A program made the position numbers and the translations under genes. The notes below the pieces were generated by a model that worked only from the letters and a program-made list of their open reading frames with translations, was not told where the DNA came from and did not search any database. A DNA stretch of 59,109 nt, filler included. It is 2 parts of 2 records of this genome, joined end to end, with 100 filler letters (N's around TTAATTAATTAA, not from the genome) between each part and the next. Parts side by side here need not be neighbours in the genome. Positions count along the whole stretch, not along the records: positions 28,461 to 59,109 come from SRR20825006_396; 1 more part is not named here. One strand, written 5' to 3'. How positions within the stretch are numbered: position 1 is the first letter of the stretch; the number at the start of each line of letters is the position of its first letter. Below, piece after piece: positions 1 through 59,109 of the stretch.

Positions 1-33
1 GGGGGGGGGAGTCGCTGCAGCCCCGCTGGCCGG

Positions 34-1596
34 TCAATCGCGGAAGTAATCAGCCAGGTAATCTTCGAAGGATTGCTGGTCGGCGGCTTCCCCGGCGGCC
101 TGTTCGGCCAGGCTATCGGCGGCCAGTTCTTCCAGACGCTGGTTGGTGGCGTCGCAGCGCTGGCGGGACAGGAAGTGATCACGGTGGGCCAGGGCCTGAT
201 CCATGGCGAACTGGAAGAAGCCCTGATTGCGGCTCTCCAGTTTTGCCAGAATGCGCGCGGATGGGGTGGCGTCCGGGTTATCCACTTTTTCCTGCTGATG
301 CGCCAGTGCCTCGGCATAGTTGGTGCCGCCGTGGGCCCGGTCGAACAGTTCGGCGATGGGCTGCATCTGTTCCAGCTTTTCCGTGGCCCAGTCTTTCAGG
401 GTCACCGATTTGCCCCAGTTGCACAGTTCTATGCCGGTATTGCGTCCGTCGTAGACCACCTTGCGCAGGTTTTCCTTGCTGGCATGCAGGTCGCATTTTT
501 CCAGTTGCGGCGATTCACGCAGCAGACAATAGGTGGCGAACAGATCCAGGAAACGGATTTCCTGCTGGTTGATGCCCACGGGTTCGAACGGGTTCAGGTC
601 CAGCGCGCGGATTTCGATGTATTCCACGCCTCGTTCCTGTAATGCCGTGGTGGGGCGCTCGCCCGGGTTGATGGTGCGCTTGGGGCGAATGGACGAGTAA
701 TACTCGTTCTCGATCTGCAGAATATTGGTGTTGAGCTGGCGGTAGTCATCGCCCACCTTCACACCGATTTTCTCGTAGGCCGGTTCTGGCGTCTTGATGG
801 CATGGGTGAGCGTGCTGACGTACTCATCCAGGTTGTTGTAGCTGATCGCCAGGGAAGACTGGGCATTGTTCTGGTAGCCCAGATCGCTCATGCGCAGGCT
901 GGTGGCCTGGGGGCGATAGAGGGAGTGGTCAAAACGCTCCAGCAGGTCGTGTTCACGGCCGGCCAGGAAAGAGGCGCACAATGCCGGTGAGGCACCAAAC
1001 AGATAAACCAGCAACCAGGAATAGCGCTGGAAATTGCGCGTCAGGTCGAAGTAGCGACGGGAAATGTAATCCTGCAGCGGTGCGCTGTCGCCTTCCAATT
1101 GCTGGTTCAGTTTCCAGAATGCTTCCGGGTAGGAAAAGTTGTAATGAATCCCGGCGATGGTCTGCATCTTGCGACCGTAGCGGTGGCCCAGACCTTCGCG
1201 GTAGACGGTTTTCATGCGGCCCACATTGGCGCTGCCGTATTGCGCCACGGGTACATCACTGTCCTTGCCGATCATGCAGGGCATGGAGTTCACCCACAAC
1301 ACTTCATCACCAATATGGCTATACACATAGCGGTGGAGCTGTTCGAGAAACTCGATGGGTTTGTGCAGCTCGGTGCTGGGCGGGGTAATAAATTCCAGCA
1401 GCGCTTCGGAATAATCCGTGGTGATGTAGGGGTGAGTCAGTGCGGAGCCCAGCGCCTTGGGGTGCGGGGTTTGCGCCAGGGTGCCATCAGTGGTGATGCG
1501 CAGGCTTTCTTTCTCGATGCCACGACGGATACCAGCCAGGGTGGCGGCGGCATCTGAATCCAGCAGGGCATGAATTCTCTGTTCAAGATGCTTCAT
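34..1596 (-). CDS. gshA: Glutamate--cysteine ligase (gammaproteobacterial type)
   Basis: Motifs RGIEKESLR, ITTDYSEALLEFIT, GIHYNFS, LQIENEYYSSIRPK, YIEIRALD; start placed at the ATG of MKHLEQ (1596). Confidence 0.95.
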   Translation of the reverse strand: MKHLEQRIHALLDSDAAATLAGIRRGIEKESLRITTDGTLAQTPHPKALGSALTHPYITTDYSEALLEFITPPSTELHKPIEFLEQLHRYVYSHIGDEVLWVNSMPCMIGKDSDVPVAQYGSANVGRMKTVYREGLGHRYGRKMQTIAGIHYNFSYPEAFWKLNQQLEGDSAPLQDYISRRYFDLTRNFQRYSWLLVYLFGASPALCASFLAGREHDLLERFDHSLYRPQATSLRMSDLGYQNNAQSSLAISYNNLDEYVSTLTHAIKTPEPAYEKIGVKVGDDYRQLNTNILQIENEYYSSIRPKRTINPGERPTTALQERGVEYIEIRALDLNPFEPVGINQQEIRFLDLFATYCLLRESPQLEKCDLHASKENLRKVVYDGRNTGIELCNWGKSVTLKDWATEKLEQMQPIAELFDRAHGGTNYAEALAHQQEKVDNPDATPSARILAKLESRNQGFFQFAMDQALAHRDHFLSRQRCDATNQRLEELAADSLAEQAAGEAADQQSFEDYLADYFRD

Positions 1597-1700
1597 GTTT
1601 GGGGCCTGTCGTGCGGCCGCCCGGGTGTGGGGCTGGCCGCGGGTGTGACGGAATTCCGACAATCATGGGGCAATAGAATGACGCTGAGAAGTCACCCCGC

Positions 1701-4076
<2,376 letters not shown>

Positions 4077-4137
4077 GATATGTCCTGACGGCGTGCGGCC
4101 TGCAAGCCTGTTGCGTGCAAGCGTTCTTCAAATACAA

Positions 4138-4172
4138 AACGACCGGAATCATAGGGAATGAATCCGGTCGTT
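4138..4172. terminator. Stem-loop between the pilH-like gene and tex
   Basis: AACGACCGGA...TCCGGTCGTT perfect 10-bp arms extended by TCAT/ATGA; T-rich tail on the minus strand. Confidence 0.5.
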
Positions 4173-4258
4173 GATAGATTGACTTGTAAAAGCGGCTGTG
4201 GCTGTGGCGCAGGTCATGGACGTTCGGTTACCGCGCGCGACAGGCCGCGGACGACGAC

Positions 4259-4621
4259 TCAGCCCAGCGCTTCATTGATCTTGGCCACCAGTTCCGATTC
4301 CACCGGCGGTTTTACCACATAGCCGAAGGCGCCCTGGCGTTCGCCCCAGACTTTGTCGGTTTCCTGGTCCTTGGTGGTGACCAGAATCACCGGAATGCTT
4401 TCTGTGGCAGGATCGCGGGTGATCTTGCGGGTGGCCTGGAAGCCGTTCAGTTCCGGCATGACCACATCCATCAGGATCAGGTCGGGCTGTTCCTGTTTGG
4501 CTTTTTCTATCCCTTCCATACCATTGGTGGCAGTGACGACATCATGGCCCTGACCCTGGACAATCTTTACCAGATTGGTCAGCTGGGTCGGGGAATCGTC
4601 CACCACAAGAATTTTGGCCAT
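4259..4621 (-). CDS. pilH: Single-domain response regulator, PilH-like
   Basis: MAKILVVDDSPT, PDLILMDVVMPELNGFQATR, TTKDQETDKVWG closely resemble the twitching regulator PilH. Confidence 0.75.
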   Translation of the reverse strand: MAKILVVDDSPTQLTNLVKIVQGQGHDVVTATNGMEGIEKAKQEQPDLILMDVVMPELNGFQATRKITRDPATESIPVILVTTKDQETDKVWGERQGAFGYVVKPPVESELVAKINEALG

Positions 4622-4758
4622 GTTGCTCTCCTCAAGCCGCTATTGATCCCATACGGCTGTATTTTTATATGTGTCTCGATCCAATCGCGGATCATACCAG
4701 CGACGGCTTAAAAGGTAAGCTGTCGAATTGTGGCACATGGGTGCCGTAATGGGGCAGC

Positions 4759-7700
4759 TTACCGGGTGAGCGTGTGGGCGCTGCGCCGCCCCCAGAGCAG
4801 AATGGGCAACACAATCAGGGTGGTGACCAGCGTCCACCGGGCCAGTGCCCAGAAACTGTTGGCCAGCAGGTCGCCGTGATGGCCCGCCAGCGGTGCCAGG
4901 GCAGCAATGGCAAGGCTGCCGATCCCGGTTAGCAGCAGCCAGCGCGGTGCCAATGTCAGCGCCAGCTGCCGGCGACGGAACAGGCACCACAGAAAGGCCA
5001 GCCCCAACCCCAACATCAGCAGCCAGAGTATCCCGGTGGGGGCGAGCAGCAGCAGGCTGGCGTTTTCGCTGGCGGCTGCCTTGAGCAGGGGCAGGTTGCC
5101 GAACACGTTCAGCAGCAGGAAGGGGCCCAGCAGCATGGCCCACCACAGGTTGCCGCCCAGTCCCTGGGGGCCGGGTTGCTGGCGGTGGTGGCTGGGGTCA
5201 AAGCGCCAGGCCCGTTGCAGCAGGGTGCCCCAGTTGTGCGGCGCCAGGTGGCGGCCGAGTCCCTGAACGCGGTCGCGCTGTTCCTCGATCAGCATCAGCA
5301 TGGCGGGCACGACCAGCAGGATCAGCCCGGTGCCGAACAGCAGGCCGAACACCAGGCTCACGGCCATGGGTTTGAGGAACTGGGCCTGCAGTGAGCTTTC
5401 GAACAGGATTGGAGTGAGACCGGCGACCGTGGTGATCGAGGTCAACAGTACCGCGCGCAGGCGCCGTACACAGGCTTCAGTGATGGCCTGGAAGCGCTCC
5501 ATGCCTTCGGCGACCAACTGTTGATAGAAACTCACCAACACGATGGAGTCGTTGACGATAATGCCGGACAGGCCGAACAGGCCCATGGCCGAGAACATGG
5601 AGAACTTGATGCCAAACGGTGCCGTGAAAATATGCCCGATCACCGCGCCGGTGAGGCCGAAGAAAATGGCGGTCATGATCGCTATGGGCCAGGAGTAGGA
5701 GCTGAATACCCAGGCCAACACGATGTAGATAATTGCCAGCCCGAGCAGGGCGCCGGTGGCCAGGTCCCGCAGGTTTTCAGCCTGCTCCTGCAACTTGCCT
5801 TCGTAGCCCACGCCGATGCCGTAGCGGCTTTTCAGTTCCGGAAGGATGCCTTCGTTAAGGGTGGCGATGATCTCGTTGGCGTTGCCCTGTTCGGGATCCA
5901 GGTCGGCGTACACGGTGGCGGCCAATTCGCCGTCGACCCGGCGCAGCAGGTCCACGCCCTTGCGAGCGTCAAAGGTGACCACGTCGCGAAGCGGAATGGC
6001 TTCGCCCTGGTTGGTGATGATGGGCAGGCGCTCAAGGGCGCTGAAGCGCCGGCGCTCACTGTCAGGCAGCATCACCCGCACTTCCACTTCCTCGTCTTCT
6101 TCGTTGTAGAGCTGCGCGAGGCTGCCGTCGAAGGCGCCCCGTAGCTGGCTGGCCACGTCGCTGAGGGTTAGCCCCAGGGCGCGGCCCTGAGCGGTGAGCT
6201 GGAAGGTGAGCTGTTCCTTGCCGTAAGGAAGATCATCGTCCACGTTGCTGACGCCGGTGAACTGCTCAAGGCGTTCCTGCAACGCCAGTGAGGCGGCTTT
6301 CAGGGTAGCGGCGTCGCTGCCAGTGAGTTTTACCTCAATGGGTTTGCCCGGGGGGCCGGCTTCGGCCTGGGAAATGGTGAGTTGATCCAGCCCCGCGGGC
6401 ATGGCCAGTCTTTCGCGCCAGGCATCAATCAACTGGTCGTTGGAGATGTCCCGGTCCGAACCGGTGTAGACCTCGACTACCAGGGTGCCGTATTCGTCAC
6501 CGAACTTGTCCTGGCGGCCGCCGATGTTAGGGAAACCGGCGGCGGCGCCGTGGTGGCTGATAATGGTATGGACCAGATGCCCGCCCAGTTCCTCGTTGGT
6601 CTCTTCCAGCGTGCGTTCCAGCTCGGCGAGGAAGTCGTCCACCTGTTGCTTGTCGGTGCCGGAGGAGAATTCCGCCACGGCGCGCAGTTGATCGCCATCT
6701 ACCGGCGGGAAGAAGGTGAACTTGAGCCAGCCGGTGGATACCAGCGACAGGGCAAGAACGAAGGCGCAGACGGCGGATACACTGACCAGCTTGCGGTGGG
6801 TAACGGACCATTCCACCAGGGGCCGGAAGCGCTCATCCCGGAAGCGGTTGAAGCCGATGTCGATGCGTTCGCGCAGGCCGCTGGCCTTGACCTCGATGCC
6901 GCGGAAGCTGTGGTGCAAATGCCCGGGCATCACCAGGAAGCATTCCAATAGTGAGGCGAGAATCACGCAGATCATCACGAAGGGAATATCGAACGATATC
7001 TTGCCCATGGCGCCGCCCATCATTCCCAGTGGCAGGAAGGCGGCGATGGTAGTGGTGGACGATGCCACCACGGGCCAGAACATGCGCCGGGCCCCGCCCA
7101 GGGCTGCACGCTGGGCAGATTCGCCCTGTTGCAGGTGGGTGAGGGTGTCTTCGCCCACCACGATGGCGTCATCGACGATCAGCCCCAGGGCCAGAATCAG
7201 GCCGAACAGGCTGATCATGTTGATGGTGCCGCCAAACGCCCAGAGGATGCCGAGGGTGGCCATGAAGGACACCGGAATCCCCACGGTGACCCACCAGGCG
7301 ACCCGCGCATTGAGGAAAAAATAGAGGGTGAGGATCACCAGCACCAGGCCGGAAATGCCATTCCAGAGCAGGGTGGAAATGCGCTCCTGCACGTGTTTCC
7401 AGGCCTCGAAATAGAACGTCATCTTGACGCCATCGGGCAGCGAATGCGCGTATTCGCCTCCCCAGGTACGAACCTTGTCGGCCAGGTCGAGCATGTCGTC
7501 GTCTTCGCCGCGCATCACCTGTAGTTCGATGGCGGGTTTGCCTTCGAAGGTGAGGGTGGCCTGGTCATCCCGTGCCCGTCGTTCGATGATGGCCACATCG
7601 CCCAGACTCAGCTGTTGGCCGTCGGCGGTGGTAATCAGTGGGAGCTCGGCAAAGGCCTTTTCGTCACGGCGTTGGCCCAGCGCCCGCAGTTGCTTGGCAG

Positions 7701-8376
7701 CGTCGTCGCGGCCCACGGTGCCGGCGGGGGTGTCCTGGCTGAAGCTGCGTACCTTGTCGCCGATCTGCCCCAGGGTCATGCCCAGATCATGCAGGGTGCT
7801 GCTGGGCACCTGAATAGCCATTTCCTCTTCCGGCAGGCCTATGAACTCCACTTTGCCGACCCCCAGTGCCAGCAGTTCATCCTCCATTTCCCGCACCAGC
7901 GGGCGCAGCTCTCCCCGGCTGCCGTTTTCTGTGGATACCAGAATCGAGGTGACCAGCGAATAGCGGGTGATTTTCTGAATCACCGGCCGCTCGGCGTCCT
8001 GGGGCAGGTTGCGAATCGAGTCGATGCGCTGGCGCACTTCATCCAGGGCCAGGCCCAGATCGCTGCCGTCTTCCAGCTCAATAAAAATGGCGCTGGCGCC
8101 CTGCTGGGAGCGGGCAATCAGCTTGCGGGTGTTGGGCAGGGTTTTCAGGGCCTGCTCCACGGGAATGGTGATGGAGCGTTGCACATCTTCAGGGCTGGCG
8201 CCGCGCCAGGGGATGGTGACGGTGACGTATTCGAAGTCAAAATCCGGGAACAGCTGGGTGTTCAAGCGAGTCAGGCCCAGTACCCCGAGCATGATCATCA
8301 GGATCATCAGCAGGTTGGAGGCAACCTTGTGCTCGGTAAAGCTGGCGATCAGGCCCCGCGACTCACTCACTGTCAC
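4759..8376 (-). CDS. RND efflux permease (AcrB/AcrD/AcrF family) with an extra C-terminal membrane domain
   Basis: GLIVDDAIVVGE, GIIVNDSIVLV, RLRAVLLTSITT motifs; 1205 aa, longer than a typical RND permease. Confidence 0.9.
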   Translation of the reverse strand: MTVSESRGLIASFTEHKVASNLLMILMIMLGVLGLTRLNTQLFPDFDFEYVTVTIPWRGASPEDVQRSITIPVEQALKTLPNTRKLIARSQQGASAIFIELEDGSDLGLALDEVRQRIDSIRNLPQDAERPVIQKITRYSLVTSILVSTENGSRGELRPLVREMEDELLALGVGKVEFIGLPEEEMAIQVPSSTLHDLGMTLGQIGDKVRSFSQDTPAGTVGRDDAAKQLRALGQRRDEKAFAELPLITTADGQQLSLGDVAIIERRARDDQATLTFEGKPAIELQVMRGEDDDMLDLADKVRTWGGEYAHSLPDGVKMTFYFEAWKHVQERISTLLWNGISGLVLVILTLYFFLNARVAWWVTVGIPVSFMATLGILWAFGGTINMISLFGLILALGLIVDDAIVVGEDTLTHLQQGESAQRAALGGARRMFWPVVASSTTTIAAFLPLGMMGGAMGKISFDIPFVMICVILASLLECFLVMPGHLHHSFRGIEVKASGLRERIDIGFNRFRDERFRPLVEWSVTHRKLVSVSAVCAFVLALSLVSTGWLKFTFFPPVDGDQLRAVAEFSSGTDKQQVDDFLAELERTLEETNEELGGHLVHTIISHHGAAAGFPNIGGRQDKFGDEYGTLVVEVYTGSDRDISNDQLIDAWRERLAMPAGLDQLTISQAEAGPPGKPIEVKLTGSDAATLKAASLALQERLEQFTGVSNVDDDLPYGKEQLTFQLTAQGRALGLTLSDVASQLRGAFDGSLAQLYNEEDEEVEVRVMLPDSERRRFSALERLPIITNQGEAIPLRDVVTFDARKGVDLLRRVDGELAATVYADLDPEQGNANEIIATLNEGILPELKSRYGIGVGYEGKLQEQAENLRDLATGALLGLAIIYIVLAWVFSSYSWPIAIMTAIFFGLTGAVIGHIFTAPFGIKFSMFSAMGLFGLSGIIVNDSIVLVSFYQQLVAEGMERFQAITEACVRRLRAVLLTSITTVAGLTPILFESSLQAQFLKPMAVSLVFGLLFGTGLILLVVPAMLMLIEEQRDRVQGLGRHLAPHNWGTLLQRAWRFDPSHHRQQPGPQGLGGNLWWAMLLGPFLLLNVFGNLPLLKAAASENASLLLLAPTGILWLLMLGLGLAFLWCLFRRRQLALTLAPRWLLLTGIGSLAIAALAPLAGHHGDLLANSFWALARWTLVTTLIVLPILLWGRRSAHTLTR

Positions 8377-9694
8377 CGCCCTGGCTATCCGCGTCTGCGT
8401 CCGCTATGGGGGTGTTGCTTTCGGTGTCGGCGTTACTGCCGGGTACGGGCTGTGGATCCACCGGCAGCCCGACGATGGCCTGGGGCAATTGGGTTGTCAT
8501 GATGCGTTCGCCACCGGTCAGGCTGTCGGCGCGTAACAGTAGCAGAGACTCGTCACCGTCGATGGCTTCGCCGACGATATGGGCATCCACCCGTTGCAAA
8601 TGGTCATCGGCGTCGATGCGGTAGAGCCGGTTGAGACCATGCAGGGCGGTGGCTGGCAGCGCCAGCAATTGCGGTTGGGCGGGCAGCGTCAAGGTGATGG
8701 TCAGCGGGCGGCCCAGTGCGGCCGTGGGCGCCCCTTTGGCGCTGTCACCGCTAAAGGCGAACAGACCATCGATGCCGCCACGGGCATCGGCGGCATCGCC
8801 GGCCAGTCGCTTCAGTTTCAGCGGCAGGGTATGGCCTTCCAGCTGGGTGCTGGCGGCCAGGTCGCCGGCGATCAAGCCTTGGCGTACGGCAGGCAGATAA
8901 CGGTCGGGGATCTGGGCGCGCACTTCCAGTTCGCTGTCGGCAAACAGGTCGATCAGCGGCTCGCCGGGGCGTACTCGCTCGCCGGGGGCTACGCTCACCT
9001 GGGTCACGGTACCGTCGAACGGCGCGTTGACGGTAGTGCGGGCCAGGTCGATTTTTGCCTGTTCCAGCTGCGCCTCGGCGCTGGCCAGGCGGGCTTCCAT
9101 ACGGGCCAGTTCGTTCGCAAAGTCGCTGACACTGAGCTGGCGCTGGCTGAGAGACAGATCGGCCCGGGCCTGGGCTTGCTCGGCTTCGTCCAGCTGGGTC
9201 TGGGCCACCAGCTTGCGTTCACGCAGGGACTGGATGCGCTCCAGATTATCGGTGGATAGTTGGGCCAGCTTCTTTTCCAGTGCCAGGTTTTTCTTGTCGC
9301 TCTGGTAGCGCAGGCGGGTGGTCTCCAGCTGGGCGGCGGCTTCGTCGCGGGTGGCTTTGGCACGGTCGCGGGCCAGGGCGGCTTCGGTGTCGTCCAGCTG
9401 GATCAGTAATTGGCCTTCGGTGACCCGGTTGCCAGCGCGCACCGGGATGCTGTCCACGTTGGCGGTGACCACGGCGGTCAGGCCCGCGGCCCGGGGGGAT
9501 TGTACCCGGCCAAACAGTTGAATCTGCGGCGAGCGCGCTTGTGGGTCGGCCAGCACGAACCGCACCCGGGCATGGTTGTCCACGATATCTCGGGTGGGCG
9601 CGGACGGTTTGAATGTGGCAAGCAGGATGATCGCCAGCACCGTGCCCAGAATAACGCGGGCAACCGGGGGAAGTTGTTTCAGGCGGTCTCGCAA
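8363..9694 (-). CDS. RND periplasmic adaptor (membrane fusion protein)
   Basis: N-terminal TM, lipoyl halves (V.AGNRV.EGQLLIQLD; APFDGTV..V.V.PGERV), coiled coil; TTG start at 9694 after an AAGGA RBS. Confidence 0.88.
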   Translation of the reverse strand: MRDRLKQLPPVARVILGTVLAIILLATFKPSAPTRDIVDNHARVRFVLADPQARSPQIQLFGRVQSPRAAGLTAVVTANVDSIPVRAGNRVTEGQLLIQLDDTEAALARDRAKATRDEAAAQLETTRLRYQSDKKNLALEKKLAQLSTDNLERIQSLRERKLVAQTQLDEAEQAQARADLSLSQRQLSVSDFANELARMEARLASAEAQLEQAKIDLARTTVNAPFDGTVTQVSVAPGERVRPGEPLIDLFADSELEVRAQIPDRYLPAVRQGLIAGDLAASTQLEGHTLPLKLKRLAGDAADARGGIDGLFAFSGDSAKGAPTAALGRPLTITLTLPAQPQLLALPATALHGLNRLYRIDADDHLQRVDAHIVGEAIDGDESLLLLRADSLTGGERIMTTQLPQAIVGLPVDPQPVPGSNADTESNTPIADADADSQGGDSE

Positions 9695-9709
9695 GGGAAG
9701 TCCTTTATT

Positions 9710-9728
9710 GATAATGATTCTCAGCCGG
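9710..9728. promoter_or_regulatory. Candidate Fur box upstream of the RND operon
   Basis: Minus strand CCGGCTGAGAATCATTATC matches 13/19 of GATAATGATAATCATTATC and abuts the MFP RBS. Confidence 0.5.
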
Positions 9729-9862
9729 ATACTGTAACGTGTTCTTATAGCAGTGCCTATCTTCCACGTTGGCAATGTTTTTATACAATCTCTTCGTGCC
9801 ATTTTCTTGCACGTTCGGACCACAACGCGTAAATCAGGGACCAGTAAACCTTCGGAGGTGCT

Positions 9863-10573
9863 GTGAGCGAACAACTAGACAAGATTCTGGTCGTGGATGA
9901 CGATGCGCGACTGCGTAGCCTGCTGCAACGGTTTCTGGAAGAAGCCGGTTATACCGTAAAGGCGGTGGGCGATGCCGAGCAGATGGACCGTGCCCTGTCC
10001 CGCGAACTGTATTCCCTGATGGTGCTGGACCTGATGCTGCCGGGGGAAGATGGCCTGTCGATCTGCCGTCGCCTGCGTGAGGCCGAGAACGTTATGCCGA
10101 TCATCATGCTCACCGCCAAGGGCGATGATGCCGAGCGCATTGAAGGCCTGGATGCCGGCGCCGATGACTACCTGCCCAAGCCGTTCAACCCCAAGGAACT
10201 GGATGCCCGTATCCGCGCGGTGCTGCGCCGCCATGTGCGCGAGCTGCCCGGGGCGCCCAGTAAGGAAGAAGGGTCGGTGACGTTTGGCCCCTGGATTCTG
10301 GATCTGGCCAACCGCACCCTGACCCGCGACGGAGATCCGCAAAGCCTGACCACGGGCGAATTTGCCGTGCTCAAGGCACTGCTGCAGAACCCCCGCGAGC
10401 CGCTCACCCGTGACAAGCTGATGAGCCTGGCCCGGGGCCGTGAATGGTCGGCCATGGAGCGCTCCATCGATGTGCAGGTATCACGCCTGCGCCGCCTGCT
10501 CGAAGACGACCCCTCCAAACCCCGCTACATCCAGACGGTCTGGGGTGTGGGGTATGTGTTTGTGCCTGATTAA
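9863..10573 (+). CDS. ompR: Two-component response regulator OmpR (AmgR-like)
   Basis: KILVVDDDARLRSLL, LMVLDLMLPGEDGLSICRRLR, RSIDVQVSRLRR, YIQTVWGVGYVFVPD. Confidence 0.93.
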   Translation: MSEQLDKILVVDDDARLRSLLQRFLEEAGYTVKAVGDAEQMDRALSRELYSLMVLDLMLPGEDGLSICRRLREAENVMPIIMLTAKGDDAERIEGLDAGADDYLPKPFNPKELDARIRAVLRRHVRELPGAPSKEEGSVTFGPWILDLANRTLTRDGDPQSLTTGEFAVLKALLQNPREPLTRDKLMSLARGREWSAMERSIDVQVSRLRRLLEDDPSKPRYIQTVWGVGYVFVPD

Positions 10574-10646
10574 GAGACGCAGCATGCACCACGCTTCACG
10601 CACCACGCGCGTGTTGCGTGAGGCATGCAGCGTGTAAGCTGCCTTG

Positions 10647-11966
10647 ATGACACTCTATCCCCGCACTGCTTTTGTCCGCTCCGCCATTGTGGTGGGGCTG
10701 GTGATTGGGATCAGCCAGGCGCTGACCCTGTGGTTCTTTGCCCGTAATGCCTACCTGCCCGGTATCCGTGAATACGCCCGCTTGACGGTGCTGCAAGCGG
10801 AGCTGGCGTTTGATGATTCGCGGGCGGCAGCGGATGCGGATCTGGCCGACCGGCTGGGTAATGCCACCGGCATTACGGTGGCGATTCCGGAAAAGCTTCA
10901 CGATGGCACCATGCTGCTGTCACGTCCGGTGGTGGGCCGTTTTCAGGAAGAACTGGAAGGCATGCTGGAAGAGCCTGTGACCGTGCGCCTGGAAGATAAC
11001 CGCCAACCGGTTCTGTGGGTGAACGCGCCGTCGTTTGGTGAGCAATGGGTGCGGGTGCCCATGGCGTTCTTCCGGGATTACGATCGCTACCTGTTGTTGG
11101 GCTGGGGGGTGACAGTGCCTTTGCTGGCTATCATCGGTGGCTTGCTGATTGCCCGGGGGCTGAACTTGCCGTTGCGACGGCTGGCCAAAGTGGCCTTGAA
11201 AGTGGGGCGTGGAGAGGCGGTGCCGGTGCTGGATACCACCATCGGCCCGGAGGAAATTCAGGCAGTGAATGCCGCCTTTAACCGGATGACCAGTGACTTG
11301 CAGCATGCCCAGCGGGATCGGGCGTTGCTGCTGGCCGGGGTGTCCCATGATTTGCGAACCCCGCTGACACGTCTGCGCCTGTCGGCGGAATTCATGCAGG
11401 ACGAGGAGCTGGCAAAAGGCATTATCGAAGACATTGAGGATATGGATGCGATCCTCGATCAGTTTATTTCCTTTATCCGTGATGGTGCGGATGAGCAGCC
11501 GGACTTTGAAAACCTCAATGACCTGATTCAGGAGGTGGCCGGCAAGTACCCGGCGGAGCAATTACGGTTCGAGCTGGAAGACCTGCCCCGGCTTATGCTC
11601 AAGCGGCTGACGGTAAAACGGATGCTGGCCAACCTGGTGGGCAATGCCCTGAAGTACGGTGCCTCACCGGTGGAGGTGCGCACCGCAGTTGCGGAAAACA
11701 AGGTCGTGTTGACGGTGCGTGATCACGGTCGCGGTGTGCGTGAAGAGGATATTCCGTTGCTGCTGCAGCCGTTTTCCCGGGGGGAAAAGGCGCGCACTCT
11801 CAGTGGCAGTGGTTTGGGGCTGGCCATCGTGAAGCGGATTGTGGACATGCACCACGGTGATATTCAGCTGGCCAATCATCCCCATGGTGGACTGCTGGTG
11901 GAGGTACGTTTTCCGGTAACCGGTAAGTTTGTGCAACCCGAGCCCTTGTCCGCCGGTGTGAGATAA
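10647..11966 (+). CDS. envZ: Sensor histidine kinase EnvZ (AmgS-like)
   Basis: Two TMs, HAMP, H-box [17 protein letters not shown] boxes ([15 protein letters not shown]); directly follows ompR. Confidence 0.9.
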
Positions 11967-12012
11967 ATCCAGCGGTAACAAAAAACCACATTCTGTGGCC
12001 CGGAATGTGCGC

Positions 12013-12027
12013 TGGCGCAAAGTTTGC
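12013..12027 (+). promoter_or_regulatory. Possible sigma-54 (-24/-12) promoter
   Basis: TGGCGC-AAAGT-TTGC has correct GG-N10-GC spacing. Confidence 0.35.
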
Positions 12028-12417
12028 GGCGCAAGGGTCGGTGCATTCTAGTACGCAGTTACTGGCATGGGTAACGGTAAAACGAGCAAGCACAGACAGA
12101 TAATTATAACGATCAAAAGACCGGTTCTGTTGCGAAAAAATGAATTGATGTCGTTGTCAGCCTGTTCAGCAAGGCGCTGCTGTTGAACAGGGGAATGGCA
12201 CCCGCAAGCCGACACAACAATCATGCAGCAGGGCCAGCACCAAATGGACTTGGGAGAGAGCCTTATGAATACCCTCGCAGCGTGGCAGCCGCCACGATGA
12301 ATGTTATTCCCTGTCAGACCTGACTCGCTGATTCGCGCACAAATTGACTGTAGCCGGTTGATGTTTGTGTTGTGAATGCCGATAGCCTGTTGTGGCCCGT
12401 GTGCCATAAGAGGTTTT

Positions 12418-12445
12418 GGGTCGCACGCCTGTGCGGCCCTTTTTT
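12418..12445 (+). terminator. Rho-independent terminator in the intergenic region
   Basis: GGGTCGCAC-GCCT-GTGCGGCCC followed by TTTTTT. Confidence 0.75.
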
Positions 12446-12554
12446 CGTTTCTTTTCCTGCCGGTGTTACTTTCTTGTTGAGGAAACAGTGTCGCCGGTTA
12501 TTCTCGGAAAGGAATATGATTTGCTGGCGGGCCATTGACGGCATTGAGGGAGCG

Positions 12555-13121
12555 ATGATGAAACAACAGGGGAAGCATTCTTATTCGCTGGCAGCGGGAA
12601 TAGCCGTCTTGGCATGTGTGATCAGTGGGTCGGTGTCTGCCAATGATGATCCGTTATTGCCCGGCTATGTGGGCGTGCAGTACAACCTGCTCGACCAGCA
12701 AATCTCTGCCGGCGATGATGCACAACCGCGCAGCGTTCAGGCGGTGTGGGGCTGGCAGTACAATACCCTGCTCGCGCTGGAGGCCCGGCTGGGTTATGGC
12801 GTCAGCGATGATGAAGGCGGGCTGGATACGGCCCGGGTCAGCGTGGACCCGCAATGGCTGGTGGGGGGCTATCTGAAAATGGGGCTGAGCTACCGTTTGC
12901 CGCTGTCTCCCTATGTGCTGCTTGGGCACTCCTCGGTGAAGCGTGACGTCACCGTGGCCGGCGGCGATAGCGAAGAGGATGTTGCCAGTGATCCCTCCTA
13001 CGGCATGGGGGCGTCGATCAAATTGAACGAACGCAATGCCCTGACGGTGGAATGGCTGCAGCTGGATGACGACGACAATGATCTGACCACCGTTAACGTG
13101 GGCTATCTGTTCCGTTATTAA
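12555..13121 (+). CDS. Outer-membrane beta-barrel protein (small porin/OmpA-like barrel family)
   Basis: Signal peptide, alternating beta strands (LALEARLGYG, SPYVLLG, SYGMGA), aromatic C-terminus GYLFRY; GAGG RBS. Confidence 0.8.
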   Translation: MMKQQGKHSYSLAAGIAVLACVISGSVSANDDPLLPGYVGVQYNLLDQQISAGDDAQPRSVQAVWGWQYNTLLALEARLGYGVSDDEGGLDTARVSVDPQWLVGGYLKMGLSYRLPLSPYVLLGHSSVKRDVTVAGGDSEEDVASDPSYGMGASIKLNERNALTVEWLQLDDDDNDLTTVNVGYLFRY

Positions 13122-14307
13122 GCGGGGCCAGGCCGGCGGTTTCTGCGTGACGTTTTTCCAGGCCGCGACCGGCCAGAAAAATCAGCAATCCGCCGATGGC
13201 CAGGGCCGCCCCTACCAGGCCGGTGGCGGACCATTGTGCGCCCATCTTGATGGTGACGCCGGCCAGCCAGGCGCCCAGCGCGTTGGCCAGGTTGAAGGCC
13301 GCGTGATTCATGGAGGCGGCCATGGTCTGGGCGTCCTCGGCCACATCCATCAGTCGGGTCTGCAATGCCGGCCCCAGCGCCATACTGGTGCCTACCAGCC
13401 CCACGAAGAGAATGGCGGGCAAGGGCCAGTCGGCGGCAAAGTAAAAGCCGGCCTGAATCAGCGCACACCAGACCAGAATGCGCGGTATGGCACGCAGCAA
13501 GTTGCCGTCCGCGGCGCGGGCACCGGCAAAGTTACCGATAATGGTGCCGATGCCGAAGATCATCAGCACCATGGGGCCCCAGCTTTCCGCCATGCCGGCT
13601 TGCTCGGTGAGGGTGGGCATCACATAGCTGAATACCGAAAACATGCCGCCGAAACCGATGCTGGCGACCCCCAGGGTGAACAGCACCCGCTGTTTGACCA
13701 GCGCGGATAATTCGCGACGCGGGCTGGCGTTCGGGTCCGGTGCCTGGGCGGGTACCCACAGGCGAATCAACAGGGCGGTGCACAGGGCAATCACGCCAAC
13801 GCCGATAAAGGCCACTTCCCAGCCAAATAAATTGCCGGCCCAGGTGGCCAGGGGCGCGCCGACCACGATGGCAATGGTCAGCCCGCTCATTACCCGGGCC
13901 ACGGCGCGGGCGCGCATGTGATACGGCACGGCGGAGGCCGCCACCAGGGCTGCGACACCAAAGTAGGCGCCATGAGGCAGCCCGGCGAGAAAGCGCAGGC
14001 CTACGAAGGTCCAGAAATCTGTGGCCAGGGCGCTGGCCATGTTGCCCACGGCAAACACCAGCATCAAGGCGATCAACAATCCTCGCCGGGGCACCCGGGC
14101 CGCCAGAGCGGAAATCAGCGGCGCACCGACCACGACCCCCAGCGCATAACTGCTGATGGCATAGCCCACATCGGGAACCGGTACTTGCAGATCGGTGGCC
14201 ACGCGCTGCATTAACCCCATAATGACGAACTCGCCACTGCCAATGCCAAACCCCCCCAGGGCGAGAGCAAGAGACAAACGAAGCAGGCGACTGGAGTCGG
14301 AGGGCAT
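13093..14307 (-). CDS. MFS transporter (AraJ/DHA1-like)
   Basis: About 12 hydrophobic segments; GIGSGEF, RFLAGLPHGAYFG, AFNLANALGAW. Confidence 0.88.
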   Translation of the reverse strand: MPSDSSRLLRLSLALALGGFGIGSGEFVIMGLMQRVATDLQVPVPDVGYAISSYALGVVVGAPLISALAARVPRRGLLIALMLVFAVGNMASALATDFWTFVGLRFLAGLPHGAYFGVAALVAASAVPYHMRARAVARVMSGLTIAIVVGAPLATWAGNLFGWEVAFIGVGVIALCTALLIRLWVPAQAPDPNASPRRELSALVKQRVLFTLGVASIGFGGMFSVFSYVMPTLTEQAGMAESWGPMVLMIFGIGTIIGNFAGARAADGNLLRAIPRILVWCALIQAGFYFAADWPLPAILFVGLVGTSMALGPALQTRLMDVAEDAQTMAASMNHAAFNLANALGAWLAGVTIKMGAQWSATGLVGAALAIGGLLIFLAGRGLEKRHAETAGLAPLNNGTDSPR

Positions 14308-14441
14308 ACAGGGTTCCCGGAAATGAAAGCGTGGCTGGGTGTAAAGGTGGGCTAAGGCTGCCGAATTTGAACAGAGTTCATTCTAGCATGGAAGGAGGCG
14401 GCTTCGGGACGGGTGCGGGAATAAAAACACAGGGAGACAGC

Positions 14442-14792
14442 ATGAAAGTGAATCGAATCGTGGCCAATGTGACCACGACGGAACGGCATAAGGCGGACGC
14501 CTTTTATGGCGATATTCTCGGCCTCGAGCGGCTTATGGATCATGGTTGGTTCCAGGCCTATGGCTCGGCGGAAACCATGCGCGTACAGCTTGGTTTCGGG
14601 TCCGAGGGCGGTTCAGGCGCAGCGGTGCCGGACCTGTCCATCGAGGTGGATGATCTGGATGAGGCCCTGAGAAGAATGCAGCAAGCGGGGGTGCCGCTGG
14701 AATACGGGCCGGTGAGTGAGCCCTGGGGCGTGCGACGCTTCTATGTGCGTGATCCGTTCGATCGTCTGTTGAATATTCTGCAGCATGAATAG
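14442..14792 (+). CDS. VOC/glyoxalase family protein
   Basis: AFYGDILGL, SIEVDDLD, EPWGVRRFYVRDPF; GGGAG RBS before ATG 14442. Confidence 0.88.
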   Translation: MKVNRIVANVTTTERHKADAFYGDILGLERLMDHGWFQAYGSAETMRVQLGFGSEGGSGAAVPDLSIEVDDLDEALRRMQQAGVPLEYGPVSEPWGVRRFYVRDPFDRLLNILQHE

Positions 14793-14833
14793 CCGCCCCT
14801 CTTGCCCGAGCAGGGTGGAGAGGCGGTATGGCG

Positions 14834-16804
14834 TCACAGGGCGCTGGTTGGCACCAGCGGAATGTTCACCCGCGATGGCATGGCCGGGGCGCTGTAGATG
14901 GTCATGGCGCCCAGCAGGCTGGTGAGCAGATCCGGGATCGGGCTCAGGCCATGGGGCAGATCGCTGGTGCCCACGCTGATGCGCAACTTTTCCCCAGCCT
15001 TGATCAGGGCGCTGGTGGGGAACACTTCCACGTCGGCTCGGAAGGCGGTCAGCGGGCTGATGCTGCGCTTGGATTCCGCAGTGAATGGGTGCCAGGGCTG
15101 GATCAGTTTGCCGTTCATGAAGCGCGATTTGCTGGCATCAAAGGCACTCATGGACGCCATCTGAATGCCGTGGGTCAATGGCCGGGCAATGCCGTTGTCG
15201 CCGACCACGCTGACGCGCACGGTGACATTGGTATCCAGCGCGGTGGTGGACGCCCAGATCTGCCCGGTGATCGGCCCGTTGATGGCCATGTCTTCTTCCA
15301 GCGGTTCGCTGGTGTACACCGCTTCCAGCAGGTTAACCACGTTGTCCTGTGCCGAGCAGGGGGGCAAGATCAGACCGAGCACGCCGGCAGTCCACTGGCT
15401 GGCGCTGGCGGAGCACAGACCGTTGACTGGCGTCTGCAGCAGACTGGTTTGTTTGCTGCTGGTCGGTGCGCTGTGCGAAATACTGCCGAACAAGGGCGCG
15501 CCGGGTTGGCCATGAAGGTAAAAGGTTTCCGCTTGCGCGTCCGGGTGTGGCCAGTCGGCGGCGGTGACGAAACGCTCTTCGCCAGTGTAGTACTGGGTCA
15601 CCGGCGGGAAATCCCCGGCGCCGGTGTCCATGCCTTTCAGGTACTGGTCAAACCAGGCCAGCCGGATGGGGCCCAGGGCGGGTACCCCATCCGCGGGCAG
15701 GCCGGCCCCGGAGGAGCCATCCAGATGTTCCCAGGGGCCGATCAGCAGCTTGGCGGTGGTATGGTCTTTCAGGCCTTCATAAATCAGTGGCTCGCCGCGC
15801 TGGAAAATATCCTTGAGCCCGCCTACCACAAAGGTCGGTGCAGTGATCTTGTCGATCTGCTCCAGTGGTGAGCGGATACGCCAGAATTCGGTGTCGTATT
15901 TGTTTTCATCACCAATCAACGCCCCGGCCACCACGGGCACCTGAAATTCGGTGAGGGCGCCCTGCAGATGCTGCAGCAGGGTGGTCAGGTAATAGCCCGG
16001 TTCGCCGTTATCCAGCCCGGCCGGGGTGGGGATGATGCCCAGCCCGGTGACCAGGGTGACCCACAGGGGAATAAAGCCGGCGTTGATCTGCCCGCCAGTG
16101 AAGACGATATCCCGGTAGGCATCACCCATGGGCACGATGGCAAAAATGGCTTTCACCGCCGGGTCTTCCTGGGCACCGGCCAGCAGGCCGGTGATGCCCA
16201 TGTAGGAGGCGCCGTTCATGCCGATGCTGCCATTGCTCCAGGGCTGCACCTTGATGTACTCCAGCAGCTCGCCGATATCATCCTGATCAATCTGGCTGAA
16301 CGCCTGCCAGCTGCCTTCCGCTGCCCCGGTGCCGCGCAGATCCACAATGATGTAGGCGTAACCCCTTTTCACCAGCGCCGGGTCGGCAGCACCGATGGCG
16401 CCAAGCGCCTGGTTGTAACCGGTAAAGGTGGCGATCACCGGGAACGGGCCGTCGATGGCATTGCCGTTTTCGTCCGCTGGCAGAGTGACGGTGGCGGCCA
16501 GACGAATGCCGTCGCGCATGGTGATCAGTTGCTGGGGCAGGTTGACCGTGTTGGTGTATTCCTCGTCGCGCTGGTAGGGCTCGCTCCAGGCCAGGTTCAC
16601 CGGTGTGTTTTCCTCCTCGCCAGCATCGTTGCCGGTATCGTCATCGCTGTCGCCGCCCGTGTTGGCGTTGGGGCTGTTGGGTGCATTGGCAACGGTGGGG
16701 GCGCTGCCGCTACCTCCGCCGCAGGCGGTCAGTTGCAGTGCCAGGCCAAGGAGAATGACGATAAGAGTGCGGCTATTCAGGCGCGCTGAAGACGAAGCGG
16801 GCAT
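14834..16804 (-). CDS. CocE/NonD family (S15) hydrolase, lipoprotein
   Basis: Lipobox LTAC; MRDGIRLA, VDLRGTG, nucleophile GASYMG, IGPWEH. Confidence 0.88.
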   Translation of the reverse strand: MPASSSARLNSRTLIVILLGLALQLTACGGGSGSAPTVANAPNSPNANTGGDSDDDTGNDAGEEENTPVNLAWSEPYQRDEEYTNTVNLPQQLITMRDGIRLAATVTLPADENGNAIDGPFPVIATFTGYNQALGAIGAADPALVKRGYAYIIVDLRGTGAAEGSWQAFSQIDQDDIGELLEYIKVQPWSNGSIGMNGASYMGITGLLAGAQEDPAVKAIFAIVPMGDAYRDIVFTGGQINAGFIPLWVTLVTGLGIIPTPAGLDNGEPGYYLTTLLQHLQGALTEFQVPVVAGALIGDENKYDTEFWRIRSPLEQIDKITAPTFVVGGLKDIFQRGEPLIYEGLKDHTTAKLLIGPWEHLDGSSGAGLPADGVPALGPIRLAWFDQYLKGMDTGAGDFPPVTQYYTGEERFVTAADWPHPDAQAETFYLHGQPGAPLFGSISHSAPTSSKQTSLLQTPVNGLCSASASQWTAGVLGLILPPCSAQDNVVNLLEAVYTSEPLEEDMAINGPITGQIWASTTALDTNVTVRVSVVGDNGIARPLTHGIQMASMSAFDASKSRFMNGKLIQPWHPFTAESKRSISPLTAFRADVEVFPTSALIKAGEKLRISVGTSDLPHGLSPIPDLLTSLLGAMTIYSAPAMPSRVNIPLVPTSAL

Positions 16805-17089
16805 GGTGCGGTCCCTGTGTTGTTATGGTGGCGGCTCGTCACGGAGCGAGACATTTTTTTATAGGTGTATCAGCGTAGGCGGGATGGCAGTGCAAATCTG
16901 TGGGTACCTTGGTGCCCAAGCGTGAAAGAAACTGGGGCTTCTGTGACGGACTGTAATCGGGCTTCCCTGCGGTGGCGATGGGGGATCTGTTTGCGCGTGA
17001 CTGGGGTACTGGTGAAGAGGACGACAGGCCGGGCACAATGGCAAGTCGAATCACAACCAGGCGTGCGATAACAACAGGGAAGAGCGTCG

Positions 17090-19846
17090 ATGAACAAACG
17101 GGGCGAGTGGAGGTTGGTTGGGGTGGTTGTCGGGGCGGTCCTGTCAGCAGGGGCTGTGGCGGAACCACTGGTACAGCGTAACCCCACGGTGGTGCCCCAT
17201 GATCAGCCTTACTACAAGGCGTCGGTGCGTAATACCGAACTGATTTTCACCGAGAAAAACCAGGGGTTTGCTGAGCATGCCGCTGGCGTGGAGCAACAAC
17301 TGCAACCGCAGTATGAAGCCAGCTTTGGCTATCAGATGGATTCACCGCTGTTTGTTGGACTTATTTCCGATAACAACCAGATCGCCAACGGCTTCTCTTC
17401 CCAGTATCCCCTCAATCGCCAGATCAATTACGTGGGTGGCGCGTCTGCGGTGGATTACTTTTCTACTACCTCCTGGCTCGACACCTTGCTGTTCCACGAG
17501 ACAGCCCATAACTACCAGCTGAACGCCAAAGACAACCGGGTGTCCAGTGCGCTGCATTCGGTGCTGGGTAACGGCACCCTGATGACGCCCTTTTTTCCGG
17601 CGATTGTTCCTAATGCGTTCGAGTCATCGTTCATGCTGGAAGGCAATGCGGTGCTCAATGAGTCCCGCCATGGTAATGGCGGGCGCCTCTACAGTGGCCG
17701 GTTCGATGCGCTGGTTCATGCCCAGGCAAAAGCAGGCTACCTGGCCCCGGAGCGAGCCTATAACCAGACGCTGTATTTTCCCTATGGTGAAAGCAGCTAT
17801 GTGCTGGGCAGCCATTACCAGTATTTCCTCGCCGATCGGTACGGGCTGGATGCCACCAACCGGTACTTCAAGGCGCGTTCGCGGTACTGGTATTTTCCCT
17901 TCGTCACCAATGCACCGCTGCAAGCGGCCATCGGCAACAATTTCGACACCACCTTTGCCGACTGGGCAAAGCACGAAGTGCAGCAGGCAGACAGGGCGGC
18001 CATGTCTGCGGGTGAGCCGCTGGTGACCTCGAAATATTTCACCGCACTGAACAGTGATGACAATGAGATCTTTTTTCTGGCGAGCCCACAGGATGTGCGG
18101 GCGCCGTACCATGTGGTGCTGGATCGAGAGACTGGCGAACTGGGCAAGCAGCGTTCGACTTTTCGCGGCGGCGAACTGTTTCGCCACGACGACAAGACCT
18201 GGTCCATGGCGAGTGCCTACAGCACGCCGTGGCGAATCTATCAGGGGCTATACAGTGAAAGTGCTCACCTGAAAGAGGATACCCGCGGCCGGATCATTCA
18301 GGGGTTCATGTCATCCGGGACGCCGGTGTATTTTGATGTGGCCAGTTCCTATGACCAGCCGCAACTGTATGTCGGTGATGACTTTTACGGTCAGGTGAAT
18401 TCCTCCGTGAATGTTCATGGCGACGACCTCTATTACTTCGTGCAGGAAGGGTCGGAACGCATCCTCTATCGCAATCGTACGGCGCTGTACCGTTATGCAG
18501 GGTACTACGGCGTGGTGGCCGATGTGGATAGCCAGGGGCGTGTGTTGTTCGTGGCCAACAGCGAGCACGGCTCTTCCCTTTACCGCACGCAAAACGGGGG
18601 TGGTGTTAGCCGGGTGCTGGCGGAAGATGACATCGTGGCCGCGCGGTTGCTGGATGATGAACGGGTGCTGGCGACAGCCATTCAGGCCGATCATTACGGC
18701 TATTATCTGAAGCCGTTACAGCCCCGTTCCGGCGAGCCCCATGTGCGCGAGCTGCAGTGGGATACGCCTGTCGGGCAGGCCGATAATCTGGCCACGGACA
18801 GTGAGCCACAGCCGTTGTCGCTGGATCGCCTTTATCATGCCTGGAGCGCCATGCGCTATAGCGGTACGGATCTGTCACTGTCGTTGCTTTCCGAGGAAGA
18901 GGATGACTCGGCGGAAGACGAAACGGATTTGCACACGCTGTACAACGTGCAAGTGCGATTCAGCGATCCGCTGGAGCAAAACGAAGTGTCCCTGTTCAGT
19001 TACCGCGATCAAGACCTGAGCGAACTGGCGGGGCTGGGGTATAGCAACAATCAGTTTTTCCTCATCGGTGGGGTGAAACAATATTGGGTGCTGGACGATC
19101 GGCTGGATCGGGAGTCGCCCCCGCAGGAGACACGTAACCATGGCTTGAGTGCCGAGTTACGTTTGCCTTTGCTGCAGTCCGGTTATTGGTACAGTGAATT
19201 GGCCGGCACCTGGTATCAGGACTATCAACTGGATGAGCGTGAGCCCCTGGCCGGGCAGTGGAGCCTGAGCCGCACCACGCGTTTTGGTAACAGTTTCCTG
19301 CCCAACAAACATGCCGGGGTTACGGGTTATCAGGTGAGTGACCGTGATGACACCAGCTATGGTGGCACCCTGAGCCTGATGACCGATCTGCCCGCCGAAC
19401 TGTACCTGGGGGCCCGTGGCCAGTTTTCGCGCAGTGATGCTGTGGTGAATCAGGGAATGCGGCGAGGGGTGGCGTTGGAAGAAACGCAGGATTTTATCGC
19501 CAACGATCCGTCGCGGATCGTGATTCCTGCCCTGGATAATAGCTACTATGCCGAGCAGGTGATTTCGGGTGAGGCCAGCGTGTCAAAGGTGATTAACCTG
19601 CCGTGGTATTCCTTCAAGGTGCCGTTGTCTCTGCGCCGTGAGGCGCTGCACCTGCGCTATCGCCGCTATGATATCGATTTCGGTGCTGCCCAGCTGGAGC
19701 TGAATCAGGCTATTGTCGGCATGGATCTGGAGTTGCTGTTGTTCCACCGTTCGCCTCTGCGCTTCGCGTTTGAATATGCCTACACGGATGATGATCGCAT
19801 CACCAGCGAGCACAGCTTTCAGGCGGTGACGTCGCTGGCGTTTTAG
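17090..19846 (+). CDS. Large exported protein: HExxH zincin-like domain, beta-rich middle region, probable C-terminal beta-barrel
   Basis: Signal peptide; FHETAH...LEGNAV; Tyr/Gly-rich short-strand region; C-terminal amphipathic strands ending in Phe. Confidence 0.6.
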   Translation: MNKRGEWRLVGVVVGAVLSAGAVAEPLVQRNPTVVPHDQPYYKASVRNTELIFTEKNQGFAEHAAGVEQQLQPQYEASFGYQMDSPLFVGLISDNNQIANGFSSQYPLNRQINYVGGASAVDYFSTTSWLDTLLFHETAHNYQLNAKDNRVSSALHSVLGNGTLMTPFFPAIVPNAFESSFMLEGNAVLNESRHGNGGRLYSGRFDALVHAQAKAGYLAPERAYNQTLYFPYGESSYVLGSHYQYFLADRYGLDATNRYFKARSRYWYFPFVTNAPLQAAIGNNFDTTFADWAKHEVQQADRAAMSAGEPLVTSKYFTALNSDDNEIFFLASPQDVRAPYHVVLDRETGELGKQRSTFRGGELFRHDDKTWSMASAYSTPWRIYQGLYSESAHLKEDTRGRIIQGFMSSGTPVYFDVASSYDQPQLYVGDDFYGQVNSSVNVHGDDLYYFVQEGSERILYRNRTALYRYAGYYGVVADVDSQGRVLFVANSEHGSSLYRTQNGGGVSRVLAEDDIVAARLLDDERVLATAIQADHYGYYLKPLQPRSGEPHVRELQWDTPVGQADNLATDSEPQPLSLDRLYHAWSAMRYSGTDLSLSLLSEEEDDSAEDETDLHTLYNVQVRFSDPLEQNEVSLFSYRDQDLSELAGLGYSNNQFFLIGGVKQYWVLDDRLDRESPPQETRNHGLSAELRLPLLQSGYWYSELAGTWYQDYQLDEREPLAGQWSLSRTTRFGNSFLPNKHAGVTGYQVSDRDDTSYGGTLSLMTDLPAELYLGARGQFSRSDAVVNQGMRRGVALEETQDFIANDPSRIVIPALDNSYYAEQVISGEASVSKVINLPWYSFKVPLSLRREALHLRYRRYDIDFGAAQLELNQAIVGMDLELLLFHRSPLRFAFEYAYTDDDRITSEHSFQAVTSLAF

Positions 19847-19869
19847 CGGGGTGCAGAACAGCCGGACAC

Positions 19870-19899
19870 TGGCTGCCCCAAGCCAGCTTCGGGCAGCCA
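19870..19899. terminator. Hairpin between convergent genes
   Basis: TGGCTGCCC...GGGCAGCCA 9-bp arms. Confidence 0.55.
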
Positions 19900-19926
19900 A
19901 AGTGTAGCCTGACCAGCGAGGGACCG

Positions 19927-21048
19927 TTATTTTGCCGGGTTTAGCTTCAGTAGCTGACCGTTGTTGCTGTCGGTGAGCAGGTATAGATAGCCGTCCGGTC
20001 CCTGGCGCACATCGCGGATGCGCTGTTCGCGGTTCCCCAGCAGCCGGGTTTCGCTGACGGGTTGCGGCCCGTCAAACGCCACCATGTTCAGATGCTGCAA
20101 TTTGAGTGCACCGTTTGCAGTGCGGCCTTTCCAGTCGGGGTAACGGTCGCTGGTAATGAAGGCCATGCCGGCGGGCGCGATGGAGGGGGTCCAGTGCAGC
20201 AGGGGCTGGGCATAGCCTTTTTTCTCGGTGTCGCCAATGCTGGGGCCGTAATACTCCCGGCCATAGGTAATCACCGGCCAGCCATAATTGACGCCGGGTT
20301 TTACCGCATTGATCTCGTCGCCCCCGCGGGGGCCGTGTTCGTTCAACCAGGGTTTGCCGGTCTGCGGGTGCAGGGCCAGGCCCTGGGGATTGCGGTGGCC
20401 CCAGCTCCAGATCTCGGTGGCCTGGTCGGCCAGGCCCACCAGCGGATTGTCTTCCGGGATGCGACCATCGTCGTGCAGACGCAGTACGCTGCCGGCAGGA
20501 TCTTGCGTATTCTGGGCGCGTTCGCGTTGCCCACGGTCACCAATGGTCAGAAACAGGTAGCCGTCATTATCGAACAGGATACGGCCGCCAAAATGCTTGC
20601 CGGTATTGGTGCAGGATTTCTCCGCCGTATAAATGGTCTGGAAGTTGCTCAGAGTGCCGGCTTCATAGGTGCCGTATCCCACAGCCGTGGTGGCCTCTTT
20701 GTCACTGCAAGGCTTGGCATAACTCAGGTATAAACGCTGGTTATTAGCGAAGTCTGGATGGGGTAGCACATCAAACAGGCCGCCCTGGCCAGAGGCCATG
20801 ACGTCCGGTACGCCGCCCACAGCGGCGTCTTGCAGCTCACCATCCACAACCCGCCGCAGGGTGCCACGCCGCTCCGTAATCAGCCATTCGTTGTTTGAGA
20901 CAAACGCCAGTGACCAGGGATGATGCAGACCATCGGTGATTTCGGTAGCGGTGATGCTGTCGTTGGTTTGTGGCTCCAGGGTGGCGGTGGTGTCCGCGCA
21001 GGCACTGAGGACAAGGCTGGACAGAATGGCGGTAATGGCAGAACGCAT
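19927..21048 (-). CDS. PQQ-dependent sugar dehydrogenase (YliI/Asd family), lipoprotein
   Basis: GLHHPWSLAF, GQGGLFDV, HFGGRI, WGHRNPQG, EHGPRGGDEIN, RIRDVRQGPDG; lipobox LSAC. Confidence 0.9.
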   Translation of the reverse strand: MRSAITAILSSLVLSACADTTATLEPQTNDSITATEITDGLHHPWSLAFVSNNEWLITERRGTLRRVVDGELQDAAVGGVPDVMASGQGGLFDVLPHPDFANNQRLYLSYAKPCSDKEATTAVGYGTYEAGTLSNFQTIYTAEKSCTNTGKHFGGRILFDNDGYLFLTIGDRGQRERAQNTQDPAGSVLRLHDDGRIPEDNPLVGLADQATEIWSWGHRNPQGLALHPQTGKPWLNEHGPRGGDEINAVKPGVNYGWPVITYGREYYGPSIGDTEKKGYAQPLLHWTPSIAPAGMAFITSDRYPDWKGRTANGALKLQHLNMVAFDGPQPVSETRLLGNREQRIRDVRQGPDGYLYLLTDSNNGQLLKLNPAK

Positions 21049-21136
21049 GGCAGGCTCCGGGTCGAATAGAGTCCAAAAGCATGCCATGGGGCTGTGACAG
21101 ATAAAACCTGAAGTCGCGTGGCTTGAACGGTCGGCG

Positions 21137-22342
21137 TTAGTCCGTCTCGTTGAGTACGCCAAGCCGGGTTAGTACCTGCTGATCCGGGAAACCGTCCGCC
21201 ACCATGCCGTTGGCCTGTTGGTAGCGGGCCAGGGCCTGACGGGTGCCGGGACCGAGCAGGCCGTCTTCCGCGCCCGCATCATGGCCCTGTTCATTCAGCG
21301 TTTGCTGAAGCCGGGTGACCTGTTCGCGATTCAGTCTGGGGGCAGGAACGGGTGCCTGGTGAAGCGCTCCGCCGCCGGCGATGCGGTCGGCCAGTCTGCC
21401 CACCGCAATGGCGTAGGACTCGGATCGGTTCCAGCCCATGATCACGCGGAAATTCTGGTAGGCGAGAAAGGCCGGGCCGTTATGGCCGGACGGGACCACC
21501 AGTGCCGCTTCCATGTCTGCCTGGGGCAGGGGCTGACCATTGGGCATGCGCACACCCAGCTTGGCCCAGTCGCTGAGGCTGCGCTGATGAGCGAAACCGG
21601 TTAGCTGGAAATCGAAATCGTCAGGCAGCGTTACTTCCCTCCCCCAGCGCTGTTCGCGCTGCCAGCCCAGTCCCTGCAGGAAATTGGCCGCGGAGGCCAG
21701 AGCGTCGTCTTCGCTTTTCCACAGATTGCGGCGGCCATCGCCATCGTGATCGATCGCGTACTTGAGAAAGATGGCGGGCATAAATTGGGTTTGGCCCATG
21801 GCGCCGGCCCAGGAACCTTCCATCTGGCTGGCTTCCACATCGCCGGACTGAATGATGCGCAAAGCGTTCATCAACTCGCCGGAAAAGTAATCGCCCCGAC
21901 GGCCTTCGCACGCCAGGGTGCTAAGAGCATCGAGTACCGGGATGCTGCCCAGGAAGCTGCCGTAATTGGTTTCCAGTCCCCAGAAAGCAACCAGGTAATG
22001 GCCGGGGATGCCGTATTCGCGGGTGAGCGCCTGCAGCAGGGGTTGTTGTTCGCGGTACTTTTTGCGGCCGGTTTCGATGCGCGTTTCGCTGACCCGGCGG
22101 GTGTAGTAATCAGAAAAGCTGCTGGTGAATTCCGGCTGGCTGCGATCCAGTTCGATCACCCGCTCGTTCAGTTTGACGGTATTCAGGCTGTGGCTGATCA
22201 CCTGGGCCGGGATGCCGGCCTCATCGGCCTGGGCCCGTAACTGGGCCATGCATTGTTCAAACTCTGCGTTGTCCAGCGCATAACTGGCATGGCTGGCGAG
22301 CAGGGTGGCACTGGCAAACAGGGCGGCGCGAATCGAGGGCAT
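21137..22342 (-). CDS. Lytic murein transglycosylase (MltB/SltB family) with a C-terminal peptidoglycan-binding domain
   Basis: AFWGLETNYG, GSWAGAMGQTQFMP, DHDGDGRR, WNRSESYA, DGLLGPGTRQAL. Confidence 0.9.
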   Translation of the reverse strand: MPSIRAALFASATLLASHASYALDNAEFEQCMAQLRAQADEAGIPAQVISHSLNTVKLNERVIELDRSQPEFTSSFSDYYTRRVSETRIETGRKKYREQQPLLQALTREYGIPGHYLVAFWGLETNYGSFLGSIPVLDALSTLACEGRRGDYFSGELMNALRIIQSGDVEASQMEGSWAGAMGQTQFMPAIFLKYAIDHDGDGRRNLWKSEDDALASAANFLQGLGWQREQRWGREVTLPDDFDFQLTGFAHQRSLSDWAKLGVRMPNGQPLPQADMEAALVVPSGHNGPAFLAYQNFRVIMGWNRSESYAIAVGRLADRIAGGGALHQAPVPAPRLNREQVTRLQQTLNEQGHDAGAEDGLLGPGTRQALARYQQANGMVADGFPDQQVLTRLGVLNETD

Positions 22343-22529
22343 GGGGTCTCCACCATCAAACGGAATAAGGCGACACAGAGCATAACGCTGTTGTTGTCGG
22401 GGTGCGGCACATAACAACAAAAAAACAGGAAAAAAACTGTCTTTAGGTTTGCCCGGAGTGCCGCGATGACAGCGGCAAATAAAAGGCGCAGACTTTTGCT
22501 ATCGCCATTGCTTCAAGCAAGGAGGGCCT

Positions 22530-23180
22530 GTGAAGCACCAGTATGCTGTGATCGGTTTGGGCAGTTTTGGTTCCACCATTGCGCAGGAATTGACGCGCCT
22601 GGGGCACGATGTCATGGGCGTGGATATCGATGGTGAGCGGGTGGAGTATTACGCTGACAAACTGTCGCAAACCCTGATTGCCGATGGCACCAGTGACAAG
22701 GTGGTGGCCGAGCTGGATTTGCCTGCCTTTGATGCGGTGGTAGTGGCCATTGGTGAAAATCTGGAAGCCAGTATTCTGACCACCCTGGCGCTGAAAAGTG
22801 CGGAGGTGGAACAGGTGTGGGTCAAGGCGATCAGTGAACCGCATCACCGGATTCTGTCGCGATTGGGGGCCAACCGGATTATTCACCCGGAGCACGAAAT
22901 GGGCATCCGCGTTGCCCAGACCATCGTGCACCCGGAAATGCTCGACTATATTTCCCTGGGCAATGACTGGCTGGTGGTAGAGGTGAAAGTGGACAAACGG
23001 TTTGCCGGGATGACCGCATCCGAGTTGCCGCTGAAGGATGAAGAGCTGCGCCTGGCGCTGGTCAAGCGCGGCACCCAGGTGTGGCAAGCGCCGTTCGAAG
23101 GGCTGGAATTGCAAGAGAAAGACCAGTTGGTGCTGATGGGCACGCTGCATGACTTGCTGCGGTTTTCCAAAGCGCAATGA
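22530..23180 (+). CDS. ktrA: K+ uptake regulatory subunit (KtrA/TrkA, RCK)
   Basis: AVIGLGSFG, VVVAIG, IIHPEHEMG. Confidence 0.88.
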   Translation: MKHQYAVIGLGSFGSTIAQELTRLGHDVMGVDIDGERVEYYADKLSQTLIADGTSDKVVAELDLPAFDAVVVAIGENLEASILTTLALKSAEVEQVWVKAISEPHHRILSRLGANRIIHPEHEMGIRVAQTIVHPEMLDYISLGNDWLVVEVKVDKRFAGMTASELPLKDEELRLALVKRGTQVWQAPFEGLELQEKDQLVLMGTLHDLLRFSKAQ

Positions 23181-24538
23181 GGCCCTGGTTCGCACGCCGT
23201 TTTGGTGTTCCCCGCCCCCATATCCACAAGCCGCTGGTGTCTCCGCCAGTGGCGCTGGCCGGCAGTTTTTTCTTTTTAATCGTATTGGGCGCGTTGCTGC
23301 TCAAGTTGCCCATCGCCACCCACTCGCCAATCAGTTGGTTACAGGCCATGTTCACGGCGACCTCTGCGGTGACGGTGACGGGCCTGTCGGTGGTGGATGT
23401 GGGCAGCCAGTTCACCTTGTTCGGCCAGTGGGTGCTGCTGCTACTGATCGAGGCCGGCGGCATTGGCATCATGACCTTTGCGGCGGCCACCTTGCTGGCC
23501 ATTGGGCATCGGCTGGGTATCGGTGAGCAGCAGTTGATCCGCGATTGCATGAACTACAGCCGGGTCAGTGATATCGCCTGGCTGATTCGCCGGATCCTGG
23601 TAGTGGTTGTGGTGGTGCAGGCGGTGGGCATGGCGCTGTTGATGTGTGTCTGGGTGCCCGCGCTGGGTTGGGGGCAGGGCACGTTCCACAGCCTGTTCTA
23701 TGCGGTGTCGGCATTCAATAACGCGGGCTTTGCGCTCAGTGCCGACAGCCTGTCCGGCTGGGGTGGGCACTGGGGCATTGTGCTCATCATTACCACCATG
23801 ATCATCGTGGGCGGGCTGGGCTTTACGGTGCTGGCGGATTTCGAAAAAGGTTGGCGCTGGCGCGGGTTGTCGCTGCACAGCAAGTTGATGCTGGTGGGCA
23901 CCGGGGTGTTGTTGGCGGCAACGCTATTGTTCTTCATGCTGGCGGAGTGGAATAACCCCGGCACCCTGGGTGGCATGAGCGTCAGCGATAAATTGGCGGC
24001 GTCCTGGTTTCATGCGGTGACGCCGCGTACGGCCGGGTTCAATGTGGTGGACATGAGCGCTCTGTCGCTGCCGACCAGCCTGTTTTATCTGCTGCTGATG
24101 TTTATCGGTGCGGGCACCAATTCCACCGGTAGCGGCATCAAGGTAACCACCTTTATGGTGTTGCTGCTGGCCACGCGCGCTTTCCTGCGTGGCCGGCCGT
24201 TGCCGGTGATCTTTGGTCGGCAGATTTCCTCAACGCTGGTGTACAAATCCCTGGCGATTACCTTTATTGCCTGCGGGGTGGTGTTTGTGGCGCTGATGGC
24301 GTTGTCGGTCACCGATGCCCGGTTGGGCTTTGAAGATCTCACCTTTGAGGTGGTCTCCGCGTTTGGCACCGTGGGGTTATCGCGGGGCATTACCGGTGAG
24401 CTGTCGTCAGCGGGGCAGTGGGTGATCATGCTGGTCATGTTCGTGGGCCGGATCGGCCCGTTGACGCTGTCATTCCTGCTGACCCGTCCGCGCCAACCGG
24501 TGGTGCGTTATCCGGAAGGCGAGGTCTACATTGGCTAA
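23177..24538 (+). CDS. ktrB: K+ uptake membrane subunit (KtrB/TrkH)
   Basis: Four pore loops: TSAVTVTGL, SAFNNAGF, TPRTAGF, SAFGTVGLS. Confidence 0.9.
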   Translation: MRPWFARRFGVPRPHIHKPLVSPPVALAGSFFFLIVLGALLLKLPIATHSPISWLQAMFTATSAVTVTGLSVVDVGSQFTLFGQWVLLLLIEAGGIGIMTFAAATLLAIGHRLGIGEQQLIRDCMNYSRVSDIAWLIRRILVVVVVVQAVGMALLMCVWVPALGWGQGTFHSLFYAVSAFNNAGFALSADSLSGWGGHWGIVLIITTMIIVGGLGFTVLADFEKGWRWRGLSLHSKLMLVGTGVLLAATLLFFMLAEWNNPGTLGGMSVSDKLAASWFHAVTPRTAGFNVVDMSALSLPTSLFYLLLMFIGAGTNSTGSGIKVTTFMVLLLATRAFLRGRPLPVIFGRQISSTLVYKSLAITFIACGVVFVALMALSVTDARLGFEDLTFEVVSAFGTVGLSRGITGELSSAGQWVIMLVMFVGRIGPLTLSFLLTRPRQPVVRYPEGEVYIG

Positions 24539-24556
24539 TGGATAACCAAGAATGGC

Positions 24557-25474
24557 TTACTGCGCGGGCAGATCGATCTGTTGGCGCTTGACGCGAATAG
24601 CGGTGCTGCGGGCCAGAATTTTCAGGCCCCGTGCTTCGCAGTGAGCGCGGGTAAAGGCGGCGCCGAACAGCAGGATCATGGACGAGTAGTACACCCACAT
24701 CAGCAAGACCACCAGGGAGCCGGCGGCGCCGTAGGTGGATGCCGTGGCTGTATGGGCCAGGTACAGGCCGATCAGAGCGCGGCCGACAGAAAACAGGATC
24801 GCGGTGACCAGTGCTGCGGGCATAACGGCTTTCCAGTTCAGCACCACATCAGGCAGCACCCGGAACATGGTGCCAAACAGCAGGCCGATCACCAGCAGGG
24901 AGACGCCCATCTCAACAGCCACCACCACGGCACCGTGAATGGGCAGCCAGCTTTCCGCATAGACGATAACGGCCTGAACCACCACGTTCAGTAGCAGTGA
25001 TACCAGCAGCACAAACCCCAGCGAAATGACCACGGTCAGCGAGAGTAACCGGCTTTTGATCAGGGCCGCGATGGTGTTACGTGAGGGGCGCGGCATCACT
25101 TCCCAGATGGCGTTCATGGAGCGCTGCATCTGGGCAAATACGGTGGTGGCGCCAATGATCATGACCAGCAGGCTGAGCATGCCGGCGAGCAGGCCCTGAC
25201 GCGGTGCCTGGGTATTGGCGATGGCGTTGCGCACCTCGTTGGCCGCTTCCGGGCCGATGGTGGCTTCCAGCTGGCCGAGAATTTCCGCCATGGCGGCGTC
25301 GCTGGTCATCACCAGGGAAATGACTTTGACCGCCAGAATAATCACCGGGGCGAGAGAGAACAGGGTGAAGAAAGCCAGCGAGCCGGCATAGCTAACGGCG
25401 TTACCTTCCAGCCACAGGCGCACCGTGTTTTTGAAAATGCCGAACCAGTAGAGCGCGATCTCTTTCATTGTCAT
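24557..25474 (-). CDS. YihY/virulence factor BrkB family membrane protein
   Basis: LAFFTLFSLAP, MNAIWEV, YGAAGSLVVLLMWVYYS. Confidence 0.88.
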   Translation of the reverse strand: MTMKEIALYWFGIFKNTVRLWLEGNAVSYAGSLAFFTLFSLAPVIILAVKVISLVMTSDAAMAEILGQLEATIGPEAANEVRNAIANTQAPRQGLLAGMLSLLVMIIGATTVFAQMQRSMNAIWEVMPRPSRNTIAALIKSRLLSLTVVISLGFVLLVSLLLNVVVQAVIVYAESWLPIHGAVVVAVEMGVSLLVIGLLFGTMFRVLPDVVLNWKAVMPAALVTAILFSVGRALIGLYLAHTATASTYGAAGSLVVLLMWVYYSSMILLFGAAFTRAHCEARGLKILARSTAIRVKRQQIDLPAQ

Positions 25475-25537
25475 CCCGGCGTCAGTGTCCTGCTGGCAGT
25501 GTAGCGACTGCCGCCGGGAGTGGCGAATACTGATGGC

Positions 25538-25951
25538 TTATTCCGCCGGCACATCCCAGCGAATGGTGACTGGTTGCCTGCCCCATTCCCGTGCTGTCTG
25601 CCGGTCTTCCATCAGGATGTCGATGTGATCGGTCCAGCGTTTGTTCATCTTGTCGAGCACCTGATAGGTGCCGGGCAGGCCTTCAATGCGGACTTCGGTC
25701 TGGTGGGTGAGCCCTGCCTTGATCAGGTCGCGGGATACGGCAATGGCCTTCATGCCAGGTTCCAGCTGGTCGCCCCAGGCGGCCAGGCCCACGTTGCCTT
25801 TCTTGGTTTCTGCTTCGGAGAGGGTGTACGCAGAGGCGCTGACTTCACGGCTGACTTCGGTGGTGTTGTAGCAGCCGGCAAGTGTGATTGCCAGTGCCAG
25901 CGTGGTGGCCCATTGGCTGAGGTGTAGCGAGCTTGGTAATGCGTTGAGCAT
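25538..25951 (-). CDS. 3D-domain lipoprotein
   Basis: Lipobox LAGC; ASAYT, IAVSRDL, VLDKM, IDILM, AREWG. Confidence 0.75.
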   Translation of the reverse strand: MLNALPSSLHLSQWATTLALAITLAGCYNTTEVSREVSASAYTLSEAETKKGNVGLAAWGDQLEPGMKAIAVSRDLIKAGLTHQTEVRIEGLPGTYQVLDKMNKRWTDHIDILMEDRQTAREWGRQPVTIRWDVPAE

Positions 25952-26022
25952 GGTTCCCCCTGTGTGGTGTCGTCGGAATCACACTGGCAGGAGGGTTGTG
26001 AAGATACCATCAAAACAGCGAA

Positions 26023-26044
26023 CAGGGCGCCGAATGGCGCCCTG
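26023..26044 (-). terminator. Terminator after ndh
   Basis: CAGGGCGCC-GAAT-GGCGCCCTG perfect 9-bp stem, T-rich downstream on the minus strand. Confidence 0.65.
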
Positions 26045-26076
26045 GGCAAGATGGATGTGGTGAGGGCTTGCTCGCC

Positions 26077-27369
26077 TTAGTGCAGCTTCAGCCGCGGGCG
26101 CACCAGTTTGTTGAAGCGCCCGGCGATGAGCAACATGATGGTGCGCGGCCAGCCGTATAGCGCGGCCTGGTGCATGCGATACAGACTGATATACATCATC
26201 CGGGCAAGCCAGCCTTCCACAAAGAAGTTGCCGCCTTTCAGGTTACCCATCAGCATGCCCACCGAGCTGTAGTTGGACAGCGACACCAGTGAACCGTGGT
26301 CCTTGTATTCGAAGGGTTTCGGATCGCGGTTCATCAGTAGCCGTTGCAGGCTGCGGGCGGTGTGCTGGGCCATCTGCTGGGCGGACTGGGCCCGTGGCGG
26401 GATGGGGCGTTCTGCCCCTTCCGGGATCAGGAAGGCCGCATCTCCGATGATGAAAATGTTCTTTTGACCCTTGGCTTGAAGCGACGGCTCCACTTCCACC
26501 TGGTTGATGCGGTTGGTGGTCAGGCCGTTGATTTGGCTGAGCCATTCCGGGCATTTCACCCCGGCGGCCCAGACCAGAAGGTCGGCCTTGATCGGGTCGC
26601 CGTCTTTGGGCACTAGTGCCTCGGGGGTGGCTTCGGCCACCATAACGCCGGTGCGCACTTTCACGCCCAGCCCTTCCAGACGCTTGGTGGCCGTGGCGGA
26701 GACCCGCTCGCTGAGTACCGGCAGGATACGCGGTGCCGCTTCAATGATATCCACCTGCAGGTGTTTGCGGTCCAGATGCTCGTGGCCATAAAAGTTGAGC
26801 ATGCTCACGGCATGGTGCAACTCCGCTGCCAGCTCCACCCCGGTGGCGCCACCGCCCACGATGGCCACGGAGACCGGTTTACTTTCATGGTTGGCGTGCA
26901 GGCAGGCATTGAGGAATCGCTCACGAAAGCGTTCCGCCTGGGCGCGGCTGTCCATGAACAGGCAATTGTCACGGACGCCGGGGGTACCGAAATCGTTGCT
27001 CTGGCTGCCGGTGGCCAGCACCAGATAATCGTAAGCCAGTTTGCGCTCCGGGAGCACTTCGCTGCCATGGGCATCGTGTAGAGGGGCCAGGGTCAGCGTC
27101 TGCCCGGTGGTGTCGACCTGGGTCAGGGTGCCGGGTTCGAATCGATAGTGGTTGAGCTGGGCGTGGGCGCGGTAATCCACCGCATCCAGATCTGCATCAA
27201 TGGCACCGGTGGCGACTTCATGAAAGCGCGGTTTCCAGACGTGGATGTTGGATGAATCCACCAGGGTGATATCGGCATTGCCGTATTTGCCGAGCTTGGC
27301 ACCGAGTTTGGTGACTAGCGGCAGGCCACCGGCACCACCGCCGACAACAACAATTCTGGGTTTGCTCAT
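26077..27369 (-). CDS. ndh: Type II NADH dehydrogenase
   Basis: IVVVGGGAGG, AIVGGGATGVELAAEL, WAAGV, PPRAQSAQQ, ends RPRLKLH. Confidence 0.92.
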   Translation of the reverse strand: MSKPRIVVVGGGAGGLPLVTKLGAKLGKYGNADITLVDSSNIHVWKPRFHEVATGAIDADLDAVDYRAHAQLNHYRFEPGTLTQVDTTGQTLTLAPLHDAHGSEVLPERKLAYDYLVLATGSQSNDFGTPGVRDNCLFMDSRAQAERFRERFLNACLHANHESKPVSVAIVGGGATGVELAAELHHAVSMLNFYGHEHLDRKHLQVDIIEAAPRILPVLSERVSATATKRLEGLGVKVRTGVMVAEATPEALVPKDGDPIKADLLVWAAGVKCPEWLSQINGLTTNRINQVEVEPSLQAKGQKNIFIIGDAAFLIPEGAERPIPPRAQSAQQMAQHTARSLQRLLMNRDPKPFEYKDHGSLVSLSNYSSVGMLMGNLKGGNFFVEGWLARMMYISLYRMHQAALYGWPRTIMLLIAGRFNKLVRPRLKLH

Positions 27370-27523
27370 GGGAAGTCCTTTATCTGAGACGGCAAGTCTA
27401 GCCTTTGGACATGTCATGTCCAATTGTCGCATGGTATTACGACTTGTTGGGGGCAGGGTCGCACTTCCGGTCTGCCCCGCGGCGCCTTTGCGTGAGAGGT
27501 GAATCTCCGCGTTTACAAACAAA

Positions 27524-27546
27524 GAAGGCGCCTATAAGGCGCCTTC
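27524..27546 (-). terminator. Terminator after pckA
   Basis: GAAGGCGCCT-ATA-AGGCGCCTTC perfect 10-bp stem followed by TTTGTTT on the minus strand. Confidence 0.75.
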
Positions 27547-27582
27547 CATGTATTGCCTGCAGCGTAAAGCCTGCGGCGTCCG

Positions 27583-28360
27583 TTACGCCTTGGGGCCGGC
27601 TGCACGGATCTCGTCGGACACATCGGCGTACTTGTCAGCGAAGTTCTTCTGGAACTGCTCTGCCAGGTCGCGGGCGCGTGCTTCGTAGTTTTCCGGGTTG
27701 GCCCAGGTCTTCTTGGGCTGCAGCAGGTTGCTGTCCACACCGGTAACGGCTTTGGGCACGTCCAGGTTGATGATGTCCAGGTGCTCGGTTTCCGCATTGT
27801 CCAGTTCGCCGGACAGGATCGCGTTGACCACGCCACGGGTAGTGGGAATGCTGAAACGCTCGCCTTCACCGAAGGGGCCACCGGTCCAGCCGGTATTCAC
27901 CAGGTAAACGGTGGAGCCGAACTCTTCCATGCGCTTGATCAGCAGCTCGGCGTACTCGCCGGCACGACGGGGGAAGAACGGAGCGCCAAAGCAGGTGGAG
28001 AAGGTGCTCTTGATGCCGCCGCCGGAACCCATTTCGGTGGAGCCGACCAGGGCGGTGTAGCCGCTCAGGAAGTGGTACGCCGCCGCTTCCTTGGACAGCT
28101 TGGACACGGGCGGCAGAACGCCGGTCAGGTCGCAGGTCAGGAAGATGATGTGCTTGGGCTCGCCGGCACGGTTTTCGTCGACTTTCTTGTCGATGTTTTC
28201 CAGCGGGTAGGCGGCACGGGTGTTCTGGGTGAGAGACACATCGGCGTAGTCGGCGGTACGGTTGTCGTCGATGATGACGTTTTCCAAGACCGCGCCGAAT
28301 TTGATGGCGTCCCAGATCACCGGCTCGTTTTTCTGGCTCAGGTCGATGCACTTGGCGTAG
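27583..28360 (-). CDS. pckA: PEP carboxykinase (ATP), C-terminal part, truncated by the contig end
   Basis: [51 protein letters not shown]. Confidence 0.95.
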
Positions 28361-28460
28361 NNNNNNNNNNNNNNNNNNNNNNNNNNNNNNNNNNNNNNNN
28401 NNNNTTAATTAATTAANNNNNNNNNNNNNNNNNNNNNNNNNNNNNNNNNNNNNNNNNNNN
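28361..28460. other. Artificial contig-joining spacer
   Basis: N-run with TTAATTAATTAA (28405-28416; stops in all six frames); genes are truncated on both sides. Confidence 0.98.
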
Positions 28461-28802
28461 GGCGACGGCTCCTACATGTTCGCCAATCCGGTCGCCTGCC
28501 ACCAGATCGCGGAGGCGCTGGAGCTACCAGTTCTGGTCATCATCATGAACAATGCCGAATGGGCCGCGGTGCGCCATTCGGTCACCGACATCTATCCCGA
28601 TGGCTATGCCGCCAAGGCCAACCAGATGCCGCTGACCGCGCTCAATCCCAGCCCGGATTTCGTGCAGGTCGCCAGAGCCAGCCGTGCCTTTGCGGCCAGG
28701 GTCAACAACGCAACCGAACTAACCGAGGGTCTCAAGAACGCCCTCGCCCACATCGCCGACAAGCGCGGTCCCGCGCTGCTCGACGTCACCATGCGCAACT
28801 GA
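28461..28802 (+). CDS. Thiamine-pyrophosphate-dependent enzyme, C-terminal fragment
   Basis: Frame begins GDGSYMF...IIMNN (GDG-x-NN TPP motif) and ends GPALLDV. Confidence 0.85.
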   Translation, partial: GDGSYMFANPVACHQIAEALELPVLVIIMNNAEWAAVRHSVTDIYPDGYAAKANQMPLTALNPSPDFVQVARASRAFAARVNNATELTEGLKNALAHIADKRGPALLDVTMRN

Positions 28803-28829
28803 AGCGCAGCAAAGAAGAGGAGGCCCTCA

Positions 28830-29363
28830 ATGCCCGAAAAAGCCGAGAATGAATTCTGGAAGGATCTGAAACCCATCACCAAGGTGTTCCAGCCCGATGC
28901 GCTGCCCGAGGTGTATCTGGCCAATGCGCCCACCGAGGACGAGCGCTACTACGTGCCCTTTACCGAGACCGTCTCGTCGCGCCCCTTGTGGATTTCACCG
29001 ACGCAGAACAAGTGGTGCGATATTCTGATGGCCAAAAAGGCGGGCCTAGTGAACCGGCACTATCACCCCCATGAGGTGTTTGCGCTGACCCTGTCTGGCA
29101 AATGGGGCTATCTCGAGCACGACTGGACCGCCACCAAGGGCGATTTCGTTTATGAAACCCCCGGCGAGGGTCATACGCTGGTCGCCTATGAGCACGAAGA
29201 GCCGATGCGTGTGTTCTTCACTGTCACCGGCCCGTTGATCTGGCTGGACGAGGATGGCGAGCCGAACGGCTTTTTCGATGTCCACAACTACATCGCCATG
29301 TGCCGGGAGCATTACGAGAAGGTCGGCATTGGCGCAGACTATGTGAATTCGCTGTTCCGCTAG
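28830..29363 (+). CDS. Cupin dioxygenase, 2,4'-dihydroxyacetophenone dioxygenase family
   Basis: RHYHPHEV, WGYLEHDW, YETPGEGHTL cupin metal ligands; GAGG RBS. Confidence 0.8.
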   Translation: MPEKAENEFWKDLKPITKVFQPDALPEVYLANAPTEDERYYVPFTETVSSRPLWISPTQNKWCDILMAKKAGLVNRHYHPHEVFALTLSGKWGYLEHDWTATKGDFVYETPGEGHTLVAYEHEEPMRVFFTVTGPLIWLDEDGEPNGFFDVHNYIAMCREHYEKVGIGADYVNSLFR

Positions 29364-29375
29364 GGTGGCCCCTTC

Positions 29376-29402
29376 CTACCCTCCCCCCAGAGGGGAGGGT
29401 AG
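29376..29402. repeat. Palindromic REP-like hairpin
   Basis: CTACCCTCCCC-CCAGA-GGGGAGGGTAG between convergent genes; same CCCTCCCC/GGGGAGGG core as 57195-57337. Confidence 0.6.
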
Positions 29403-29474
29403 TGGAGCTTGGGCGCCTTGCGCCTTAGCGAAACTCAGGAGGGGGTGCTGCGTGCTGAGCGAGCCCCTTCTCGA

Positions 29475-30926
29475 TCAGATCGGGTAGTGGATAGGGCCGT
29501 CCTGCACGGTGATCCAGCGCAGTTCGGTGAACTCGGCAATGCCCCAATTGCCGCCGAAGCGGCCATAGCCGGAGGCTTTGACGCCGCCAAAGGGCATTTG
29601 CGCCTCGTCGTGCACCGTGGGGCCATTGACGTGGCAGATGCCGCTTTCGATCCGCCGCGCCACGGCCAGTGCCCGATTGACGTCCTTGCCGAAGACGGCG
29701 GAGGAGAGGCCATATTCGGTGTCATTGGCCACCCGCACGGCCTCGTCGATCGAGCTGACCCGCACAACGGTCACCACAGGCCCGAAGGATTCCTCGGCAT
29801 AGATGCGCATGGAGGGGGTGACCTTGTCGAGCAGGGTCGCATCGATCAGCGTGCCGTCGATCCTGCCGCCGGCAGCCAGCACAGCGCCCTTGGCGGTCGC
29901 GTCCTTGACCAGTTGTTCGAGCCGCGTTGCGGCCGTGGCATCGACCACCGAACCGAGCGGAGTCTGGCCCGTGGTCGGATCGCCCGCCACCAGGGTCCTG
30001 GCCTTTTCCGCGAGCTTTTCGACAAAGGCATCGGCCACGCTGTCCATGACGACGATGCGCTCGGTCGACATGCAGATCTGCCCCTGGTTCATATAGGCGC
30101 CGAAGGCCGCTGCGGCGACAGCCTCATCGAGGTCCGCATCATCGAGCACGACGAAAGGCGCCTTGCCGCCCAGTTCGAGCAGAGCAGGCTTTAAATACCG
30201 CCCGGCCTTTTCGCCGATGATGCGACCGACGCGGGTGGACCCCGTGAAGTTGACGCGGCGGATTGCCGGATGGGCAATCAGGGTTTCGACGATCTCACTG
30301 GCATCCTGGGGGGCATTGGACACCGCGTTGAGCGCGCCCTTGGGGAGCCCCGCTTCAAGCAGGCTTTCGACGATCAGGCGATGGGTGCGCGGGCAAAGCT
30401 CGGATGTCTTCATCACCACCGTATTGCCGCAGGCCAGCGGCGTTGCCAGCGAGCGGACGCCCAGAATGACCGGAGCATTCCAGGGCGCCATGGCCAGCAC
30501 CACGCCAGCGGGCTGGCGCACCGCCATGGCGGTCGAGCCGGGGCGGTTGGAGGGCACGATCTCGCCCTTGATCTGGGTCACAAGGCTCGCAGCCTCGCGC
30601 AGCATGTCCGCACCCAGCATGACGTTGAACATGGCCCAGCCGGCGGTGGCGCCGATTTCCGCGCCCATGGCCTCGACAAAGAGCGGGCCTTTCTCCTCGA
30701 GGATCTCAGCGGCCTTGAGCAGTATCTTGCGACGCTCCCTGGGGACGCTGCGCGACCATTCGGGAAAGGCCGCAGCGGCGGCATCGGCGGCGCGCTGCGC
30801 GTCATCCACGCTTGCCGCTGCAGCGCGGGTCGCGACCTCGCCGGTGATCGGGTTCTTGCGTTCGAAAACGCGGCCATCCGAGGCCCGTTGATCTTCATTG
30901 CCAATGAGCAAGCCCAACTGGTCCAT
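29475..30926 (-). CDS. Aldehyde dehydrogenase (vanillin/salicylaldehyde dehydrogenase-like)
   Basis: APWNAP, FTGSTRVG, LELGGK, NQGQICMSTER, EESFGP, HDEAQMPFGG. Confidence 0.88.
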   Translation of the reverse strand: MDQLGLLIGNEDQRASDGRVFERKNPITGEVATRAAAASVDDAQRAADAAAAAFPEWSRSVPRERRKILLKAAEILEEKGPLFVEAMGAEIGATAGWAMFNVMLGADMLREAASLVTQIKGEIVPSNRPGSTAMAVRQPAGVVLAMAPWNAPVILGVRSLATPLACGNTVVMKTSELCPRTHRLIVESLLEAGLPKGALNAVSNAPQDASEIVETLIAHPAIRRVNFTGSTRVGRIIGEKAGRYLKPALLELGGKAPFVVLDDADLDEAVAAAAFGAYMNQGQICMSTERIVVMDSVADAFVEKLAEKARTLVAGDPTTGQTPLGSVVDATAATRLEQLVKDATAKGAVLAAGGRIDGTLIDATLLDKVTPSMRIYAEESFGPVVTVVRVSSIDEAVRVANDTEYGLSSAVFGKDVNRALAVARRIESGICHVNGPTVHDEAQMPFGGVKASGYGRFGGNWGIAEFTELRWITVQDGPIHYPI

Positions 30927-30950
30927 TGCCCTTCTCCTTCTACTATCGTG

Positions 30951-31667
30951 TCAAGCGGCTGCGCCGCCCAGGAAAGCCTGTTGCACTGCCTTGTCGGTCT
31001 TGAGCGCCTCGGCAGAATTTTCACCAACAATGCGGCCGGCCTCCATGAGGTAGCCGCGATCGGAAATCGACAGAGAGATCGACACATTCTGTTCGACCAG
31101 CAGCAGCCCGACGCCCGTCTCCCTGACGCGCCGGAGCGCCCCGAAGAGTTCGGTGACGACGATGGGCGCAAGGCCCAGGCTTGGCTCGTCGAGCATGAGA
31201 AAGCGCGGATTGCTCATCAGGGCGCGGCCAATGGCCACCATCTGCTGCTCGCCCCCCGACATGGTGCGCACGAGCTGGTTCTTGCGTTCCGCAAGGCGCG
31301 GAAACAGATCGTAGATCAGGCCATTGCGATCAGCCTCGCTGGCGCGGGCGCGTCTGGGATTAGCGCCAAGAGCCAGGTTTTCCTCCACGCTCAAATCGCC
31401 GAACACACCACGCCCTTCGGGCACGAGGGCAATGCCTGCCTCAGGGATGAGATGGGGTCTGGTGCCCAGAATGGACCGGTCATCAAGCCGGACGTCGGAG
31501 CCTTTTTCGGCCCTGGCCAGGCCGGAAATGGCCTTGAGCAACGAGGACTTGCCGGCGCCATTGGCACCCAGGATAACCACGGTTTCGCCTTCGGCGATAC
31601 GGATGGAAATATCGTTGAGCGCCAGGTGCCGGCCATAGCGCAGCGACAGATTGCGGGTCTCAAGCAT
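30951..31667 (-). CDS. LIV-type ABC transporter ATPase (LivF-like)
   Basis: GANGAGKS, MSGGEQQM, LDEPSLGLAP. Confidence 0.9.
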   Translation of the reverse strand: MLETRNLSLRYGRHLALNDISIRIAEGETVVILGANGAGKSSLLKAISGLARAEKGSDVRLDDRSILGTRPHLIPEAGIALVPEGRGVFGDLSVEENLALGANPRRARASEADRNGLIYDLFPRLAERKNQLVRTMSGGEQQMVAIGRALMSNPRFLMLDEPSLGLAPIVVTELFGALRRVRETGVGLLLVEQNVSISLSISDRGYLMEAGRIVGENSAEALKTDKAVQQAFLGGAAA

Positions 31668-32388
31668 GGCCGTCTCCCAGATAGGCCGAGATTACGGCCG
31701 GATCCGCCAGCACATCGGCGGTCGGGCCATCGGCAATTTTGCTGCCCACATTCATCACCACGGCGCGGCTGCACAGCGCCCGCACCGCTTCCATGATGTG
31801 TTCGACCAAGAGCACGGTCATGCCACGCTGGCCAAGCGAGGTGATGAGGTCGATGCCGGTGCGCAATTCTGTCGGGTTGAGGCCCGAGAGCCATTCATCG
31901 AGCAGCAGCAGGCGCGGCTCGGCGGCGAGGGCTCGGGCCAGCTCCATGCGCTTCTGGTCGATATAGGTAAGGTCATTGGCGTGTTCGTCGCCACGGCCAC
32001 CCAGGCCCACTTCGGCCAGCAATTGCTCGGCCCGGTGCCGCGCCTCCTTGCCCCAGAGGTGGTCGGGACGAAAGGCGAGAGCGGCAATGACGTTTTCGGC
32101 CACGGTGAGCGAAGGCAGGATGCGCACGAGCTGGAAGGTGCGCGCCACGCCCTTGTGGGCGATGCGATTGGGCGCCAGACCGCCGATGTTTTCTCCGGCC
32201 AGGGTAATGCCACCCGAGGTCGGTGCGAGGGCACCCGATATCATGTTGAGCACAGTGGTCTTGCCCGAGCCATTGGGGCCGAGCAGGGCAACAGTTTCCC
32301 CTTCAGCGACGGAGAAAGTCACCGCGTTGACGGCGGTCAGCCCGCCAAACTGCTTTTTGAGGTTCTGGATGTCGACAAGCGTGGTCAT
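31660..32388 (-). CDS. LIV-type ABC transporter ATPase (LivG-like)
   Basis: FGGLTAV, GPNGSGKT, ARTFQ, LLLLDE; ATG at 32388. Confidence 0.9.
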   Translation of the reverse strand: MTTLVDIQNLKKQFGGLTAVNAVTFSVAEGETVALLGPNGSGKTTVLNMISGALAPTSGGITLAGENIGGLAPNRIAHKGVARTFQLVRILPSLTVAENVIAALAFRPDHLWGKEARHRAEQLLAEVGLGGRGDEHANDLTYIDQKRMELARALAAEPRLLLLDEWLSGLNPTELRTGIDLITSLGQRGMTVLLVEHIMEAVRALCSRAVVMNVGSKIADGPTADVLADPAVISAYLGDGHA

Positions 32389-33317
32389 CAGGCTGCCTCC
32401 CCCCTGCGCATGCGCTTTACGAGGTCTTCCACCCCCGCGAGCACGCCGCGCGGCACCACGAAGACGATGGCAATGAACATCAGGCCCAGAATGATCGAAT
32501 AGTGACTGGGGAAATTGGCGCTGAGCCATTCAAACAGCAGGAATAGCGGGATTGCCCCCAGCGCCGGGCCCCAGAGCCGATTGGCGCCGCCCAGCAGGGC
32601 CATGATGAGGGTGAGGAAGGAAATGGTCGGGTTAAAGACGATCGAGGGCTCGACATAGGTCCAGCGTGGCGCCTGGATGGCCCCGACCAGGGTGATGATG
32701 GTGGCACTGACCGCAAAGAGGGCAAGCTTGACCCCGGCTATGTTGATGCCGGTATGGGCCGCCACGGTTTCATCGTCACCGATGACCTTGAGCGCCAGGC
32801 CCAGCCGGGAGCGCGAGATGAACCAACCGATGGCAACGGTGATGGCGGCCAGCCCCAGCAATTGCCAATAGATCTGCTCGGCGGTGATGGGCAGGAAGAT
32901 GTAGCGCCCCAGCGTGCCGGTAATGTTGACCTCGTACCAGGTGACGAGCTGGCGGATCAGTTCGGCCAGGCCGAAGGTGAAGATGACGAAATAGACGCCG
33001 GCCAGGCGCAAGGTGGCGAGCCCGACCACCAGCGCGATGGCGAGGCCGATGGCGGCAGCGACCAGCAGCACCGCCCAATAGGGCAGCGTCTCGCTGAGCA
33101 CGGCGACCGTATAAGCGCCGATGCCGAAGAAGGCGACCGTGGCGAGAGACACATAGCGGGTGGGGCCGGAGAACAGCGCCCAGGCGCTGGCGAGCACGAC
33201 ATAGCCGGTCATGCCCAGCAACAGGCCCACGCCATAGGCGCCAAGCTGGGTCGGCAGAAAGGCCAGGGCAGCCAGGCCCAGGGCAACAAGAACAATGGCA
33301 AGAATGGTGCGGGTCAT
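32388..33317 (-). CDS. LIV-type ABC permease (LivM-like)
   Basis: LRLAGVYFVIFT, SRLGLALKVIGDDE, LLGG; hydrophobic. Confidence 0.88.
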   Translation of the reverse strand: MTRTILAIVLVALGLAALAFLPTQLGAYGVGLLLGMTGYVVLASAWALFSGPTRYVSLATVAFFGIGAYTVAVLSETLPYWAVLLVAAAIGLAIALVVGLATLRLAGVYFVIFTFGLAELIRQLVTWYEVNITGTLGRYIFLPITAEQIYWQLLGLAAITVAIGWFISRSRLGLALKVIGDDETVAAHTGINIAGVKLALFAVSATIITLVGAIQAPRWTYVEPSIVFNPTISFLTLIMALLGGANRLWGPALGAIPLFLLFEWLSANFPSHYSIILGLMFIAIVFVVPRGVLAGVEDLVKRMRRGEAA

Positions 33318-34186
33318 CGTCCGGCAGCCTTTCCGAACAGGCCCGAGGGCTTCCACAACAGAACCCCGAGGAAGAGGAGATAGGTGGCGGCCAGGGTCAG
33401 GCCGGGATCGACATAGGTGGCCACCAGGGTTTCCACCAGGCCGAGCAGAAGCCCGGCGACCAGCGCGCCCATGAGATTGCCCAGGCCCCCCATGATGACG
33501 ATCACCAGCGCCTTCATGGTAAAGACCACACCCATGGAGGCGTTGAAGGTCTGATACATGGAGATCATCACCCCACCGGATGCGGCGAGCATGGTGCCAA
33601 GCGCAAAGGCAAAGCGTGCCGTGCGGTTGACGTCGATGCCGACCAAGGGCGCTGCATCGGGATTGACGGCGATGGCGCGAATGGTGGTGCCCCAGCGGGT
33701 GCGGGTCAGCACATAGAATAACGTCGCGCCGATGATGACAGCCAGCGCAAAGGCCAGCAGGCGATTGGCGGCAATATTGGTGCCCAGCACATTGATGCCG
33801 GTGTTGAGGAAATTGTAGCTCGTATAGTTCGAGCCGAAGACCACCAGCATGACGCCCTGGATCACGAACAGCAGGCCGAAGGTGGCCAGGATGGAATCCA
33901 CTTCCAGCGTGCCGCTCTTTTTCGAGCGCGTCACCAGTGGCTGCATCATCACGCCATAGATGAGGTAACCGAAGGCGAAGGCCAGGGGCAGCACGATGGC
34001 GAGGCCAAGGATCGGATTGATCCCGAGAGTGGAGAACAGCAGGAAGGCGGCAAAGGCGGCAAAGATCAAGATCTCGCCATAGGCAAGGTTCATGATGCGC
34101 GAGATGCCATATTGCAGGGTCAGCCCCATGGCGACCAGCGCATAGGTGCCGCCCAGCACCAGCCCGGTTATCAGTGTCGTGATCAT
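33314..34186 (-). CDS. LIV-type ABC permease (LivH-like)
   Basis: YALVAMGLTL, MNLAYGE, TRWGTTIRA, MGGLGN. Confidence 0.88.
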   Translation of the reverse strand: MITTLITGLVLGGTYALVAMGLTLQYGISRIMNLAYGEILIFAAFAAFLLFSTLGINPILGLAIVLPLAFAFGYLIYGVMMQPLVTRSKKSGTLEVDSILATFGLLFVIQGVMLVVFGSNYTSYNFLNTGINVLGTNIAANRLLAFALAVIIGATLFYVLTRTRWGTTIRAIAVNPDAAPLVGIDVNRTARFAFALGTMLAASGGVMISMYQTFNASMGVVFTMKALVIVIMGGLGNLMGALVAGLLLGLVETLVATYVDPGLTLAATYLLFLGVLLWKPSGLFGKAAGR

Positions 34187-34268
34187 CTAAATATTCACCT
34201 GTCCCAGCGCAGAGCGCGAGGTGGGCAGCCGCACGAGGCTATCGCACGGCCGCCGGGATTATGTGGTG

Positions 34269-35507
34269 TTACTGCGCCGGCCAGGGGGCCTTGGGCAGCC
34301 TGGGTGCAACCGCGCCTTCGCGATCCGACGGCGCGACGGCGACAAAATTGCCGTCCTGCCATTGGCCACCGAACCAGAGCGTGCGCAGCTGGTTGTCCTC
34401 GAGCTTGACCTCGCCCAGCACGGTTTCGAATGTGCCGGTGGACAGTTCTTCGGACACCGCTTCACGATCGAGGCCGCGGCGCCTGATGGCTTCCTCAAGC
34501 ATTTGCAGGCTGTTGTAGGTGATGACCGAACCCCACCAATCGGGCGCCTGACCGATGAATTCGGTATGGCGGGCGCGGTATTCCATGACCGCTTCATTGG
34601 TGATGTCGATGCCGCCCAGGCTCATGATGCCCTCGATCTTGTCGCCATTATTGGCGGCATAGACTGGGAAGCCGACGCCCACGCCCATATAGAGCACCTT
34701 GGGATTGTAGGCCGCGACCTGCGCCTGCTGGGTCAGCGCAAAGGTATCGGGCGGATAGGAAAAGGCCACGAAGGTGTCAGCGCCGGAAGCGGCAGCTTCA
34801 TTCAGCATCGGTGTGAAGTCGGTGGTGCCGACAGGATAGGTCACGTCATAGACGAGATTGATGCCGGCATCGGCAAAGGACTGGCGCGCGGCAGTGATCA
34901 GATCGATACCAAAGCCGTCGGCGACCGAGATGACCGCCACATCGTTGTTGATGGTGCCGGCTTCTTGCTGATCCGTGAGGATTTCGGCCAGGGCCTCAGT
35001 GTAGTCGTGGCCACCACCGAGCATCCAGAAGCTCTTGCTCCAGCGCGCCGCAAATTCGGGGGCCTTGTCCGTCACGGCCGACACGGCCAGCTGGGGATAG
35101 CCGAACCGGTCAAAGAGCGGCGCTGCGGCGAGATTGAAGCCGGTGCCCCAGGGCGGCAGGATGAAATCGACATTGTCCTGGGTCGCCAGACGCTCAATGG
35201 CGCGCACCACTTCTTCGGATGCCGAGCGGTCGTCATATTCGATCACTTCGATGGGCAGACGGGTGCCGTCGGGCATTTCGAGTCCGCCGGCCTCGTTCAC
35301 TTCATGCACCCAGAGCTGGTAATTGGGCAGCGTTGTGATCCCGGCGCCGCCGGCATTGGCACCGGTCTTGGAAATGGCATAGCCGATCTTGACCGAATTG
35401 CGATCACCGGTGTCCTGGGCGATGACGGCCATGGTGCCGACACCGGCGAGCAGGGTCGCGGCAAGACCGATGGCGCGCAGGGTTGTCCTGCGTGAAAACA
35501 GTGTCAT
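34269..35507 (-). CDS. LIV-family substrate-binding protein (probably aromatic ligand)
   Basis: SRR-containing signal peptide; KIGYAISKTG, EVNEAGG, EYDDRS; AGGAGG RBS. Confidence 0.85.
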   Translation of the reverse strand: MTLFSRRTTLRAIGLAATLLAGVGTMAVIAQDTGDRNSVKIGYAISKTGANAGGAGITTLPNYQLWVHEVNEAGGLEMPDGTRLPIEVIEYDDRSASEEVVRAIERLATQDNVDFILPPWGTGFNLAAAPLFDRFGYPQLAVSAVTDKAPEFAARWSKSFWMLGGGHDYTEALAEILTDQQEAGTINNDVAVISVADGFGIDLITAARQSFADAGINLVYDVTYPVGTTDFTPMLNEAAASGADTFVAFSYPPDTFALTQQAQVAAYNPKVLYMGVGVGFPVYAANNGDKIEGIMSLGGIDITNEAVMEYRARHTEFIGQAPDWWGSVITYNSLQMLEEAIRRRGLDREAVSEELSTGTFETVLGEVKLEDNQLRTLWFGGQWQDGNFVAVAPSDREGAVAPRLPKAPWPAQ

Positions 35508-35662
35508 GGGTTCCTCCTGTGGGCCCGTTTGCCGGGCCGGTCGAGCCGGGATGTTTTGCACTGTTCTCCGGCTACTGACCGAACGCTACACGGGAAGCTG
35601 CCCCAACAAGAATAGACTTTTTTCGGAGAAACTTGTACTTTTGCCGGGATATCGAGGGGAAA

Positions 35663-36556
35663 ATGCGCCAGATCGAGACACCAGCTACTGTCCGCACCCA
35701 TGTCGACCTGGCCCGCGAACTGGACGGCCAGGTGATCGCCACAACGCTGGATACGGCGCGATGGACATTGCCGGGCGGACAGAATTGCGTTTTTGTCCTC
35801 GCTTCGGGCGCCGGCACCGTCTCGACCCAGGGTGAGACCACGCCGCTGCAGGCCCCCAACCTCATCTGGATTCCGGCCAGTCAACGCGCCGACTTGATGT
35901 TGCAGGCCGGGGCACGCGGGGCCTGGCTGTCGATTTCCGACATTGCGCTTGGCCAGATTGCCCTGCCCGGCAATATTGCCGAGGACATGCGGCGCTTTGC
36001 GGCACGACCCCAATTAGGCACCCGTATCGAGCGCGACGTGGCGGCGCGGCTGGCGACCCTGTTCGCCCTGATGACCGAGGAATTGCGCTTTGACGCCTCC
36101 GGCTCGCAGGACATGGTGCGGCATCAATTGGCCATTGTGGCGATCCTGCTCTGGCGCACCTCGGACCTTGCCCCGTCCACGGCCCGGCCCGCACCACGCA
36201 CAATCGTGAGCAATTTTCTCACCATGGTGGACCAGCAAATGCGCTCGCACTGGACGGTCGCCCATTATGCCCGCTACCTGGGTGTCAGCGTCGACCGGCT
36301 GACCAGTGCCGTGCAACGCGCCACGGGACAAACGCCGCTGGCCCTGATCCATGCGCGGTTGTTTGCCGAGGCGCGGCAAATGATCGAGAATTCCGGCCTG
36401 CAGATCGCAGAGATCTCTGCCCATCTGGGCTTTGACGACCCGGCCTATTTTTCACGCTTCTTCAAGCGGCTGGGCGGCAAGTCACCCCGGCAGTACCGGC
36501 AGGAGGCGGCAATGGGCCAGGTGCGTGATGGTGGCTCCTATGCCGCCTGGCCGTAG
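35663..36556 (+). CDS. AraC-family regulator (PobR/HpaA-like)
   Basis: WTVAHYARYLGVS, LGFDDPAYFSRFFKR; divergent from the transporter operon. Confidence 0.88.
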   Translation: MRQIETPATVRTHVDLARELDGQVIATTLDTARWTLPGGQNCVFVLASGAGTVSTQGETTPLQAPNLIWIPASQRADLMLQAGARGAWLSISDIALGQIALPGNIAEDMRRFAARPQLGTRIERDVAARLATLFALMTEELRFDASGSQDMVRHQLAIVAILLWRTSDLAPSTARPAPRTIVSNFLTMVDQQMRSHWTVAHYARYLGVSVDRLTSAVQRATGQTPLALIHARLFAEARQMIENSGLQIAEISAHLGFDDPAYFSRFFKRLGGKSPRQYRQEAAMGQVRDGGSYAAWP

Positions 36557-36571
36557 GCGTTTCCGTTCCGG

Positions 36572-37906
36572 CTATTGCTCGTGGAAGGCACGCGCCATGG
36601 AGTCTGTGACCGGCTTGACCAGATAGTCGAGGAAGGTCCGCTCGCGGGTGCGCACCAGCACCTCGGCCGGCATGCCCGGGGTCGGCGAGAAGCCAGGAAT
36701 GCGTCCGATCTGATCTGGCGAAATGGTTATGCGCGCCAGATAGACGTCGCGTTGCGTGCCCTGTGTCCCGGTGATCGTATCAGCGGAAATGTACTGCACC
36801 TGGCCTTCGAGTACCGGCGTCGTGCGCTGATTGAGGGCCGTGAGGCGGATATTGGCCGCCTGCCCTTCCTTGACCTCGTCGATCTGCATGCGGGGGATCT
36901 GGACCTCGACAATCAGAGGGACGTCGGCGGGCAGGATCTCGAAGATCGGCAGGCCACTTTCGACCACGCCGCCCGTGGTATGGTAGTACATGCGCACAAT
37001 GGTGCCGGCGACCGGGGAAGAAATCGTGGTGCGGTTGAGGATGTTCTGGGCCTGCAGGGTCTGTTCGCGCAGCGCTTCGAGTTCGGCTTCAACAGTCTGC
37101 ATCTCATCGAGCGCAGCCTGGCGGACAGCGTCCCGCGCCTGAACGATCTCGCCAGTGTATTTCTCGATCTGGGTATAGGTCTCCTGGACTTCAGACTCGA
37201 GACGGGAAATATCGCCCTCGGCATCAAAGACCGCCCGTTCGACGGAGCGCACGGAAGATTGGGCCACCACACCCTTCTCGAACAGTTCGAGCATGGCCAC
37301 GTGGTCCTCGCGCAGGAGCGCCATCTGGCTTTGCATGGACGCGATCTGGGCCTGGCGGCCGCTGATGCGGAAGCGCAGGGCGGCCAGATTCTGTTCGATC
37401 AATTGCAGTTCGTTGGTGAGCTTTTCGCGCCCCGCCTTGAAATTGGTGCGCTGCCCTTCGACCACCGCGGCGATGTCAGGATTGTCCATATGGTCCTTGA
37501 CGGAATCGGGGGGCACATATTCGTCCAGTTCCAGGGCTTCGGCATTGAGCCGGGCGCGAATGGCCTCAAGCCGGATAACGCGCAATTGCAATTGCTTGGT
37601 CGCTGCACTGGCGGAGGTTTCGTCAAGCAGCAACAGGCTTTGCCCGGCGATCACCTGCTCGCCTTCGCGCACCAGCAGGTCCTTGATGATGCCGCCTTCG
37701 AAATGCTGAACGATCTTGTTCTCGCCGGTGGCAACAAAGCTGCCCTGAGCAATGACAGCGGCCGAGAGCGGCGCTGTCGCCGACCATGTTCCGAAGCCGC
37801 CAAAGGCCAGCGCCACCAGCAACGCTCCGATCCAGACCGGTGTGCGGATGGAGCGCGGTACACCGCTGTACCATTCCAGATTCTGAAGTTCACCAACGGC
37901 AGACAT
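36572..37906 (-). CDS. Type I secretion membrane fusion protein (HlyD/PrsE family)
   Basis: KIVQHFEGGII, ISSPVAGTI, TPGMPAEV, RTFLDYLVKP. Confidence 0.93.
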   Translation of the reverse strand: MSAVGELQNLEWYSGVPRSIRTPVWIGALLVALAFGGFGTWSATAPLSAAVIAQGSFVATGENKIVQHFEGGIIKDLLVREGEQVIAGQSLLLLDETSASAATKQLQLRVIRLEAIRARLNAEALELDEYVPPDSVKDHMDNPDIAAVVEGQRTNFKAGREKLTNELQLIEQNLAALRFRISGRQAQIASMQSQMALLREDHVAMLELFEKGVVAQSSVRSVERAVFDAEGDISRLESEVQETYTQIEKYTGEIVQARDAVRQAALDEMQTVEAELEALREQTLQAQNILNRTTISSPVAGTIVRMYYHTTGGVVESGLPIFEILPADVPLIVEVQIPRMQIDEVKEGQAANIRLTALNQRTTPVLEGQVQYISADTITGTQGTQRDVYLARITISPDQIGRIPGFSPTPGMPAEVLVRTRERTFLDYLVKPVTDSMARAFHEQ

Positions 37907-37909
37907 GGT

Positions 37910-40396
37910 CTAGTTCTCCTCCGATGGCTTGGACACGTTGATGGCCGTGGGATTGTTCCCCGACTTGCCGGTCAAAGCCGCCATGACCTCGGACCGCGTG
38001 CCGAACATGGAAACCGAGCCATTATTGAGCACCAGGATCTTGTCCACGACATTGAGCAGGGCTGGCCGCTGGGTGATGGTCACGACGGTGATCTTTTGTT
38101 TGCGGGCATGTTCGAGCGCCTTGGCCAGCGCCGCCTCGCCCTGTGAGTCGAGATTGGAATTCGGTTCGTCCAGCACCACCAGCTTGGGATTGCCGAAGAA
38201 GGCACGCGCCAGGGCGATACGCTGCTTCTGTCCCCCGGACAGGGGCGCCCCGTCGGCAGCGACAAAGGTCTCGTAGCCTTGCGAGAGACCGGCAATCAGC
38301 TCATGCACATCGGCCAGCACCGCGGCCTCGAAAATGTCCTTGTCGCTGACATCCTCGCGCATGCGGGCAATGTTGGCCTTGATGGTGCCGGGGAAGAGCT
38401 GCACGTCCTGCGGGAGATAGCCGATATTCTCGCCGAACTGGCGTTGGTCCCAGTTGCGCAAATCCATCAGGTCGAGCCGCACCGAGCCTGAGGTGGGCAG
38501 GATGGACCCCACCAGCATCTTGCCCAGTGTCGTCTTGCCGGATCCCGAATTGCCGATCACGGCCAGGGATTCCCCAGGCATCAGGGAGAACGTAATGCCG
38601 TTGAGCAAGACCTTCTTGTTTGGCGGTGGAACGAAAAGAATGCGCTCCACATCCAGCCGGCCCTTTGGCTCTGGCAGCAGCAGGCGTTCAAAGTTGAACG
38701 GGCTTGAGTTGAGCAGCCCCTTGATGCGTCCGAAGGAGGCGCGGAACTGAGAAAAGCCGTTCCAGCCTTCAATCGTGCCTTCAATCGGGGTGAGCGCGCG
38801 GGCTGCGATGATCGAACCAGCGATGACCATGCCACCGGTGATTTCACCCTGGATCGCCAAATAGGCGCCCCAGCCGAGCATGGCCACCTGGGTGAGCAGA
38901 CGCACGCCCTTGGAAATGCTCGACATGATGATGTTGCGATCCTGGGCCTTCACCTGAGCCTGCAGCGACCCGGCGGTATCCCTGCCCCAGATGCGCACCA
39001 CCTCGGGGATCATCGCCAGGGCGTTGATGATCTGGGAATTGCGCGACATGGAATCGAGGTGCAGGGCGGCGCGGCTCAGCAGATTATTGGCATCGGTGAA
39101 GGGGCGGGCGGTCATGCGCTGATTGATCATGGCGATGATCAGCAGGCAGATCGATGCGCCCACCACGATAAAGCCAAGCTGGGGATGAATCAGAAATACG
39201 GCCAGCACAAAGAGCGGCGCCATGGGGGCATCGAGGAAGGACAGCAACGTCCCCGAAACGATAAAGCTGCGCAATTGCTGCAGATCGCCCAGGACCTGAT
39301 AGTCGCGGCCGTTGCTATGCAGTGAGGCCCGCGCCGCAGCGCTGAGAATGGGGGAGCCCAGTTGCACGGCAATCTCGACAGCGGTGCGCATGAGGATGAA
39401 ACGACGCACCGCATCGAGAATGGCCTGCAGGACCACCGCGCCGACCACGGCGGCGGTCAGCATGACCAGAGTGTCCATCGAACGGCTTGTCAGCACGCGG
39501 TCCGAGATCTGGAACAGGTAGATCGGGATTGCCAGCACCAGAATGTTGATGAAGACCGTAAAGCCCATGACGATGCTGAGATTGGTCCGCACCACCGCCA
39601 TGCCATTGGCCAGGCTCTGGGTGAAATTGGGCTGGGCGGCGCGTTTATGGAAGCCCGCGCCGCCGCCGCCCCTGCCCCCTCCATTGCCCGAGCCGTTCGA
39701 GCCCTTGCCGCCGCCATCGCCAGAGGAGGTTTTGCTGGTCGATTTGAGCGGCCCGCGGTCACCCTCCACGATGGGTGGAATGCGGGTTTTGGGCTTGTCC
39801 GGTTCCGGCGTTCGGAAGTCGCGTTGTGGCCATTCTGCACGGGCCTGGTCTGCCTGCGCGGGTTGAGGCTCTTTGTTTGGCGGCGGCGCGGGTTCTGGCT
39901 GCGGCGCAGTCTGTCGCGCCTCGCGCGCGGGCTCTGGTTCCGCTGCGGCCTGGCGCGCCTGCGGCGCGGGATCGGTGATGGGTTCCGGTGTCGCTGTCGC
40001 ATGAGCGGCAACAGCCGGTGCCGGATCGGTCATGGGCTCTGGATGAGCCGCCACTTGCTCCGGAGGTGTTGACACATTGTTGCTTTGTGCTGGCTGATCT
40101 GAGCTCACCGGCGGTGCGGGCTGGGCCTCGGCAGGCCGTGGACGCAGGACCGCGCGGGGCGGCAGAGTGCCCTTCCCCCCCCTGGCAGATGGCGATTCCA
40201 CCGCGCGTTGCGCGCTGTTGTCCTCATCGGACTGGGATGGCGGCGCATGGCTGCGGGCCAGTTCGTCGAGTTCGGCGGCCGCCAGATGGATATCGTCCAT
40301 GATCTGATCCATCCGATCGGCCCGGACCTGGTTGGCGTGGCGCGGTTGACTTCCCAACGCCTGTTGGTCGGTGCGGCTCAGGTGCTCAAAAGTCAT
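37910..40396 (-). CDS. Type I secretion ABC permease/ATPase (PrtD/PrsD-like) with a long Pro/Ala-rich N-terminal extension
   Basis: IYLFQISDRVLTSRS, GNSGSGKT, GYLPQDVQLF, LSGGQKQRIALARA, LDEPNSNLD; no C39 domain seen. Confidence 0.92.
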   Translation of the reverse strand: MTFEHLSRTDQQALGSQPRHANQVRADRMDQIMDDIHLAAAELDELARSHAPPSQSDEDNSAQRAVESPSARGGKGTLPPRAVLRPRPAEAQPAPPVSSDQPAQSNNVSTPPEQVAAHPEPMTDPAPAVAAHATATPEPITDPAPQARQAAAEPEPAREARQTAPQPEPAPPPNKEPQPAQADQARAEWPQRDFRTPEPDKPKTRIPPIVEGDRGPLKSTSKTSSGDGGGKGSNGSGNGGGRGGGGAGFHKRAAQPNFTQSLANGMAVVRTNLSIVMGFTVFINILVLAIPIYLFQISDRVLTSRSMDTLVMLTAAVVGAVVLQAILDAVRRFILMRTAVEIAVQLGSPILSAAARASLHSNGRDYQVLGDLQQLRSFIVSGTLLSFLDAPMAPLFVLAVFLIHPQLGFIVVGASICLLIIAMINQRMTARPFTDANNLLSRAALHLDSMSRNSQIINALAMIPEVVRIWGRDTAGSLQAQVKAQDRNIIMSSISKGVRLLTQVAMLGWGAYLAIQGEITGGMVIAGSIIAARALTPIEGTIEGWNGFSQFRASFGRIKGLLNSSPFNFERLLLPEPKGRLDVERILFVPPPNKKVLLNGITFSLMPGESLAVIGNSGSGKTTLGKMLVGSILPTSGSVRLDLMDLRNWDQRQFGENIGYLPQDVQLFPGTIKANIARMREDVSDKDIFEAAVLADVHELIAGLSQGYETFVAADGAPLSGGQKQRIALARAFFGNPKLVVLDEPNSNLDSQGEAALAKALEHARKQKITVVTITQRPALLNVVDKILVLNNGSVSMFGTRSEVMAALTGKSGNNPTAINVSKPSEEN

Positions 40397-40417
40397 GTGC
40401 TCTATCCGGATACTAAA

Positions 40418-42421
40418 TTACGCAAGGACGGATTGCATGAGGTCGACCGGGGCCGCGTCATGGGTCGTGTCGCCAAGGGCGTAGTCGGCGTTTTCGGCGA
40501 ACGTTTCGGTGTGATCGAGAAAAGCGACGACTTCGCTCACCAGAGCATCATCATCATCGCAATCGTCCTGGGCCTCGAGGATATTGGCCTGGATCAGGAT
40601 GGTGTCGGAGTAGTGGTCGCCGCCCACTTCGATGCTGTCACCAAAGGTGTCGTAGTCCTTGATGGCGGCCATATTGACCAGCGCATTGGAGCCGGTGTCG
40701 ATGTCCCACTCGGTGGCGGGCTGCCCATCAAGGAAGGCCTTTTTCTGCAAGGCGACGAAATCCGCGTCCCCCAGAATATTGGTCTGTTCGATATAGCGCA
40801 GATCGTAGATGCTGCCGGAAACATAGAGCACGCGGGGAATTGCAATGCCCTCGAAGTCGTCAGACGCATAAAAACTGGACGGCATGGACTTGTTGCCACT
40901 GGCAAGGCCGTCCATGGCGTCCTGGTAGTGCTCGGAAATGCCGGACTTTACCTCGGTGGCCCCGACATTGTGGATCGAGGCCTGGTTCCAGAGCAGATTG
41001 TTGGAGGTGTTGAGACTGCCCGAGGCAGCATAGTCCCCATCACCGCCTGAACCGAGCATGGTGATGGTGTCATTGTCGTACAGAATATTGTTCTGCACGA
41101 TGACGTTGGCATCAAACACATTGCCGCCGACCAGGATGAGATCGAAGAGCGAGCCGATATTGGCGAAGTTCACACCGTTGAAGCCAATATTCTCGCCACT
41201 GGTCACCACGGCATCGCTGCCGGTTGCCGACAGCACACCGACATCCTCATCGGACATGAAGGTGAGCTGTTTCATCCACTCAAGGAAAATGATGTCGCCC
41301 GAGACGCATGTGACCTGCCAGTTCTGCGGCATAACATCGGGATTCGCCTCGGCGGCAGCGCCGGCGGCATCGAAGGTTTCCTGCACGAAGGTGGCGACAT
41401 TGACCGCGTTGGTTCCTCCGCCTGCCTGTGCGGCCAGCGGGAAGTCATCGTTGACATAATCAGTGTCACTGTAGGCGTTCGTCTGGATGATGGCGTCGAG
41501 CTGGTGCAAATTCCCGCCGACGACGAAATGGGTCCCGACCATGCCACCATTGAGCACGGTGGCCTCGTTGACCAGGAAATTGCCGCCACTTTTGAAGGTG
41601 ACCGACCCCTCGGTAACATCGTTCTCAATCTGGAGATGGGCCTCGTGCTCGCCAGTGACCTTGATGGTATCGGGGGGCGTTGCGTCTTCGGGCTCTTCCT
41701 GCAGATGTTCTGGCAGCGTATCGGTCAGCTCAGGCGCTTCGGTTTCGAGCTGGCCGTTGACATAGGTCCCGGTCAGGGACTCGACCAGTTCAAACTGGGT
41801 GTCGGGATTGGACTGATGGGCCGTGGCGGTCGCGTTCACCGCGTCGATGACCAGAGGGACATCGTCATAGCTAGAAATGCCGGGGCCGGCACCGATGGGG
41901 CCAAGCACGGCATTGCTTGCTGCCTGCAGCCCGAGCAAGCCAGCGTCGGCGCCGGACTGATAGGTCAAGGGCTCGTCCAGCGTGCCCATGACGAAGACGT
42001 CATCATCGGAAAGGCTGATGGTCTGGGAGAAGACCGCGATGACGGAGCCGGGCTCGGTGCCGATCAGCGGGATCACGATATCGCCTGGGCCCGTGGGCCA
42101 TTGGGACAGCGGCGAGTCCAGGTCGGAGGCGGTGAAATCGGGGGTATTGGCCAGACCAATATTTGTCGGACCGAACATCACCTCGCCGCGGATCAGGAAC
42201 TCGGGAGGGGCGTAGAACACGCCAGGGGCATAATTGCCCAGGGCATAGGCCTGGATAACGTCGACGGAAACCTGCTGCATTTCCGGCGTTTCGGGCGCCG
42301 CTTCGGCTTCATGCTCGGCCAGAGCCATTTCCAGCCGGACCTTCATGTCCTCAGCGGCAATCTGGAAGTAGCCGAGAAAGTGGGCGACAATTTCTGAAAG
42401 GGGATCACTTGGAAAAAACAC
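40418..42421 (-). CDS. Large acidic hypothetical protein with about 5 internal modules; probable T1SS substrate
   Basis: GTG start at 42421 after AGGAGG; no signal peptide; ends 21 nt before the ABC gene start; recurring Q-x5-D-x-D, G-x-N-x3-N and V-[GS]-G motifs. Confidence 0.75.
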   Translation of the reverse strand: MFFPSDPLSEIVAHFLGYFQIAAEDMKVRLEMALAEHEAEAAPETPEMQQVSVDVIQAYALGNYAPGVFYAPPEFLIRGEVMFGPTNIGLANTPDFTASDLDSPLSQWPTGPGDIVIPLIGTEPGSVIAVFSQTISLSDDDVFVMGTLDEPLTYQSGADAGLLGLQAASNAVLGPIGAGPGISSYDDVPLVIDAVNATATAHQSNPDTQFELVESLTGTYVNGQLETEAPELTDTLPEHLQEEPEDATPPDTIKVTGEHEAHLQIENDVTEGSVTFKSGGNFLVNEATVLNGGMVGTHFVVGGNLHQLDAIIQTNAYSDTDYVNDDFPLAAQAGGGTNAVNVATFVQETFDAAGAAAEANPDVMPQNWQVTCVSGDIIFLEWMKQLTFMSDEDVGVLSATGSDAVVTSGENIGFNGVNFANIGSLFDLILVGGNVFDANVIVQNNILYDNDTITMLGSGGDGDYAASGSLNTSNNLLWNQASIHNVGATEVKSGISEHYQDAMDGLASGNKSMPSSFYASDDFEGIAIPRVLYVSGSIYDLRYIEQTNILGDADFVALQKKAFLDGQPATEWDIDTGSNALVNMAAIKDYDTFGDSIEVGGDHYSDTILIQANILEAQDDCDDDDALVSEVVAFLDHTETFAENADYALGDTTHDAAPVDLMQSVLA

Positions 42422-42474
42422 GGGACACCTCCTACTCGCCAATTCGATTCCCAGCGGACTGGCGGAAGTAAGAT

Positions 42475-42507
42475 GATCTGCGCGGTGGGGGCGCTACCGC
42501 GCAGATC
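42475..42507. terminator. Strong intercistronic hairpin
   Basis: GATCTGCGCGGT...ACCGCGCAGATC perfect 12-bp arms just downstream of the D/N/S-rich gene. Confidence 0.65.
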
Positions 42508-42531
42508 TTTGCAAGCGTTGGGGGCGCTCGC

Positions 42532-43743
42532 TTATGCGTCGTCGGTGCTTGCGTCGTTGTTCATGTGGTTGTTGCCACCAACCACCGTCGCGTCGACTGC
42601 GTTCTGCTGCAGGTTGGCACCAAGCACGACTTCCATGTTGAAGGCCGAACCGCTCACCGCTGCACTGGCATCGGCCATGTTGCTGGCGGTCGAGTTGTTG
42701 CTGGCATCACCTTCAAAGTCGTTGCCGTTGGCGTCAGCATCGTCAGCATATGCATAGGCGTTGTAGGTGCCGTTGGCATTGTTCTGAACATTGCTCAGCG
42801 TGTCGTTGTCGACAATGTCGGCCACCTGGCTGATCGCGAAACCAGTGTCGCCGCCGCCGCCCGAGAAGGCGCCATTGAAGACGTTCTCGAAGTTGACATC
42901 GTCACCTGGATCGAATTCGAGCGTGCCGCTGTTGATGAACAGATTGTCCATGGTGGCGGAGCCGATATCGAGGTCGGCGAAGTCATCATCGGAGTTGAAC
43001 GAGTTCGTAGCGTCATCGTCCGAGCTGTTGAACGAGTCCTCGATTTCGACATCCACATCCAGATCAACATCCACGTCGGTGTCAGTTGAGCTGTCAGTAT
43101 TGGTCGAGTTGTCGTTCATCGAGTTATTGACGGACTTATTGTTCGCCACATCTTCAATGTGCGCATCGAGATCGACATCGGTGTCGGTATCGTTGTCCTG
43201 AGAATTGTCATTGAAGGAGTTGGTGTTACCCGAATCCTCAATTTCAACTTCGATGTCGTCGATGGTTGTAGAGCTATCCGTCGAGTTGTCGTTGTTGGAG
43301 TTCGTGTCCGAGTTATCGTTCAGCGAGTCGGCCATGGCGAAGGCCGATGATTGATCCCGGTTATCGGAATTGTCGTTGTTCGAGTTGGTGTCCGAATAGT
43401 CGTTCAGAGAATCTTCGATTTCAACATCGACGTCTGTCGAGTTGTCGGAATTGTCATTCAGAGAATCCTCGATTTCAACATCGACGTCAGTGTCTGTCGA
43501 GTTGTCATTATTCGAATTGGTATCCGAATTGTCGTTCAGGGAATCCTCGATTTCGACATCCAGGTCAGTGTCTGTCGAATTGTCGTTGTTGGAGTTGGTG
43601 TCCGAGTTATCGTTCCCGGAGTCATCCACGTCGATATCGTTGCCGGAATTCGTATTTCCGGAATCTTCAATTTCCAGCTCGATATCGTCGATGTTGGTGG
43701 AATTGTCAGTGGCATTGCCATTGTTGTTGAAGTCGTCAGCCAT
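42532..43743 (-). CDS. Asp/Asn/Ser-rich repeat protein; probable T1SS-secreted structural protein
   Basis: ATG at 43743 after GAGGAG; 403 aa; tandem NDNS..TDxDxDVEIEDSL repeats; no signal peptide, no Cys or Trp. Confidence 0.8.
   Translation of the reverse strand: MADDFNNNGNATDNSTNIDDIELEIEDSGNTNSGNDIDVDDSGNDNSDTNSNNDNSTDTDLDVEIEDSLNDNSDTNSNNDNSTDTDVDVEIEDSLNDNSDNSTDVDVEIEDSLNDYSDTNSNNDNSDNRDQSSAFAMADSLNDNSDTNSNNDNSTDSSTTIDDIEVEIEDSGNTNSFNDNSQDNDTDTDVDLDAHIEDVANNKSVNNSMNDNSTNTDSSTDTDVDVDLDVDVEIEDSFNSSDDDATNSFNSDDDFADLDIGSATMDNLFINSGTLEFDPGDDVNFENVFNGAFSGGGGDTGFAISQVADIVDNDTLSNVQNNANGTYNAYAYADDADANGNDFEGDASNNSTASNMADASAAVSGSAFNMEVVLGANLQQNAVDATVVGGNNHMNNDASTDDA
42979..43707 (-). repeat. Coding tandem repeats (about 26-aa unit NDNSDTNSNNDNSTDTD[LV]DVEIEDSL and shorter variants)
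   Basis: Two near-identical adjacent 78-bp units plus several degenerate copies visible in the translation. Confidence 0.9.
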
Positions 43744-44291
43744 AGTCACTCTCCTCAATGAAAAATAATGGCTGAGCTACCAAGACCTCCTGTCATCTTG
43801 AATGGAGGCATATTTGGGGGCTCATGACCTGCAAGGCATACGCGAGATACACGGGCTACTGGTGCTGCACGCAAAAACTGATCAACACCGTCCAGTCCAG
43901 AACTCAATTACCAAGCACGACGCGGCATTTGCTGCATCGCAGTTTCAAAGTATTGCTGGACGAAAGGCGAAGTATAGTTGCCACTTCAGGCTAGGCTGAA
44001 GGGCCCAATAGTAATCTTATCGACTTAGGACATGTGTTCGGTGCGCGGAGGAGCTAGATCGTTTCCAATCCCCTGTACGGGGGAGAAACCGCACCAGGAA
44101 CTCCATCGAAAGGTTGATTTTGGCCAGCCCGAAGGGGTTAGAGATCAATCTTTTGCATTAGTCTCGCCGGGGAATGAATCACGCCAGAGTCACGCCCGCG
44201 GTGTTAACGTTTTGTCAACCTTGGGAGCGATGGTGCCAAGCACAACTGGGGACAGGCGTTCACAGTAATCGCAAGGTGAGGGAGTGGTAAA

Positions 44292-45146
44292 GTGCGTGAA
44301 AACCTCTATGACGGTCTACGCAGTCCGCGTCAGATCGAAGATCGGCCAATAAAATCCGGCACACTTCGGCTTGTGTTTGTTGCCCCACAACAAGCCATAT
44401 ACCAATGCCTTAGCAGTGCATTACAGGACCATTTTCGCGATGCGGCGGTTTTTCTAGTCGACCGGATCGATGATAGCAGTGATCCGGATCATAGTGTCGG
44501 GCTGGTGCTGCTCGGCGCAGGCGCCCGGGTGATCAGCGTAGATTTCATCGAGCAATGCCGCCGGCGCTTTCCCAATGCGGCCATTGCGGTCGCCGTCGAT
44601 AATGGCCTGCCGGTCGTGGACCCGCAGCTGACCGAGCAGCGACTCATTCAGGGAATCCTGCCCACGTCCCTGCCGCTCGATGTCTGGTTCGCGCTGATGC
44701 GGCTGGTCATGGCCGGCGGTGAATATCTGCCACATGGCGATGGCGCCGCATCGGGCCATTTCGAGCCGGTGCATCGGAGCGCGCCGGGCGCGCTTCCGCT
44801 GACGCCGGCCAGCCAGGCACCAGCGCCCCGGCAAAGACTGGCCGCCGAAATTGCGGTGCAGCAGAGCGACCGGGTCCAGGGTGAGCTGGAAAACGGCCTG
44901 GATACGCTGACGGCGCGGGAGCGGGAGATACTCACTCTTGTGTCGGAAGGGTATCAAAACAAGCTGATTGCCGATCGGATGGCCTTGTCGGAACATACCG
45001 TCAAGGCGCATGTGCACAATCTGATCGCCAAGCTTCGGGTGACCAACCGCACCCAGGCGGCCGCCTATCTGCACGAACACCGGGTCGATAAGAGCGCCCT
45101 TAACACTGGATATGGTGACCGCCGTCGGGCCACCGCCCTGGGGTGA
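44292..45146 (+). CDS. LuxR-family HTH regulator with a degenerate receiver-like N-terminus
   Basis: LTAREREILTLVSEGYQNKLIADRMALSEHTVKAHVHNLIAKLRVTNRTQAA; GGAG RBS. Confidence 0.9.
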   Translation: MRENLYDGLRSPRQIEDRPIKSGTLRLVFVAPQQAIYQCLSSALQDHFRDAAVFLVDRIDDSSDPDHSVGLVLLGAGARVISVDFIEQCRRRFPNAAIAVAVDNGLPVVDPQLTEQRLIQGILPTSLPLDVWFALMRLVMAGGEYLPHGDGAASGHFEPVHRSAPGALPLTPASQAPAPRQRLAAEIAVQQSDRVQGELENGLDTLTAREREILTLVSEGYQNKLIADRMALSEHTVKAHVHNLIAKLRVTNRTQAAAYLHEHRVDKSALNTGYGDRRRATALG

Positions 45147-45634
45147 ATGCCATGCCCAGCCTGGACAAGGTGCTCCAGCAGGTCGGTCAGTTGAACTATG
45201 TGTGGACCAATACGGAAAGCCTGTTCATCTACCTGATCGCCCACCTGGCCGGAACGTCCAAGGACGCTGCGGTCATCATATTCCTGACGCTGAACACCAC
45301 GCGGGCGCGACTGGACCTGCTTGACAGGTTGGCCAAATTGCCGGCAACGCCGCCAGAGACCAGGGCGGCGGTGCTGGACCTGACCGAGCGCCTCAAGAAA
45401 GAGTCCAAGGTCCGGAACAAATACAATCATTGCATCTACTCATTCGACTCCAATGGCGAATTGAGCGGGACGCAATTGATGCGCATTGTCGAGTTTGACG
45501 ATGCGCTCAAATATGGCAAGTCCGAAGCGCTGGACGACAGGGAGTTTGAACGGGTTCAGGCCGCCATCCAGGCGATTACATCGGTCAATCGGGATTTGTG
45601 GGCGTTCTTTGCGGCCAGCGGAATCAAGCCCTGA
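45143..45634 (+). CDS. Hypothetical helical protein, overlapping the LuxR stop codon
   Basis: GTGA overlap with the luxR-like gene (alternative ATG at 45152); contains VGQLNYVWTNTES and VRNKYNHC. Confidence 0.7.
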   Translation: MNAMPSLDKVLQQVGQLNYVWTNTESLFIYLIAHLAGTSKDAAVIIFLTLNTTRARLDLLDRLAKLPATPPETRAAVLDLTERLKKESKVRNKYNHCIYSFDSNGELSGTQLMRIVEFDDALKYGKSEALDDREFERVQAAIQAITSVNRDLWAFFAASGIKP

Positions 45635-45778
45635 ATTGATCAAAAGTTTGCATGGATTGAACAAATAACCGTGAGCGGCGGATGGCCCAGGCGTAAGTTG
45701 TACAATGTATGTTCTTGTTAGGGTAAGATCAGCAGTTCTCGTACAGAACATTGCTGCGTAGAGGGACGGAGGGCGCAG

Positions 45779-46528
45779 ATGGGTATTCAAGCGCCGCACC
45801 ACACAACAATAAGGCTGCTTGGCCCCTGTTGCCTGCTTGTGGGCAACAATCTGGTCCAGGGCGTTCCTGCGAGTTTTTTCCGGATCGCGGCCTATCTGAT
45901 CCTCTCCACCCCCGAACAGGTGCAGGCGCGCAGCCGATTGGCGGCACTGTTCTGGCCCAATGCGGATGACGGCAAGGCGGCAGCCAATCTACGCCAGGCT
46001 GTTGCCCGAATACGGCATGTCCAGGAACAGCATGGATTCACTCTGATCCAGGCCAATGTCTCGACCCTGCACCTGGCCCCTAGCGCTGATGTCTATTGCG
46101 ACCTGATCGAGATGTCCCGGCATATCGAGGGAGAAGTCGTGCTCAACCCGCTGCAGCTTTCGCGCATTTATGGTGGCGAGTTGCTGGCCAATCAGGACTC
46201 GAGCGGGGAGGAATTCGAGGACTGGTTGTCCTCACGACGCAATGAATTGCTGCTGCATGCGGTCGACGGCATTGCCGAGGGATTGCGCCCGGACGTAGTG
46301 TTCACCCAGGCCGAGCGCAGCATCTGTGCGCGGCGTCTGCTCGAACTCGATCCCTATCGGGAAGACGCGGTTTGCGTCTTGATGGAGGAGGCGGCGGAGC
46401 GCCGGCACTATGCCAGGGTGAACGAGCTTTACACCGCCATGCGGAGCGTATTGTCCAACGAGCTGGGCGTCGAACCGAGCGCAGAAACGCGGGCGCTTTA
46501 TGCCAGTTTGATGGAAACCGTGCGCTGA
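45779..46528 (+). CDS. SARP/BTAD-domain transcriptional regulator (stand-alone)
   Basis: IRLLG, RSRLAALFWP..ANLRQ, FEDWL, LELDPYREDA, ELGVEPSAET. Confidence 0.85.
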   Translation: MGIQAPHHTTIRLLGPCCLLVGNNLVQGVPASFFRIAAYLILSTPEQVQARSRLAALFWPNADDGKAAANLRQAVARIRHVQEQHGFTLIQANVSTLHLAPSADVYCDLIEMSRHIEGEVVLNPLQLSRIYGGELLANQDSSGEEFEDWLSSRRNELLLHAVDGIAEGLRPDVVFTQAERSICARRLLELDPYREDAVCVLMEEAAERRHYARVNELYTAMRSVLSNELGVEPSAETRALYASLMETVR

Positions 46529-46544
46529 CGGCGCGCGTCATGGC

Positions 46545-47675
46545 TCATGCGAAAGCGGTCAGGATCGCGCCATGCATGGGTTTGGCCTGCCACTCGCGAT
46601 CATAGGGCAGACCGCGATTGGCCGCGCTGCGCTGGGTGCGCAGCCAGGAATGGCTGTCGCTCAATCCCCAGGTGCTGACCCCCAGGACATTGTTGAACTG
46701 CAAGACGATATCGAGGTAGCGGCGGGTTTCGTCGGCCACCAGCGCATCGCGCCGCTCGATGGAGAGGCCGGTATTGGCCTCGGCGACATCGAGCTCGGTG
46801 ATCGCCACCTTGAGCCCCATGCTGCGAATATCGCGCATCATGCCATAAATGCCATCGGCATAGACATTGCCTTTGCGCAGATCCAGATGCGCCTGCAGGC
46901 CGACCGTGTCGACCGGCGCTCCGCGCGAGCGTAGGCGTTCAAGCAGCCGCAGCAGCGAGAGGCGGCGCTGGCCTTCATAGCCGCTATCATATTCGAGCCC
47001 GTATTCATTGATGACCATGCGGGCACGCGGCGCGCGGCTCTTGGCCGCCTCCAGGGCCCGCTCGATATAGGCTTCGCCGAAGGCCTTGTAGAACTGGTTC
47101 TGCCGCAACCCGTTTCCGCCGTGACTGGGTTCGATCGGTTCGTTGACCACGTCCCATTCGCGCACCTGGCTGCCATAGCGGCCAATGACCTTTGAAAAAT
47201 GATCGTCGATCAGCGCCCAGTCACGATCGGACGCCAGGGCCGAGGCCGCCCAGCGCGGCAGGCTCTTGTGCCAGAGCAGCGTGTGGCCGCGCATGGCCAG
47301 GCCATTGCGGGAGGCAAAGCTGGCGAGCTGGTCCATCTCACCATAATTGTAATTGCGGCTGGGCGCGATGGAGTCCCATTTCATGGCCCATTCAGGGGTG
47401 ATGATGGAACAGTCGCGCACAACGCTGGAGCGGAACCGGCTGTCGCCCAGGGTCGCGCTCTGAATGGCGGCGCCGAAATAAAGACCGCGCGAGGATGCCG
47501 CCGAGCGCAGTGCGCGGACCGGCGGCGGCGTGGCGGGGCGAGGCTGGCGCGCCTGCGGCTGGTCCGGGGTAGCGGTGACCGATCCGGTCTGCGTCGTGTC
47601 GACACGGGCGCAGCCGATCAGCTGCCCGACAGTCAGCGCAGCGGCTGCACCTATGATGAGATCTCGACGCTTCAC
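46545..47675 (-). CDS. Glycoside hydrolase family 10 (endo-beta-xylanase-like), Tat-exported lipoprotein
   Basis: GTG start at 47675 after GGAGG; KRRDLI twin-arginine and LIGC lipobox; PEWAMKW, RGHTLLWH, WDVVNEP (acid/base), GLQAH, ITELDV (nucleophile). Confidence 0.9.
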   Translation of the reverse strand: MKRRDLIIGAAAALTVGQLIGCARVDTTQTGSVTATPDQPQARQPRPATPPPVRALRSAASSRGLYFGAAIQSATLGDSRFRSSVVRDCSIITPEWAMKWDSIAPSRNYNYGEMDQLASFASRNGLAMRGHTLLWHKSLPRWAASALASDRDWALIDDHFSKVIGRYGSQVREWDVVNEPIEPSHGGNGLRQNQFYKAFGEAYIERALEAAKSRAPRARMVINEYGLEYDSGYEGQRRLSLLRLLERLRSRGAPVDTVGLQAHLDLRKGNVYADGIYGMMRDIRSMGLKVAITELDVAEANTGLSIERRDALVADETRRYLDIVLQFNNVLGVSTWGLSDSHSWLRTQRSAANRGLPYDREWQAKPMHGAILTAFA

Positions 47676-47889
47676 TGGTGCCTCCCCGAATCGAACACCG
47701 ACCAACCCTGCCAATAGAAAAATGAAGCAAGGACCGGAACGCGGCAATTAGACAGAACTATCTAGATCGTTGTATTAGTAGCACCATTTCAAATCAAAAG
47801 TTAGACTATCCGCTAACAGAGTCATTTGATGCGGGAGAGGTTCTGCAGAAAGCTTTGTGGTACAGCAACTTTGTTAGTGGTGAGTCGAG

Positions 47890-48528
47890 ATGCACAAGTT
47901 ATCACAAGTAGTAAACACGAGAATATTGGGCATTTCTACTGCCCTAACACTTATGGCGGCACTGCCCGCTGCGGCCGAATCGCTGGTCGTTATATCCATG
48001 GCTGGAGAGGCCTATGACGGCCCACCTAGCTTTGATCTTTTGATCGATGACAAGGTGATTGGCAGCGGCACGCTGCGCATGGCGATCGAAACCGAAGCCG
48101 ATGGGCGCCTGTTTACCAAACCGCGCCCCAGCTCGTTCCTGGAAGAGTTTTCCTTCACGGTCTCCGATGACCTGCTGACCCCGGACGCTGAAATCAGCCT
48201 GGTGCTGACCAATGACAAGTTTACCCGCATGGACGGCGCCGGCGAGGACGGGGTGCTCGACCGCAACCTGTTCATCGACTTCGTGCGGGTCAACGACATC
48301 GAGGTGACGTCAGCCGATATGGTGCTGATCCATGATGGCGATGTGGTGCAATATAACTACCAGGCGGGACTGTTGCCGATCTATGAGGCAGGGTTTCGTG
48401 CGGTGGCGCGGGCGCCCGAGGGCGGCTGGCTGAATGGCGCCGTTGCCCGGGTCGGTATGCTCGATATCCCCTTGCCCTTGCCGCGACCGAAGGATCTGAC
48501 GCTCGACGTCGGCCTGGTGCAGCAATGA
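47890..48528 (+). CDS. Exported protein with a CBM60-like Ca-dependent carbohydrate-binding domain
   Basis: Signal peptide; [19 protein letters not shown] and [13 protein letters not shown] match my recollection of the Ca-dependent xylan-binding module pattern. Confidence 0.65.
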
Positions 48529-49607
48529 GCCCGCAGCATAAAGTGACCAGGCCGGTGCGCCAGATCCGCACCGGCCAGGGGACAGTTACGCCCAAATCCA
48601 TCTGCGTAACCGGTGGGGCGGGGTTCCTTGGTTCGCATCTGTGTGCCCGCCTGATTGGCGAGGGACACCGGGTCACCTGCATCGACAATTTTCACACCGG
48701 CCGTCCGGCCAATGTGGCGGCCCTGGCGCGCAGCAACCGCTTCGAATTGGTCGAGCACGACGTGATGGACACCCTGCCCGAGCAATTGCCGGCCTTTGAC
48801 GAAATCTACAATCTCGCCTGCCCGGCCTCCCCGGTGCATTATCAGAGCGATCCGGTCCGAACCGCGCTGATCTGCGCGGAGGGTGCCGCCAATGTGCTTT
48901 ATCGTGCCCAGCGAGACGGCGCCCGGGTGATGCATGCATCAACCTCGGAAGTTTATGGCGACCCAGAAGTCCACCCGCAGCGCGAGGACTATTGCGGCAA
49001 CGTCAACACGGTCGGCCCGCGCTCCTGCTATGACGAAGGCAAGCGTTTTGCCGAGACGCTGCTCACCGACTTCGGCCGCCAAAGCGGTGTGGTGGTCAAG
49101 ATTGTGCGCATCTTCAATACCTATGGCCCCCGCATGCAGCCTGATGACGGTCGCGTGGTCTCCAATTTCATCCTCCAGGCCCTGCGCGGCGAGGACATCA
49201 CGATCTATGGCCTGGGCCAGCAGACCCGCTCGTTCTGTTACGTCGATGATCTGATCGAGGGCTTTGTCCGCCTCATGGCGTCAGGTCCGGAAGTCGATGG
49301 ACCCGTCAATATCGGCAATCCCACCGAGATTACTGTGGGCGAGTTGGCGCGCATCATCATCGAGATGACTGGTTCACCGTCAAAGCTCGTTCATCTGCCC
49401 CTGCCGGTCGATGATCCGCGCCGCCGGCGTCCCGACATCACCCGTGCCAGCACCCTGCTCGGCTGGGGGCCGCGCGTGCCCCTGACCGAAGGGCTGGAAA
49501 AAACCATCCGCTTCTTTGCCAGCCTCAACCAGACGCTGGCGCCAGCAACGCGCCGTGGACCGGTCTTTGCACCGGCCACCCAGAGTGAGCCCTTCGTACA
49601 AATCTAG
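48525..49607 (+). CDS. uxs: UDP-glucuronate decarboxylase (UDP-xylose synthase)
   Basis: [68 protein letters not shown]. Confidence 0.92.
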
Positions 49608-49634
49608 TTTTAGTAACAGAGTGAGTGATGAACC

Positions 49635-51065
49635 ATGCGCCTCATTATTATCGGTTCGGGTTATGTCGGTTTGGTTTCGGGCGCATGCCTGGCGGAGCTG
49701 GGACACCACGTCATGTGCGTGGACAATGATGCAAACAAGGTCGAGCAGCTTCAGGCCGGCCAGATCCCCATCTATGAACCGCAGCTCTCCGAGATGATCA
49801 CCCGAAATGTGGCGCAGGGACGCCTGGGCTTCACGAGCCGGTTGCCGGCGCTGGGCAAGGAGATACATGCGGTCATGATCGCGGTTGGCACGCCGCCCCA
49901 GACCAATGGCAGCGCTGATCTCAGCGCCATTTTCGCGGTCGCCGAGGAAGTTGCCTCCAAGGCCATCCATCCGCAAATGGTGATCATCAAATCCACGGTA
50001 CCGGTCGGCACTGGCGACAGCGTGCAGGCGTTGATGCACAAGGCGCGACCCGAATTGCACTTCTCGGTGATCTCCAATCCCGAATTCCTGCGCGAAGGCT
50101 CGGCCATTGATGACTTCATGGCGCCGGACCGCATCGTGGTGGGCGCCGGAGACGAAACCGCGCGCAATACGCTGCGGGCGCTCTATGCGCCGCTGGAGCA
50201 GACCGGAACGCAGGTGGTCTGCATGGGCCGGCGGGATGCCGAACTGGTCAAATGCGCCGCCAATGCGTTCCTGGCCACCAAGATCGCCTTCATCAATGAA
50301 ATGGCGGATCTGTGCGAAGCGGTCGGTGCTGATGTCGACCAGGTGGCCCATGGCATCGGGCTGGACGAGCGGATCGGCGCGGCTTTCCTGCAGGCCGGAC
50401 CGGGCTATGGCGGGTCGTGCTTCCCCAAGGACACGACAGCGCTGCAGGCCATTGCCCAGGAGCATGGGATCAATCTGCGACTGGTCGAAACCGTCATTGC
50501 CTCCAATGAGGCGCGCAAGCGCGCGATGGGCCGCCGGGTGTCGAGGGCGCTGCATGGCGACTTGTCCGGGCGGGTCGTGGCGGTGCTGGGCCTGACCTTC
50601 AAGCCCAATACGGACGACATGCGTGATTCACCGTCCCTGGCCCTGATCGATGCCCTGCAACGGGCCGGTGCAAAGGTGCAAGTGTTTGATCCGCAAGGCA
50701 TGAATCGGGCCCGTGCGCATCTGCCCGATGTCCATTTTGCGGACAATGCCTATCTCTGTGCCGAAGGGGCGGATTGCACCGTTCTGGCCACCCATTGGCC
50801 CGAATTTGCCACGCTGGACGCCGAGCGGCTGGCGCGGCTGGTGCGTAATAAGGTCTTGGTGGACCTGCGCAATTTCCTCGATCAACAGGCCTTTCTCAAT
50901 GCCGGTTTTGCGGTCCACGCCATTGGGCGATCGCCGCAGCAGCCCCGGCGCCATAACGTGGTCGCGGTGCCCCAGCTCAGCGCCCGCACCCCGTCCAGGA
51001 GGGCCTACATGAACGGGACAGCGCACCGTCCGAGCCGGGCCCTGCAAGATGGCATGAGCGGCTAG
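49635..51065 (+). CDS. ugd: UDP-glucose 6-dehydrogenase
   Basis: GSGYVGL, IAVGTP, KSTVPVG, SNPEFLREG, GYGGSCFPKD, FKPNTDDMR. Confidence 0.93.
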   Translation: MRLIIIGSGYVGLVSGACLAELGHHVMCVDNDANKVEQLQAGQIPIYEPQLSEMITRNVAQGRLGFTSRLPALGKEIHAVMIAVGTPPQTNGSADLSAIFAVAEEVASKAIHPQMVIIKSTVPVGTGDSVQALMHKARPELHFSVISNPEFLREGSAIDDFMAPDRIVVGAGDETARNTLRALYAPLEQTGTQVVCMGRRDAELVKCAANAFLATKIAFINEMADLCEAVGADVDQVAHGIGLDERIGAAFLQAGPGYGGSCFPKDTTALQAIAQEHGINLRLVETVIASNEARKRAMGRRVSRALHGDLSGRVVAVLGLTFKPNTDDMRDSPSLALIDALQRAGAKVQVFDPQGMNRARAHLPDVHFADNAYLCAEGADCTVLATHWPEFATLDAERLARLVRNKVLVDLRNFLDQQAFLNAGFAVHAIGRSPQQPRRHNVVAVPQLSARTPSRRAYMNGTAHRPSRALQDGMSG

Positions 51066-51092
51066 AACCAGCGTCGCGAGAGGGGGCAGGTT

Positions 51093-52595
51093 ATGGAAAC
51101 CAGCGAGACAGTGAGCCTATTGCTTGTCGGTGCCTTCTGCACGGTCCAGATCGCCTATGCCCTCTCGCAATGGCTTGATCTTTATTTCTTCACCCGCCCG
51201 GTCAACTGGGTGGACCCGAATGCGGCGCGCGGCAGGCCCCCGGAAGACTATCCCTATATCGTGCTGTTCTACCCGGTGCTGCGCGAACTCGAATCCACCA
51301 TGCGCACCACATTCCTGAGCCTGGCGCAGCTCGAATATCCCAAGGACAAGTTCAGCGTCGTGGCCATTCCCAATGCCGATGACGCCTTCACCGTGCGCTC
51401 GCTGCGGCGGCTGCAGAAGGAATTCCCCTTCCTCCAGATTATTGAAGTGCCGGCCACTTCGCACAAATCCTGGCTGGTGGTGTGGAAGGCCTGGGATCGC
51501 TGCAAGAAGGCCTATTGGTGGCATGAGGGCAAGTTCGCCCAGAACCGCAATCTGCCGCCCAAGAAGACGCGGCAATTGATCTATGCCTTCTACCAGATCG
51601 CCGAGCGGGTGATGACCACCCAGGACTTCCTGGTCAACTATATCGACGCGGACAGTTGCCCGCCCAGCGACCATTTCCTGGCCGCGGCCGCCGGCATGGG
51701 GCAGTATGACGTGCTCCAGGCGCAGAACATCGCGGGCAATCTCAACGCGAGCTGGGCGGCGAGCTGGCATGCCTTTGACCACATGGCCTGGGACGGCTCG
51801 AAATATCCGCATCTCTCGGCCAATGGGAAACACCCCTATTGGGTGCTGGGCAAAGGGCTGTTCTTCCGCGCCTCGGACCTGATCACGCTGGGCGGCTTCC
51901 ACCCCTGGCTGACGATCGAGGACCCGGAAGTGGGCATGCGCTTCTGGACCAATGGCAAGCGGCTGGGGGTCATTGAAAACCCCTTGATCGAGGAAGTTCC
52001 GCTGACCTTTGCGCATGGCATTACCCAGCGCAAGCGCTGGGTGGCGGGGTTCTTCCAGAGCCTGACCTACCCGCTCAAGGCCATTGGCATGCCCTGGCCG
52101 GCCCGCTTCAAGGCGTGGCTGAATTTCCTGCCATGCCTGTCGCTCTCGCTCAACTCCGTCGGTCTTCCGCTGGGGATCTGGGCCACCTGGTCGGCCTGGA
52201 CCGGACAGAACATATTGCCCGATTGGGCCATCGTGCTGTCCCTGGCCAATCTGGTGGTCTTCACCGCGTCGATGAGCGCGCTTTATGTGCGCACCTGGCG
52301 CCGCGCGGCGCTGGTCCTGCCCAGGCGCAAGGACCGTCTACGCTATCTGTGGCGGGTCAATCCGGTCTTTATCCTGGTGTGGTGGCTGATCTGGCTCGTT
52401 CCGCTCTGGATCGGCTTCCGCATGTTCCTGCGCAATGAGGGCCTGGTATGGGAACGCACCGAGAAGACCGATGCCAACCACGATCTGGTCCGCGTCGCGC
52501 GAACCAAAAAATCGCACGCAACGACCCGCCCCGCTGCCGCCGTCAAATCCAACCAGCCCGCCACCATGGAAGCAGGGGCCGAAAAATCCTCATAA
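51093..52595 (+). CDS. Membrane GT2 glycosyltransferase with a processive-synthase signature
   Basis: N-terminal TM; IDAD (DxD), TIED, QRKRW (QxxRW); C-terminal TMs; WERTEK tail. Confidence 0.85.
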   Translation: METSETVSLLLVGAFCTVQIAYALSQWLDLYFFTRPVNWVDPNAARGRPPEDYPYIVLFYPVLRELESTMRTTFLSLAQLEYPKDKFSVVAIPNADDAFTVRSLRRLQKEFPFLQIIEVPATSHKSWLVVWKAWDRCKKAYWWHEGKFAQNRNLPPKKTRQLIYAFYQIAERVMTTQDFLVNYIDADSCPPSDHFLAAAAGMGQYDVLQAQNIAGNLNASWAASWHAFDHMAWDGSKYPHLSANGKHPYWVLGKGLFFRASDLITLGGFHPWLTIEDPEVGMRFWTNGKRLGVIENPLIEEVPLTFAHGITQRKRWVAGFFQSLTYPLKAIGMPWPARFKAWLNFLPCLSLSLNSVGLPLGIWATWSAWTGQNILPDWAIVLSLANLVVFTASMSALYVRTWRRAALVLPRRKDRLRYLWRVNPVFILVWWLIWLVPLWIGFRMFLRNEGLVWERTEKTDANHDLVRVARTKKSHATTRPAAAVKSNQPATMEAGAEKSS

Positions 52596-52622
52596 GACGC
52601 GTAATGAGTAAGGAGTAACACA

Positions 52623-53762
52623 ATGACGAAAGGACACGTTCTGGTCACCGGGGGTGCCGGCTTTATCGGATCTCATCTGGTGGACATGTTGCTGGCCCGG
52701 GGGTTCGACGTCACCGTCCTCGATTGCCTGCTGGACCAGGTACATGGCGACGCCGAGCGCGATGCCGAGGGTTGGCCGGTCTATCTCAATCCCGCCGCCC
52801 GCCGCATCAAAGGCAATATTCTCGATGACGGCGTGTTCGAGAGCGCCCTTAGCGGCATTACCCATCTGGCCCACCTCGCCGCTTCGGTCGGGGTTGGGCA
52901 GAGCATGACCAATATTGTCGATTACACCCGCAACAACACCATGGCCGCGGCGATCATGCTCGAAGTGCTGTCGCGTACCGAGCACAGCGTCGAGCGCATG
53001 ACGGTGGCCTCATCCATGTCGATCTATGGCGAAGGGCAATATGTCGAGGCCGAGACTGGCCGCCCGGTCATGCCCGATATGCGCGATCACGAACAGTTGC
53101 AGGCTCATCACTGGGAGCTGAACAAGGACGGCGCGACCCTGCTGCCTGTGCCGACCGACGAGAACAAACTGCTCCAGCCCGCCTCGATCTATGCGGTCAA
53201 CAAGCGCGACCATGAGGAGATGTTCCTCTCGGTCGGGCGGGCCCTCAAGATTCCCACCGTGGCGCTCAGGCTGTTCAATGCCTATGGCTCGCGCCAGGCG
53301 CTGAGCAATCCCTATACCGGGGTTGCCGCCATCTTCATTTCACGCCTGCTCAACGACCAGCCACCCATCATCTTCGAGGATGGGGAGCAGAAGCGTGATT
53401 TCGTGCATGTGCTCGATGTGGCCAATGCCTTTGCCACCGTGCTCGAAAGCGATCTGGCGGTGTGGGAAACGTGCAATGTCGGCAGCGGGCAGGCGCGGAC
53501 CGTCAACGAGATTGCGACCACACTGGCTCGGCTGTTGCGCAAGAATATCGCGCCGACCATTCTCAACCAGTACCGGGTCGGGGATATCCGCCATTGCTTT
53601 GCCGATATCAGCAAGCTCGAAAAGCTGTTCGGCATCCGGCCGACGCAGGAGTTCGAGGCGGGGATGGCGCAGTTGATCGAATGGGTGCAGACGGTGAACC
53701 GCCCGCAGGACCGCTCGCAGCAATCGCTGGCCGAGCTGACCCGCAGCCGATTGGTGGTTTGA
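52623..53762 (+). CDS. NAD-dependent nucleotide-sugar epimerase/dehydratase (extended SDR)
   Basis: TGGAGFIGS, ASSMSIYGE, YAVNK (YxxxK), RDFVHV, GDIRH. Confidence 0.88.
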   Translation: MTKGHVLVTGGAGFIGSHLVDMLLARGFDVTVLDCLLDQVHGDAERDAEGWPVYLNPAARRIKGNILDDGVFESALSGITHLAHLAASVGVGQSMTNIVDYTRNNTMAAAIMLEVLSRTEHSVERMTVASSMSIYGEGQYVEAETGRPVMPDMRDHEQLQAHHWELNKDGATLLPVPTDENKLLQPASIYAVNKRDHEEMFLSVGRALKIPTVALRLFNAYGSRQALSNPYTGVAAIFISRLLNDQPPIIFEDGEQKRDFVHVLDVANAFATVLESDLAVWETCNVGSGQARTVNEIATTLARLLRKNIAPTILNQYRVGDIRHCFADISKLEKLFGIRPTQEFEAGMAQLIEWVQTVNRPQDRSQQSLAELTRSRLVV

Positions 53763-53769
53763 GGCGCAG

Positions 53770-54714
53770 TCAGCCCAGCCGGGGGACTTCGGCCAAAAGC
53801 GTCCGCCAACGGGCTCCCTCACCCGCCGTCTGCAATTGAGCGGCGGCCAGGGCGCTGTCGATGGCGGGACGGGACACCGCCAAACCGGGCAATTGCGCGG
53901 TCATGGCCTCGAATATGGCCGGGTGCAGCGTCAGCACACCCCCGATGACCGCAACTGGATGCGCGCCGGCCCGGGCCTGCATGGCCTGGGCAAGCAAGGC
54001 CAGTTCGGCCCCTGCCTGGCGCAAGATCTCAAGCGCCAAATCATCGCCCAGTTCGGCGGCCCTGGCGACACCGACGGCCAGAGCCCCGATGCGCCCCCGG
54101 TCGCCGGCATAGACATATTGGCGCACATCGTGCCAACCCGACCCGCCCACCAGGGCAAAGACCTGATCGGCTAGGATTTGCCGGCTGGCAAACGACCCCG
54201 TGTGATCGAGCGTACGATAGAGCCGGTCGAGCGCCTTGAGCGCAATCCAGCTTCCTGAGCCGGCATCGTCAATGAGAATGCCCCTGCCCCCGACCCTTAC
54301 GACATCGCCGGCCGCGCCGACATGGATGCCGATGGATCCGGTGCCGGCGGAGACCAGATGCCCGGCCCCGGGCTGGAAATGGGCCGCATAGGCCAGAATA
54401 ATGTCATCCATGAGCAGGATGGCATTGCGCGGCAGGCCGAGTGCCTGTTGGGCAAGACCAGCAATCTCATCGGCAGCGGCGGCACCGAAGCCGGTCAGGC
54501 CGCCGGAGAGGGTTTTGGCCGCAAGGCCATTATGAGCGATCTCGTCGGCCAGTTGGGTGAACACTGCGGCGAGCCGGGTACGTTCGGCCGGGTTGAACAC
54601 ATGAGCCGTGGCGCCGCCGAGCTGACCGCGCGCCAGCACGGCGCCCGCCGGATCGCAGGCCACCCAGCGGCTGGCCGTGCCGCCCACGTCGAGCCCGAGA
54701 TGAACCTGGCTCAC
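53770..54714 (-). CDS. BadF/BcrA-family sugar kinase (N-acetylhexosamine kinase-like)
   Basis: LGLDVGGT, SAGTGS, RVGGRG.LIDDAGSG. Confidence 0.8.
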   Translation of the reverse strand: MSQVHLGLDVGGTASRWVACDPAGAVLARGQLGGATAHVFNPAERTRLAAVFTQLADEIAHNGLAAKTLSGGLTGFGAAAADEIAGLAQQALGLPRNAILLMDDIILAYAAHFQPGAGHLVSAGTGSIGIHVGAAGDVVRVGGRGILIDDAGSGSWIALKALDRLYRTLDHTGSFASRQILADQVFALVGGSGWHDVRQYVYAGDRGRIGALAVGVARAAELGDDLALEILRQAGAELALLAQAMQARAGAHPVAVIGGVLTLHPAIFEAMTAQLPGLAVSRPAIDSALAAAQLQTAGEGARWRTLLAEVPRLG

Positions 54715-55376
54715 CTGGGCACGCCCTCTTTGACAAACATGGCGGTGATTTCGCGCGGATTGGTGATCATGGTGCCCACAACAACGGCATGCGCCCCGGC
54801 GGCAAAGGCTTGGGCGACAAGCTCGGGCCGATTGTAGCGCCCTTCGGCTACCACCGGAACATCAAGCCGTGTGGCCAGGGCCTCGAGCAGGGCCAGGTCC
54901 GGCTCTTCCGGCTTGGGCTGGGTCTTTTCGGTATAGCCCGAAAGGGTCGTGGCGACATAATCGGCGCCCCAATCGGCCGCCTTCAAGCCTTCGTCCAGCG
55001 TCGAAACATCGGCAAAAACCTCGGCGCCGATCTCTTCCTGAATGCGCCGAATGAGAACGCTGGGATGTTCGCCATGGCGCGGGCGCTCGGTGCAATCGAG
55101 CGCAACAATCCCTGCGCCTGATGCATAGATCGTGGCAGCGGCCTCGAAATTGGGGGTGATATAGACCGGGACGTCGTCCGCAAACACCTTGTGAATACCG
55201 ATGACCGGCAGCCCGGCCGCCTGTACGGCCGCAACATCCGCGGGACCATTGGCGCGGATGCCCACGGCGCCGCCATCGCGTGCCGCCAGCGCCATGGCGC
55301 CCATGAACCGGGGACCGTGCAATGGATTATCGGCTCGCGCCTGGCAGGAGACGATGAGGCCCGCGGGCAGCTTCAC
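54711..55376 (-). CDS. nanE: N-acetylmannosamine-6-phosphate 2-epimerase
   Basis: GLIVSCQA, GIRAN, PVIGIHK, VYITP, TTLSGYT, AEGRY, VVVGTMITNP; GTG start at 55376. Confidence 0.9.
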   Translation of the reverse strand: MKLPAGLIVSCQARADNPLHGPRFMGAMALAARDGGAVGIRANGPADVAAVQAAGLPVIGIHKVFADDVPVYITPNFEAAATIYASGAGIVALDCTERPRHGEHPSVLIRRIQEEIGAEVFADVSTLDEGLKAADWGADYVATTLSGYTEKTQPKPEEPDLALLEALATRLDVPVVAEGRYNRPELVAQAFAAGAHAVVVGTMITNPREITAMFVKEGVPR

Positions 55377-56245
55377 TTGACGGCCCCGGAGGTCATGCCG
55401 GCGATGAACTGCCGCGACAGGATAATGTAGATCAGGATGATCGGCGCGGCAGACAGGGTCAGGCCCGAAAACAGCACGCCCCAATCGGTGGTGTATTCGC
55501 CCATGAACGTCGTCAGGCCCTGCGGCAGGGTCTTGAGATTATCGTTCTGGATGAAGACCAGCGGGAAGAAGAAGTCGTTCCAGATCGGCACGACATTCTG
55601 GATGCCGGCAATCACCATGGCGGGCCGCACCAATGGCAGCATGATCGACCACATGATGCGCGCTTCGGAGGCGCCGTCCATGCGGGCGGCGTCTTCGAGT
55701 TCATTGGGCAGGGTGCGGATGAAACCGGTCATGATGAAGACCGTCGTGGGCAGGCCCATGGCGGTATAGACGAAAATCAGCGAGAGCTGGTTATTGAGGA
55801 TGGAGAGGTCGCGCATCAGCATGAAGAGCGGAATGATGGCGAGCTTCAATGGCAGGGTCAGCCCGGCCAGGAAGAACATCAGGATGAAGTTCGAGCCGGT
55901 GAAGGCGTAGCGGCCAATGGCATAGGCGGCCATGGTGCCCAGGGTCAGGATCAGCGCCATGGAGGCGCCGGTGACGACAAAGGAATTGAGCAGGTAGCGC
56001 AGGAAATTGGTCTGCGTCCAGATTTTCACGAAATTGCCCACTTGCGTGAAATCGGGAATGCCGAAGGGCGACTGGAAGATCTGCGGCGTGGTCTTGAAGG
56101 CCGAAAACACCATGATGACGATGGGCGCCAGCATAATGATGGTGTTGGCGATCAGGATGATCTGCAACAGCCCGTCGCGACCCAGCGTGCCCAGAATGCC
56201 CCTGCGGTCCTGATAGGCCATGGCGGTCGTGGTCGCGGTGCTCAT
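55373..56245 (-). CDS. Carbohydrate ABC permease
   Basis: ELEDAARMDGAS (EAA loop), WNDFFFPL, ends GAVK. Confidence 0.9.
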   Translation of the reverse strand: MSTATTTAMAYQDRRGILGTLGRDGLLQIILIANTIIMLAPIVIMVFSAFKTTPQIFQSPFGIPDFTQVGNFVKIWTQTNFLRYLLNSFVVTGASMALILTLGTMAAYAIGRYAFTGSNFILMFFLAGLTLPLKLAIIPLFMLMRDLSILNNQLSLIFVYTAMGLPTTVFIMTGFIRTLPNELEDAARMDGASEARIMWSIMLPLVRPAMVIAGIQNVVPIWNDFFFPLVFIQNDNLKTLPQGLTTFMGEYTTDWGVLFSGLTLSAAPIILIYIILSRQFIAGMTSGAVK

Positions 56246-57162
56246 ATCTGAATCTCCCGGGCGCGCAGGCGCACGGTGATGACCGTGGCGATGGCGGCGA
56301 TGAAGAGGAAAATCAGCACGGCCAGGGCCGAACCGAGGCCGAAATCCTGCTGGCCGGCAGACACATTGCCAAAGGCCGTGCGGTAGAAATAGAGCCCCAG
56401 CACATCGGTCGAGCCAAAGGGCGACCCGTCCAGCCCACCCATGATGTAGGGCAGCTCGAACCAGTTGAAGGCGCCCACAAACAGCAGGGTAAACACGATG
56501 GTGGCGCTGGGTGCCACGAGCGGCCAGACGATCTGGGTGATCTTGACCCATTCGCTTTCGGTTTCCATGCGCACGGCGTCGAGGATTTCCCCCGGAATGC
56601 GCTGCATGCCGGCCAGAAAGACCAGGGTGGGGAAGCCCACCATGTGCCAGGCCTGGGCGGCAATGATGCTCCAGAGCGCGGTGCCGCTCTGCCCCAGCCA
56701 GGGTTGCGCCAGCCCGTCGAGCCCGAGGCCCCGGAGGCTGAGGTTCACCACGCCGAACAGCGGGTGATAGAACAGCTTGAACAGATACGCGACGATGATG
56801 GTGGAGAGCACCACGGGCAGAAACACCGCAATGCGGTGGAAGCGAGCACCGGGCAATTCGCGCCAGAGCGCATAGGCCAGGATGAAGCCCAGCCCGTTCT
56901 GCAGCACCATCAGCGCGAAAAAGACAATGATGTTGTTCTTGAAGGCGTTGAGCGTCCAGCTCCGATAGGGCTCGACGAACAGCACGGTGTGGAAATTTTC
57001 AAGGCCCACGAAATCGAGGCGCTTCAGGCCCTGCCAGTCAAAGAAGGCATAGGCGAAGGCCGAAATGATCGGATAGACGATGAACAGCGCCACGAAGGCC
57101 AGTGGCGGCACGATCAGCGCAGTAATCCAGAGGCCGCGGCCTGTCATCCGAAGTTTGGGCAT
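56242..57162 (-). CDS. Carbohydrate ABC permease
   Basis: FVGLENF, FLPVVLS, FLAGMQRIP.EILDA. Confidence 0.9.
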   Translation of the reverse strand: MPKLRMTGRGLWITALIVPPLAFVALFIVYPIISAFAYAFFDWQGLKRLDFVGLENFHTVLFVEPYRSWTLNAFKNNIIVFFALMVLQNGLGFILAYALWRELPGARFHRIAVFLPVVLSTIIVAYLFKLFYHPLFGVVNLSLRGLGLDGLAQPWLGQSGTALWSIIAAQAWHMVGFPTLVFLAGMQRIPGEILDAVRMETESEWVKITQIVWPLVAPSATIVFTLLFVGAFNWFELPYIMGGLDGSPFGSTDVLGLYFYRTAFGNVSAGQQDFGLGSALAVLIFLFIAAIATVITVRLRAREIQI

Positions 57163-57194
57163 TGGGGCTCGCTGTGGCTCTGTTGATCCGGCTT

Positions 57195-57337
57195 CACCCC
57201 ACCCTCATTCCCTCCCCATCGAGGGGCGGGAGGCACAGGGCCGAAACCTTGGTGTTCATCGTCTCCCTTCCCCTTGCAGGGAGGGGTCAAAGGACGGGGG
57301 TGGCAGGGACATGCCACCCCCAAGGCGAAGGGAGACC
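57195..57337. repeat. Cluster of alphaproteobacterial REP-like palindromic elements
   Basis: CACCCCACCC..TCCCTCCCC-ATCGA-GGGGCGGGA and an inverted degenerate copy CCCTTCCCCTTGCAGGGAGGGG..GGGGGTGG between the SBP and permease genes. Confidence 0.6.
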
Positions 57338-57340
57338 GCC

Positions 57341-58582
57341 TTAGTTCTGGAAGGGCTCGTACCAGGCAGCAAGGCCGGTGGTGAGCACTTCACCAATGGC
57401 TTCGGGCGTGGTTTCACCGGCAAACAGCTTCTGCATTTCGCTCTGGATCAGCACCGAGCCGGATGGCTCGCCATAGCGGAAATGCGCCAGCATCAGATAG
57501 GGGATCGAGGACTGATTCAGCTCGGCCACCTCGCCCAGCAGCGGGTTGTCGAAGGTGACGCCCGGCACGGTCGAGATGTTGTTGAGCGTGTTGGCGAAGG
57601 CCTGACCGAATTCCTGGCTGGCCAGGTAGTTGACGAAGGTGATCGCGGCGTCCTTGTTCGGGGTGGCGGCGTTCACCGCATAGCCACCGTCGAAATAGAC
57701 GGCCACCAGCTTTTCGTCCTCGGCAGTTTCACCGGGCGCAGCGAACATGCCCAGCTCGATGTCGGGGTTCTGGGCCATGAAATTGGCCAGCTCGTAGGAG
57801 CCGCCGATGAACATGCCGGCCAGGCCCGAGGAGAAGAGCTGCTGGGCGGAGGGGTAGTCGAGACCGATGAAGCCGTCGGGGAAGTAGTCGGCGGCGACGT
57901 CGGCAACAGCGGCCAGTGCCGAGGTGAAGCGCTCGTCGGTGAAGTCAGCTTCGCCGGCGATCAGTTCCTCGTAGAAGTCCTGACCCATCAGCGAGGAGCC
58001 GAGGCCAAAGGTGACAGTTTCGTTCTGCCAGGCGGTTGCCGTGCCATTGGCGAAAGGAATGACGCCAGCGTCCTTGAGCGACTGGCTCAGGGCTTCCAGA
58101 TCCGCCCAGCTCTGCGGCTCTTCGAGGCCATTGGCATCGAAAATCGCCTTGTTGTAGATGACGAACTGGGTCTGGCTGGCGAAGGGCACAGCATAGATCT
58201 GGCCGTCCGCACGCATGCTTTCGGCCGCCAGCGAGGCCGCGGAGAAATCGGCCAAGGCCGGTACGGTGTCGGTGCTCAGGGGCTCGAGATAGCCGGCCGA
58301 AGCCACGTTCTCGAGGCCACCATAGGCGCGCACCATCGCCAGGTCCGGCCCAGTGCCACCGGCCAGGGCGGTGGACAGAATTGTGTTGTAATTGGTGGCT
58401 TCGAAGGTTTCGAAGTTCACCGTAATACCCGGATTGGCTGCCTCGAACGTCTCGATGAACTGTTCATAGGCCGCGCGGTCTTCCTGGCGCCAGCTCCACA
58501 GGGTCAGGTCCTGGGCGAATGCGGGGGCAGCGACGAGCACGGCTCCCAGGGCCGCGCCGATGCGTATCAGATTGGTCTTCAT
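57341..58582 (-). CDS. Sugar ABC substrate-binding protein
   Basis: Signal peptide (APAFA/Q), FEAANPGITV, GQIYAVP, YNKAIF. Confidence 0.9.
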   Translation of the reverse strand: MKTNLIRIGAALGAVLVAAPAFAQDLTLWSWRQEDRAAYEQFIETFEAANPGITVNFETFEATNYNTILSTALAGGTGPDLAMVRAYGGLENVASAGYLEPLSTDTVPALADFSAASLAAESMRADGQIYAVPFASQTQFVIYNKAIFDANGLEEPQSWADLEALSQSLKDAGVIPFANGTATAWQNETVTFGLGSSLMGQDFYEELIAGEADFTDERFTSALAAVADVAADYFPDGFIGLDYPSAQQLFSSGLAGMFIGGSYELANFMAQNPDIELGMFAAPGETAEDEKLVAVYFDGGYAVNAATPNKDAAITFVNYLASQEFGQAFANTLNNISTVPGVTFDNPLLGEVAELNQSSIPYLMLAHFRYGEPSGSVLIQSEMQKLFAGETTPEAIGEVLTTGLAAWYEPFQN

Positions 58583-58635
58583 GGAGTTCCCTCTCCTTGC
58601 GAGTTCTCTTTGGTGGTCGTGTCCCGGCGCCCGGT

Positions 58636-59109
58636 TCAGGGCGTCAGCCGCCGGCCATCCTCGGCGGAAAAGAAATGCGCGGCGCCCGGCTCGACCGTTA
58701 CGGTCACCGTTTCGTCCGGCGCAAATAGATCATTGGGGGTGGTGCGGGCCGAGAGCAGCGTGCCATCGGCCAGCCGGGCATAAACATAGGCGTTGTCGCC
58801 CAGATATTCGGTATAAACGACCTCGGCAGCAAAGCCCTCGGCCTTGCCGCGGGTGAGGTGCACCGCATCGGGCCGCAAGCCCAGCTTGAGCGCCTTTGCA
58901 TCCGGCACGGCGCCGACAGACACGGCCCCGCCATTGGCGACACCAAGGCGGTCCCCGTCGCGGGTCACATCGACCAGCGTCATGCGCGGCGAGCCGATGA
59001 AGCTGGCAACGAAGGTATTGGCCGGCGTCTCATAGAGTTCACGCGGCGAGCCGACCTGTTCGATACGGCCATTGTTCATCACCACGATCTTGTCGGCCAG
59101 GGTCATGGC
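58636..59109 (-). CDS. Sugar ABC ATPase (MalK-like), C-terminal part, truncated by the window end
   Basis: [36 protein letters not shown] domain. Confidence 0.9.

Follow-up and report, generated by a model that had tools for sequence, protein, structure and literature searches.

A block of 17,191 bases (17.2 kb, positions 36572–53762) in a Devosia strain encodes 13 open reading frames. Positions refer to the window, i.e. the whole stretch of DNA that was analysed (59,109 nucleotides). The genes, and the two copies of a short element found between them, are:

36572..37906, minus strand: membrane-fusion protein (MFP, HlyD type) of a type I secretion system (T1SS), 444 aa (TIGR01843, Pfam HlyD_3)
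37910..40396, minus strand: T1SS ABC permease/ATPase (PrtD type), 828 aa (TIGR01842)
40418..42442, minus strand: acid674, acidic beta-repeat protein of ~668 aa, likely T1SS substrate (family conservation, AF2 model)
42532..43758, minus strand: acid408, low-complexity acidic protein rich in D, N, S and T, likely second T1SS substrate (composition, homologues)
44054..44063, plus strand: CTAGATCGTT, copy 1, in the divergent intergenic region between acid408 and the LuxR gene
44292..45146, plus strand: LuxR/GerE-family regulator with a receiver-like N-terminal domain (GerE)
45143..45634, plus strand: orf163, conserved cytoplasmic protein (conservation across loci)
45779..46528, plus strand: BTAD-domain (SARP-like) regulator (PF03704)
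46545..47747, minus strand: GH10 glycoside hydrolase (PF00331)
47756..47771, plus strand: CTAGATCGTT, copy 2, within the near-palindrome AACTATCTAGATCGTT, in the divergent intergenic region between the GH10 and CBM genes
47890..48528, plus strand: CBM60-like exported protein (sub-threshold CBM60 match, orthologues, signal peptide)
48525..49607, plus strand: uxs, UDP-glucuronate decarboxylase (UDP-xylose synthase) homologue (homology)
49635..51065, plus strand: ugd, UDP-glucose 6-dehydrogenase (TIGR03026, three Pfam domains)
51093..52595, plus strand: GT2 synthase, membrane-embedded, processive-type by motifs (PF13632, motifs)
52623..53762, plus strand: extended SDR, nucleotide-sugar 4-epimerase-like (Pfam Epimerase in two stretches)

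The initial annotation described a contiguous block of about 17 kb, which was borne out, and named 12 of the 13 genes correctly; orf163 had been overlooked. Convergent, unrelated transport and catabolic genes border the block on both sides, as had been claimed: an AraC/HpaA-like regulator, a Liv-type ABC importer and an aldehyde dehydrogenase on the left, and a BadF-type kinase, NanE and a sugar ABC importer on the right. The block is composite and consists of two separable modules. Module A (36572–46528) comprises the LuxR gene, orf163, in some cases the BTAD gene, the low-complexity acidic protein, the ~668-aa beta-repeat protein and the PrtD/HlyD-type T1SS, whereas module B (46545–53762) comprises uxs, in some cases ugd, the GT2, the epimerase and the GH10. 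This supports the earlier reading of a type I secretion module that, together with its likely substrates, is joined to a UDP-xylose/GT2/GH10 glycan module, and of a LuxR-type regulator in the block, whose gene we place at the hinge of the two modules. Literature searches revealed no characterised locus with such a gene combination.

Both parts of the T1SS pair scored above the curated cut-offs, confirming the earlier call. The MFP reached 378.3 bits against TIGR01843 (cut-off 208.65) and the ABC protein 718.1 bits against TIGR01842 (cut-off 510.15, residues 267–808), the latter also matching Pfam ABC_membrane and ABC_tran. The ABC protein carries an N-terminal extension of ~265 aa, of low complexity and rich in P, A, Q and E, with transmembrane segments starting at residue 274; homologues elsewhere are 726–994 aa long. 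In related loci MFP homologues (48–97% identical) are encoded downstream of the ABC gene. No TolC-like outer-membrane channel was found within the block in a Pfam search. The two acidic proteins have no hydrophobic N-terminus, no GGxGxD motif and no HemolysinCabind or other Pfam match, in line with their earlier description as signal-less and non-RTX. Export by the T1SS is predicted from the lack of an N-terminal signal, the acidic composition, the conserved C-termini and the position of the genes directly upstream of the ABC gene, and both are likely substrates.

The start of acid674 is probably the GTG at 42421. Its 54 homologues of ~668 aa share the N-terminus MFFPSDP and the C-terminus D[VL]MQSVLA, and the family has 794 representatives among 1.84 billion proteins but no Pfam entry. 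The AF2 model (pLDDT 68) has a beta-rich core at residues 115–617, predicted to be a stack of long beta-hairpins with recurrent G-x9-Q-x5-D-x-D motifs. acid408 is 21% D and 18% N, with internal DNA repeats and a conserved C-terminal domain of ~170 aa. The equivalent gene elsewhere, located upstream of the acid674 homologue, encodes 307–714 aa with a variable repeat part and the conserved C-terminus. Neither protein matched a Pfam or NCBIfam model. The module that the two were said to share was not recovered: BLASTP between them gave E 0.59, and a profile-profile alignment covered 17 columns only (I.Q...L.DNDT; probability 0.9%, E 0.063). Going by these alignments, the part in common is merely a 17-residue motif.

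The LuxR gene product matched GerE with 70.4 bits (residues 204–259) and solved structures in the HTH only. It is not a CsgD equivalog, as NF007505 covered only the HTH with 54.5 bits (cut-off 250), although this was the second-best NCBIfam match. The N-terminus had been called a pseudo-receiver. No receiver model (Response_reg) matched it in Pfam, NCBIfam or structure searches, but the family alignment has a Gly after the LVLL strand (LVLLGAG) where some homologues have Asp (LVLID), and one distant homologue matched Response_reg with 27 bits, which is consistent with a degenerate receiver. The start of orf163 overlaps the LuxR stop by 4 nt. Although without any Pfam or NCBIfam match, orf163 is the best-conserved gene of module A (49–98% identical in related loci, where it follows either the LuxR or the MFP gene), and an alignment of 28 sequences contained 35 invariant columns. 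The BTAD regulator was confirmed (PF03704, 36.7 bits; cut-off 22.1) and is found in Devosia-type loci with and without the glycan half.

The GH10 call likewise held, with 252.8 bits against PF00331 and both catalytic motifs, NEP at 202 and TELD at 317, which we take to hold the acid/base and nucleophile glutamates. Its closest solved relatives are Cex and xylanases (E 1e-48), and the motifs KRRDLII and LIGC (lipobox) suggest that it is probably a Tat-exported lipoprotein. The protein previously labelled CBM-like scored 24.8 bits against CBM60, below the Pfam cut-off of 28.2, but its orthologues in L028, L106 and L109 pass with 39.6, 36.8 and 36.6 bits; its signal peptide ends AAA|E. The calls of uxs, ugd, a QxxRW GT2 and an SDR were upheld by family models and by the GT2 motifs. 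uxs is 64% identical over 311 residues to the uxs1-position gene of the Sinorhizobium terangae APS locus and 58–61% identical to the uxs1 genes of Rhizobium and Ensifer, and its matches on plasmids carry the annotation UDP-glucuronic acid decarboxylase; both it and the last gene encode extended SDRs. Ugd matched TIGR03026 with 446 bits (cut-off 189.8) and all three Pfam domains. The GT2 (PF13632, Glyco_trans_2_3, 85.9 bits) has TM-like segments at 6–24, 374–392 and 424–442, and its motifs, DAD at 185, IED at 276 and QRKRW at 312, are those of a processive membrane synthase (BcsA/NodC/HAS-like). We found 837 homologues, with a mean column identity of 68% in a 12-sequence alignment. An identity as BcsA was not supported (TIGR03030 CelA, 23.5 bits, cut-off 699; no PilZ). 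The block contains no outer-membrane glycan exporter.

Each module is a single conserved unit. Module A was surveyed by tblastn of the block proteins against 80 loci that encode a homologue of acid674, from Devosia, Phyllobacterium, Mesorhizobium, Aminobacter, Agrobacterium, Rhizobium, Ensifer, Shinella and others, and is conserved as such across Hyphomicrobiales. The ABC gene was present in 79 of the 80 loci, the exception (L040) being 2,982 bases long; orf163 was found in 69 and the LuxR gene in 59, the misses being mostly in loci truncated by a contig end. Module B is conserved in 80 metagenome contigs, where GT2-centred loci contain the SDR (54/57), uxs (51/56) and ugd (26/56); of 36 loci reaching 5 kb or further in each direction, 35 have GH10 next to the GT2. 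The order GH10|uxs-ugd-GT2-SDR|GH10 is kept on the chromid of Rhizobium sp. BG4.

A gene-neighbourhood search had been suggested, with halves unlinked in other genomes as an argument against a common system. The outcome was two-sided. Most genomes have just one of the two: a GT2 of the module B family is missing from 43 of 54 module A genomes, and among 35 GT2 loci whose upstream sequence spans 9 kb or more, 26 are devoid of module A genes. The remaining 11 of the 54 carry both, and the modules are adjacent in 11/11, including the rearranged L028 and L029, although these genomes are all Devosia and not independent. Both modules also occur in the divergent contigs L109/L110, L113 and L130, with the GT2 62–68% and acid674 27–31% identical. 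Furthermore, in 9/80 loci, from Rhizobium, Ensifer and Shinella, an APS-type uxs1-uxe-apsS-DUF995-GH26 cluster directly borders module A, with the LuxR gene directly upstream of uxs1; an apsS-type synthase is present yet not adjacent to module A in 9 of 18 co-occurring genomes. A coupling of the modules is plausible and lineage-specific.

The idea of co-regulation is argued for by CTAGATCGTT, which is present in both divergent promoter regions and has only these two exact copies in the 59-kb window. The chance that two such regions have some 10-mer in common was estimated at about 0.1–0.15, which is not rare, and the weight therefore lies on conservation and genome-wide counts. The element is kept at the copy 1 site in 8 related loci and at the copy 2 site in 7, and both sites are retained in L006, L007, L009, L010, L011, L013 and L019; in L013 the flanks are otherwise different. 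The element occurs 13 times in five whole Devosia genomes, 10 of these at the two block sites (a reversed-pattern control gave 8 occurrences), and every one of its 8 occurrences in 1.13 Mb of GT2 loci is at a block site. The exact 10-mer is absent from L014, L028 and L029, which carry both modules. Apparently, the modules are under one shared control sequence.

The Sinorhizobium APS cluster resembles the block in having a uxs (64% identical), a 4-epimerase-type SDR, one QxxRW membrane GT2 and a glycoside hydrolase, and its APS-type version adjoins the same T1SS module in Rhizobium and Ensifer. The APS polymer is described as cryptic and regulator-gated (PMC12560781, PMC7902896, both in excerpt). 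However, the block GT2 shares just 23% identity with the apsS-position gene of L063 (204 residues, E 0.006) and gave no match in tblastn against the S. terangae APS locus, and the SDR is 24–29% identical to uxe. The block has GH10 instead of a GH26-like enzyme, a CBM60-like protein for DUF995, and ugd in addition. It also lacks CuxR; the bordering AraC gene (35633–36556), whose best model is HpaA, matches the cuxR-position gene over 86 HTH residues (33%). As judged from sequence identity, the xylose part overlaps the Sinorhizobium APS operon in uxs only. Cellulose synthase operons follow the same synthase-dependent logic as the block, with a membrane GT2 that has D, DxD, ED and QxxRW and, encoded in the same operon, a periplasmic hydrolase of corresponding specificity (BcsZ). 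Some proteobacterial cellulose operons include BcsS, and a BcsS-family protein is also encoded in 22 of 46 loci related to module B. In contrast, no PilZ, BcsB or BcsC was detected in the block, and its precursor genes point to a pentose, not glucose.

The pairing of a T1SS with exopolysaccharide (EPS) genes has precedents in alphaproteobacteria. According to the excerpted text of PMC1403797, ExpE1/ExpD1/ExpD2 are encoded within the galactoglucan (EPS II) cluster of Sinorhizobium meliloti, and EPS II depends on them; like the block, they combine a PrtD/PrtE-type ABC and MFP with a secreted non-enzymatic substrate beside EPS genes. Compared by description only, ExpE1 is calcium-binding and NodO-like, whereas the block proteins have no RTX motifs, and EPS II involves many glycosyltransferases against one synthase here. 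Rhizobium leguminosarum PrsDE exports EPS-binding Rap proteins and the glycanases PlyA/PlyB, shaping the biofilm matrix (PMC9298526, PMC1403797, in part). Rap proteins carry Ra/CHDL domains, as the same part of PMC9298526 states, whereas acid674 and acid408 have no recognised domain and the acid674 family has its own LuxR and orf163 regulators. Enterobacterial curli and cellulose under CsgD likewise combine a secreted repeat protein, a GT2-made glycan and a LuxR-family regulator; export is of type I in the block but through the CsgG channel in curli, and the block has no Curlin repeat.

We propose, with a probability of about one half, that in the block two self-contained modules acting on the same cell-surface material have been fused in a lineage-specific manner. 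The LuxR-type regulator, with orf163 and in Devosia BTAD, would control the operon for the acidic proteins and the ABC-MFP pair, and this PrtD/HlyD-type pair would export both proteins through a TolC-like channel encoded elsewhere. Ugd and Uxs would convert UDP-glucose to UDP-xylose, while the 4-epimerase-like SDR would supply a second sugar donor. The membrane GT2 would polymerise and translocate a xylose-based chain, probably beta-1,4-xylan-like, which the GH10 lipoprotein and the CBM60-like protein could handle or trim in the periplasm, comparable to BcsZ for cellulose. Since the same CTAGATCGTT stands in both divergent promoter regions, one regulator binding it may turn both modules on together. 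Outside the cell, the secreted proteins would bind, organise or modify the glycan.

A more specific version is tentative, and we hold it well below even odds: that the uxs-(ugd)-GT2-epimerase-GH10 module is a bacterial, synthase-type (GT2) way to make a beta-1,4-xylan-like exopolysaccharide, widespread in Alphaproteobacteria and without relation to the GT43/GT47 xylan synthases of plants and algae, and that in Devosia it is wired through the promoter element to a T1SS-secreted pair of acidic proteins, one beta-repeat and one low-complexity, forming a protein–xylan matrix with it. If the GT2 makes a xylan-like chain, bacteria would possess a one-enzyme way of their own to a polymer hitherto associated with plants and algae, and GH10 and CBM60 in soil and marine alphaproteobacteria would reflect handling of a self-made polymer too, not plant decay alone. 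The ~668-aa 'type I secretion protein' family, large as it is, and its orf163 and LuxR partners are wholly uncharacterised; the repeated location of module A beside two different UDP-xylose-dependent synthase clusters is a concrete, testable lead to the function of the family, and CTAGATCGTT is a direct handle on co-regulation.

Alternatively, the modules may be mere neighbours, two accessory units in a strain-variable Devosia region with no functional link, the proteins serving e.g. adhesion or cation binding. Besides the occurrence of each module alone in most genomes, it fits this explanation that the nearest genome matches positions 1–28,360 with 98–99% identity and lacks the whole stretch from ~28.4 kb to the window end, and that transposase genes flank the module pair in L113 and L130. 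The linked cases may trace to one event; the linked label needs only two changes on a quick GT2 tree, which does not exclude a single origin. We nevertheless consider it rather unlikely, given the 11/11 adjacency, rearranged genomes included, the second, unrelated UDP-xylose cluster adjoining module A in Rhizobiaceae and the block-specific 10-mer in both promoter regions.

About equally unlikely is a glycan that is not xylan-like. GH10 and CBM60 are classically catabolic families, and here they would scavenge plant xylan while the GT2 polymerises another sugar, for instance a uronic acid or, as in APS, L-arabinose. A 4-epimerase-like SDR, linked in 54/57 loci, would be needless for a pure xylan, and its closest solved relatives, UDP-sugar 4-epimerases, do not single out a substrate; the Sinorhizobium uxs1 operon gives an arabinose-containing polymer (PMC7902896, in excerpt). 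On the other hand, a Pfam search found no xylose transport or catabolic genes in the block, and the CBM60-like gene is translationally coupled to uxs. The presence of GH10 beside the GT2 in 35/36 testable loci suggests that the polysaccharide is xylan-like, of the synthase type, and comes with a hydrolase of its own for trimming.

For the acidic proteins, curli-like assembly appears improbable. In that case acid674, acid408 or both would form amyloid-type fibres in a glycan matrix under a CsgD-like regulator. The modelled beta-hairpin stack of acid674 has as its only structural matches, weak ones, the functional amyloids CsgA (8c50, Foldseek E 0.28) and FapC (9u4u, Z 3.8, rmsd 4.5 over 92 aligned residues); acid408 and its homologues have long N/Q/G/D-rich repeats, and CsgD is the second-best NCBIfam match of the HTH. 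However, all structural matches are below any threshold, no Curlin_rpt or Fap match was found in the acidic proteins, the regulator fell short of the CsgD model, and the block encodes no nucleator or chaperone homologues. The net charges of -89 (acid674) and -100 (acid408) would also be unusual for amyloid cores. The description as fibre proteins in the initial annotation is weakened, its basis being the beta-repeat model with these weak matches only.

Some T1SS substrates, such as PlyA/PlyB/ExsH and alginate epimerases, act on EPS. That acid674 is such an extracellular glycan-modifying enzyme (lyase, hydrolase or epimerase) and not a structural partner is just as doubtful, although PrsDE, which exports EPS glycanases along with Rap proteins, sets a rhizobial precedent (PMC1403797, PMC9298526, in part). 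The protein has many invariant D, N and Q residues, and beta-helix lyases and pectinases appear in low-ranked Foldseek rows (E 1–9), but an all-against-all structural search gave no beta-helix enzyme that reached Z 2 and the acidic proteins have no CAZy-type Pfam match. Furthermore, the conservation of acid674 is just as high where the neighbouring EPS genes are of quite another kind or missing.

Very improbable, finally, is that the polysaccharide itself leaves the cell through the ABC/MFP pair and TolC, a role proposed for BgsA-BgsB-TolC: a GT2, HlyD-type adaptor and TolC route has been put forward for mixed-linkage glucan (PMC13438883, in excerpt), and the BcsS-like outer-membrane gene, which follows the SDR in 22/46 of the other loci, is absent from the T1SS-linked GT2 loci (0/11), but the ABC protein is a full PrtD-type protein exporter, and the pair always occurs with the two acidic proteins, also in the 43 genomes without the module B GT2.

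The region between 36572 and 53762 of this DNA, which the names of homologues assign to Devosia, contains 13 ORFs in close packing, consisting of a secretion module (36572-46528) and a glycan module (46545-53762). The secretion module encodes two acidic proteins, acid408 and acid674, which are likely substrates of its type I secretion system (T1SS), and orf163, a conserved protein without family. The genes are arranged as follows:

43758 to 42532, minus strand: acid408; a gap of 89 bp, then acid674
42442 to 40418, minus strand: acid674; a gap of 21 bp, then the ABC gene
40396 to 37910, minus strand: ABC gene; a gap of 3 bp, then the MFP gene
37906 to 36572, minus strand: MFP gene, last of the minus-strand series
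44292-45146, plus strand: LuxR gene; overlaps orf163 at its stop
45143-45634, plus strand: orf163; its start overlaps the LuxR stop
45779-46528, plus strand: BTAD gene; convergent with GH10
47747 to 46545, minus strand: GH10 gene; convergent with BTAD and divergent from the CBM60-like operon
47890-48528, plus strand: CBM60-like gene, first of the operon; overlaps uxs by 4 nt

The glycan operon runs on the plus strand in the order CBM60-like, uxs, ugd, GT2, SDR, and the genes after uxs are spaced 27 bp apart. Family models gave solid assignments for the ABC and MFP proteins, the GerE HTH, BTAD, GH10, ugd, GT2 and both SDRs, in agreement with the initial annotation, whose gene inventory did not list orf163. 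The flanking genes are, as had been claimed, convergent with the block and unrelated to it, with import and catabolic functions. The module said to be common to the two acidic proteins is reduced to a 17-residue motif, the only part that they have in common. No receiver model matches the LuxR N-terminus, earlier described as a pseudo-receiver, and its alignment is at most compatible with a degenerate receiver. A promoter and terminator consensus scan gave a number of sites not above that of shuffles.

In the nearest genome compared, positions 1 to ~28,360 of the window are matched at 98-99%, and 28.4-59.1 kb has no match, which places the block in a strain-variable region that extends over at least 31 kb. 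The match breaks off directly after a PEPCK gene, beside a 108-aa C-terminal fragment of a TPP enzyme (28476-28802).

A word-index search returned 54 homologues of acid674 of ~668 aa, which start with MFFPSDP and end with D[VL]MQSVLA. The profile found 794 representatives among 1.84 billion proteins, nearly all of 640-720 aa. None of them has a Pfam family, and Atlas searches returned only clusters without a name or labelled 'type I secretion protein'. The protein was not found in a sample of 41 relatives of the nearest genome. A GTDB genome scan gave 177 relatives, and a tblastn comparison of the window proteins with the best 80 of these 177 loci revealed the secretion module as a conserved unit: the ABC gene was present in 79/80, LuxR in 59/80 and orf163 in 69/80 (49-98% identity, positioned behind either LuxR or the MFP gene); MFP, the acid674 homologue and a small acidic protein also belong to the unit. 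This last protein, the equivalent of acid408, is 307-714 aa long and has a conserved C-terminal domain of ~170 aa, preceded by wildly divergent low-complexity N-parts (D/N/S/T, GN or G/A/D repeats). The acid408 gene itself (42532-43758) contains imperfect DNA repeats of 54, 78 and 177 nt, and its GC content (~0.54) is well below that around it (~0.61). The ABC homologues carry N-terminal extensions of variable length (totals 726-994 aa); the one in the window, residues 1-265 (39602-40396), is P/A/Q/E-rich and probably disordered and cytoplasmic.

Two further genes accompany this module in other lineages, among the best 80 of 177 loci. A GNAT (Acetyltransf_6) and TPR protein, not in the window, follows the MFP gene in 25/80 (L063:16321-18021, L070:16799-18586, L045:16099-17928 and 22 more) and may modify a substrate. 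A LapG-like BTLCP protease (PF06035, a transglutaminase-type cysteine protease) adjoins the module in 17/80 (L039, L044-L047, L050, L053-L055, L057, L066, L074, L075, L078, L082, L084 and L021), which hints that in these lineages a substrate is held at the surface and then released by cleavage.

With 12 sequences as input, an AF2 model of acid674 was not usable (pLDDT 49.5). The AlphaFold model from 54 sequences (pLDDT 68, pTM 0.68) predicts disorder at the N-terminus (1-114) and C-terminus (618-667), and a core of long beta-hairpins bearing invariant G...Q...D.D motifs. A Foldseek search of this model against PDB structures gave nothing at E <= 0.001, the top row being CsgA (E 0.28), and VIA-align over 48,161 chains gave a single row with Z >= 2, FapC (Z 3.8). 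The profile had no match under E 0.12 among PDB sequences. As modelled, acid674 is thus without a convincing match to a solved structure.

Within the glycan module, GH10 has kept the NEP and TELD motifs, and its leader (KRRDLII...LIGC) can be read as a Tat lipoprotein signal. The GT2 has DAD, IED and QRKRW motifs and TM segments at its termini; it has no sequence match in the PDB (E 0.01). It has 837 homologues, and identity stays at 60-70% as far away as Sphingomonas, Aureimonas, Kaistia, Nitratireductor and Mesorhizobium; the mean column identity of the alignment is 68%, and a few homologues bear the automatic label XagB. None was found at E 1e-60 in a sample of 401 genomes drawn evenly from the class. 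A metagenome scan gave 232 GT2 relatives. Among the best 80 of these 232 loci, the SDR adjoins GT2 in 54/57 with room for it, GH10 is present in 35/36 having at least 5 kb on each side, and uxs, ugd and the CBM60-like gene are found in 51/56, 26/56 and 9/51, respectively. The near-obligate pairing of a processive-type GT2 and UDP-xylose supply with GH10 suggests that a synthase-dependent system, organised like cellulose operons, makes a polymer containing beta-1,4-xylosyl bonds, and a second sugar is likely to be involved, since the epimerase-like SDR is constant. Among the entries listed by full-text literature searches, none dealt with a GT2 that makes xylan in bacteria or with biosynthetic clusters combining uxs and GH10. 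Downstream of the SDR, 22/46 GT2 loci (best 80 of 232; e.g. L127:4766-5509) encode a BcsS-family protein, as against 0/11 loci that also bear T1SS-module genes; the latter tend to have the CBM60-like gene instead, and the two distributions are complementary.

Linkage of the two halves in other genomes was borne out in part. Mostly one module occurs alone: a GT2 of this family is missing from 43/54 genomes with the secretion module, the 11 positive genomes serving as a control that the GT2 search works, and no gene of the secretion module was found in 26/35 GT2 loci whose upstream sequence spans 9 kb or more (best 80 of 232); both counts speak against an obligate link. The chromid of Rhizobium sp. 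BG4 carries GH10, uxs-ugd-GT2-SDR and a further GH10, with no acid674, acid408, LuxR or orf163 within 14 kb of the GT2 cluster. In favour of a link, the modules are adjacent in all 11 genomes that have both, 9 in window order and 2 rearranged (L028, L029). Both are also present on the divergent contigs L109/L110, L113 and L130, with differing layouts and transposases nearby. The linked label required 2 changes on a quick GT2 tree of 70 rows, from which 12/81 loci, including L109 and L110, were omitted because no ORF of 440 aa or more had been called in them. The linked cases represent few lineages and not many independent events, and a single origin is compatible with this tree. Transposase genes (IS1595-, IS66- and IS21-type) and an AlpA-like gene lie in or beside combined loci (L113:6440-8668, L130:12791-14060), suggesting that the pair moves as mobile DNA.

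Inspection by eye revealed CTAGATCGTT in both divergent intergenic regions of the block. In the window this sequence occurs just twice without mismatch, at 44054 and 47762, the latter inside AACTATCTAGATCGTT; at one mismatch or fewer there are 5 occurrences against 1.09 expected. Both sites are kept in loci L006, L007, L009, L010, L011, L013 and L019, one in L008 and neither in L014, L028 and L029. In L013 protein identity is only 52% (acid674) to 76% (GT2), and the bases flanking the element are unrelated. All 8 copies in 1.13 Mb of GT2 loci stand at these same two sites (L102, L103, L105, L122). Five whole Devosia genomes hold 2, 2, 3, 2 and 4 copies, 10/13 being the two promoter sites, while the reversed pattern, taken as control, has 8 copies in these genomes. 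The CTAGATC core is found between LuxR and the acidic gene in L012, L014, L016 and L017. As three of these are without the glycan half, the sequences hint that the element belongs to the secretion module and may later have been acquired by the glycan operon.

We propose that a regulator of the secretion module would turn on both promoter regions, upon which the T1SS would export both acidic proteins. The GT2 machinery would extrude a xylan-like chain, processed by GH10 and CBM60, and acidic proteins and glycan would meet extracellularly. Precedents exist: galactoglucan requires ExpE1/ExpD1/ExpD2 (PMC1403797), PrsDE substrates bind or cut EPS (PMC1403797, PMC9298526), and mixed-linkage glucan has been proposed to be exported through GT2-HlyD-TolC (PMC13438883). 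From these precedents, the block is therefore a variation on known kinds. Both acidic protein families and orf163 are undescribed, and possibly the polymer as well; the putatively secreted proteins may be fibres, lectins or enzymes.

Compared with the Sinorhizobium APS operon, uxs is the sole close gene of the glycan module. An AraC gene at 35633 was considered as CuxR and rejected by family-model and homology comparison. The APS locus of S. terangae has T1SS ABC/MFP genes just upstream of cuxR (L001:5743-8681), 36% and 33% identical to those of the window; with no acid674 homologue at that locus and only 36% ABC identity, this is a different system. An APS-type cluster (uxs1-uxe-apsS-DUF995-GH26) abuts the secretion module in 9/80 loci (best 80 of 177), from Rhizobium, Ensifer, Shinella and Allorhizobium. 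These loci, which also speak for a link, are without CuxR; their LuxR gene directly precedes uxs1 and is co-oriented with it. No 9-mer common to the two promoter regions of 8 such Rhizobiaceae loci was present in more than 3 of them. Genome-wide, the apsS type occurs in 18/50 genomes with the secretion module and is adjacent in 9. In Phyllobacterium (L024:629-5042, L025, L036) the secretion module has a third type of polysaccharide neighbour, a Wzx-type EPS cluster (Bac_transf, Polysacc_synt_3, GINT1_N-like).

Follow-up and report, generated by a model that had tools for sequence, protein, structure and literature searches.

Gene organization of the secretion locus

The window, that is, the whole stretch of 59,109 nucleotides that was analysed, contains a Devosia secretion operon with the S and L genes on the minus strand. 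Gene S (42532..43743, minus strand) starts with ATG at 43743 and encodes a 403-aa acidic, Asn/Ser/Thr-rich protein, the proposed abundant T1SS cargo. Gene L (40418..42421, minus strand) starts with GTG at 42421, preceded by an AGGAGG ribosome-binding site, and encodes a 667-aa acidic, repetitive protein, the proposed minor T1SS cargo serving as base or nucleus. These two starts show that the span of 40418-43743 given by an earlier sequence-only reading was correct. The L gene is followed after 21 nt by the gene of a PrtD-type T1SS ABC permease/ATPase (37910..40396, minus strand; TIGR01842, 718.1 bits against a cut-off of 510, residues 267–808 matched), which has an unusual low-complexity N-terminal extension of ~265 aa, and then by that of a HlyD-family T1SS periplasmic adaptor (36572..37906, minus strand; TIGR01843, 378.3 bits against a cut-off of 208.65); both members of the transporter pair exceed their curated subfamily cut-offs. 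On the other side, a divergent LuxR/GerE-type regulator (44292..45146, plus strand; PF00196, E 1e-19) overlaps by 4 nt the gene of a 163-aa conserved protein of unknown family (45143..45634, plus strand), an overlap that suggests a regulatory role for the latter. The 163-aa protein had no match in a Pfam search, and its ESM Atlas clusters are named 'hypothetical'.

The related-locus search found 300 relatives, beside which a family-level genome search that gave 0 of 70 genomes carries no weight. An S-domain ORF lies immediately upstream of L in 80/80 related loci, which belong to Devosia, Phyllobacterium, Ensifer, Rhizobium, Agrobacterium, Aquamicrobium, Chelativorans and others. Among these loci the ABC gene is present in 79, HlyD in 78, and the LuxR-type regulator in 59, while the 163-aa protein gene is found in 71 (54 upstream and divergent, 16 on the same strand downstream of HlyD, and 1 on the same strand upstream). 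Judged from gene order, S and L are part of one dedicated T1SS operon with the PrtD-type ABC and HlyD genes, which agrees with the earlier assignment of both as putative T1SS substrates.

Rhizobial medium bacteriocins use T1SS, and a locus in which T1SS genes are combined with a LuxR-type regulator and a small, conserved protein outside known families would fit a two-component bacteriocin or toxin operon with the 163-aa protein as immunity factor. Such T1SS-exported systems are mentioned by Krehenbrink and Downie (PMC2275737). We consider this identity very improbable here: the 163-aa protein (51–98% identity across loci, median 58%) is more conserved than L (about 31–38% outside Devosiaceae-like loci), the opposite of the usual toxin-immunity pattern, its gene overlaps the regulator gene, and Pfam, NCBIfam and PDB profiles gave neither S nor L a match to any toxin or pore-forming family.

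A GC-rich stem-loop with a 12-bp stem (42475..42507, minus strand) lies just 3′ of the S stop codon. The S 3′ region has an MFE of −50.3 kcal/mol (z −4.4), a value reached by 0/200 shuffles. A hairpin of −20 kcal/mol or lower occurs within 110 nt 3′ of S in 79/80 loci versus 24/80 for the coding control, and compensatory changes are seen at 7/11 hairpin pairs, a count biased by the picking of windows by folding energy. We propose that the stem-loop is an attenuator or a 3′ mRNA stabiliser. Since the hairpin after S is conserved and L lies so close to the ABC gene, S is probably abundant and L minor; the earlier idea of a major S and a minor L fits this layout. In rsaA and hlyA loci, an abundant cargo gene is likewise followed by a stem-loop and then by transporter genes. 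The present operon differs from RTX systems in having two obligatorily paired cargo genes, with L located between the hairpin and the transporter genes.

Protein L contains a genuine repeat of two half-units

Residues of L are numbered as in P0001, with the ORF counted from 42442. L has five repeats, each pairing an 'a' half of the form GxNxxxN with a 'b' half in which a VGG turn is followed by QxNxxxDxD. The core of five a+b units comprises residues 284–627 (40562..41593, minus strand), units 2 and 4 carrying insertions, and an additional N-terminal b half, b0 (residues 126–148; 41999..42067, minus strand), has no a half directly ahead. Specifically, regex searches locate Qx5DxD at residues 140, 320, 392, 450 and 553, while GxNx3N-like motifs occur at 286, 343–348 (degenerate), 416, 480 and 584, and V[GS]G motifs at 308, 380, 438, 541 and 606. 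A sixth Qx5DxD regex match at 574 is unconserved, and the true sixth copy, near Q618, is degenerate. All motif strings that had been read from L and S are present in the translations at the places claimed.

The motif residues are invariant columns in family alignments of 23, 54 and 81 sequences, which also applies to Q140, D146 and D148 of b0. HMMs built from single repeats of the family recover the other L repeats in register with 9–16 bits; in 100 residue shuffles none attained the second-best score of the real sequence, the top shuffle giving 3.5 bits. In the half-unit profile matrix, a-a pairs score 19–26 (R2a only 5–14) and b-b pairs 7–40, mostly 12–40, with the lowest, R0b-R5b, at 6–7, as compared with 4–11 for a-b pairs. 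Half b0 itself scores 16–30 against b1–b4, 6–7 against b5 and 4–7 against a halves. These results establish the module as a genuine repeat and bear out the proposed five-fold internal repetition of L.

Outside the repeats, L has a conserved N-terminal helix (residues 14–46; H21, F22, G24 and F26 nearly invariant) that leads into a disordered linker. Its C-terminal tail is hydrophobic and conserved, the majority of 81 homologues having the pattern [QH]-x-[VM]-L-A. By composition, D+E make up 15.6% and K+R 1.9%. Read by eye, the N-termini of L and of S show no Sec-like signal, as the sequence-only reading had noted. S and L are adjacent to the transporter genes, acidic and poor in basic residues, and have no N-terminal signal, all traits of T1SS cargo.

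L could alternatively be an auxiliary part of the secretion machine, produced at 1:1 with the transporter and leaving S as the only true cargo; it would act either as a surface-retained anchor whose N-terminal helix region holds it in the outer-membrane channel or as a cytoplasmic holder keeping S unfolded. The position of L downstream of the hairpin and 21 nt from the ABC gene, the conserved helix with its disordered linker, and the length of L, uniform over the 150 representatives listed while that of S is not, would suit such a role. Few K+R, many D+E and a hydrophobic C-terminal tail are, however, typical of exported T1SS cargo and not of cytoplasmic proteins, and L has all three; moreover, no known retention-module family matched L in Pfam or NCBIfam. 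We therefore regard an accessory role of L as unlikely.

Distribution and novelty of the family

Neither S nor L has a match in Pfam (E ≤ 0.1) or NCBIfam, and the ESM Atlas clusters of L are all either unnamed or labelled 'type I secretion protein'. The L family comprises 750 clusters at 50% identity (E ≤ 0.001), with 54 homologues in one family search, and covers many Hyphomicrobiales including plant symbionts as well as some Rhodobacterales. Nearly all of the 150 representatives listed are 640–720 aa long. A search for longer, fused forms gave a single match, a Pseudooceanicola protein of 1250 aa that keeps the layout of L and has additional acidic inserts, and no known domain joined to L. 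The literature search found no publication describing the S–L pair or the module, although the supplements of PMC2275737 might list genes neighbouring toaDE/tobDE; the S–L β-strand module is previously undescribed. L thus represents a family that has neither a Pfam or NCBIfam model nor a solved relative.

Protein S joins a variable acidic region to a conserved C-terminal domain

Residues of S are numbered as in P0002, with the ORF counted from 43758. S contains 25.8% D+E, 18.4% N and 0.5% K+R, and has neither Cys nor Trp. Its N-terminal low-complexity region (42988..43743, minus strand) is built from a ~26-aa repeat, visible in the DNA as a 78-nt tandem repeat of 2.2 copies, in which an alternating hydrophobic/acidic strand-like stretch is followed by an N/D/S/T spacer. 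The length and composition of this region vary widely among species, with Q/G/N-rich versions in other genera, and the S family alignment has no conservation there.

The conserved C-terminal domain (residues 258–408; 42535..42987, minus strand) consists of two halves with invariant columns, connected by a variable linker; in S homologues of ~600 aa, a Gly-rich insert of ~300 aa splits the halves. The N-half carries a b motif, Qx5DxD (residues 311–319; 42802..42828, minus strand; regex), with Q311, D317 and D319 invariant. The C-half carries an a motif and a VVGG turn (residues 380–396; 42571..42621, minus strand; regex), with GANLQQN at 380 and VVGG at 393; G380, N382, L383, Q384, Q385 and N386 are invariant. 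S therefore has one split copy of the module, the b motif preceding the a motif with its turn. Unlike the hydrophobic tail of L, the C-terminus of S ends in acidic residues, and because of this S may use a different export signal or none.

S and L share similarity at the motif level

In hhalign comparisons, the Q..DxD of the S N-half was placed on four L Q..DxD sites (P 0.015–0.12) and the S C-half on L 403–442 (P 0.0013), all being single-comparison P values. The N-half scored 22.2 against 12.3 ± 2.2 for column-shuffled profiles and the C-half 26.0 against 13.2 ± 2.6, each beating 100/100. The likeness spans only ~17–31 columns. With 19- and 23-sequence profiles, the whole C-domain of S reached only E 0.044 against L; the match improved after the domain was split into halves and 72–81 sequences were used.

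The two motifs of S behave differently. The S b segment scores 22, 17, 12, 18, 13 and 6 against the L b halves, the best match being b0 at 22, versus a mean of 7.5 against a halves, and control S segments score 4–9 in the same test. The S a segment alone has no specificity for L a halves (mean 10.5 vs 9.4), and its match is marginal. Against 12,611 ORFs, the S N-half HMM found L proteins in 38 of the top 40 non-S matches, which count as one observation since all those L proteins are related, and the C-half HMM in only 12 of the top 40. By these profile comparisons the S–L similarity is real, but at the motif level only. The claim of one module copy in S accordingly holds for the b motif, specific to L b halves, and is marginal for the a motif. 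Given the lack of a-specificity and the 12/40 result of the C-half HMM, shared ancestry of the whole module is no more than a possibility, and S and L are at most candidate paralogues, as only short motifs match, the a part marginally.

Structure and complex predictions

AF2 predicts an all-β repeat core for L with confident long strands and turns at the GG[ND]/SG[DS] and DxD motifs. Foldseek gave no PDB match to the L model at E ≤ 0.001 (best E 0.12), and wide and second-look VIA-align searches with the model returned nothing at Z ≥ 5. PDB sequence-profile searches with the family alignments gave one chance row at E 0.43 and, for a second alignment, none. In contrast to L, the S C-domain alone is modelled as disordered (pLDDT 51.7, no secondary structure) despite 46 sequences, with the lowest confidence at its most conserved motifs.

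Complex prediction of L 120–645 with the S domain provided weak support, with a median of 0.41 (runs 0.07, 0.41 and 0.63) and a best control of 0.02; in the calibration of the prediction tool, such a result is, unless the prior is good, wrong more often than right. The mark was reached by 51/78 solved complexes and 2/108 mismatched pairs, and scores ≤ 0.60 comprised 5/78 solved complexes and all 4 passing mismatches (of 180). The runs showed at least 4% contact agreement and a partner pLDDT of at least 28; they disagree with each other, and no interface is reported.

The weak complex prediction, the confinement of S–L likeness to short D/N/Q-rich motifs and the high acidity of both proteins would suit independent cargo of one T1SS without mutual binding. 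In that case the motifs in common would reflect a requirement of both proteins, such as transporter recognition or a cation-triggered folding after export that would parallel, outside RTX proteins, the role of the RTX nonapeptide; cations could be bound at the DxD turns, and the ~265-aa N-terminal extension of the ABC protein might contact cargo. Yet the strict S–L adjacency in 80/80 loci from wide taxa exceeds the need of unrelated cargoes, the predicted disorder of the S domain despite a deep alignment fits folding on a partner, and the S b segment is nearest to the b0 half of L. Independent cargo is a serious but somewhat unlikely explanation.

A putative two-component T1SS assembly

We tentatively prefer that S and L are two dedicated PrtD/HlyD T1SS cargo proteins acting together outside the cell; the common module and the constant co-occurrence make them probable extracellular partners. 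We infer their secretion, the S:L ratio, their binding, and any extension past one S per L. In the proposed mechanism, L would fold as a rod or sheet of alternating a/b β elements (b0, a1b1 ... a5b5), with a single conserved Gln in each b half and conserved Asn residues in each a half aligned from repeat to repeat, and with the DxD and GG[ND] motifs as turns. S, made in excess and disordered alone, would contribute a b element and, across a variable linker, an a-plus-turn element, one of each, both placed behind a long polyanionic tail that varies among species. These elements would fold only on joining the free edge of the L a/b stack by β-strand addition. L would serve as a minor base formed beforehand, which the abundant S would decorate or extend, and the acidic S tails would project outward as a hydrated, cation-binding layer. 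Such an assembly would fix a disordered, highly charged protein to the cell surface via a minimal β module.

The earlier suggestion of a polymer with a nucleator is plausible. In its strongest form, a new T1SS-assembled extracellular fibre, with L as nucleus and S adding head to tail, it seems quite unlikely. L would be a pre-formed nucleus of five and a half units, possibly held at the surface by its N-terminal helix region, and S, staying disordered up to its contact with a free a/b edge, would add one b and one a-turn element. Growth would be akin to templated β-solenoid or donor-strand addition and would display hundreds of species-specific polyanionic tails. If true, this would add to curli and Fap a third secretion route by which bacteria build a templated fibre, and the fibre would be widespread in soil and marine Alphaproteobacteria, providing cargo for T1SS without any so far.

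Comparison with known secretion systems

RTX and other PrtD/AprD-type T1SS cargo include the S-layer protein RsaA of Caulobacter. S and L resemble such cargo in that their genes adjoin those of an ABC transporter and HlyD adaptor, in that both proteins are very acidic with few Lys/Arg and no N-terminal signal, and in a repetitive β structure expected to fold after export. The differences lie in the repeat itself. Regex searches found no GGxGxDxUx nonapeptide in L, in this S or in 81 L homologues; among S homologues, 15/75 have 1–2 isolated matches in Gly-rich inserts and none has three or more. S and L also lack a HemolysinCabind or other Pfam match (E ≤ 0.1), and their repeat is an a+b unit of ~43 aa in which the positions of Gln and Asn are fixed. 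The family would thus define a non-RTX repeat for T1SS cargo together with an obligatory two-cargo arrangement.

Curli CsgA/CsgB offer a likeness of another kind, as a related secreted pair, one major and one minor, with a common strand-turn-strand repeat and fixed Gln/Asn; for S and L, secretion is predicted and the major and minor roles are a proposal. Unlike curli, S and L would be exported by T1SS and not by Sec with CsgG/E/F, and they are very unequal, one unit versus five and a half, with a long polyanionic tail on S. In Fap (FapC/FapB), whose export uses Sec and the FapF outer-membrane channel, repeats are spaced by variable linkers, as in the present system; there is no sequence match to S or L. 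The likeness to functional amyloids that the fixed Q/N positions had suggested is only a hint. The top non-helical structural row for L is FapC 9u4u_A, whose Z of 4.7 (rmsd 2.9, 84 residues) is far below the level of 8 under which the tool does not call a match meaningful; the Foldseek row for Pontibacter CsgA 8c50_A (E 0.27, TM-score about 0.03–0.05) is among the best but insignificant, and the curlin repeat family has no match in L or S (Pfam, E ≤ 0.1).

The locus may also bear on rhizobial secretion. The S-L-ABC-HlyD locus is carried by R. leguminosarum strains (related loci L058, L061, L063, L066 and L068). Krehenbrink and Downie 2008 (PMC2275737) report two 'enigmatic' PrsDE-like T1SS of R. 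leguminosarum 3841, toaDE and tobDE, for which no substrate was recognised within 10 kb and neither a secretion nor a symbiosis phenotype was seen. The present locus may correspond to toaDE or tobDE, a point on which the ABC identities between genera, 76% for Rhizobium against Agrobacterium rosae and 62% against Ensifer, do not decide. The S/L family may supply the substrates reported as missing for these PrsDE-like systems (PMC2275737).

Organization and conservation of the S-L locus

A conserved, previously undescribed repeat module marks an obligatory pair of T1SS-linked proteins, the small acidic protein S and the large five-repeat protein L. On the minus strand of the window, four closely spaced genes encode S (42532-43743, ATG start at 43743), L (40418-42421), a PrtD-subfamily ABC protein (37910-40396) and a HlyD-family adaptor (36572-37906). 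The latter two are T1SS components, matching TIGR01842 with 718 bits and TIGR01843 with 378 bits, respectively, both above the curated cut-off, and no Pfam or NCBIfam model matches S or L at E ≤ 0.1. L starts at a GTG codon (42421) preceded by an AGGAGG site, and the resulting N-terminus agrees with the homologues. The nearest homologues come from Devosia, and the other genes of the window are chromosomal housekeeping genes, including glutamate-cysteine ligase, Tex and an RND pump.

We scanned one genome per species for relatives of L, which yielded 300 relatives, of which 80 loci were kept. An S-domain ORF lies directly upstream of L on the same strand in 80/80 loci, six of these being cut by a contig end; the ABC gene follows L in 79 and HlyD is present in 78, while a LuxR-type regulator accompanies 59. 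The hosts include Devosia, Phyllobacterium, Ensifer/Sinorhizobium, Rhizobium leguminosarum, Agrobacterium, Aquamicrobium and Chelativorans, and plasmid matches extend them to Paracoccus and Sulfitobacter. The L family comprises 750 clusters at 50% identity (E ≤ 0.001), nearly all of 640-720 aa. The partnership of S and L is thus well supported by genomics. The relatives scan detected the pair across many genomes of Devosia, versus 0/70 genomes in a family-level search with a pre-filter; either the nearest genome searched and its family lack the locus, or the pre-filter missed it.

A 163-aa protein without family match is encoded on the plus strand (45143-45634), with a 4-nt overlap with the LuxR-type gene. 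This protein occurs in 71/80 loci, divergently upstream in 54 and after HlyD in 16, and with an identity of 51-98% it is better conserved than either L or S; a role in the system as a regulatory or accessory component is likely. The adjoining stretch (46545-51065) encodes a glycoside hydrolase of family GH10 and a 212-aa protein without family, together with a sugar epimerase-like and a UDP-glucose-dehydrogenase-like ORF; these last two were named by reading translations, without a search. GH10 is conserved beside the locus in 10/80 loci, the closest Devosia only. Additionally, residues 1-265 of the ABC protein (39602-40396, minus strand) form an N-terminal extension of about 265 aa, rich in Pro, Ala, Gln and Gly and matching no family; ABC homologues of other genera are likewise long (705-837 aa).

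L is built from two alternating half-units

A sequence-only reading had listed a series of three-motif repeats in L. All the motif strings are present at their positions by regex search, the module is a genuine repeat, and reading in the phase Q motif, GxN, VGG gives exactly five units, with a final degenerate Q motif left near residue 618. In alignments of 23, 54 and 81 L homologues, the motif residues are the invariant family columns, falling into successive groups: Q140, D146 and D148; G286, N288, N292, G310 and Q320; N348, A350, G382, Q392, D398 and D400; G416, N418, D434, D444, Q450, D456 and D458; N482, N486, G543, Q553, D559 and D561; and N586, N590 and G608. HMMs trained on a single repeat, taken from all family members, match the remaining repeats in register with 9-16 bits, and also both halves of the insertion-bearing repeats. 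With the training copy left out, the second-best observed score was reached by 0/100 residue shuffles, the best shuffle scoring 3.5 bits.

The half-unit profile matrix further divides the repeat into two distinct halves. The a half carries the GxNxxxN motif, with a-a pairs scoring 19-26 except for the degenerate a half of unit 2 (5-14), while the b half comprises the VGG turn followed by QxNxxxDxD, with b-b pairs scoring 7-40, mostly 12-40; the lowest b-b pair, between the extra N-terminal b half (b0) and that of unit 5, scores 6-7, and a-b pairs score 4-11. These scores give the order of L as b0, a 137-aa insert, and a1b1 to a5b5. A 1250-aa L homologue of Pseudooceanicola onchidii (Rhodobacterales) keeps every repeat unit with very long acidic inserts between them, showing that the unit boundaries accept large insertions.

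S combines a variable tail with a bipartite conserved domain

S consists of 25.8% Asp+Glu, 18.4% Asn and only 0.5% Lys+Arg, and lacks Cys and Trp. A low-complexity repeat with a 78-nt period makes up the first ~250 residues; this region varies between species without conservation and is replaced in other genera by Gln-, Gly- or Asn-rich versions. Conservation is confined to the last ~150 residues, where the fixed residues coincide with the motifs of the sequence-only reading: Q311, D317 and D319, followed by G380, N382, L383, Q384, Q385 and N386. In homologues of ~600 aa, the domain halves are separated by a ~300-aa insert rich in Gly, Ala and Asn, which indicates that the S domain is bipartite; this split occurs in Ensifer, Aquamicrobium, Rhizobium sp. 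Root1203 and others (L030, L035, L044 and other loci), and the N-terminal tails are Gln/Asn/Gly repeats, versus Asp/Asn/Ser.

The module had been claimed to be common to both proteins, which stands for the b motif (Q..DxD) and is marginal for the a motif. By profile-profile alignment, the Q..DxD segment of S aligns with four Q..DxD sites of L (P 0.015-0.12), and the GANLQQN-VVGG segment aligns with L 403-442 (P 0.0013). The top scores of the S profile, 22.2 and 26.0 versus 12.3 ± 2.2 and 13.2 ± 2.6 for column shuffles, both exceed 100/100 shuffles. In comparisons with the half-unit profiles, the scores of the S b segment with the L b halves are 22, 17, 12, 18, 13 and 6, versus a mean of 7.5 with the a halves and scores of 4-9 for two control segments of S. 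For the S a segment the comparison shows no specificity, with means of 10.5 for a halves and 9.4 for b halves. Among 12,611 stop-to-stop ORFs of 81 loci, L proteins make up 38 of the 40 best non-S matches of the S N-half HMM and 12/40 for the C-half HMM, with individual E-values of 0.009 or worse, and count as one observation since they are related to each other. As judged from these comparisons, a common b motif is well supported, a common a motif is marginal, and one ancestor for the entire module is not proven. That S and L are independent cargoes with a folding or cation-binding motif in common is a doubtful account.

Structure models and a possible assembly of S on L

In the AF2 model of L (54 sequences; mean pLDDT 68.7, pTM 0.69), residues 280-625 form a confidently modelled all-beta core whose long strands are interrupted at the GG[ND]/SG[DS] and DxD motifs; the model also has an N-terminal helix (14-46), a helical insert (165-248) and disordered segments, among them the C-terminal 30 residues. 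No significant PDB match was found for this model, the best Foldseek row having E 0.12; the top rows, all below significance, are beta-helix/solenoid proteins including tapirin, CsgA, FapC and pectate lyases, and the best VIA-align row, also below significance, is FapC (Z 4.7, rmsd 2.9 over 84 residues). Each b half has a single fixed Gln and each a half has fixed Asn residues, from which we infer a stacked-solenoid pattern. The S domain (46 sequences) is modelled as disordered, with pLDDT 51.7, no secondary structure and the lowest confidence at the conserved motifs.

When L 120-645 and the S domain were modelled as a complex, the prediction returned 'weak support', with a median of 0.41 (runs 0.07, 0.41, 0.63) that lies in the range, 0.60 or under, holding 5/78 solved complexes and every one of the 4 passing mismatches (of 180); the best control gave 0.02. 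The mark itself is reached by 51/78 solved complexes and 2/108 mismatches, and the runs had contact agreement of at least 4% and partner pLDDT of at least 28. Modelling thus weakly supports the partnership.

We tentatively favor a reading in which both proteins are exported as cargo by the adjoining T1SS. L would fold as a beta stack of alternating a/b elements, and the abundant, disordered S would fold its single b and a-turn elements on a free edge of this stack, anchoring the polyanionic, species-specific tail to L. An extension, in which further S molecules add onto the first to form the polymer of the sequence-only reading with L as nucleus, is quite unlikely; polymer and amyloid readings are hypotheses.

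Comparison with known secretion systems

The transporter is an ordinary member of the PrtD/HlyD system, whereas the cargo differs from RTX proteins, with no nonapeptide in L (0/81 homologues) or in the S of the window and no Pfam match. By sequence, S and L also lie outside the curlin and Fap families. Their closest likeness in export logic is to RTX or S-layer type T1SS cargo, and there may be a parallel to curli CsgB/CsgA, where a minor partner is likewise paired with a major one and both share a repeat; a bacteriocin system is highly unlikely. R. leguminosarum 3841 is reported to have two PrsDE-like systems without known substrate, toaDE and tobDE (Krehenbrink and Downie, PMC2275737). Since R. 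leguminosarum strains have the S-L-ABC-HlyD locus, one of these two systems may be the S-L locus. A Shinella plasmid (NZ_CP069304.1) carries an S homologue (7929-8900) under the annotation 'fibrinogen-binding protein', a label that is probably due to low complexity. Its upstream neighbours encode two response regulators and a diguanylate cyclase, and genes for polysaccharide synthesis follow downstream.

A conserved stem-loop separates S from L

Directly 3' of the S stop codon, a GC-rich stem-loop of 12 bp (42475-42507, minus strand; core CUGCGCGG...CCGCGCAG) lies in the 113-nt S-L spacer, whose folding energy is -50.3 kcal/mol (z -4.4). A hairpin of ≤ -20 kcal/mol occurs within 110 nt 3' of S in 79/80 loci, versus 24/80 for the coding control. 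The helix is kept in a 20-sequence alignment, with compensatory changes in 7/11 pairs, a count biased because the windows were picked by folding energy. L and the ABC gene are 21 nt apart. The stem-loop is probably an attenuator or 3' stabiliser setting the S:L ratio, and this layout suggests excess production of S, with L at transporter level. That L is an accessory or retained anchor, instead of free cargo, is unlikely. A third predicted helix in the spacer (42430-42473, minus strand), present in the window and the closest Devosia locus only, involves part of L's AGGAGG site in its pairing and could reduce translation of L.

Follow-up and report, generated by a model that had tools for sequence, protein, structure and literature searches.

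The window analysed here, a stretch of 59,109 nucleotides including filler, carries a conserved gene module (46545-53762) which, on balance, we interpret as encoding a synthase-dependent exopolysaccharide pathway that draws on UDP-xylose and probably yields a beta-linked, pentose-containing glycan. In the proposed pathway, Ugd would make UDP-GlcA from UDP-Glc, Uxs would turn this into UDP-Xyl, and a second short-chain dehydrogenase/reductase (SDR2) would epimerise a UDP-sugar at C4. A minimal GT2, modelled as cellulose/hyaluronan-synthase-like, would polymerise the UDP-sugar or sugars and pass the chain through its own transmembrane part. A Tat-exported GH10, of lipoprotein type in Devosia, would trim or release the chain in the periplasm. 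Outside the inner membrane the polymer would be handled in Devosia by a CBM60-like protein and in other lineages by one resembling BcsS.

Gene organisation and conservation of the module

The window consists of two contigs with an N/stop-linker spacer between them (28361-28461), and the whole module lies inside the second contig. Positions 1-28360 match genome G001 at 97-99%, while the sequence from 28462 onward matches Devosia indica-like genomes at about 90%. The GT2 and the DNA of the second contig were absent from G001 and from 24 genomes of its genus; this absence was rejected as evidence of a genomic island, because the window is made up of two contigs.

The six genes and their junctions agree with the operon-like run, with gaps under 30 nt and divergent from a GH10 gene, that had been proposed from the letters of the DNA. 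The GH10 gene on the minus strand faces a five-gene operon on the plus strand (47890-53762), which was composed of the CBM60-like gene, uxs, ugd, the GT2 gene and SDR2, with junctions of -4, 27, 27 and 27 nt, i.e., one 4-nt overlap and three gaps. The 142-bp intergenic region between these divergent units (47748-47889) is AT-rich and presumably contains the promoters and operators of both. This region is strongly conserved, with 93 of its 142 positions in the window invariant in an alignment of eight Devosia loci. A consensus promoter scan of the region gave nothing above chance, and a promoter and terminator scan of 46400-54000 gave counts equal to or below those of shuffled sequence.

The comparative analysis covered 66 species-level GT2 loci, including 14 from Devosia, 28 from other Alphaproteobacteria/Pseudomonadota, 23 from Eremiobacterota-type MAGs and one from an 'Acidiferrales' MAG, as named in its record title. 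Gene counts were taken from tblastn, because the ORF-based gene-order table contained antisense shadow ORFs typical of high-GC DNA. SDR2 was found in 59 of the 66 loci and directly downstream of the GT2 in 56; GH10 was also present in 56, at a median gap of 1.9 kb, followed by Uxs (51) and Ugd (46), and these four occurred together with the GT2, as a set of five, in 35. A homologue of the CBM60-like gene was present in 15 loci. The module is compact and sharply delimited. At 50% clustering, a value of E <= 1e-30 was reached by 43 representatives only. The GT2 was present in 14 of 101 sampled Devosia genomes. Its carriers are marine and soil Alphaproteobacteria and mostly uncultured Eremiobacterota; the cultured ones include the type strains Devosia subaequoris DSM 23447 and Aureimonas ureilytica DSM 18598. 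The gene set is a conserved module and more than a chance neighbourhood, and our literature searches found no published description of such a gene cluster.

Three genes upstream (44292-46528) are co-conserved with the module in Hyphomicrobiales and are probable regulators. All three lie on the plus strand: a LuxR-type regulator with a GerE domain (44292-45146; 14/66 loci), a 163-aa protein (45143-45634; 22/66 loci) and a BTAD/SARP-type regulator with a BTAD domain (45779-46528; 16/66 loci). The 163-aa protein matched no family in domain searches, and a protein atlas search returned unnamed clusters only.

The hydrolase, the predicted synthase and the secreted proteins

The 400-aa hydrolase (46545-47747, minus strand) matches the GH10 family PF00331 with E 5.9e-75 and 252.8 bits, against a gathering score of 22.1 bits, and among solved structures it is most similar to GH10 xylanases such as C. 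fimi Cex (E 1e-48). Residues E203, E318, N202, H155, W159, Q285, H287, W360 and W368 align with Cex and do not vary among 54 orthologues. The NEP and TELD motifs with the two catalytic glutamates and the His, Trp, Asn and Gln of the -1 subsite are therefore kept, taking the catalytic and -1-subsite roles of these residues as we assign them. The Lys of the AMKWD motif is the one checked residue that is not invariant, being Asn in Eremiobacterota. The N-terminus, as read from the translation, carries a twin-arginine motif followed by a lipobox-like LIGC, and an RR-type leader motif was found in 43 of the 54 orthologues. The GH10 is predicted to serve the system as its exported glycanase.

Plant xylan is the usual substrate of GH10 enzymes, and the best solved relatives of this one are plant-xylan-degrading enzymes. 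It might then be an ordinary xylan-catabolic enzyme lying beside an unrelated sugar-nucleotide/GT2 operon, but we consider this extremely unlikely, because this GH10 clade is inherited together with the GT2 (56 of the 66 loci, across phyla) and no xylose-utilisation genes adjoin the module. The Devosia genomes tell the same. Among the 101 sampled, GH10 homologues of at least 44% identity were found in 12, all within the 14 GT2-positive genomes, whereas the 11 GT2-negative genomes with a GH10 match reached only 32-37% identity. The GH10 clade of the module thus occurs in Devosia only where the GT2 occurs, and the idea that this hydrolase belongs with the GT2 holds. The co-conservation over 66 loci and this phylogenetic profile likewise support a biosynthetic rather than a xylan-catabolic module, as had been suggested. 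The accompanying statement that no xylose catabolic genes or transporter lie adjacent stands for the catabolic genes but needs qualification for the transporter: a sugar-type ABC permease is encoded downstream of the module (55373-56551, minus strand), beside nanE- and N-acetylglucosamine-kinase-like genes, a context suggestive of amino sugars and not of xylose.

The membrane GT2 (51093-52595, plus strand, 500 aa; PF13632, E 4e-24) is a predicted processive synthase and translocase. The D185-A-D187 (DxD), E276-D277 (ED) and Q312-R313-K-R315-W316 (QRxRW) motifs are invariant in 35 sequences. Hydrophobic segments lie at 5-28, 373-399 and 418-446; about four to five membrane helices are predicted. 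The AF2 model (pLDDT 87.2) was compared with solved structures by Foldseek and VIA-align, and BcsA, hyaluronan synthase, CesA and Chs1 came out on top (Foldseek E 2e-12). The model aligned with BcsA at Z 26.2 over 362 residues and with hyaluronan synthase and CesA at Z 21 each; soluble GT2s reached at most Z 17.4. The synthase matches span model residues 3-468, including both the GT-A domain and the transmembrane region. The model has a membrane fold like that of cellulose and hyaluronan synthases, in line with the earlier suggestion that the GT2 may polymerise sugars. The GT2 is not BcsA proper, as it scored 23.5 bits against the CelA equivalog (cut-off 699.1) and has no PilZ match. A search against PDB sequences gave no match at E <= 0.01, so that donor specificity cannot be read off from a solved relative, and the nearest sequence neighbours (26-30% identity) match the CelA, PgaC and NodC models weakly.

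Processivity is less certain than the fold, since 6yv7, a crenarchaeal mannosyltransferase that does not polymerise, scored Z 23.3, close to BcsA, and the fold alone is no proof. The GT2 could instead add one or a few sugars to a membrane lipid or some other acceptor, for example to form a glycolipid that serves membrane remodelling, with the GH10 recycling the head group. A (Q/R)xxRW-type motif is found in lipid glycosyltransferases as well, some homologues of the GT2 carry PF13506, and one to three PF04185 phosphoesterase genes lie upstream in the Eremiobacterota loci. We nevertheless regard this as very unlikely, because an endo-type GH10 together with CBM60-like and BcsS-like proteins implies a glycan chain outside the inner membrane, and because polymer synthases make up both the top structural matches and the weak family matches of the neighbouring sequences.

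The first gene of the operon (47890-48528, plus strand) encodes a secreted protein of 212 aa with a signal peptide, which resembles CBM60 (PF16841, E 3.2e-5), although the match, at 24.8 bits, stays under the gathering score (28.2). The AF2 model, of only pLDDT 72.7, shows a beta-sandwich spanning roughly residues 30-175. At E <= 0.001 it matched just two PDB entries, both of them CBM60 (2xhh and 2xfd; TM-score 0.65-0.66 by target length). The gene had been called CBM-like, and the below-cut-off sequence match and the model fold both point the same way. This protein may have a role in polymer handling, either in the periplasm or in the matrix. In 20 loci a BcsS-like protein sits between SDR2 and GH10 (PF17036, E 1e-18, tested on the member of locus L041). 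A BcsS match was not found in the four Devosia genomes searched, and no outer-membrane component was therefore identified there.

Precursor supply and the nature of the proposed polymer

Uxs (48525-49607, plus strand) is, judged by its sequence, a canonical UDP-glucuronate decarboxylase, or UDP-xylose synthase, with 358 bits to human UXS1 (2b69) over residues 23-332; to uxs1 at its place on pSymB of S. meliloti it is 65% identical. Ugd (49635-51065, plus strand) is by the same token a canonical UDP-glucose 6-dehydrogenase, with three UDPG_MGDP_dh domains, 446 bits to TIGR03026 (cut-off 189.8) and E 1e-138 to the TuaD model. A UDP-Xyl supply is accordingly encoded in the locus, as the sequence-only reading had it.

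SDR2 (52623-53762, plus strand; PF01370, E 3.5e-43) is an extended-SDR protein resembling nucleotide-sugar 4-epimerases. The closest solved chains are 6dnt, 6wj9/6wjb, MoeE5 and TmGalE, of which 6dnt, 6wj9 and MoeE5 are presumably UDP-GlcNAc or UDP-GlcA 4-epimerases. The 42 orthologues share GGAGFIG, S130/S131, Y190 and K194, with the motif SSMSIYG and without a dehydratase/decarboxylase acid after the Ser, a catalytic set which we take to be that of a 4-epimerase. A family-specific insertion of about 40 aa lies at about residues 139-178 in all 42 full-length orthologues, and the 'gatekeeper' position, Cys325, is conserved in at least 98% of the 42 sequences and does not discriminate substrates. 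By these signatures SDR2 is an enzyme of the 4-epimerase type. It is 24% identical to the GalE-type UDP-xylose epimerase Uxe and groups with the WbpP/PelX-type enzymes. The sequence-only reading had listed this SDR without giving it a role. Being of the 4-epimerase type and the most faithful partner of the GT2, SDR2 argues for an epimerised sugar among the substrates, whether L-Ara, GalA, Gal or GalNAc; as it is nearer to the UDP-GlcNAc/UDP-GlcA 4-epimerases than to Uxe, it may bring in a sugar other than a pentose.

These results bear directly on the leading idea of the sequence-only reading, a GT2 that polymerises a xylan-like polymer. The conserved biosynthetic module and the UDP-Xyl supply agree with it, but a beta-xylan is weakened by the presence of SDR2 in 59 of the 66 loci and by the lack of uxs in 15. 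In its plainest form, a beta-1,4-xylan homopolymer made by the GT2 from UDP-Xyl alone, with SDR2 belonging to another pathway, the idea seems unlikely to us. The position of uxs directly before the GT2 in many loci, a GH10 -1 subsite canonical for xylose and the CBM60-like character of the small secreted protein all speak for it. However, no epimerase is required to make a homoxylan, and still SDR2 is tied more closely to the GT2 than uxs is, and with an epimerised sugar as substrate plain homoxylan is not the most economical reading. CBM60 binds other beta-glycans too; 2xfd was solved with cellobiose, according to its title, so the family is not specific for xylan.

The loci without uxs raise the opposite question, whether the polymer contains a pentose at all. 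SDR2 would then make UDP-GalA, UDP-Gal or UDP-GalNAc for a uronic-acid/hexose heteropolymer, and uxs would be accessory. Six loci carry ugd-GT2-SDR2-GH10 without uxs, eight have neither ugd nor uxs, and the nearest solved relatives of SDR2 act, as we take it, on UDP-GlcNAc and UDP-GlcA. The genomes of five uxs-less loci were searched: three encode a Uxs of 55-60% identity elsewhere, and two have no close homologue. In Reyranella massiliensis the best match was only a 38% SDR near the locus, perhaps a divergent Uxs, which reached no NCBIfam equivalog, and one Cybelea MAG gave only a 33% match with internal stops. Against a pentose-free polymer stand the 51 loci with uxs, the three genomes that encode it elsewhere and the conserved GH10 -1 subsite, which fits a sugar lacking C6; we regard such a polymer as quite unlikely.

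Taken together, the product we favour has xylose in the part cut by the GH10 and probably also carries a second, epimerised sugar, which makes plain xylan unlikely. A more specific proposal, which we put forward tentatively and as a possibility short of an even chance, is that the GT2 is a bacterial cellulose-synthase-like processive synthase of beta-xylan or arabino-/uronoxylan, that the dedicated GH10 clade is a glycanase for the cell's own polymer and not for digestion of plant biomass, and that the module has spread between Alphaproteobacteria and Eremiobacterota. If so, it would be a xylan-type route unrelated to the plant GT43/GT47 machinery. A xylose-based product would make the GT2 the first bacterial synthase of that kind and would change the reading of GH10 genes in genome-based 'xylan degrader' predictions. 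Few synthase-dependent exopolysaccharides are known, namely cellulose, PNAG, alginate, Pel, hyaluronan, MLG and APS, and each such system is informative for biofilm biology and biopolymer production. As several cultured strains carry the module, these predictions are directly testable.

Comparison with known polysaccharide systems

The hyaluronan (hasABC) and pneumococcal type 3 capsule operons also place a single membrane GT2 beside ugd, but they lack Uxs, an epimerase and a hydrolase, and hyaluronan synthase shares only 10-12% identity with the GT2 of the module in structural alignments. The Bcs cellulose systems provide the best structural match, BcsA, and like the module they include a dedicated exported endoglycanase, BcsZ; a BcsS-family protein is shared with the 20 related loci. 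BcsZ, PslG and ApsE are thought to trim or release their own polymers. The module differs from Bcs in that no PilZ domain and no BcsB were seen in the locus, the hydrolase is GH10 instead of GH8, the synthase is only 500 aa, and enzymes for UDP-GlcA and UDP-Xyl are encoded. A likeness by name exists to Xanthomonas xagABCD, as seven among the 120 homologues listed are called 'glycosyltransferase XagB', an automatic JGI name. The xag operon directs a biofilm EPS of unknown structure, and the available text of its description, which does not list the gene content, does not mention uxs, ugd or GH10 (PMC3609779).

The APS locus of S. meliloti (cuxR / uxs1-uxe-apsS-apsH1-apsE-apsH2) has a parallel enzyme logic: its single operon combines Uxs and a 4-epimerase with a membrane GT2, one glycoside hydrolase and small secreted proteins. 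By analogy, SDR2 would be a UDP-xylose 4-epimerase and the GT2 would polymerise mainly L-arabinose into an arabinan cut by the GH10. The epimerase is indeed the most constant partner of the GT2, and in one Brevundimonas locus (L034) an SDR2 paralogue of 43% identity overlaps uxs by 4 nt. We consider such an arabinan fairly unlikely, since SDR2 is no Uxe orthologue and belongs to a different SDR subgroup, the GT2 and ApsS share only 28% identity over 144 residues, and we know of no GH10 or CBM60 that acts on arabinans. When the GT2 was searched against plasmids, five records matched, of which only that of Rhizobium sp. BG4 was a true relative; no Sinorhizobium record was among them, and ApsS is thus not a close homologue. 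A pentose-containing glycan with a second sugar remains our preferred reading. The APS operon further differs in lacking ugd, in its AraC-type regulator CuxR as against the LuxR and BTAD regulators here, and in its DUF995 ApsH proteins, to which the CBM60-like protein has no similarity. Its product is an arabinose-containing, Congo-red-binding biofilm exopolysaccharide, as the available text of the two reports describes it (PMC7902896, PMC12560781). The hydrolase that goes with this arabinose polymer (PMC7902896), ApsE, is a GH26, which makes the glycoside hydrolase family a weak predictor of polymer identity. Orthologues of ApsS, Uxe, ApsE and ApsH were not found in the module, and APS, cited earlier as a precedent with a differing gene set, is best regarded as its analogue.

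Gene organization and host of the module

The module consists of six genes, in which a GH10 gene (46545-47747, minus strand; PF00331, E 6e-75) is divergent from an operon on the plus strand. The operon encodes a 212-aa CBM60-like protein with a signal peptide (47890-48528), whose CBM60 match is sub-threshold at 24.8 versus 28.2 bits, the canonical UDP-glucuronate decarboxylase Uxs (48525-49607; human UXS1, 358 bits), Ugd (49635-51065), the 500-aa membrane glycosyltransferase GT2 (51093-52595; PF13632) and SDR2, an extended SDR of 379 aa (52623-53762), and its junctions are one 4-nt overlap and three 27-nt gaps. These are the genes named in an earlier sequence-only reading, and all six were confirmed as true open frames, with high third-position GC. 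The 142-bp intergenic region between GH10 and the operon (47748-47889) is strongly conserved in eight Devosia loci, being near-invariant across Devosia species with 5-15% protein divergence, and its left end contains an imperfect palindrome, TAGACAGAACTATCTA, as a candidate operator.

The window joins two contigs across a spacer at 28361-28461, in which N runs enclose a six-frame stop linker; truncated genes for PEPCK (27583-28320) and a TPP enzyme (28476-28802) border it. The reference genome G001 shares 97-99% identity with the left contig, the right contig (28462-59109), which carries the whole module, is about 90% identical to genomes of the Devosia indica type, and GT2 was absent from the 24 genomes of the genus of G001. 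Because of these unlike best relatives and this absence, the two contigs may come from different organisms within one bin. The window GT2 is 87-95% identical to the GT2s of seven Devosia species, which together with the right-contig identity identifies the host of the module as a marine-type Devosia.

Co-occurrence across genomes and neighbouring genes

A pattern scan with one genome per species yielded 66 loci with GT2 relatives at 56-95% identity, labelled as 14 Devosia, 28 other Alphaproteobacteria/Pseudomonadota (including Reyranella, Aureimonas, Aquamicrobium, Brevundimonas, Phenylobacterium, sphingomonads and Rhodovulum), 23 Eremiobacterota-type MAGs and one 'Acidiferrales' MAG. The window proteins served as tblastn queries against each of the 66 loci; contig edges truncate several of these. 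SDR2 was found in 59 loci, immediately 3' of GT2 on the same strand in 56, GH10 in 56 (median distance 1.9 kb, maximum 3.5 kb), Uxs in 51 and Ugd in 46; all five genes occurred together in 35 of the 66, and the CBM60-like protein in 15. Within the genus Devosia, GT2 was present in 14 of 101 sampled genomes, and GH10 homologues of at least 44% identity in 12 of the 101, all within the 14 GT2-positive ones. The remaining two GT2-positive genomes are small assemblies (2.6 and 1.7 Mb), and in GT2-negative genomes the GH10 matches, present in 11, reached just 32-37% identity. Related genomes are non-independent samples in such counts, yet GT2 and GH10 are found paired in two phyla. That GH10 is a stray xylanase of catabolism was therefore rejected as highly improbable; in the sampled Devosia genomes its clade occurs only together with GT2, and the co-inheritance of the two genes agrees with the earlier view that simple catabolism was unlikely.

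Other genes recur beside the module. In 20 loci, from Eremiobacterota, Brevundimonas and other groups, the gene for a 246-aa protein stands between SDR2 and GH10, and the member of this protein family in the Eremiobacterota locus L041 matched BcsS (PF17036, E 1e-18); no BcsS match was obtained in the four Devosia genomes searched. Eremiobacterota loci (L041, L035, L040 and others) carry one to three genes of the PF04185 phosphoesterase family (phospholipase C / acid phosphatase) upstream of ugd-uxs-GT2, and some Cybelea loci have a PF00535-type GT2 and a DUF2079 membrane protein nearby. Pfam, NCBIfam and the protein atlas gave no family for a 163-aa protein (45143-45634, plus strand) whose gene overlaps a LuxR-type gene by 4 nt; it is present in 22 of the 66 loci, and in Reyranella it forms the C-terminal region of a longer protein (about 290 aa).

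On the minus strand, a HlyD-type gene (36572-37906) and a PrtD-type gene (37910-40396) form a type I secretion pair, adjoined by genes for two highly acidic proteins that have no Pfam family, the whole set spanning 36572-43758. One, of 674 aa (40418-42442), has nearest atlas clusters automatically named 'type I secretion protein', and the other, of 408 aa (42532-43758), is a D/N/S-repeat protein. In loci of Reyranella, Aureimonas and other Devosia, the GT2 module likewise has a relative of the 674-aa protein or of PrtD beside it, and the secretion set and the module may form a combined matrix-protein plus polysaccharide island. Downstream, N-acetylglucosamine-kinase-like, nanE-like and sugar ABC permease genes (53770-56551, minus strand) resemble an amino-sugar uptake set, which is probably unrelated to the module because it is kept only in the closest Devosia loci.

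Predicted functions of the encoded proteins

Alignment of 35 members of its family showed D185/D187, E276-D277 and Q312-R313-x-R315-W316 of GT2 to be invariant. No solved chain matched GT2 in the PDB sequence search and domain searches found no PilZ domain, and its AlphaFold model (pLDDT 87.2) retrieved bacterial cellulose synthase, hyaluronan synthases, plant CesA and yeast Chs1 at the top ranks of Foldseek. VIA-align gave Z 26.2 with E. coli BcsA (362 residues, model 3-468), Z 23 with R. sphaeroides BcsA, about 21 with hyaluronan synthase and CesA, and at most 17.4 with soluble GT2s. Since the crenarchaeal membrane mannosyltransferase 6yv7 scored Z 23.3, the modelled fold makes a processive GT2 likely, short of proof. 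The family is compact, with 43 representatives at 50% clustering and E <= 1e-30; its next neighbours (26-30% identity) are unnamed and match CelA, PgaC and NodC models weakly, and some homologues bear the automatic name 'XagB'. In the representative library, the 1078-aa relative P0126 (58% identity) has a fused N-terminal Ser/Thr protein kinase domain, a hint of control by phosphorylation in certain lineages.

SDR2 keeps the cofactor motif, S130/S131, Y190 and K194. An acidic residue following the serine marks dehydratases or decarboxylases, and its absence from SDR2 argues against either identity. Among solved structures its closest relatives are 6dnt and 6wj9/6wjb, UDP-GlcNAc 4-epimerases (the latter PelX), then MoeE5, a UDP-GlcA 4-epimerase, and a Thermotoga GalE. 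All 42 full-length orthologues carry an insertion of about 40 residues that separates the serines from the tyrosine, and Cys325, at the GalE 'gatekeeper' position, is also conserved in them. We conclude that SDR2 is a predicted C4-epimerase. Four of the seven loci lacking SDR2 are from Brevundimonas, with a 42-43% tblastn match instead; full comparison of the copy in the Brevundimonas locus L034 (11477-13674, minus strand) showed a 43% identical paralogue with the same insertion, Asn for Cys at the gatekeeper position, a 4-nt overlap with uxs and a strand opposite to GT2.

In 54 GH10 orthologues, the catalytic glutamates E203 and E318 are invariant, as are N202, H155, W159, Q285, H287, W360 and W368, which align with Cex residues of the -1 subsite. 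Of the 54, 43 have an RR-type leader, and in our reading of the translation the window leader shows a twin-arginine motif and then a lipobox-like LIGC, from which GH10 is probably exported and membrane-anchored. The model of the CBM60-like protein (pLDDT 72.7 overall, confident core at about residues 30-175) had only two PDB matches at E <= 0.001, 2xhh and 2xfd, both CBM60. The binding module had been thought to point to xylose; the CBM60-like fold stands, but the family binds several beta-glycans, 2xfd being titled as a cellobiose complex, so the protein does not single out xylan.

Polymer identity and relation to known systems

A synthase-dependent exopolysaccharide system is the best-supported reading of the locus. 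Ugd and Uxs would provide UDP-GlcA and UDP-Xyl and SDR2 an epimerised UDP-sugar, GT2 would polymerise and translocate the chain, GH10 would trim or release it in the periplasm, and CBM60-like or BcsS-like proteins would act beyond the inner membrane. We are fairly confident that the window GT2 makes a secreted polymer, and this polymer probably contains a pentose derived from UDP-Xyl; xylose in the backbone that is cut by GH10 is a tentative proposal, at slightly less than even chances. A plain homoxylan is unlikely, because the epimerase SDR2 is a more faithful partner of GT2 (59/66) than uxs (51/66). The lack of uxs from 15 of the 66 loci by tblastn also counts against a strict need for xylose. 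When five genomes with a uxs-less locus were searched, three had a 55-60% Uxs elsewhere; in the other two, the best candidates were a 38% SDR 6 kb from the locus in Reyranella massiliensis and a 33% match with internal stops in one Cybelea MAG. Of the xylan-like module proposed by the sequence-only reading, a biosynthetic, pentose-linked exopolysaccharide module remains likely, and a xylan is one candidate for its product.

No description of the module was found in the literature searched. The module is compact and widely distributed, and since cultured strains carry it (D. indica, D. subaequoris DSM 23447, D. marina and Aureimonas ureilytica among them), it is directly testable. With Bcs systems it has in common the synthase fold, a dedicated glycanase and, in the loci of other lineages, BcsS, whereas PilZ, BcsB and GH8 are without counterpart. 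The S. meliloti APS operon had been named as the closest precedent with a different gene set, and this held. It comprises uxs1, uxe (GalE type), apsS (621 aa) and a GH26 gene between two DUF995 genes, beside the AraC-type cuxR. The sole orthologue is Uxs: ApsS is 28% identical to the window GT2 over 144 residues and Uxe 24% identical to SDR2, and the DUF995 proteins do not align to module proteins. APS pairs its GH26 with a polymer of arabinose (PMC7902896), so that a GH family is a poor guide to the polymer; the earlier argument that the hydrolase points to xylose, which the conserved -1 subsite of GH10 favours, is weakened by this pairing. Judged by its protein families, the module works like APS but is not a member of it, the logic being shared and the families different.
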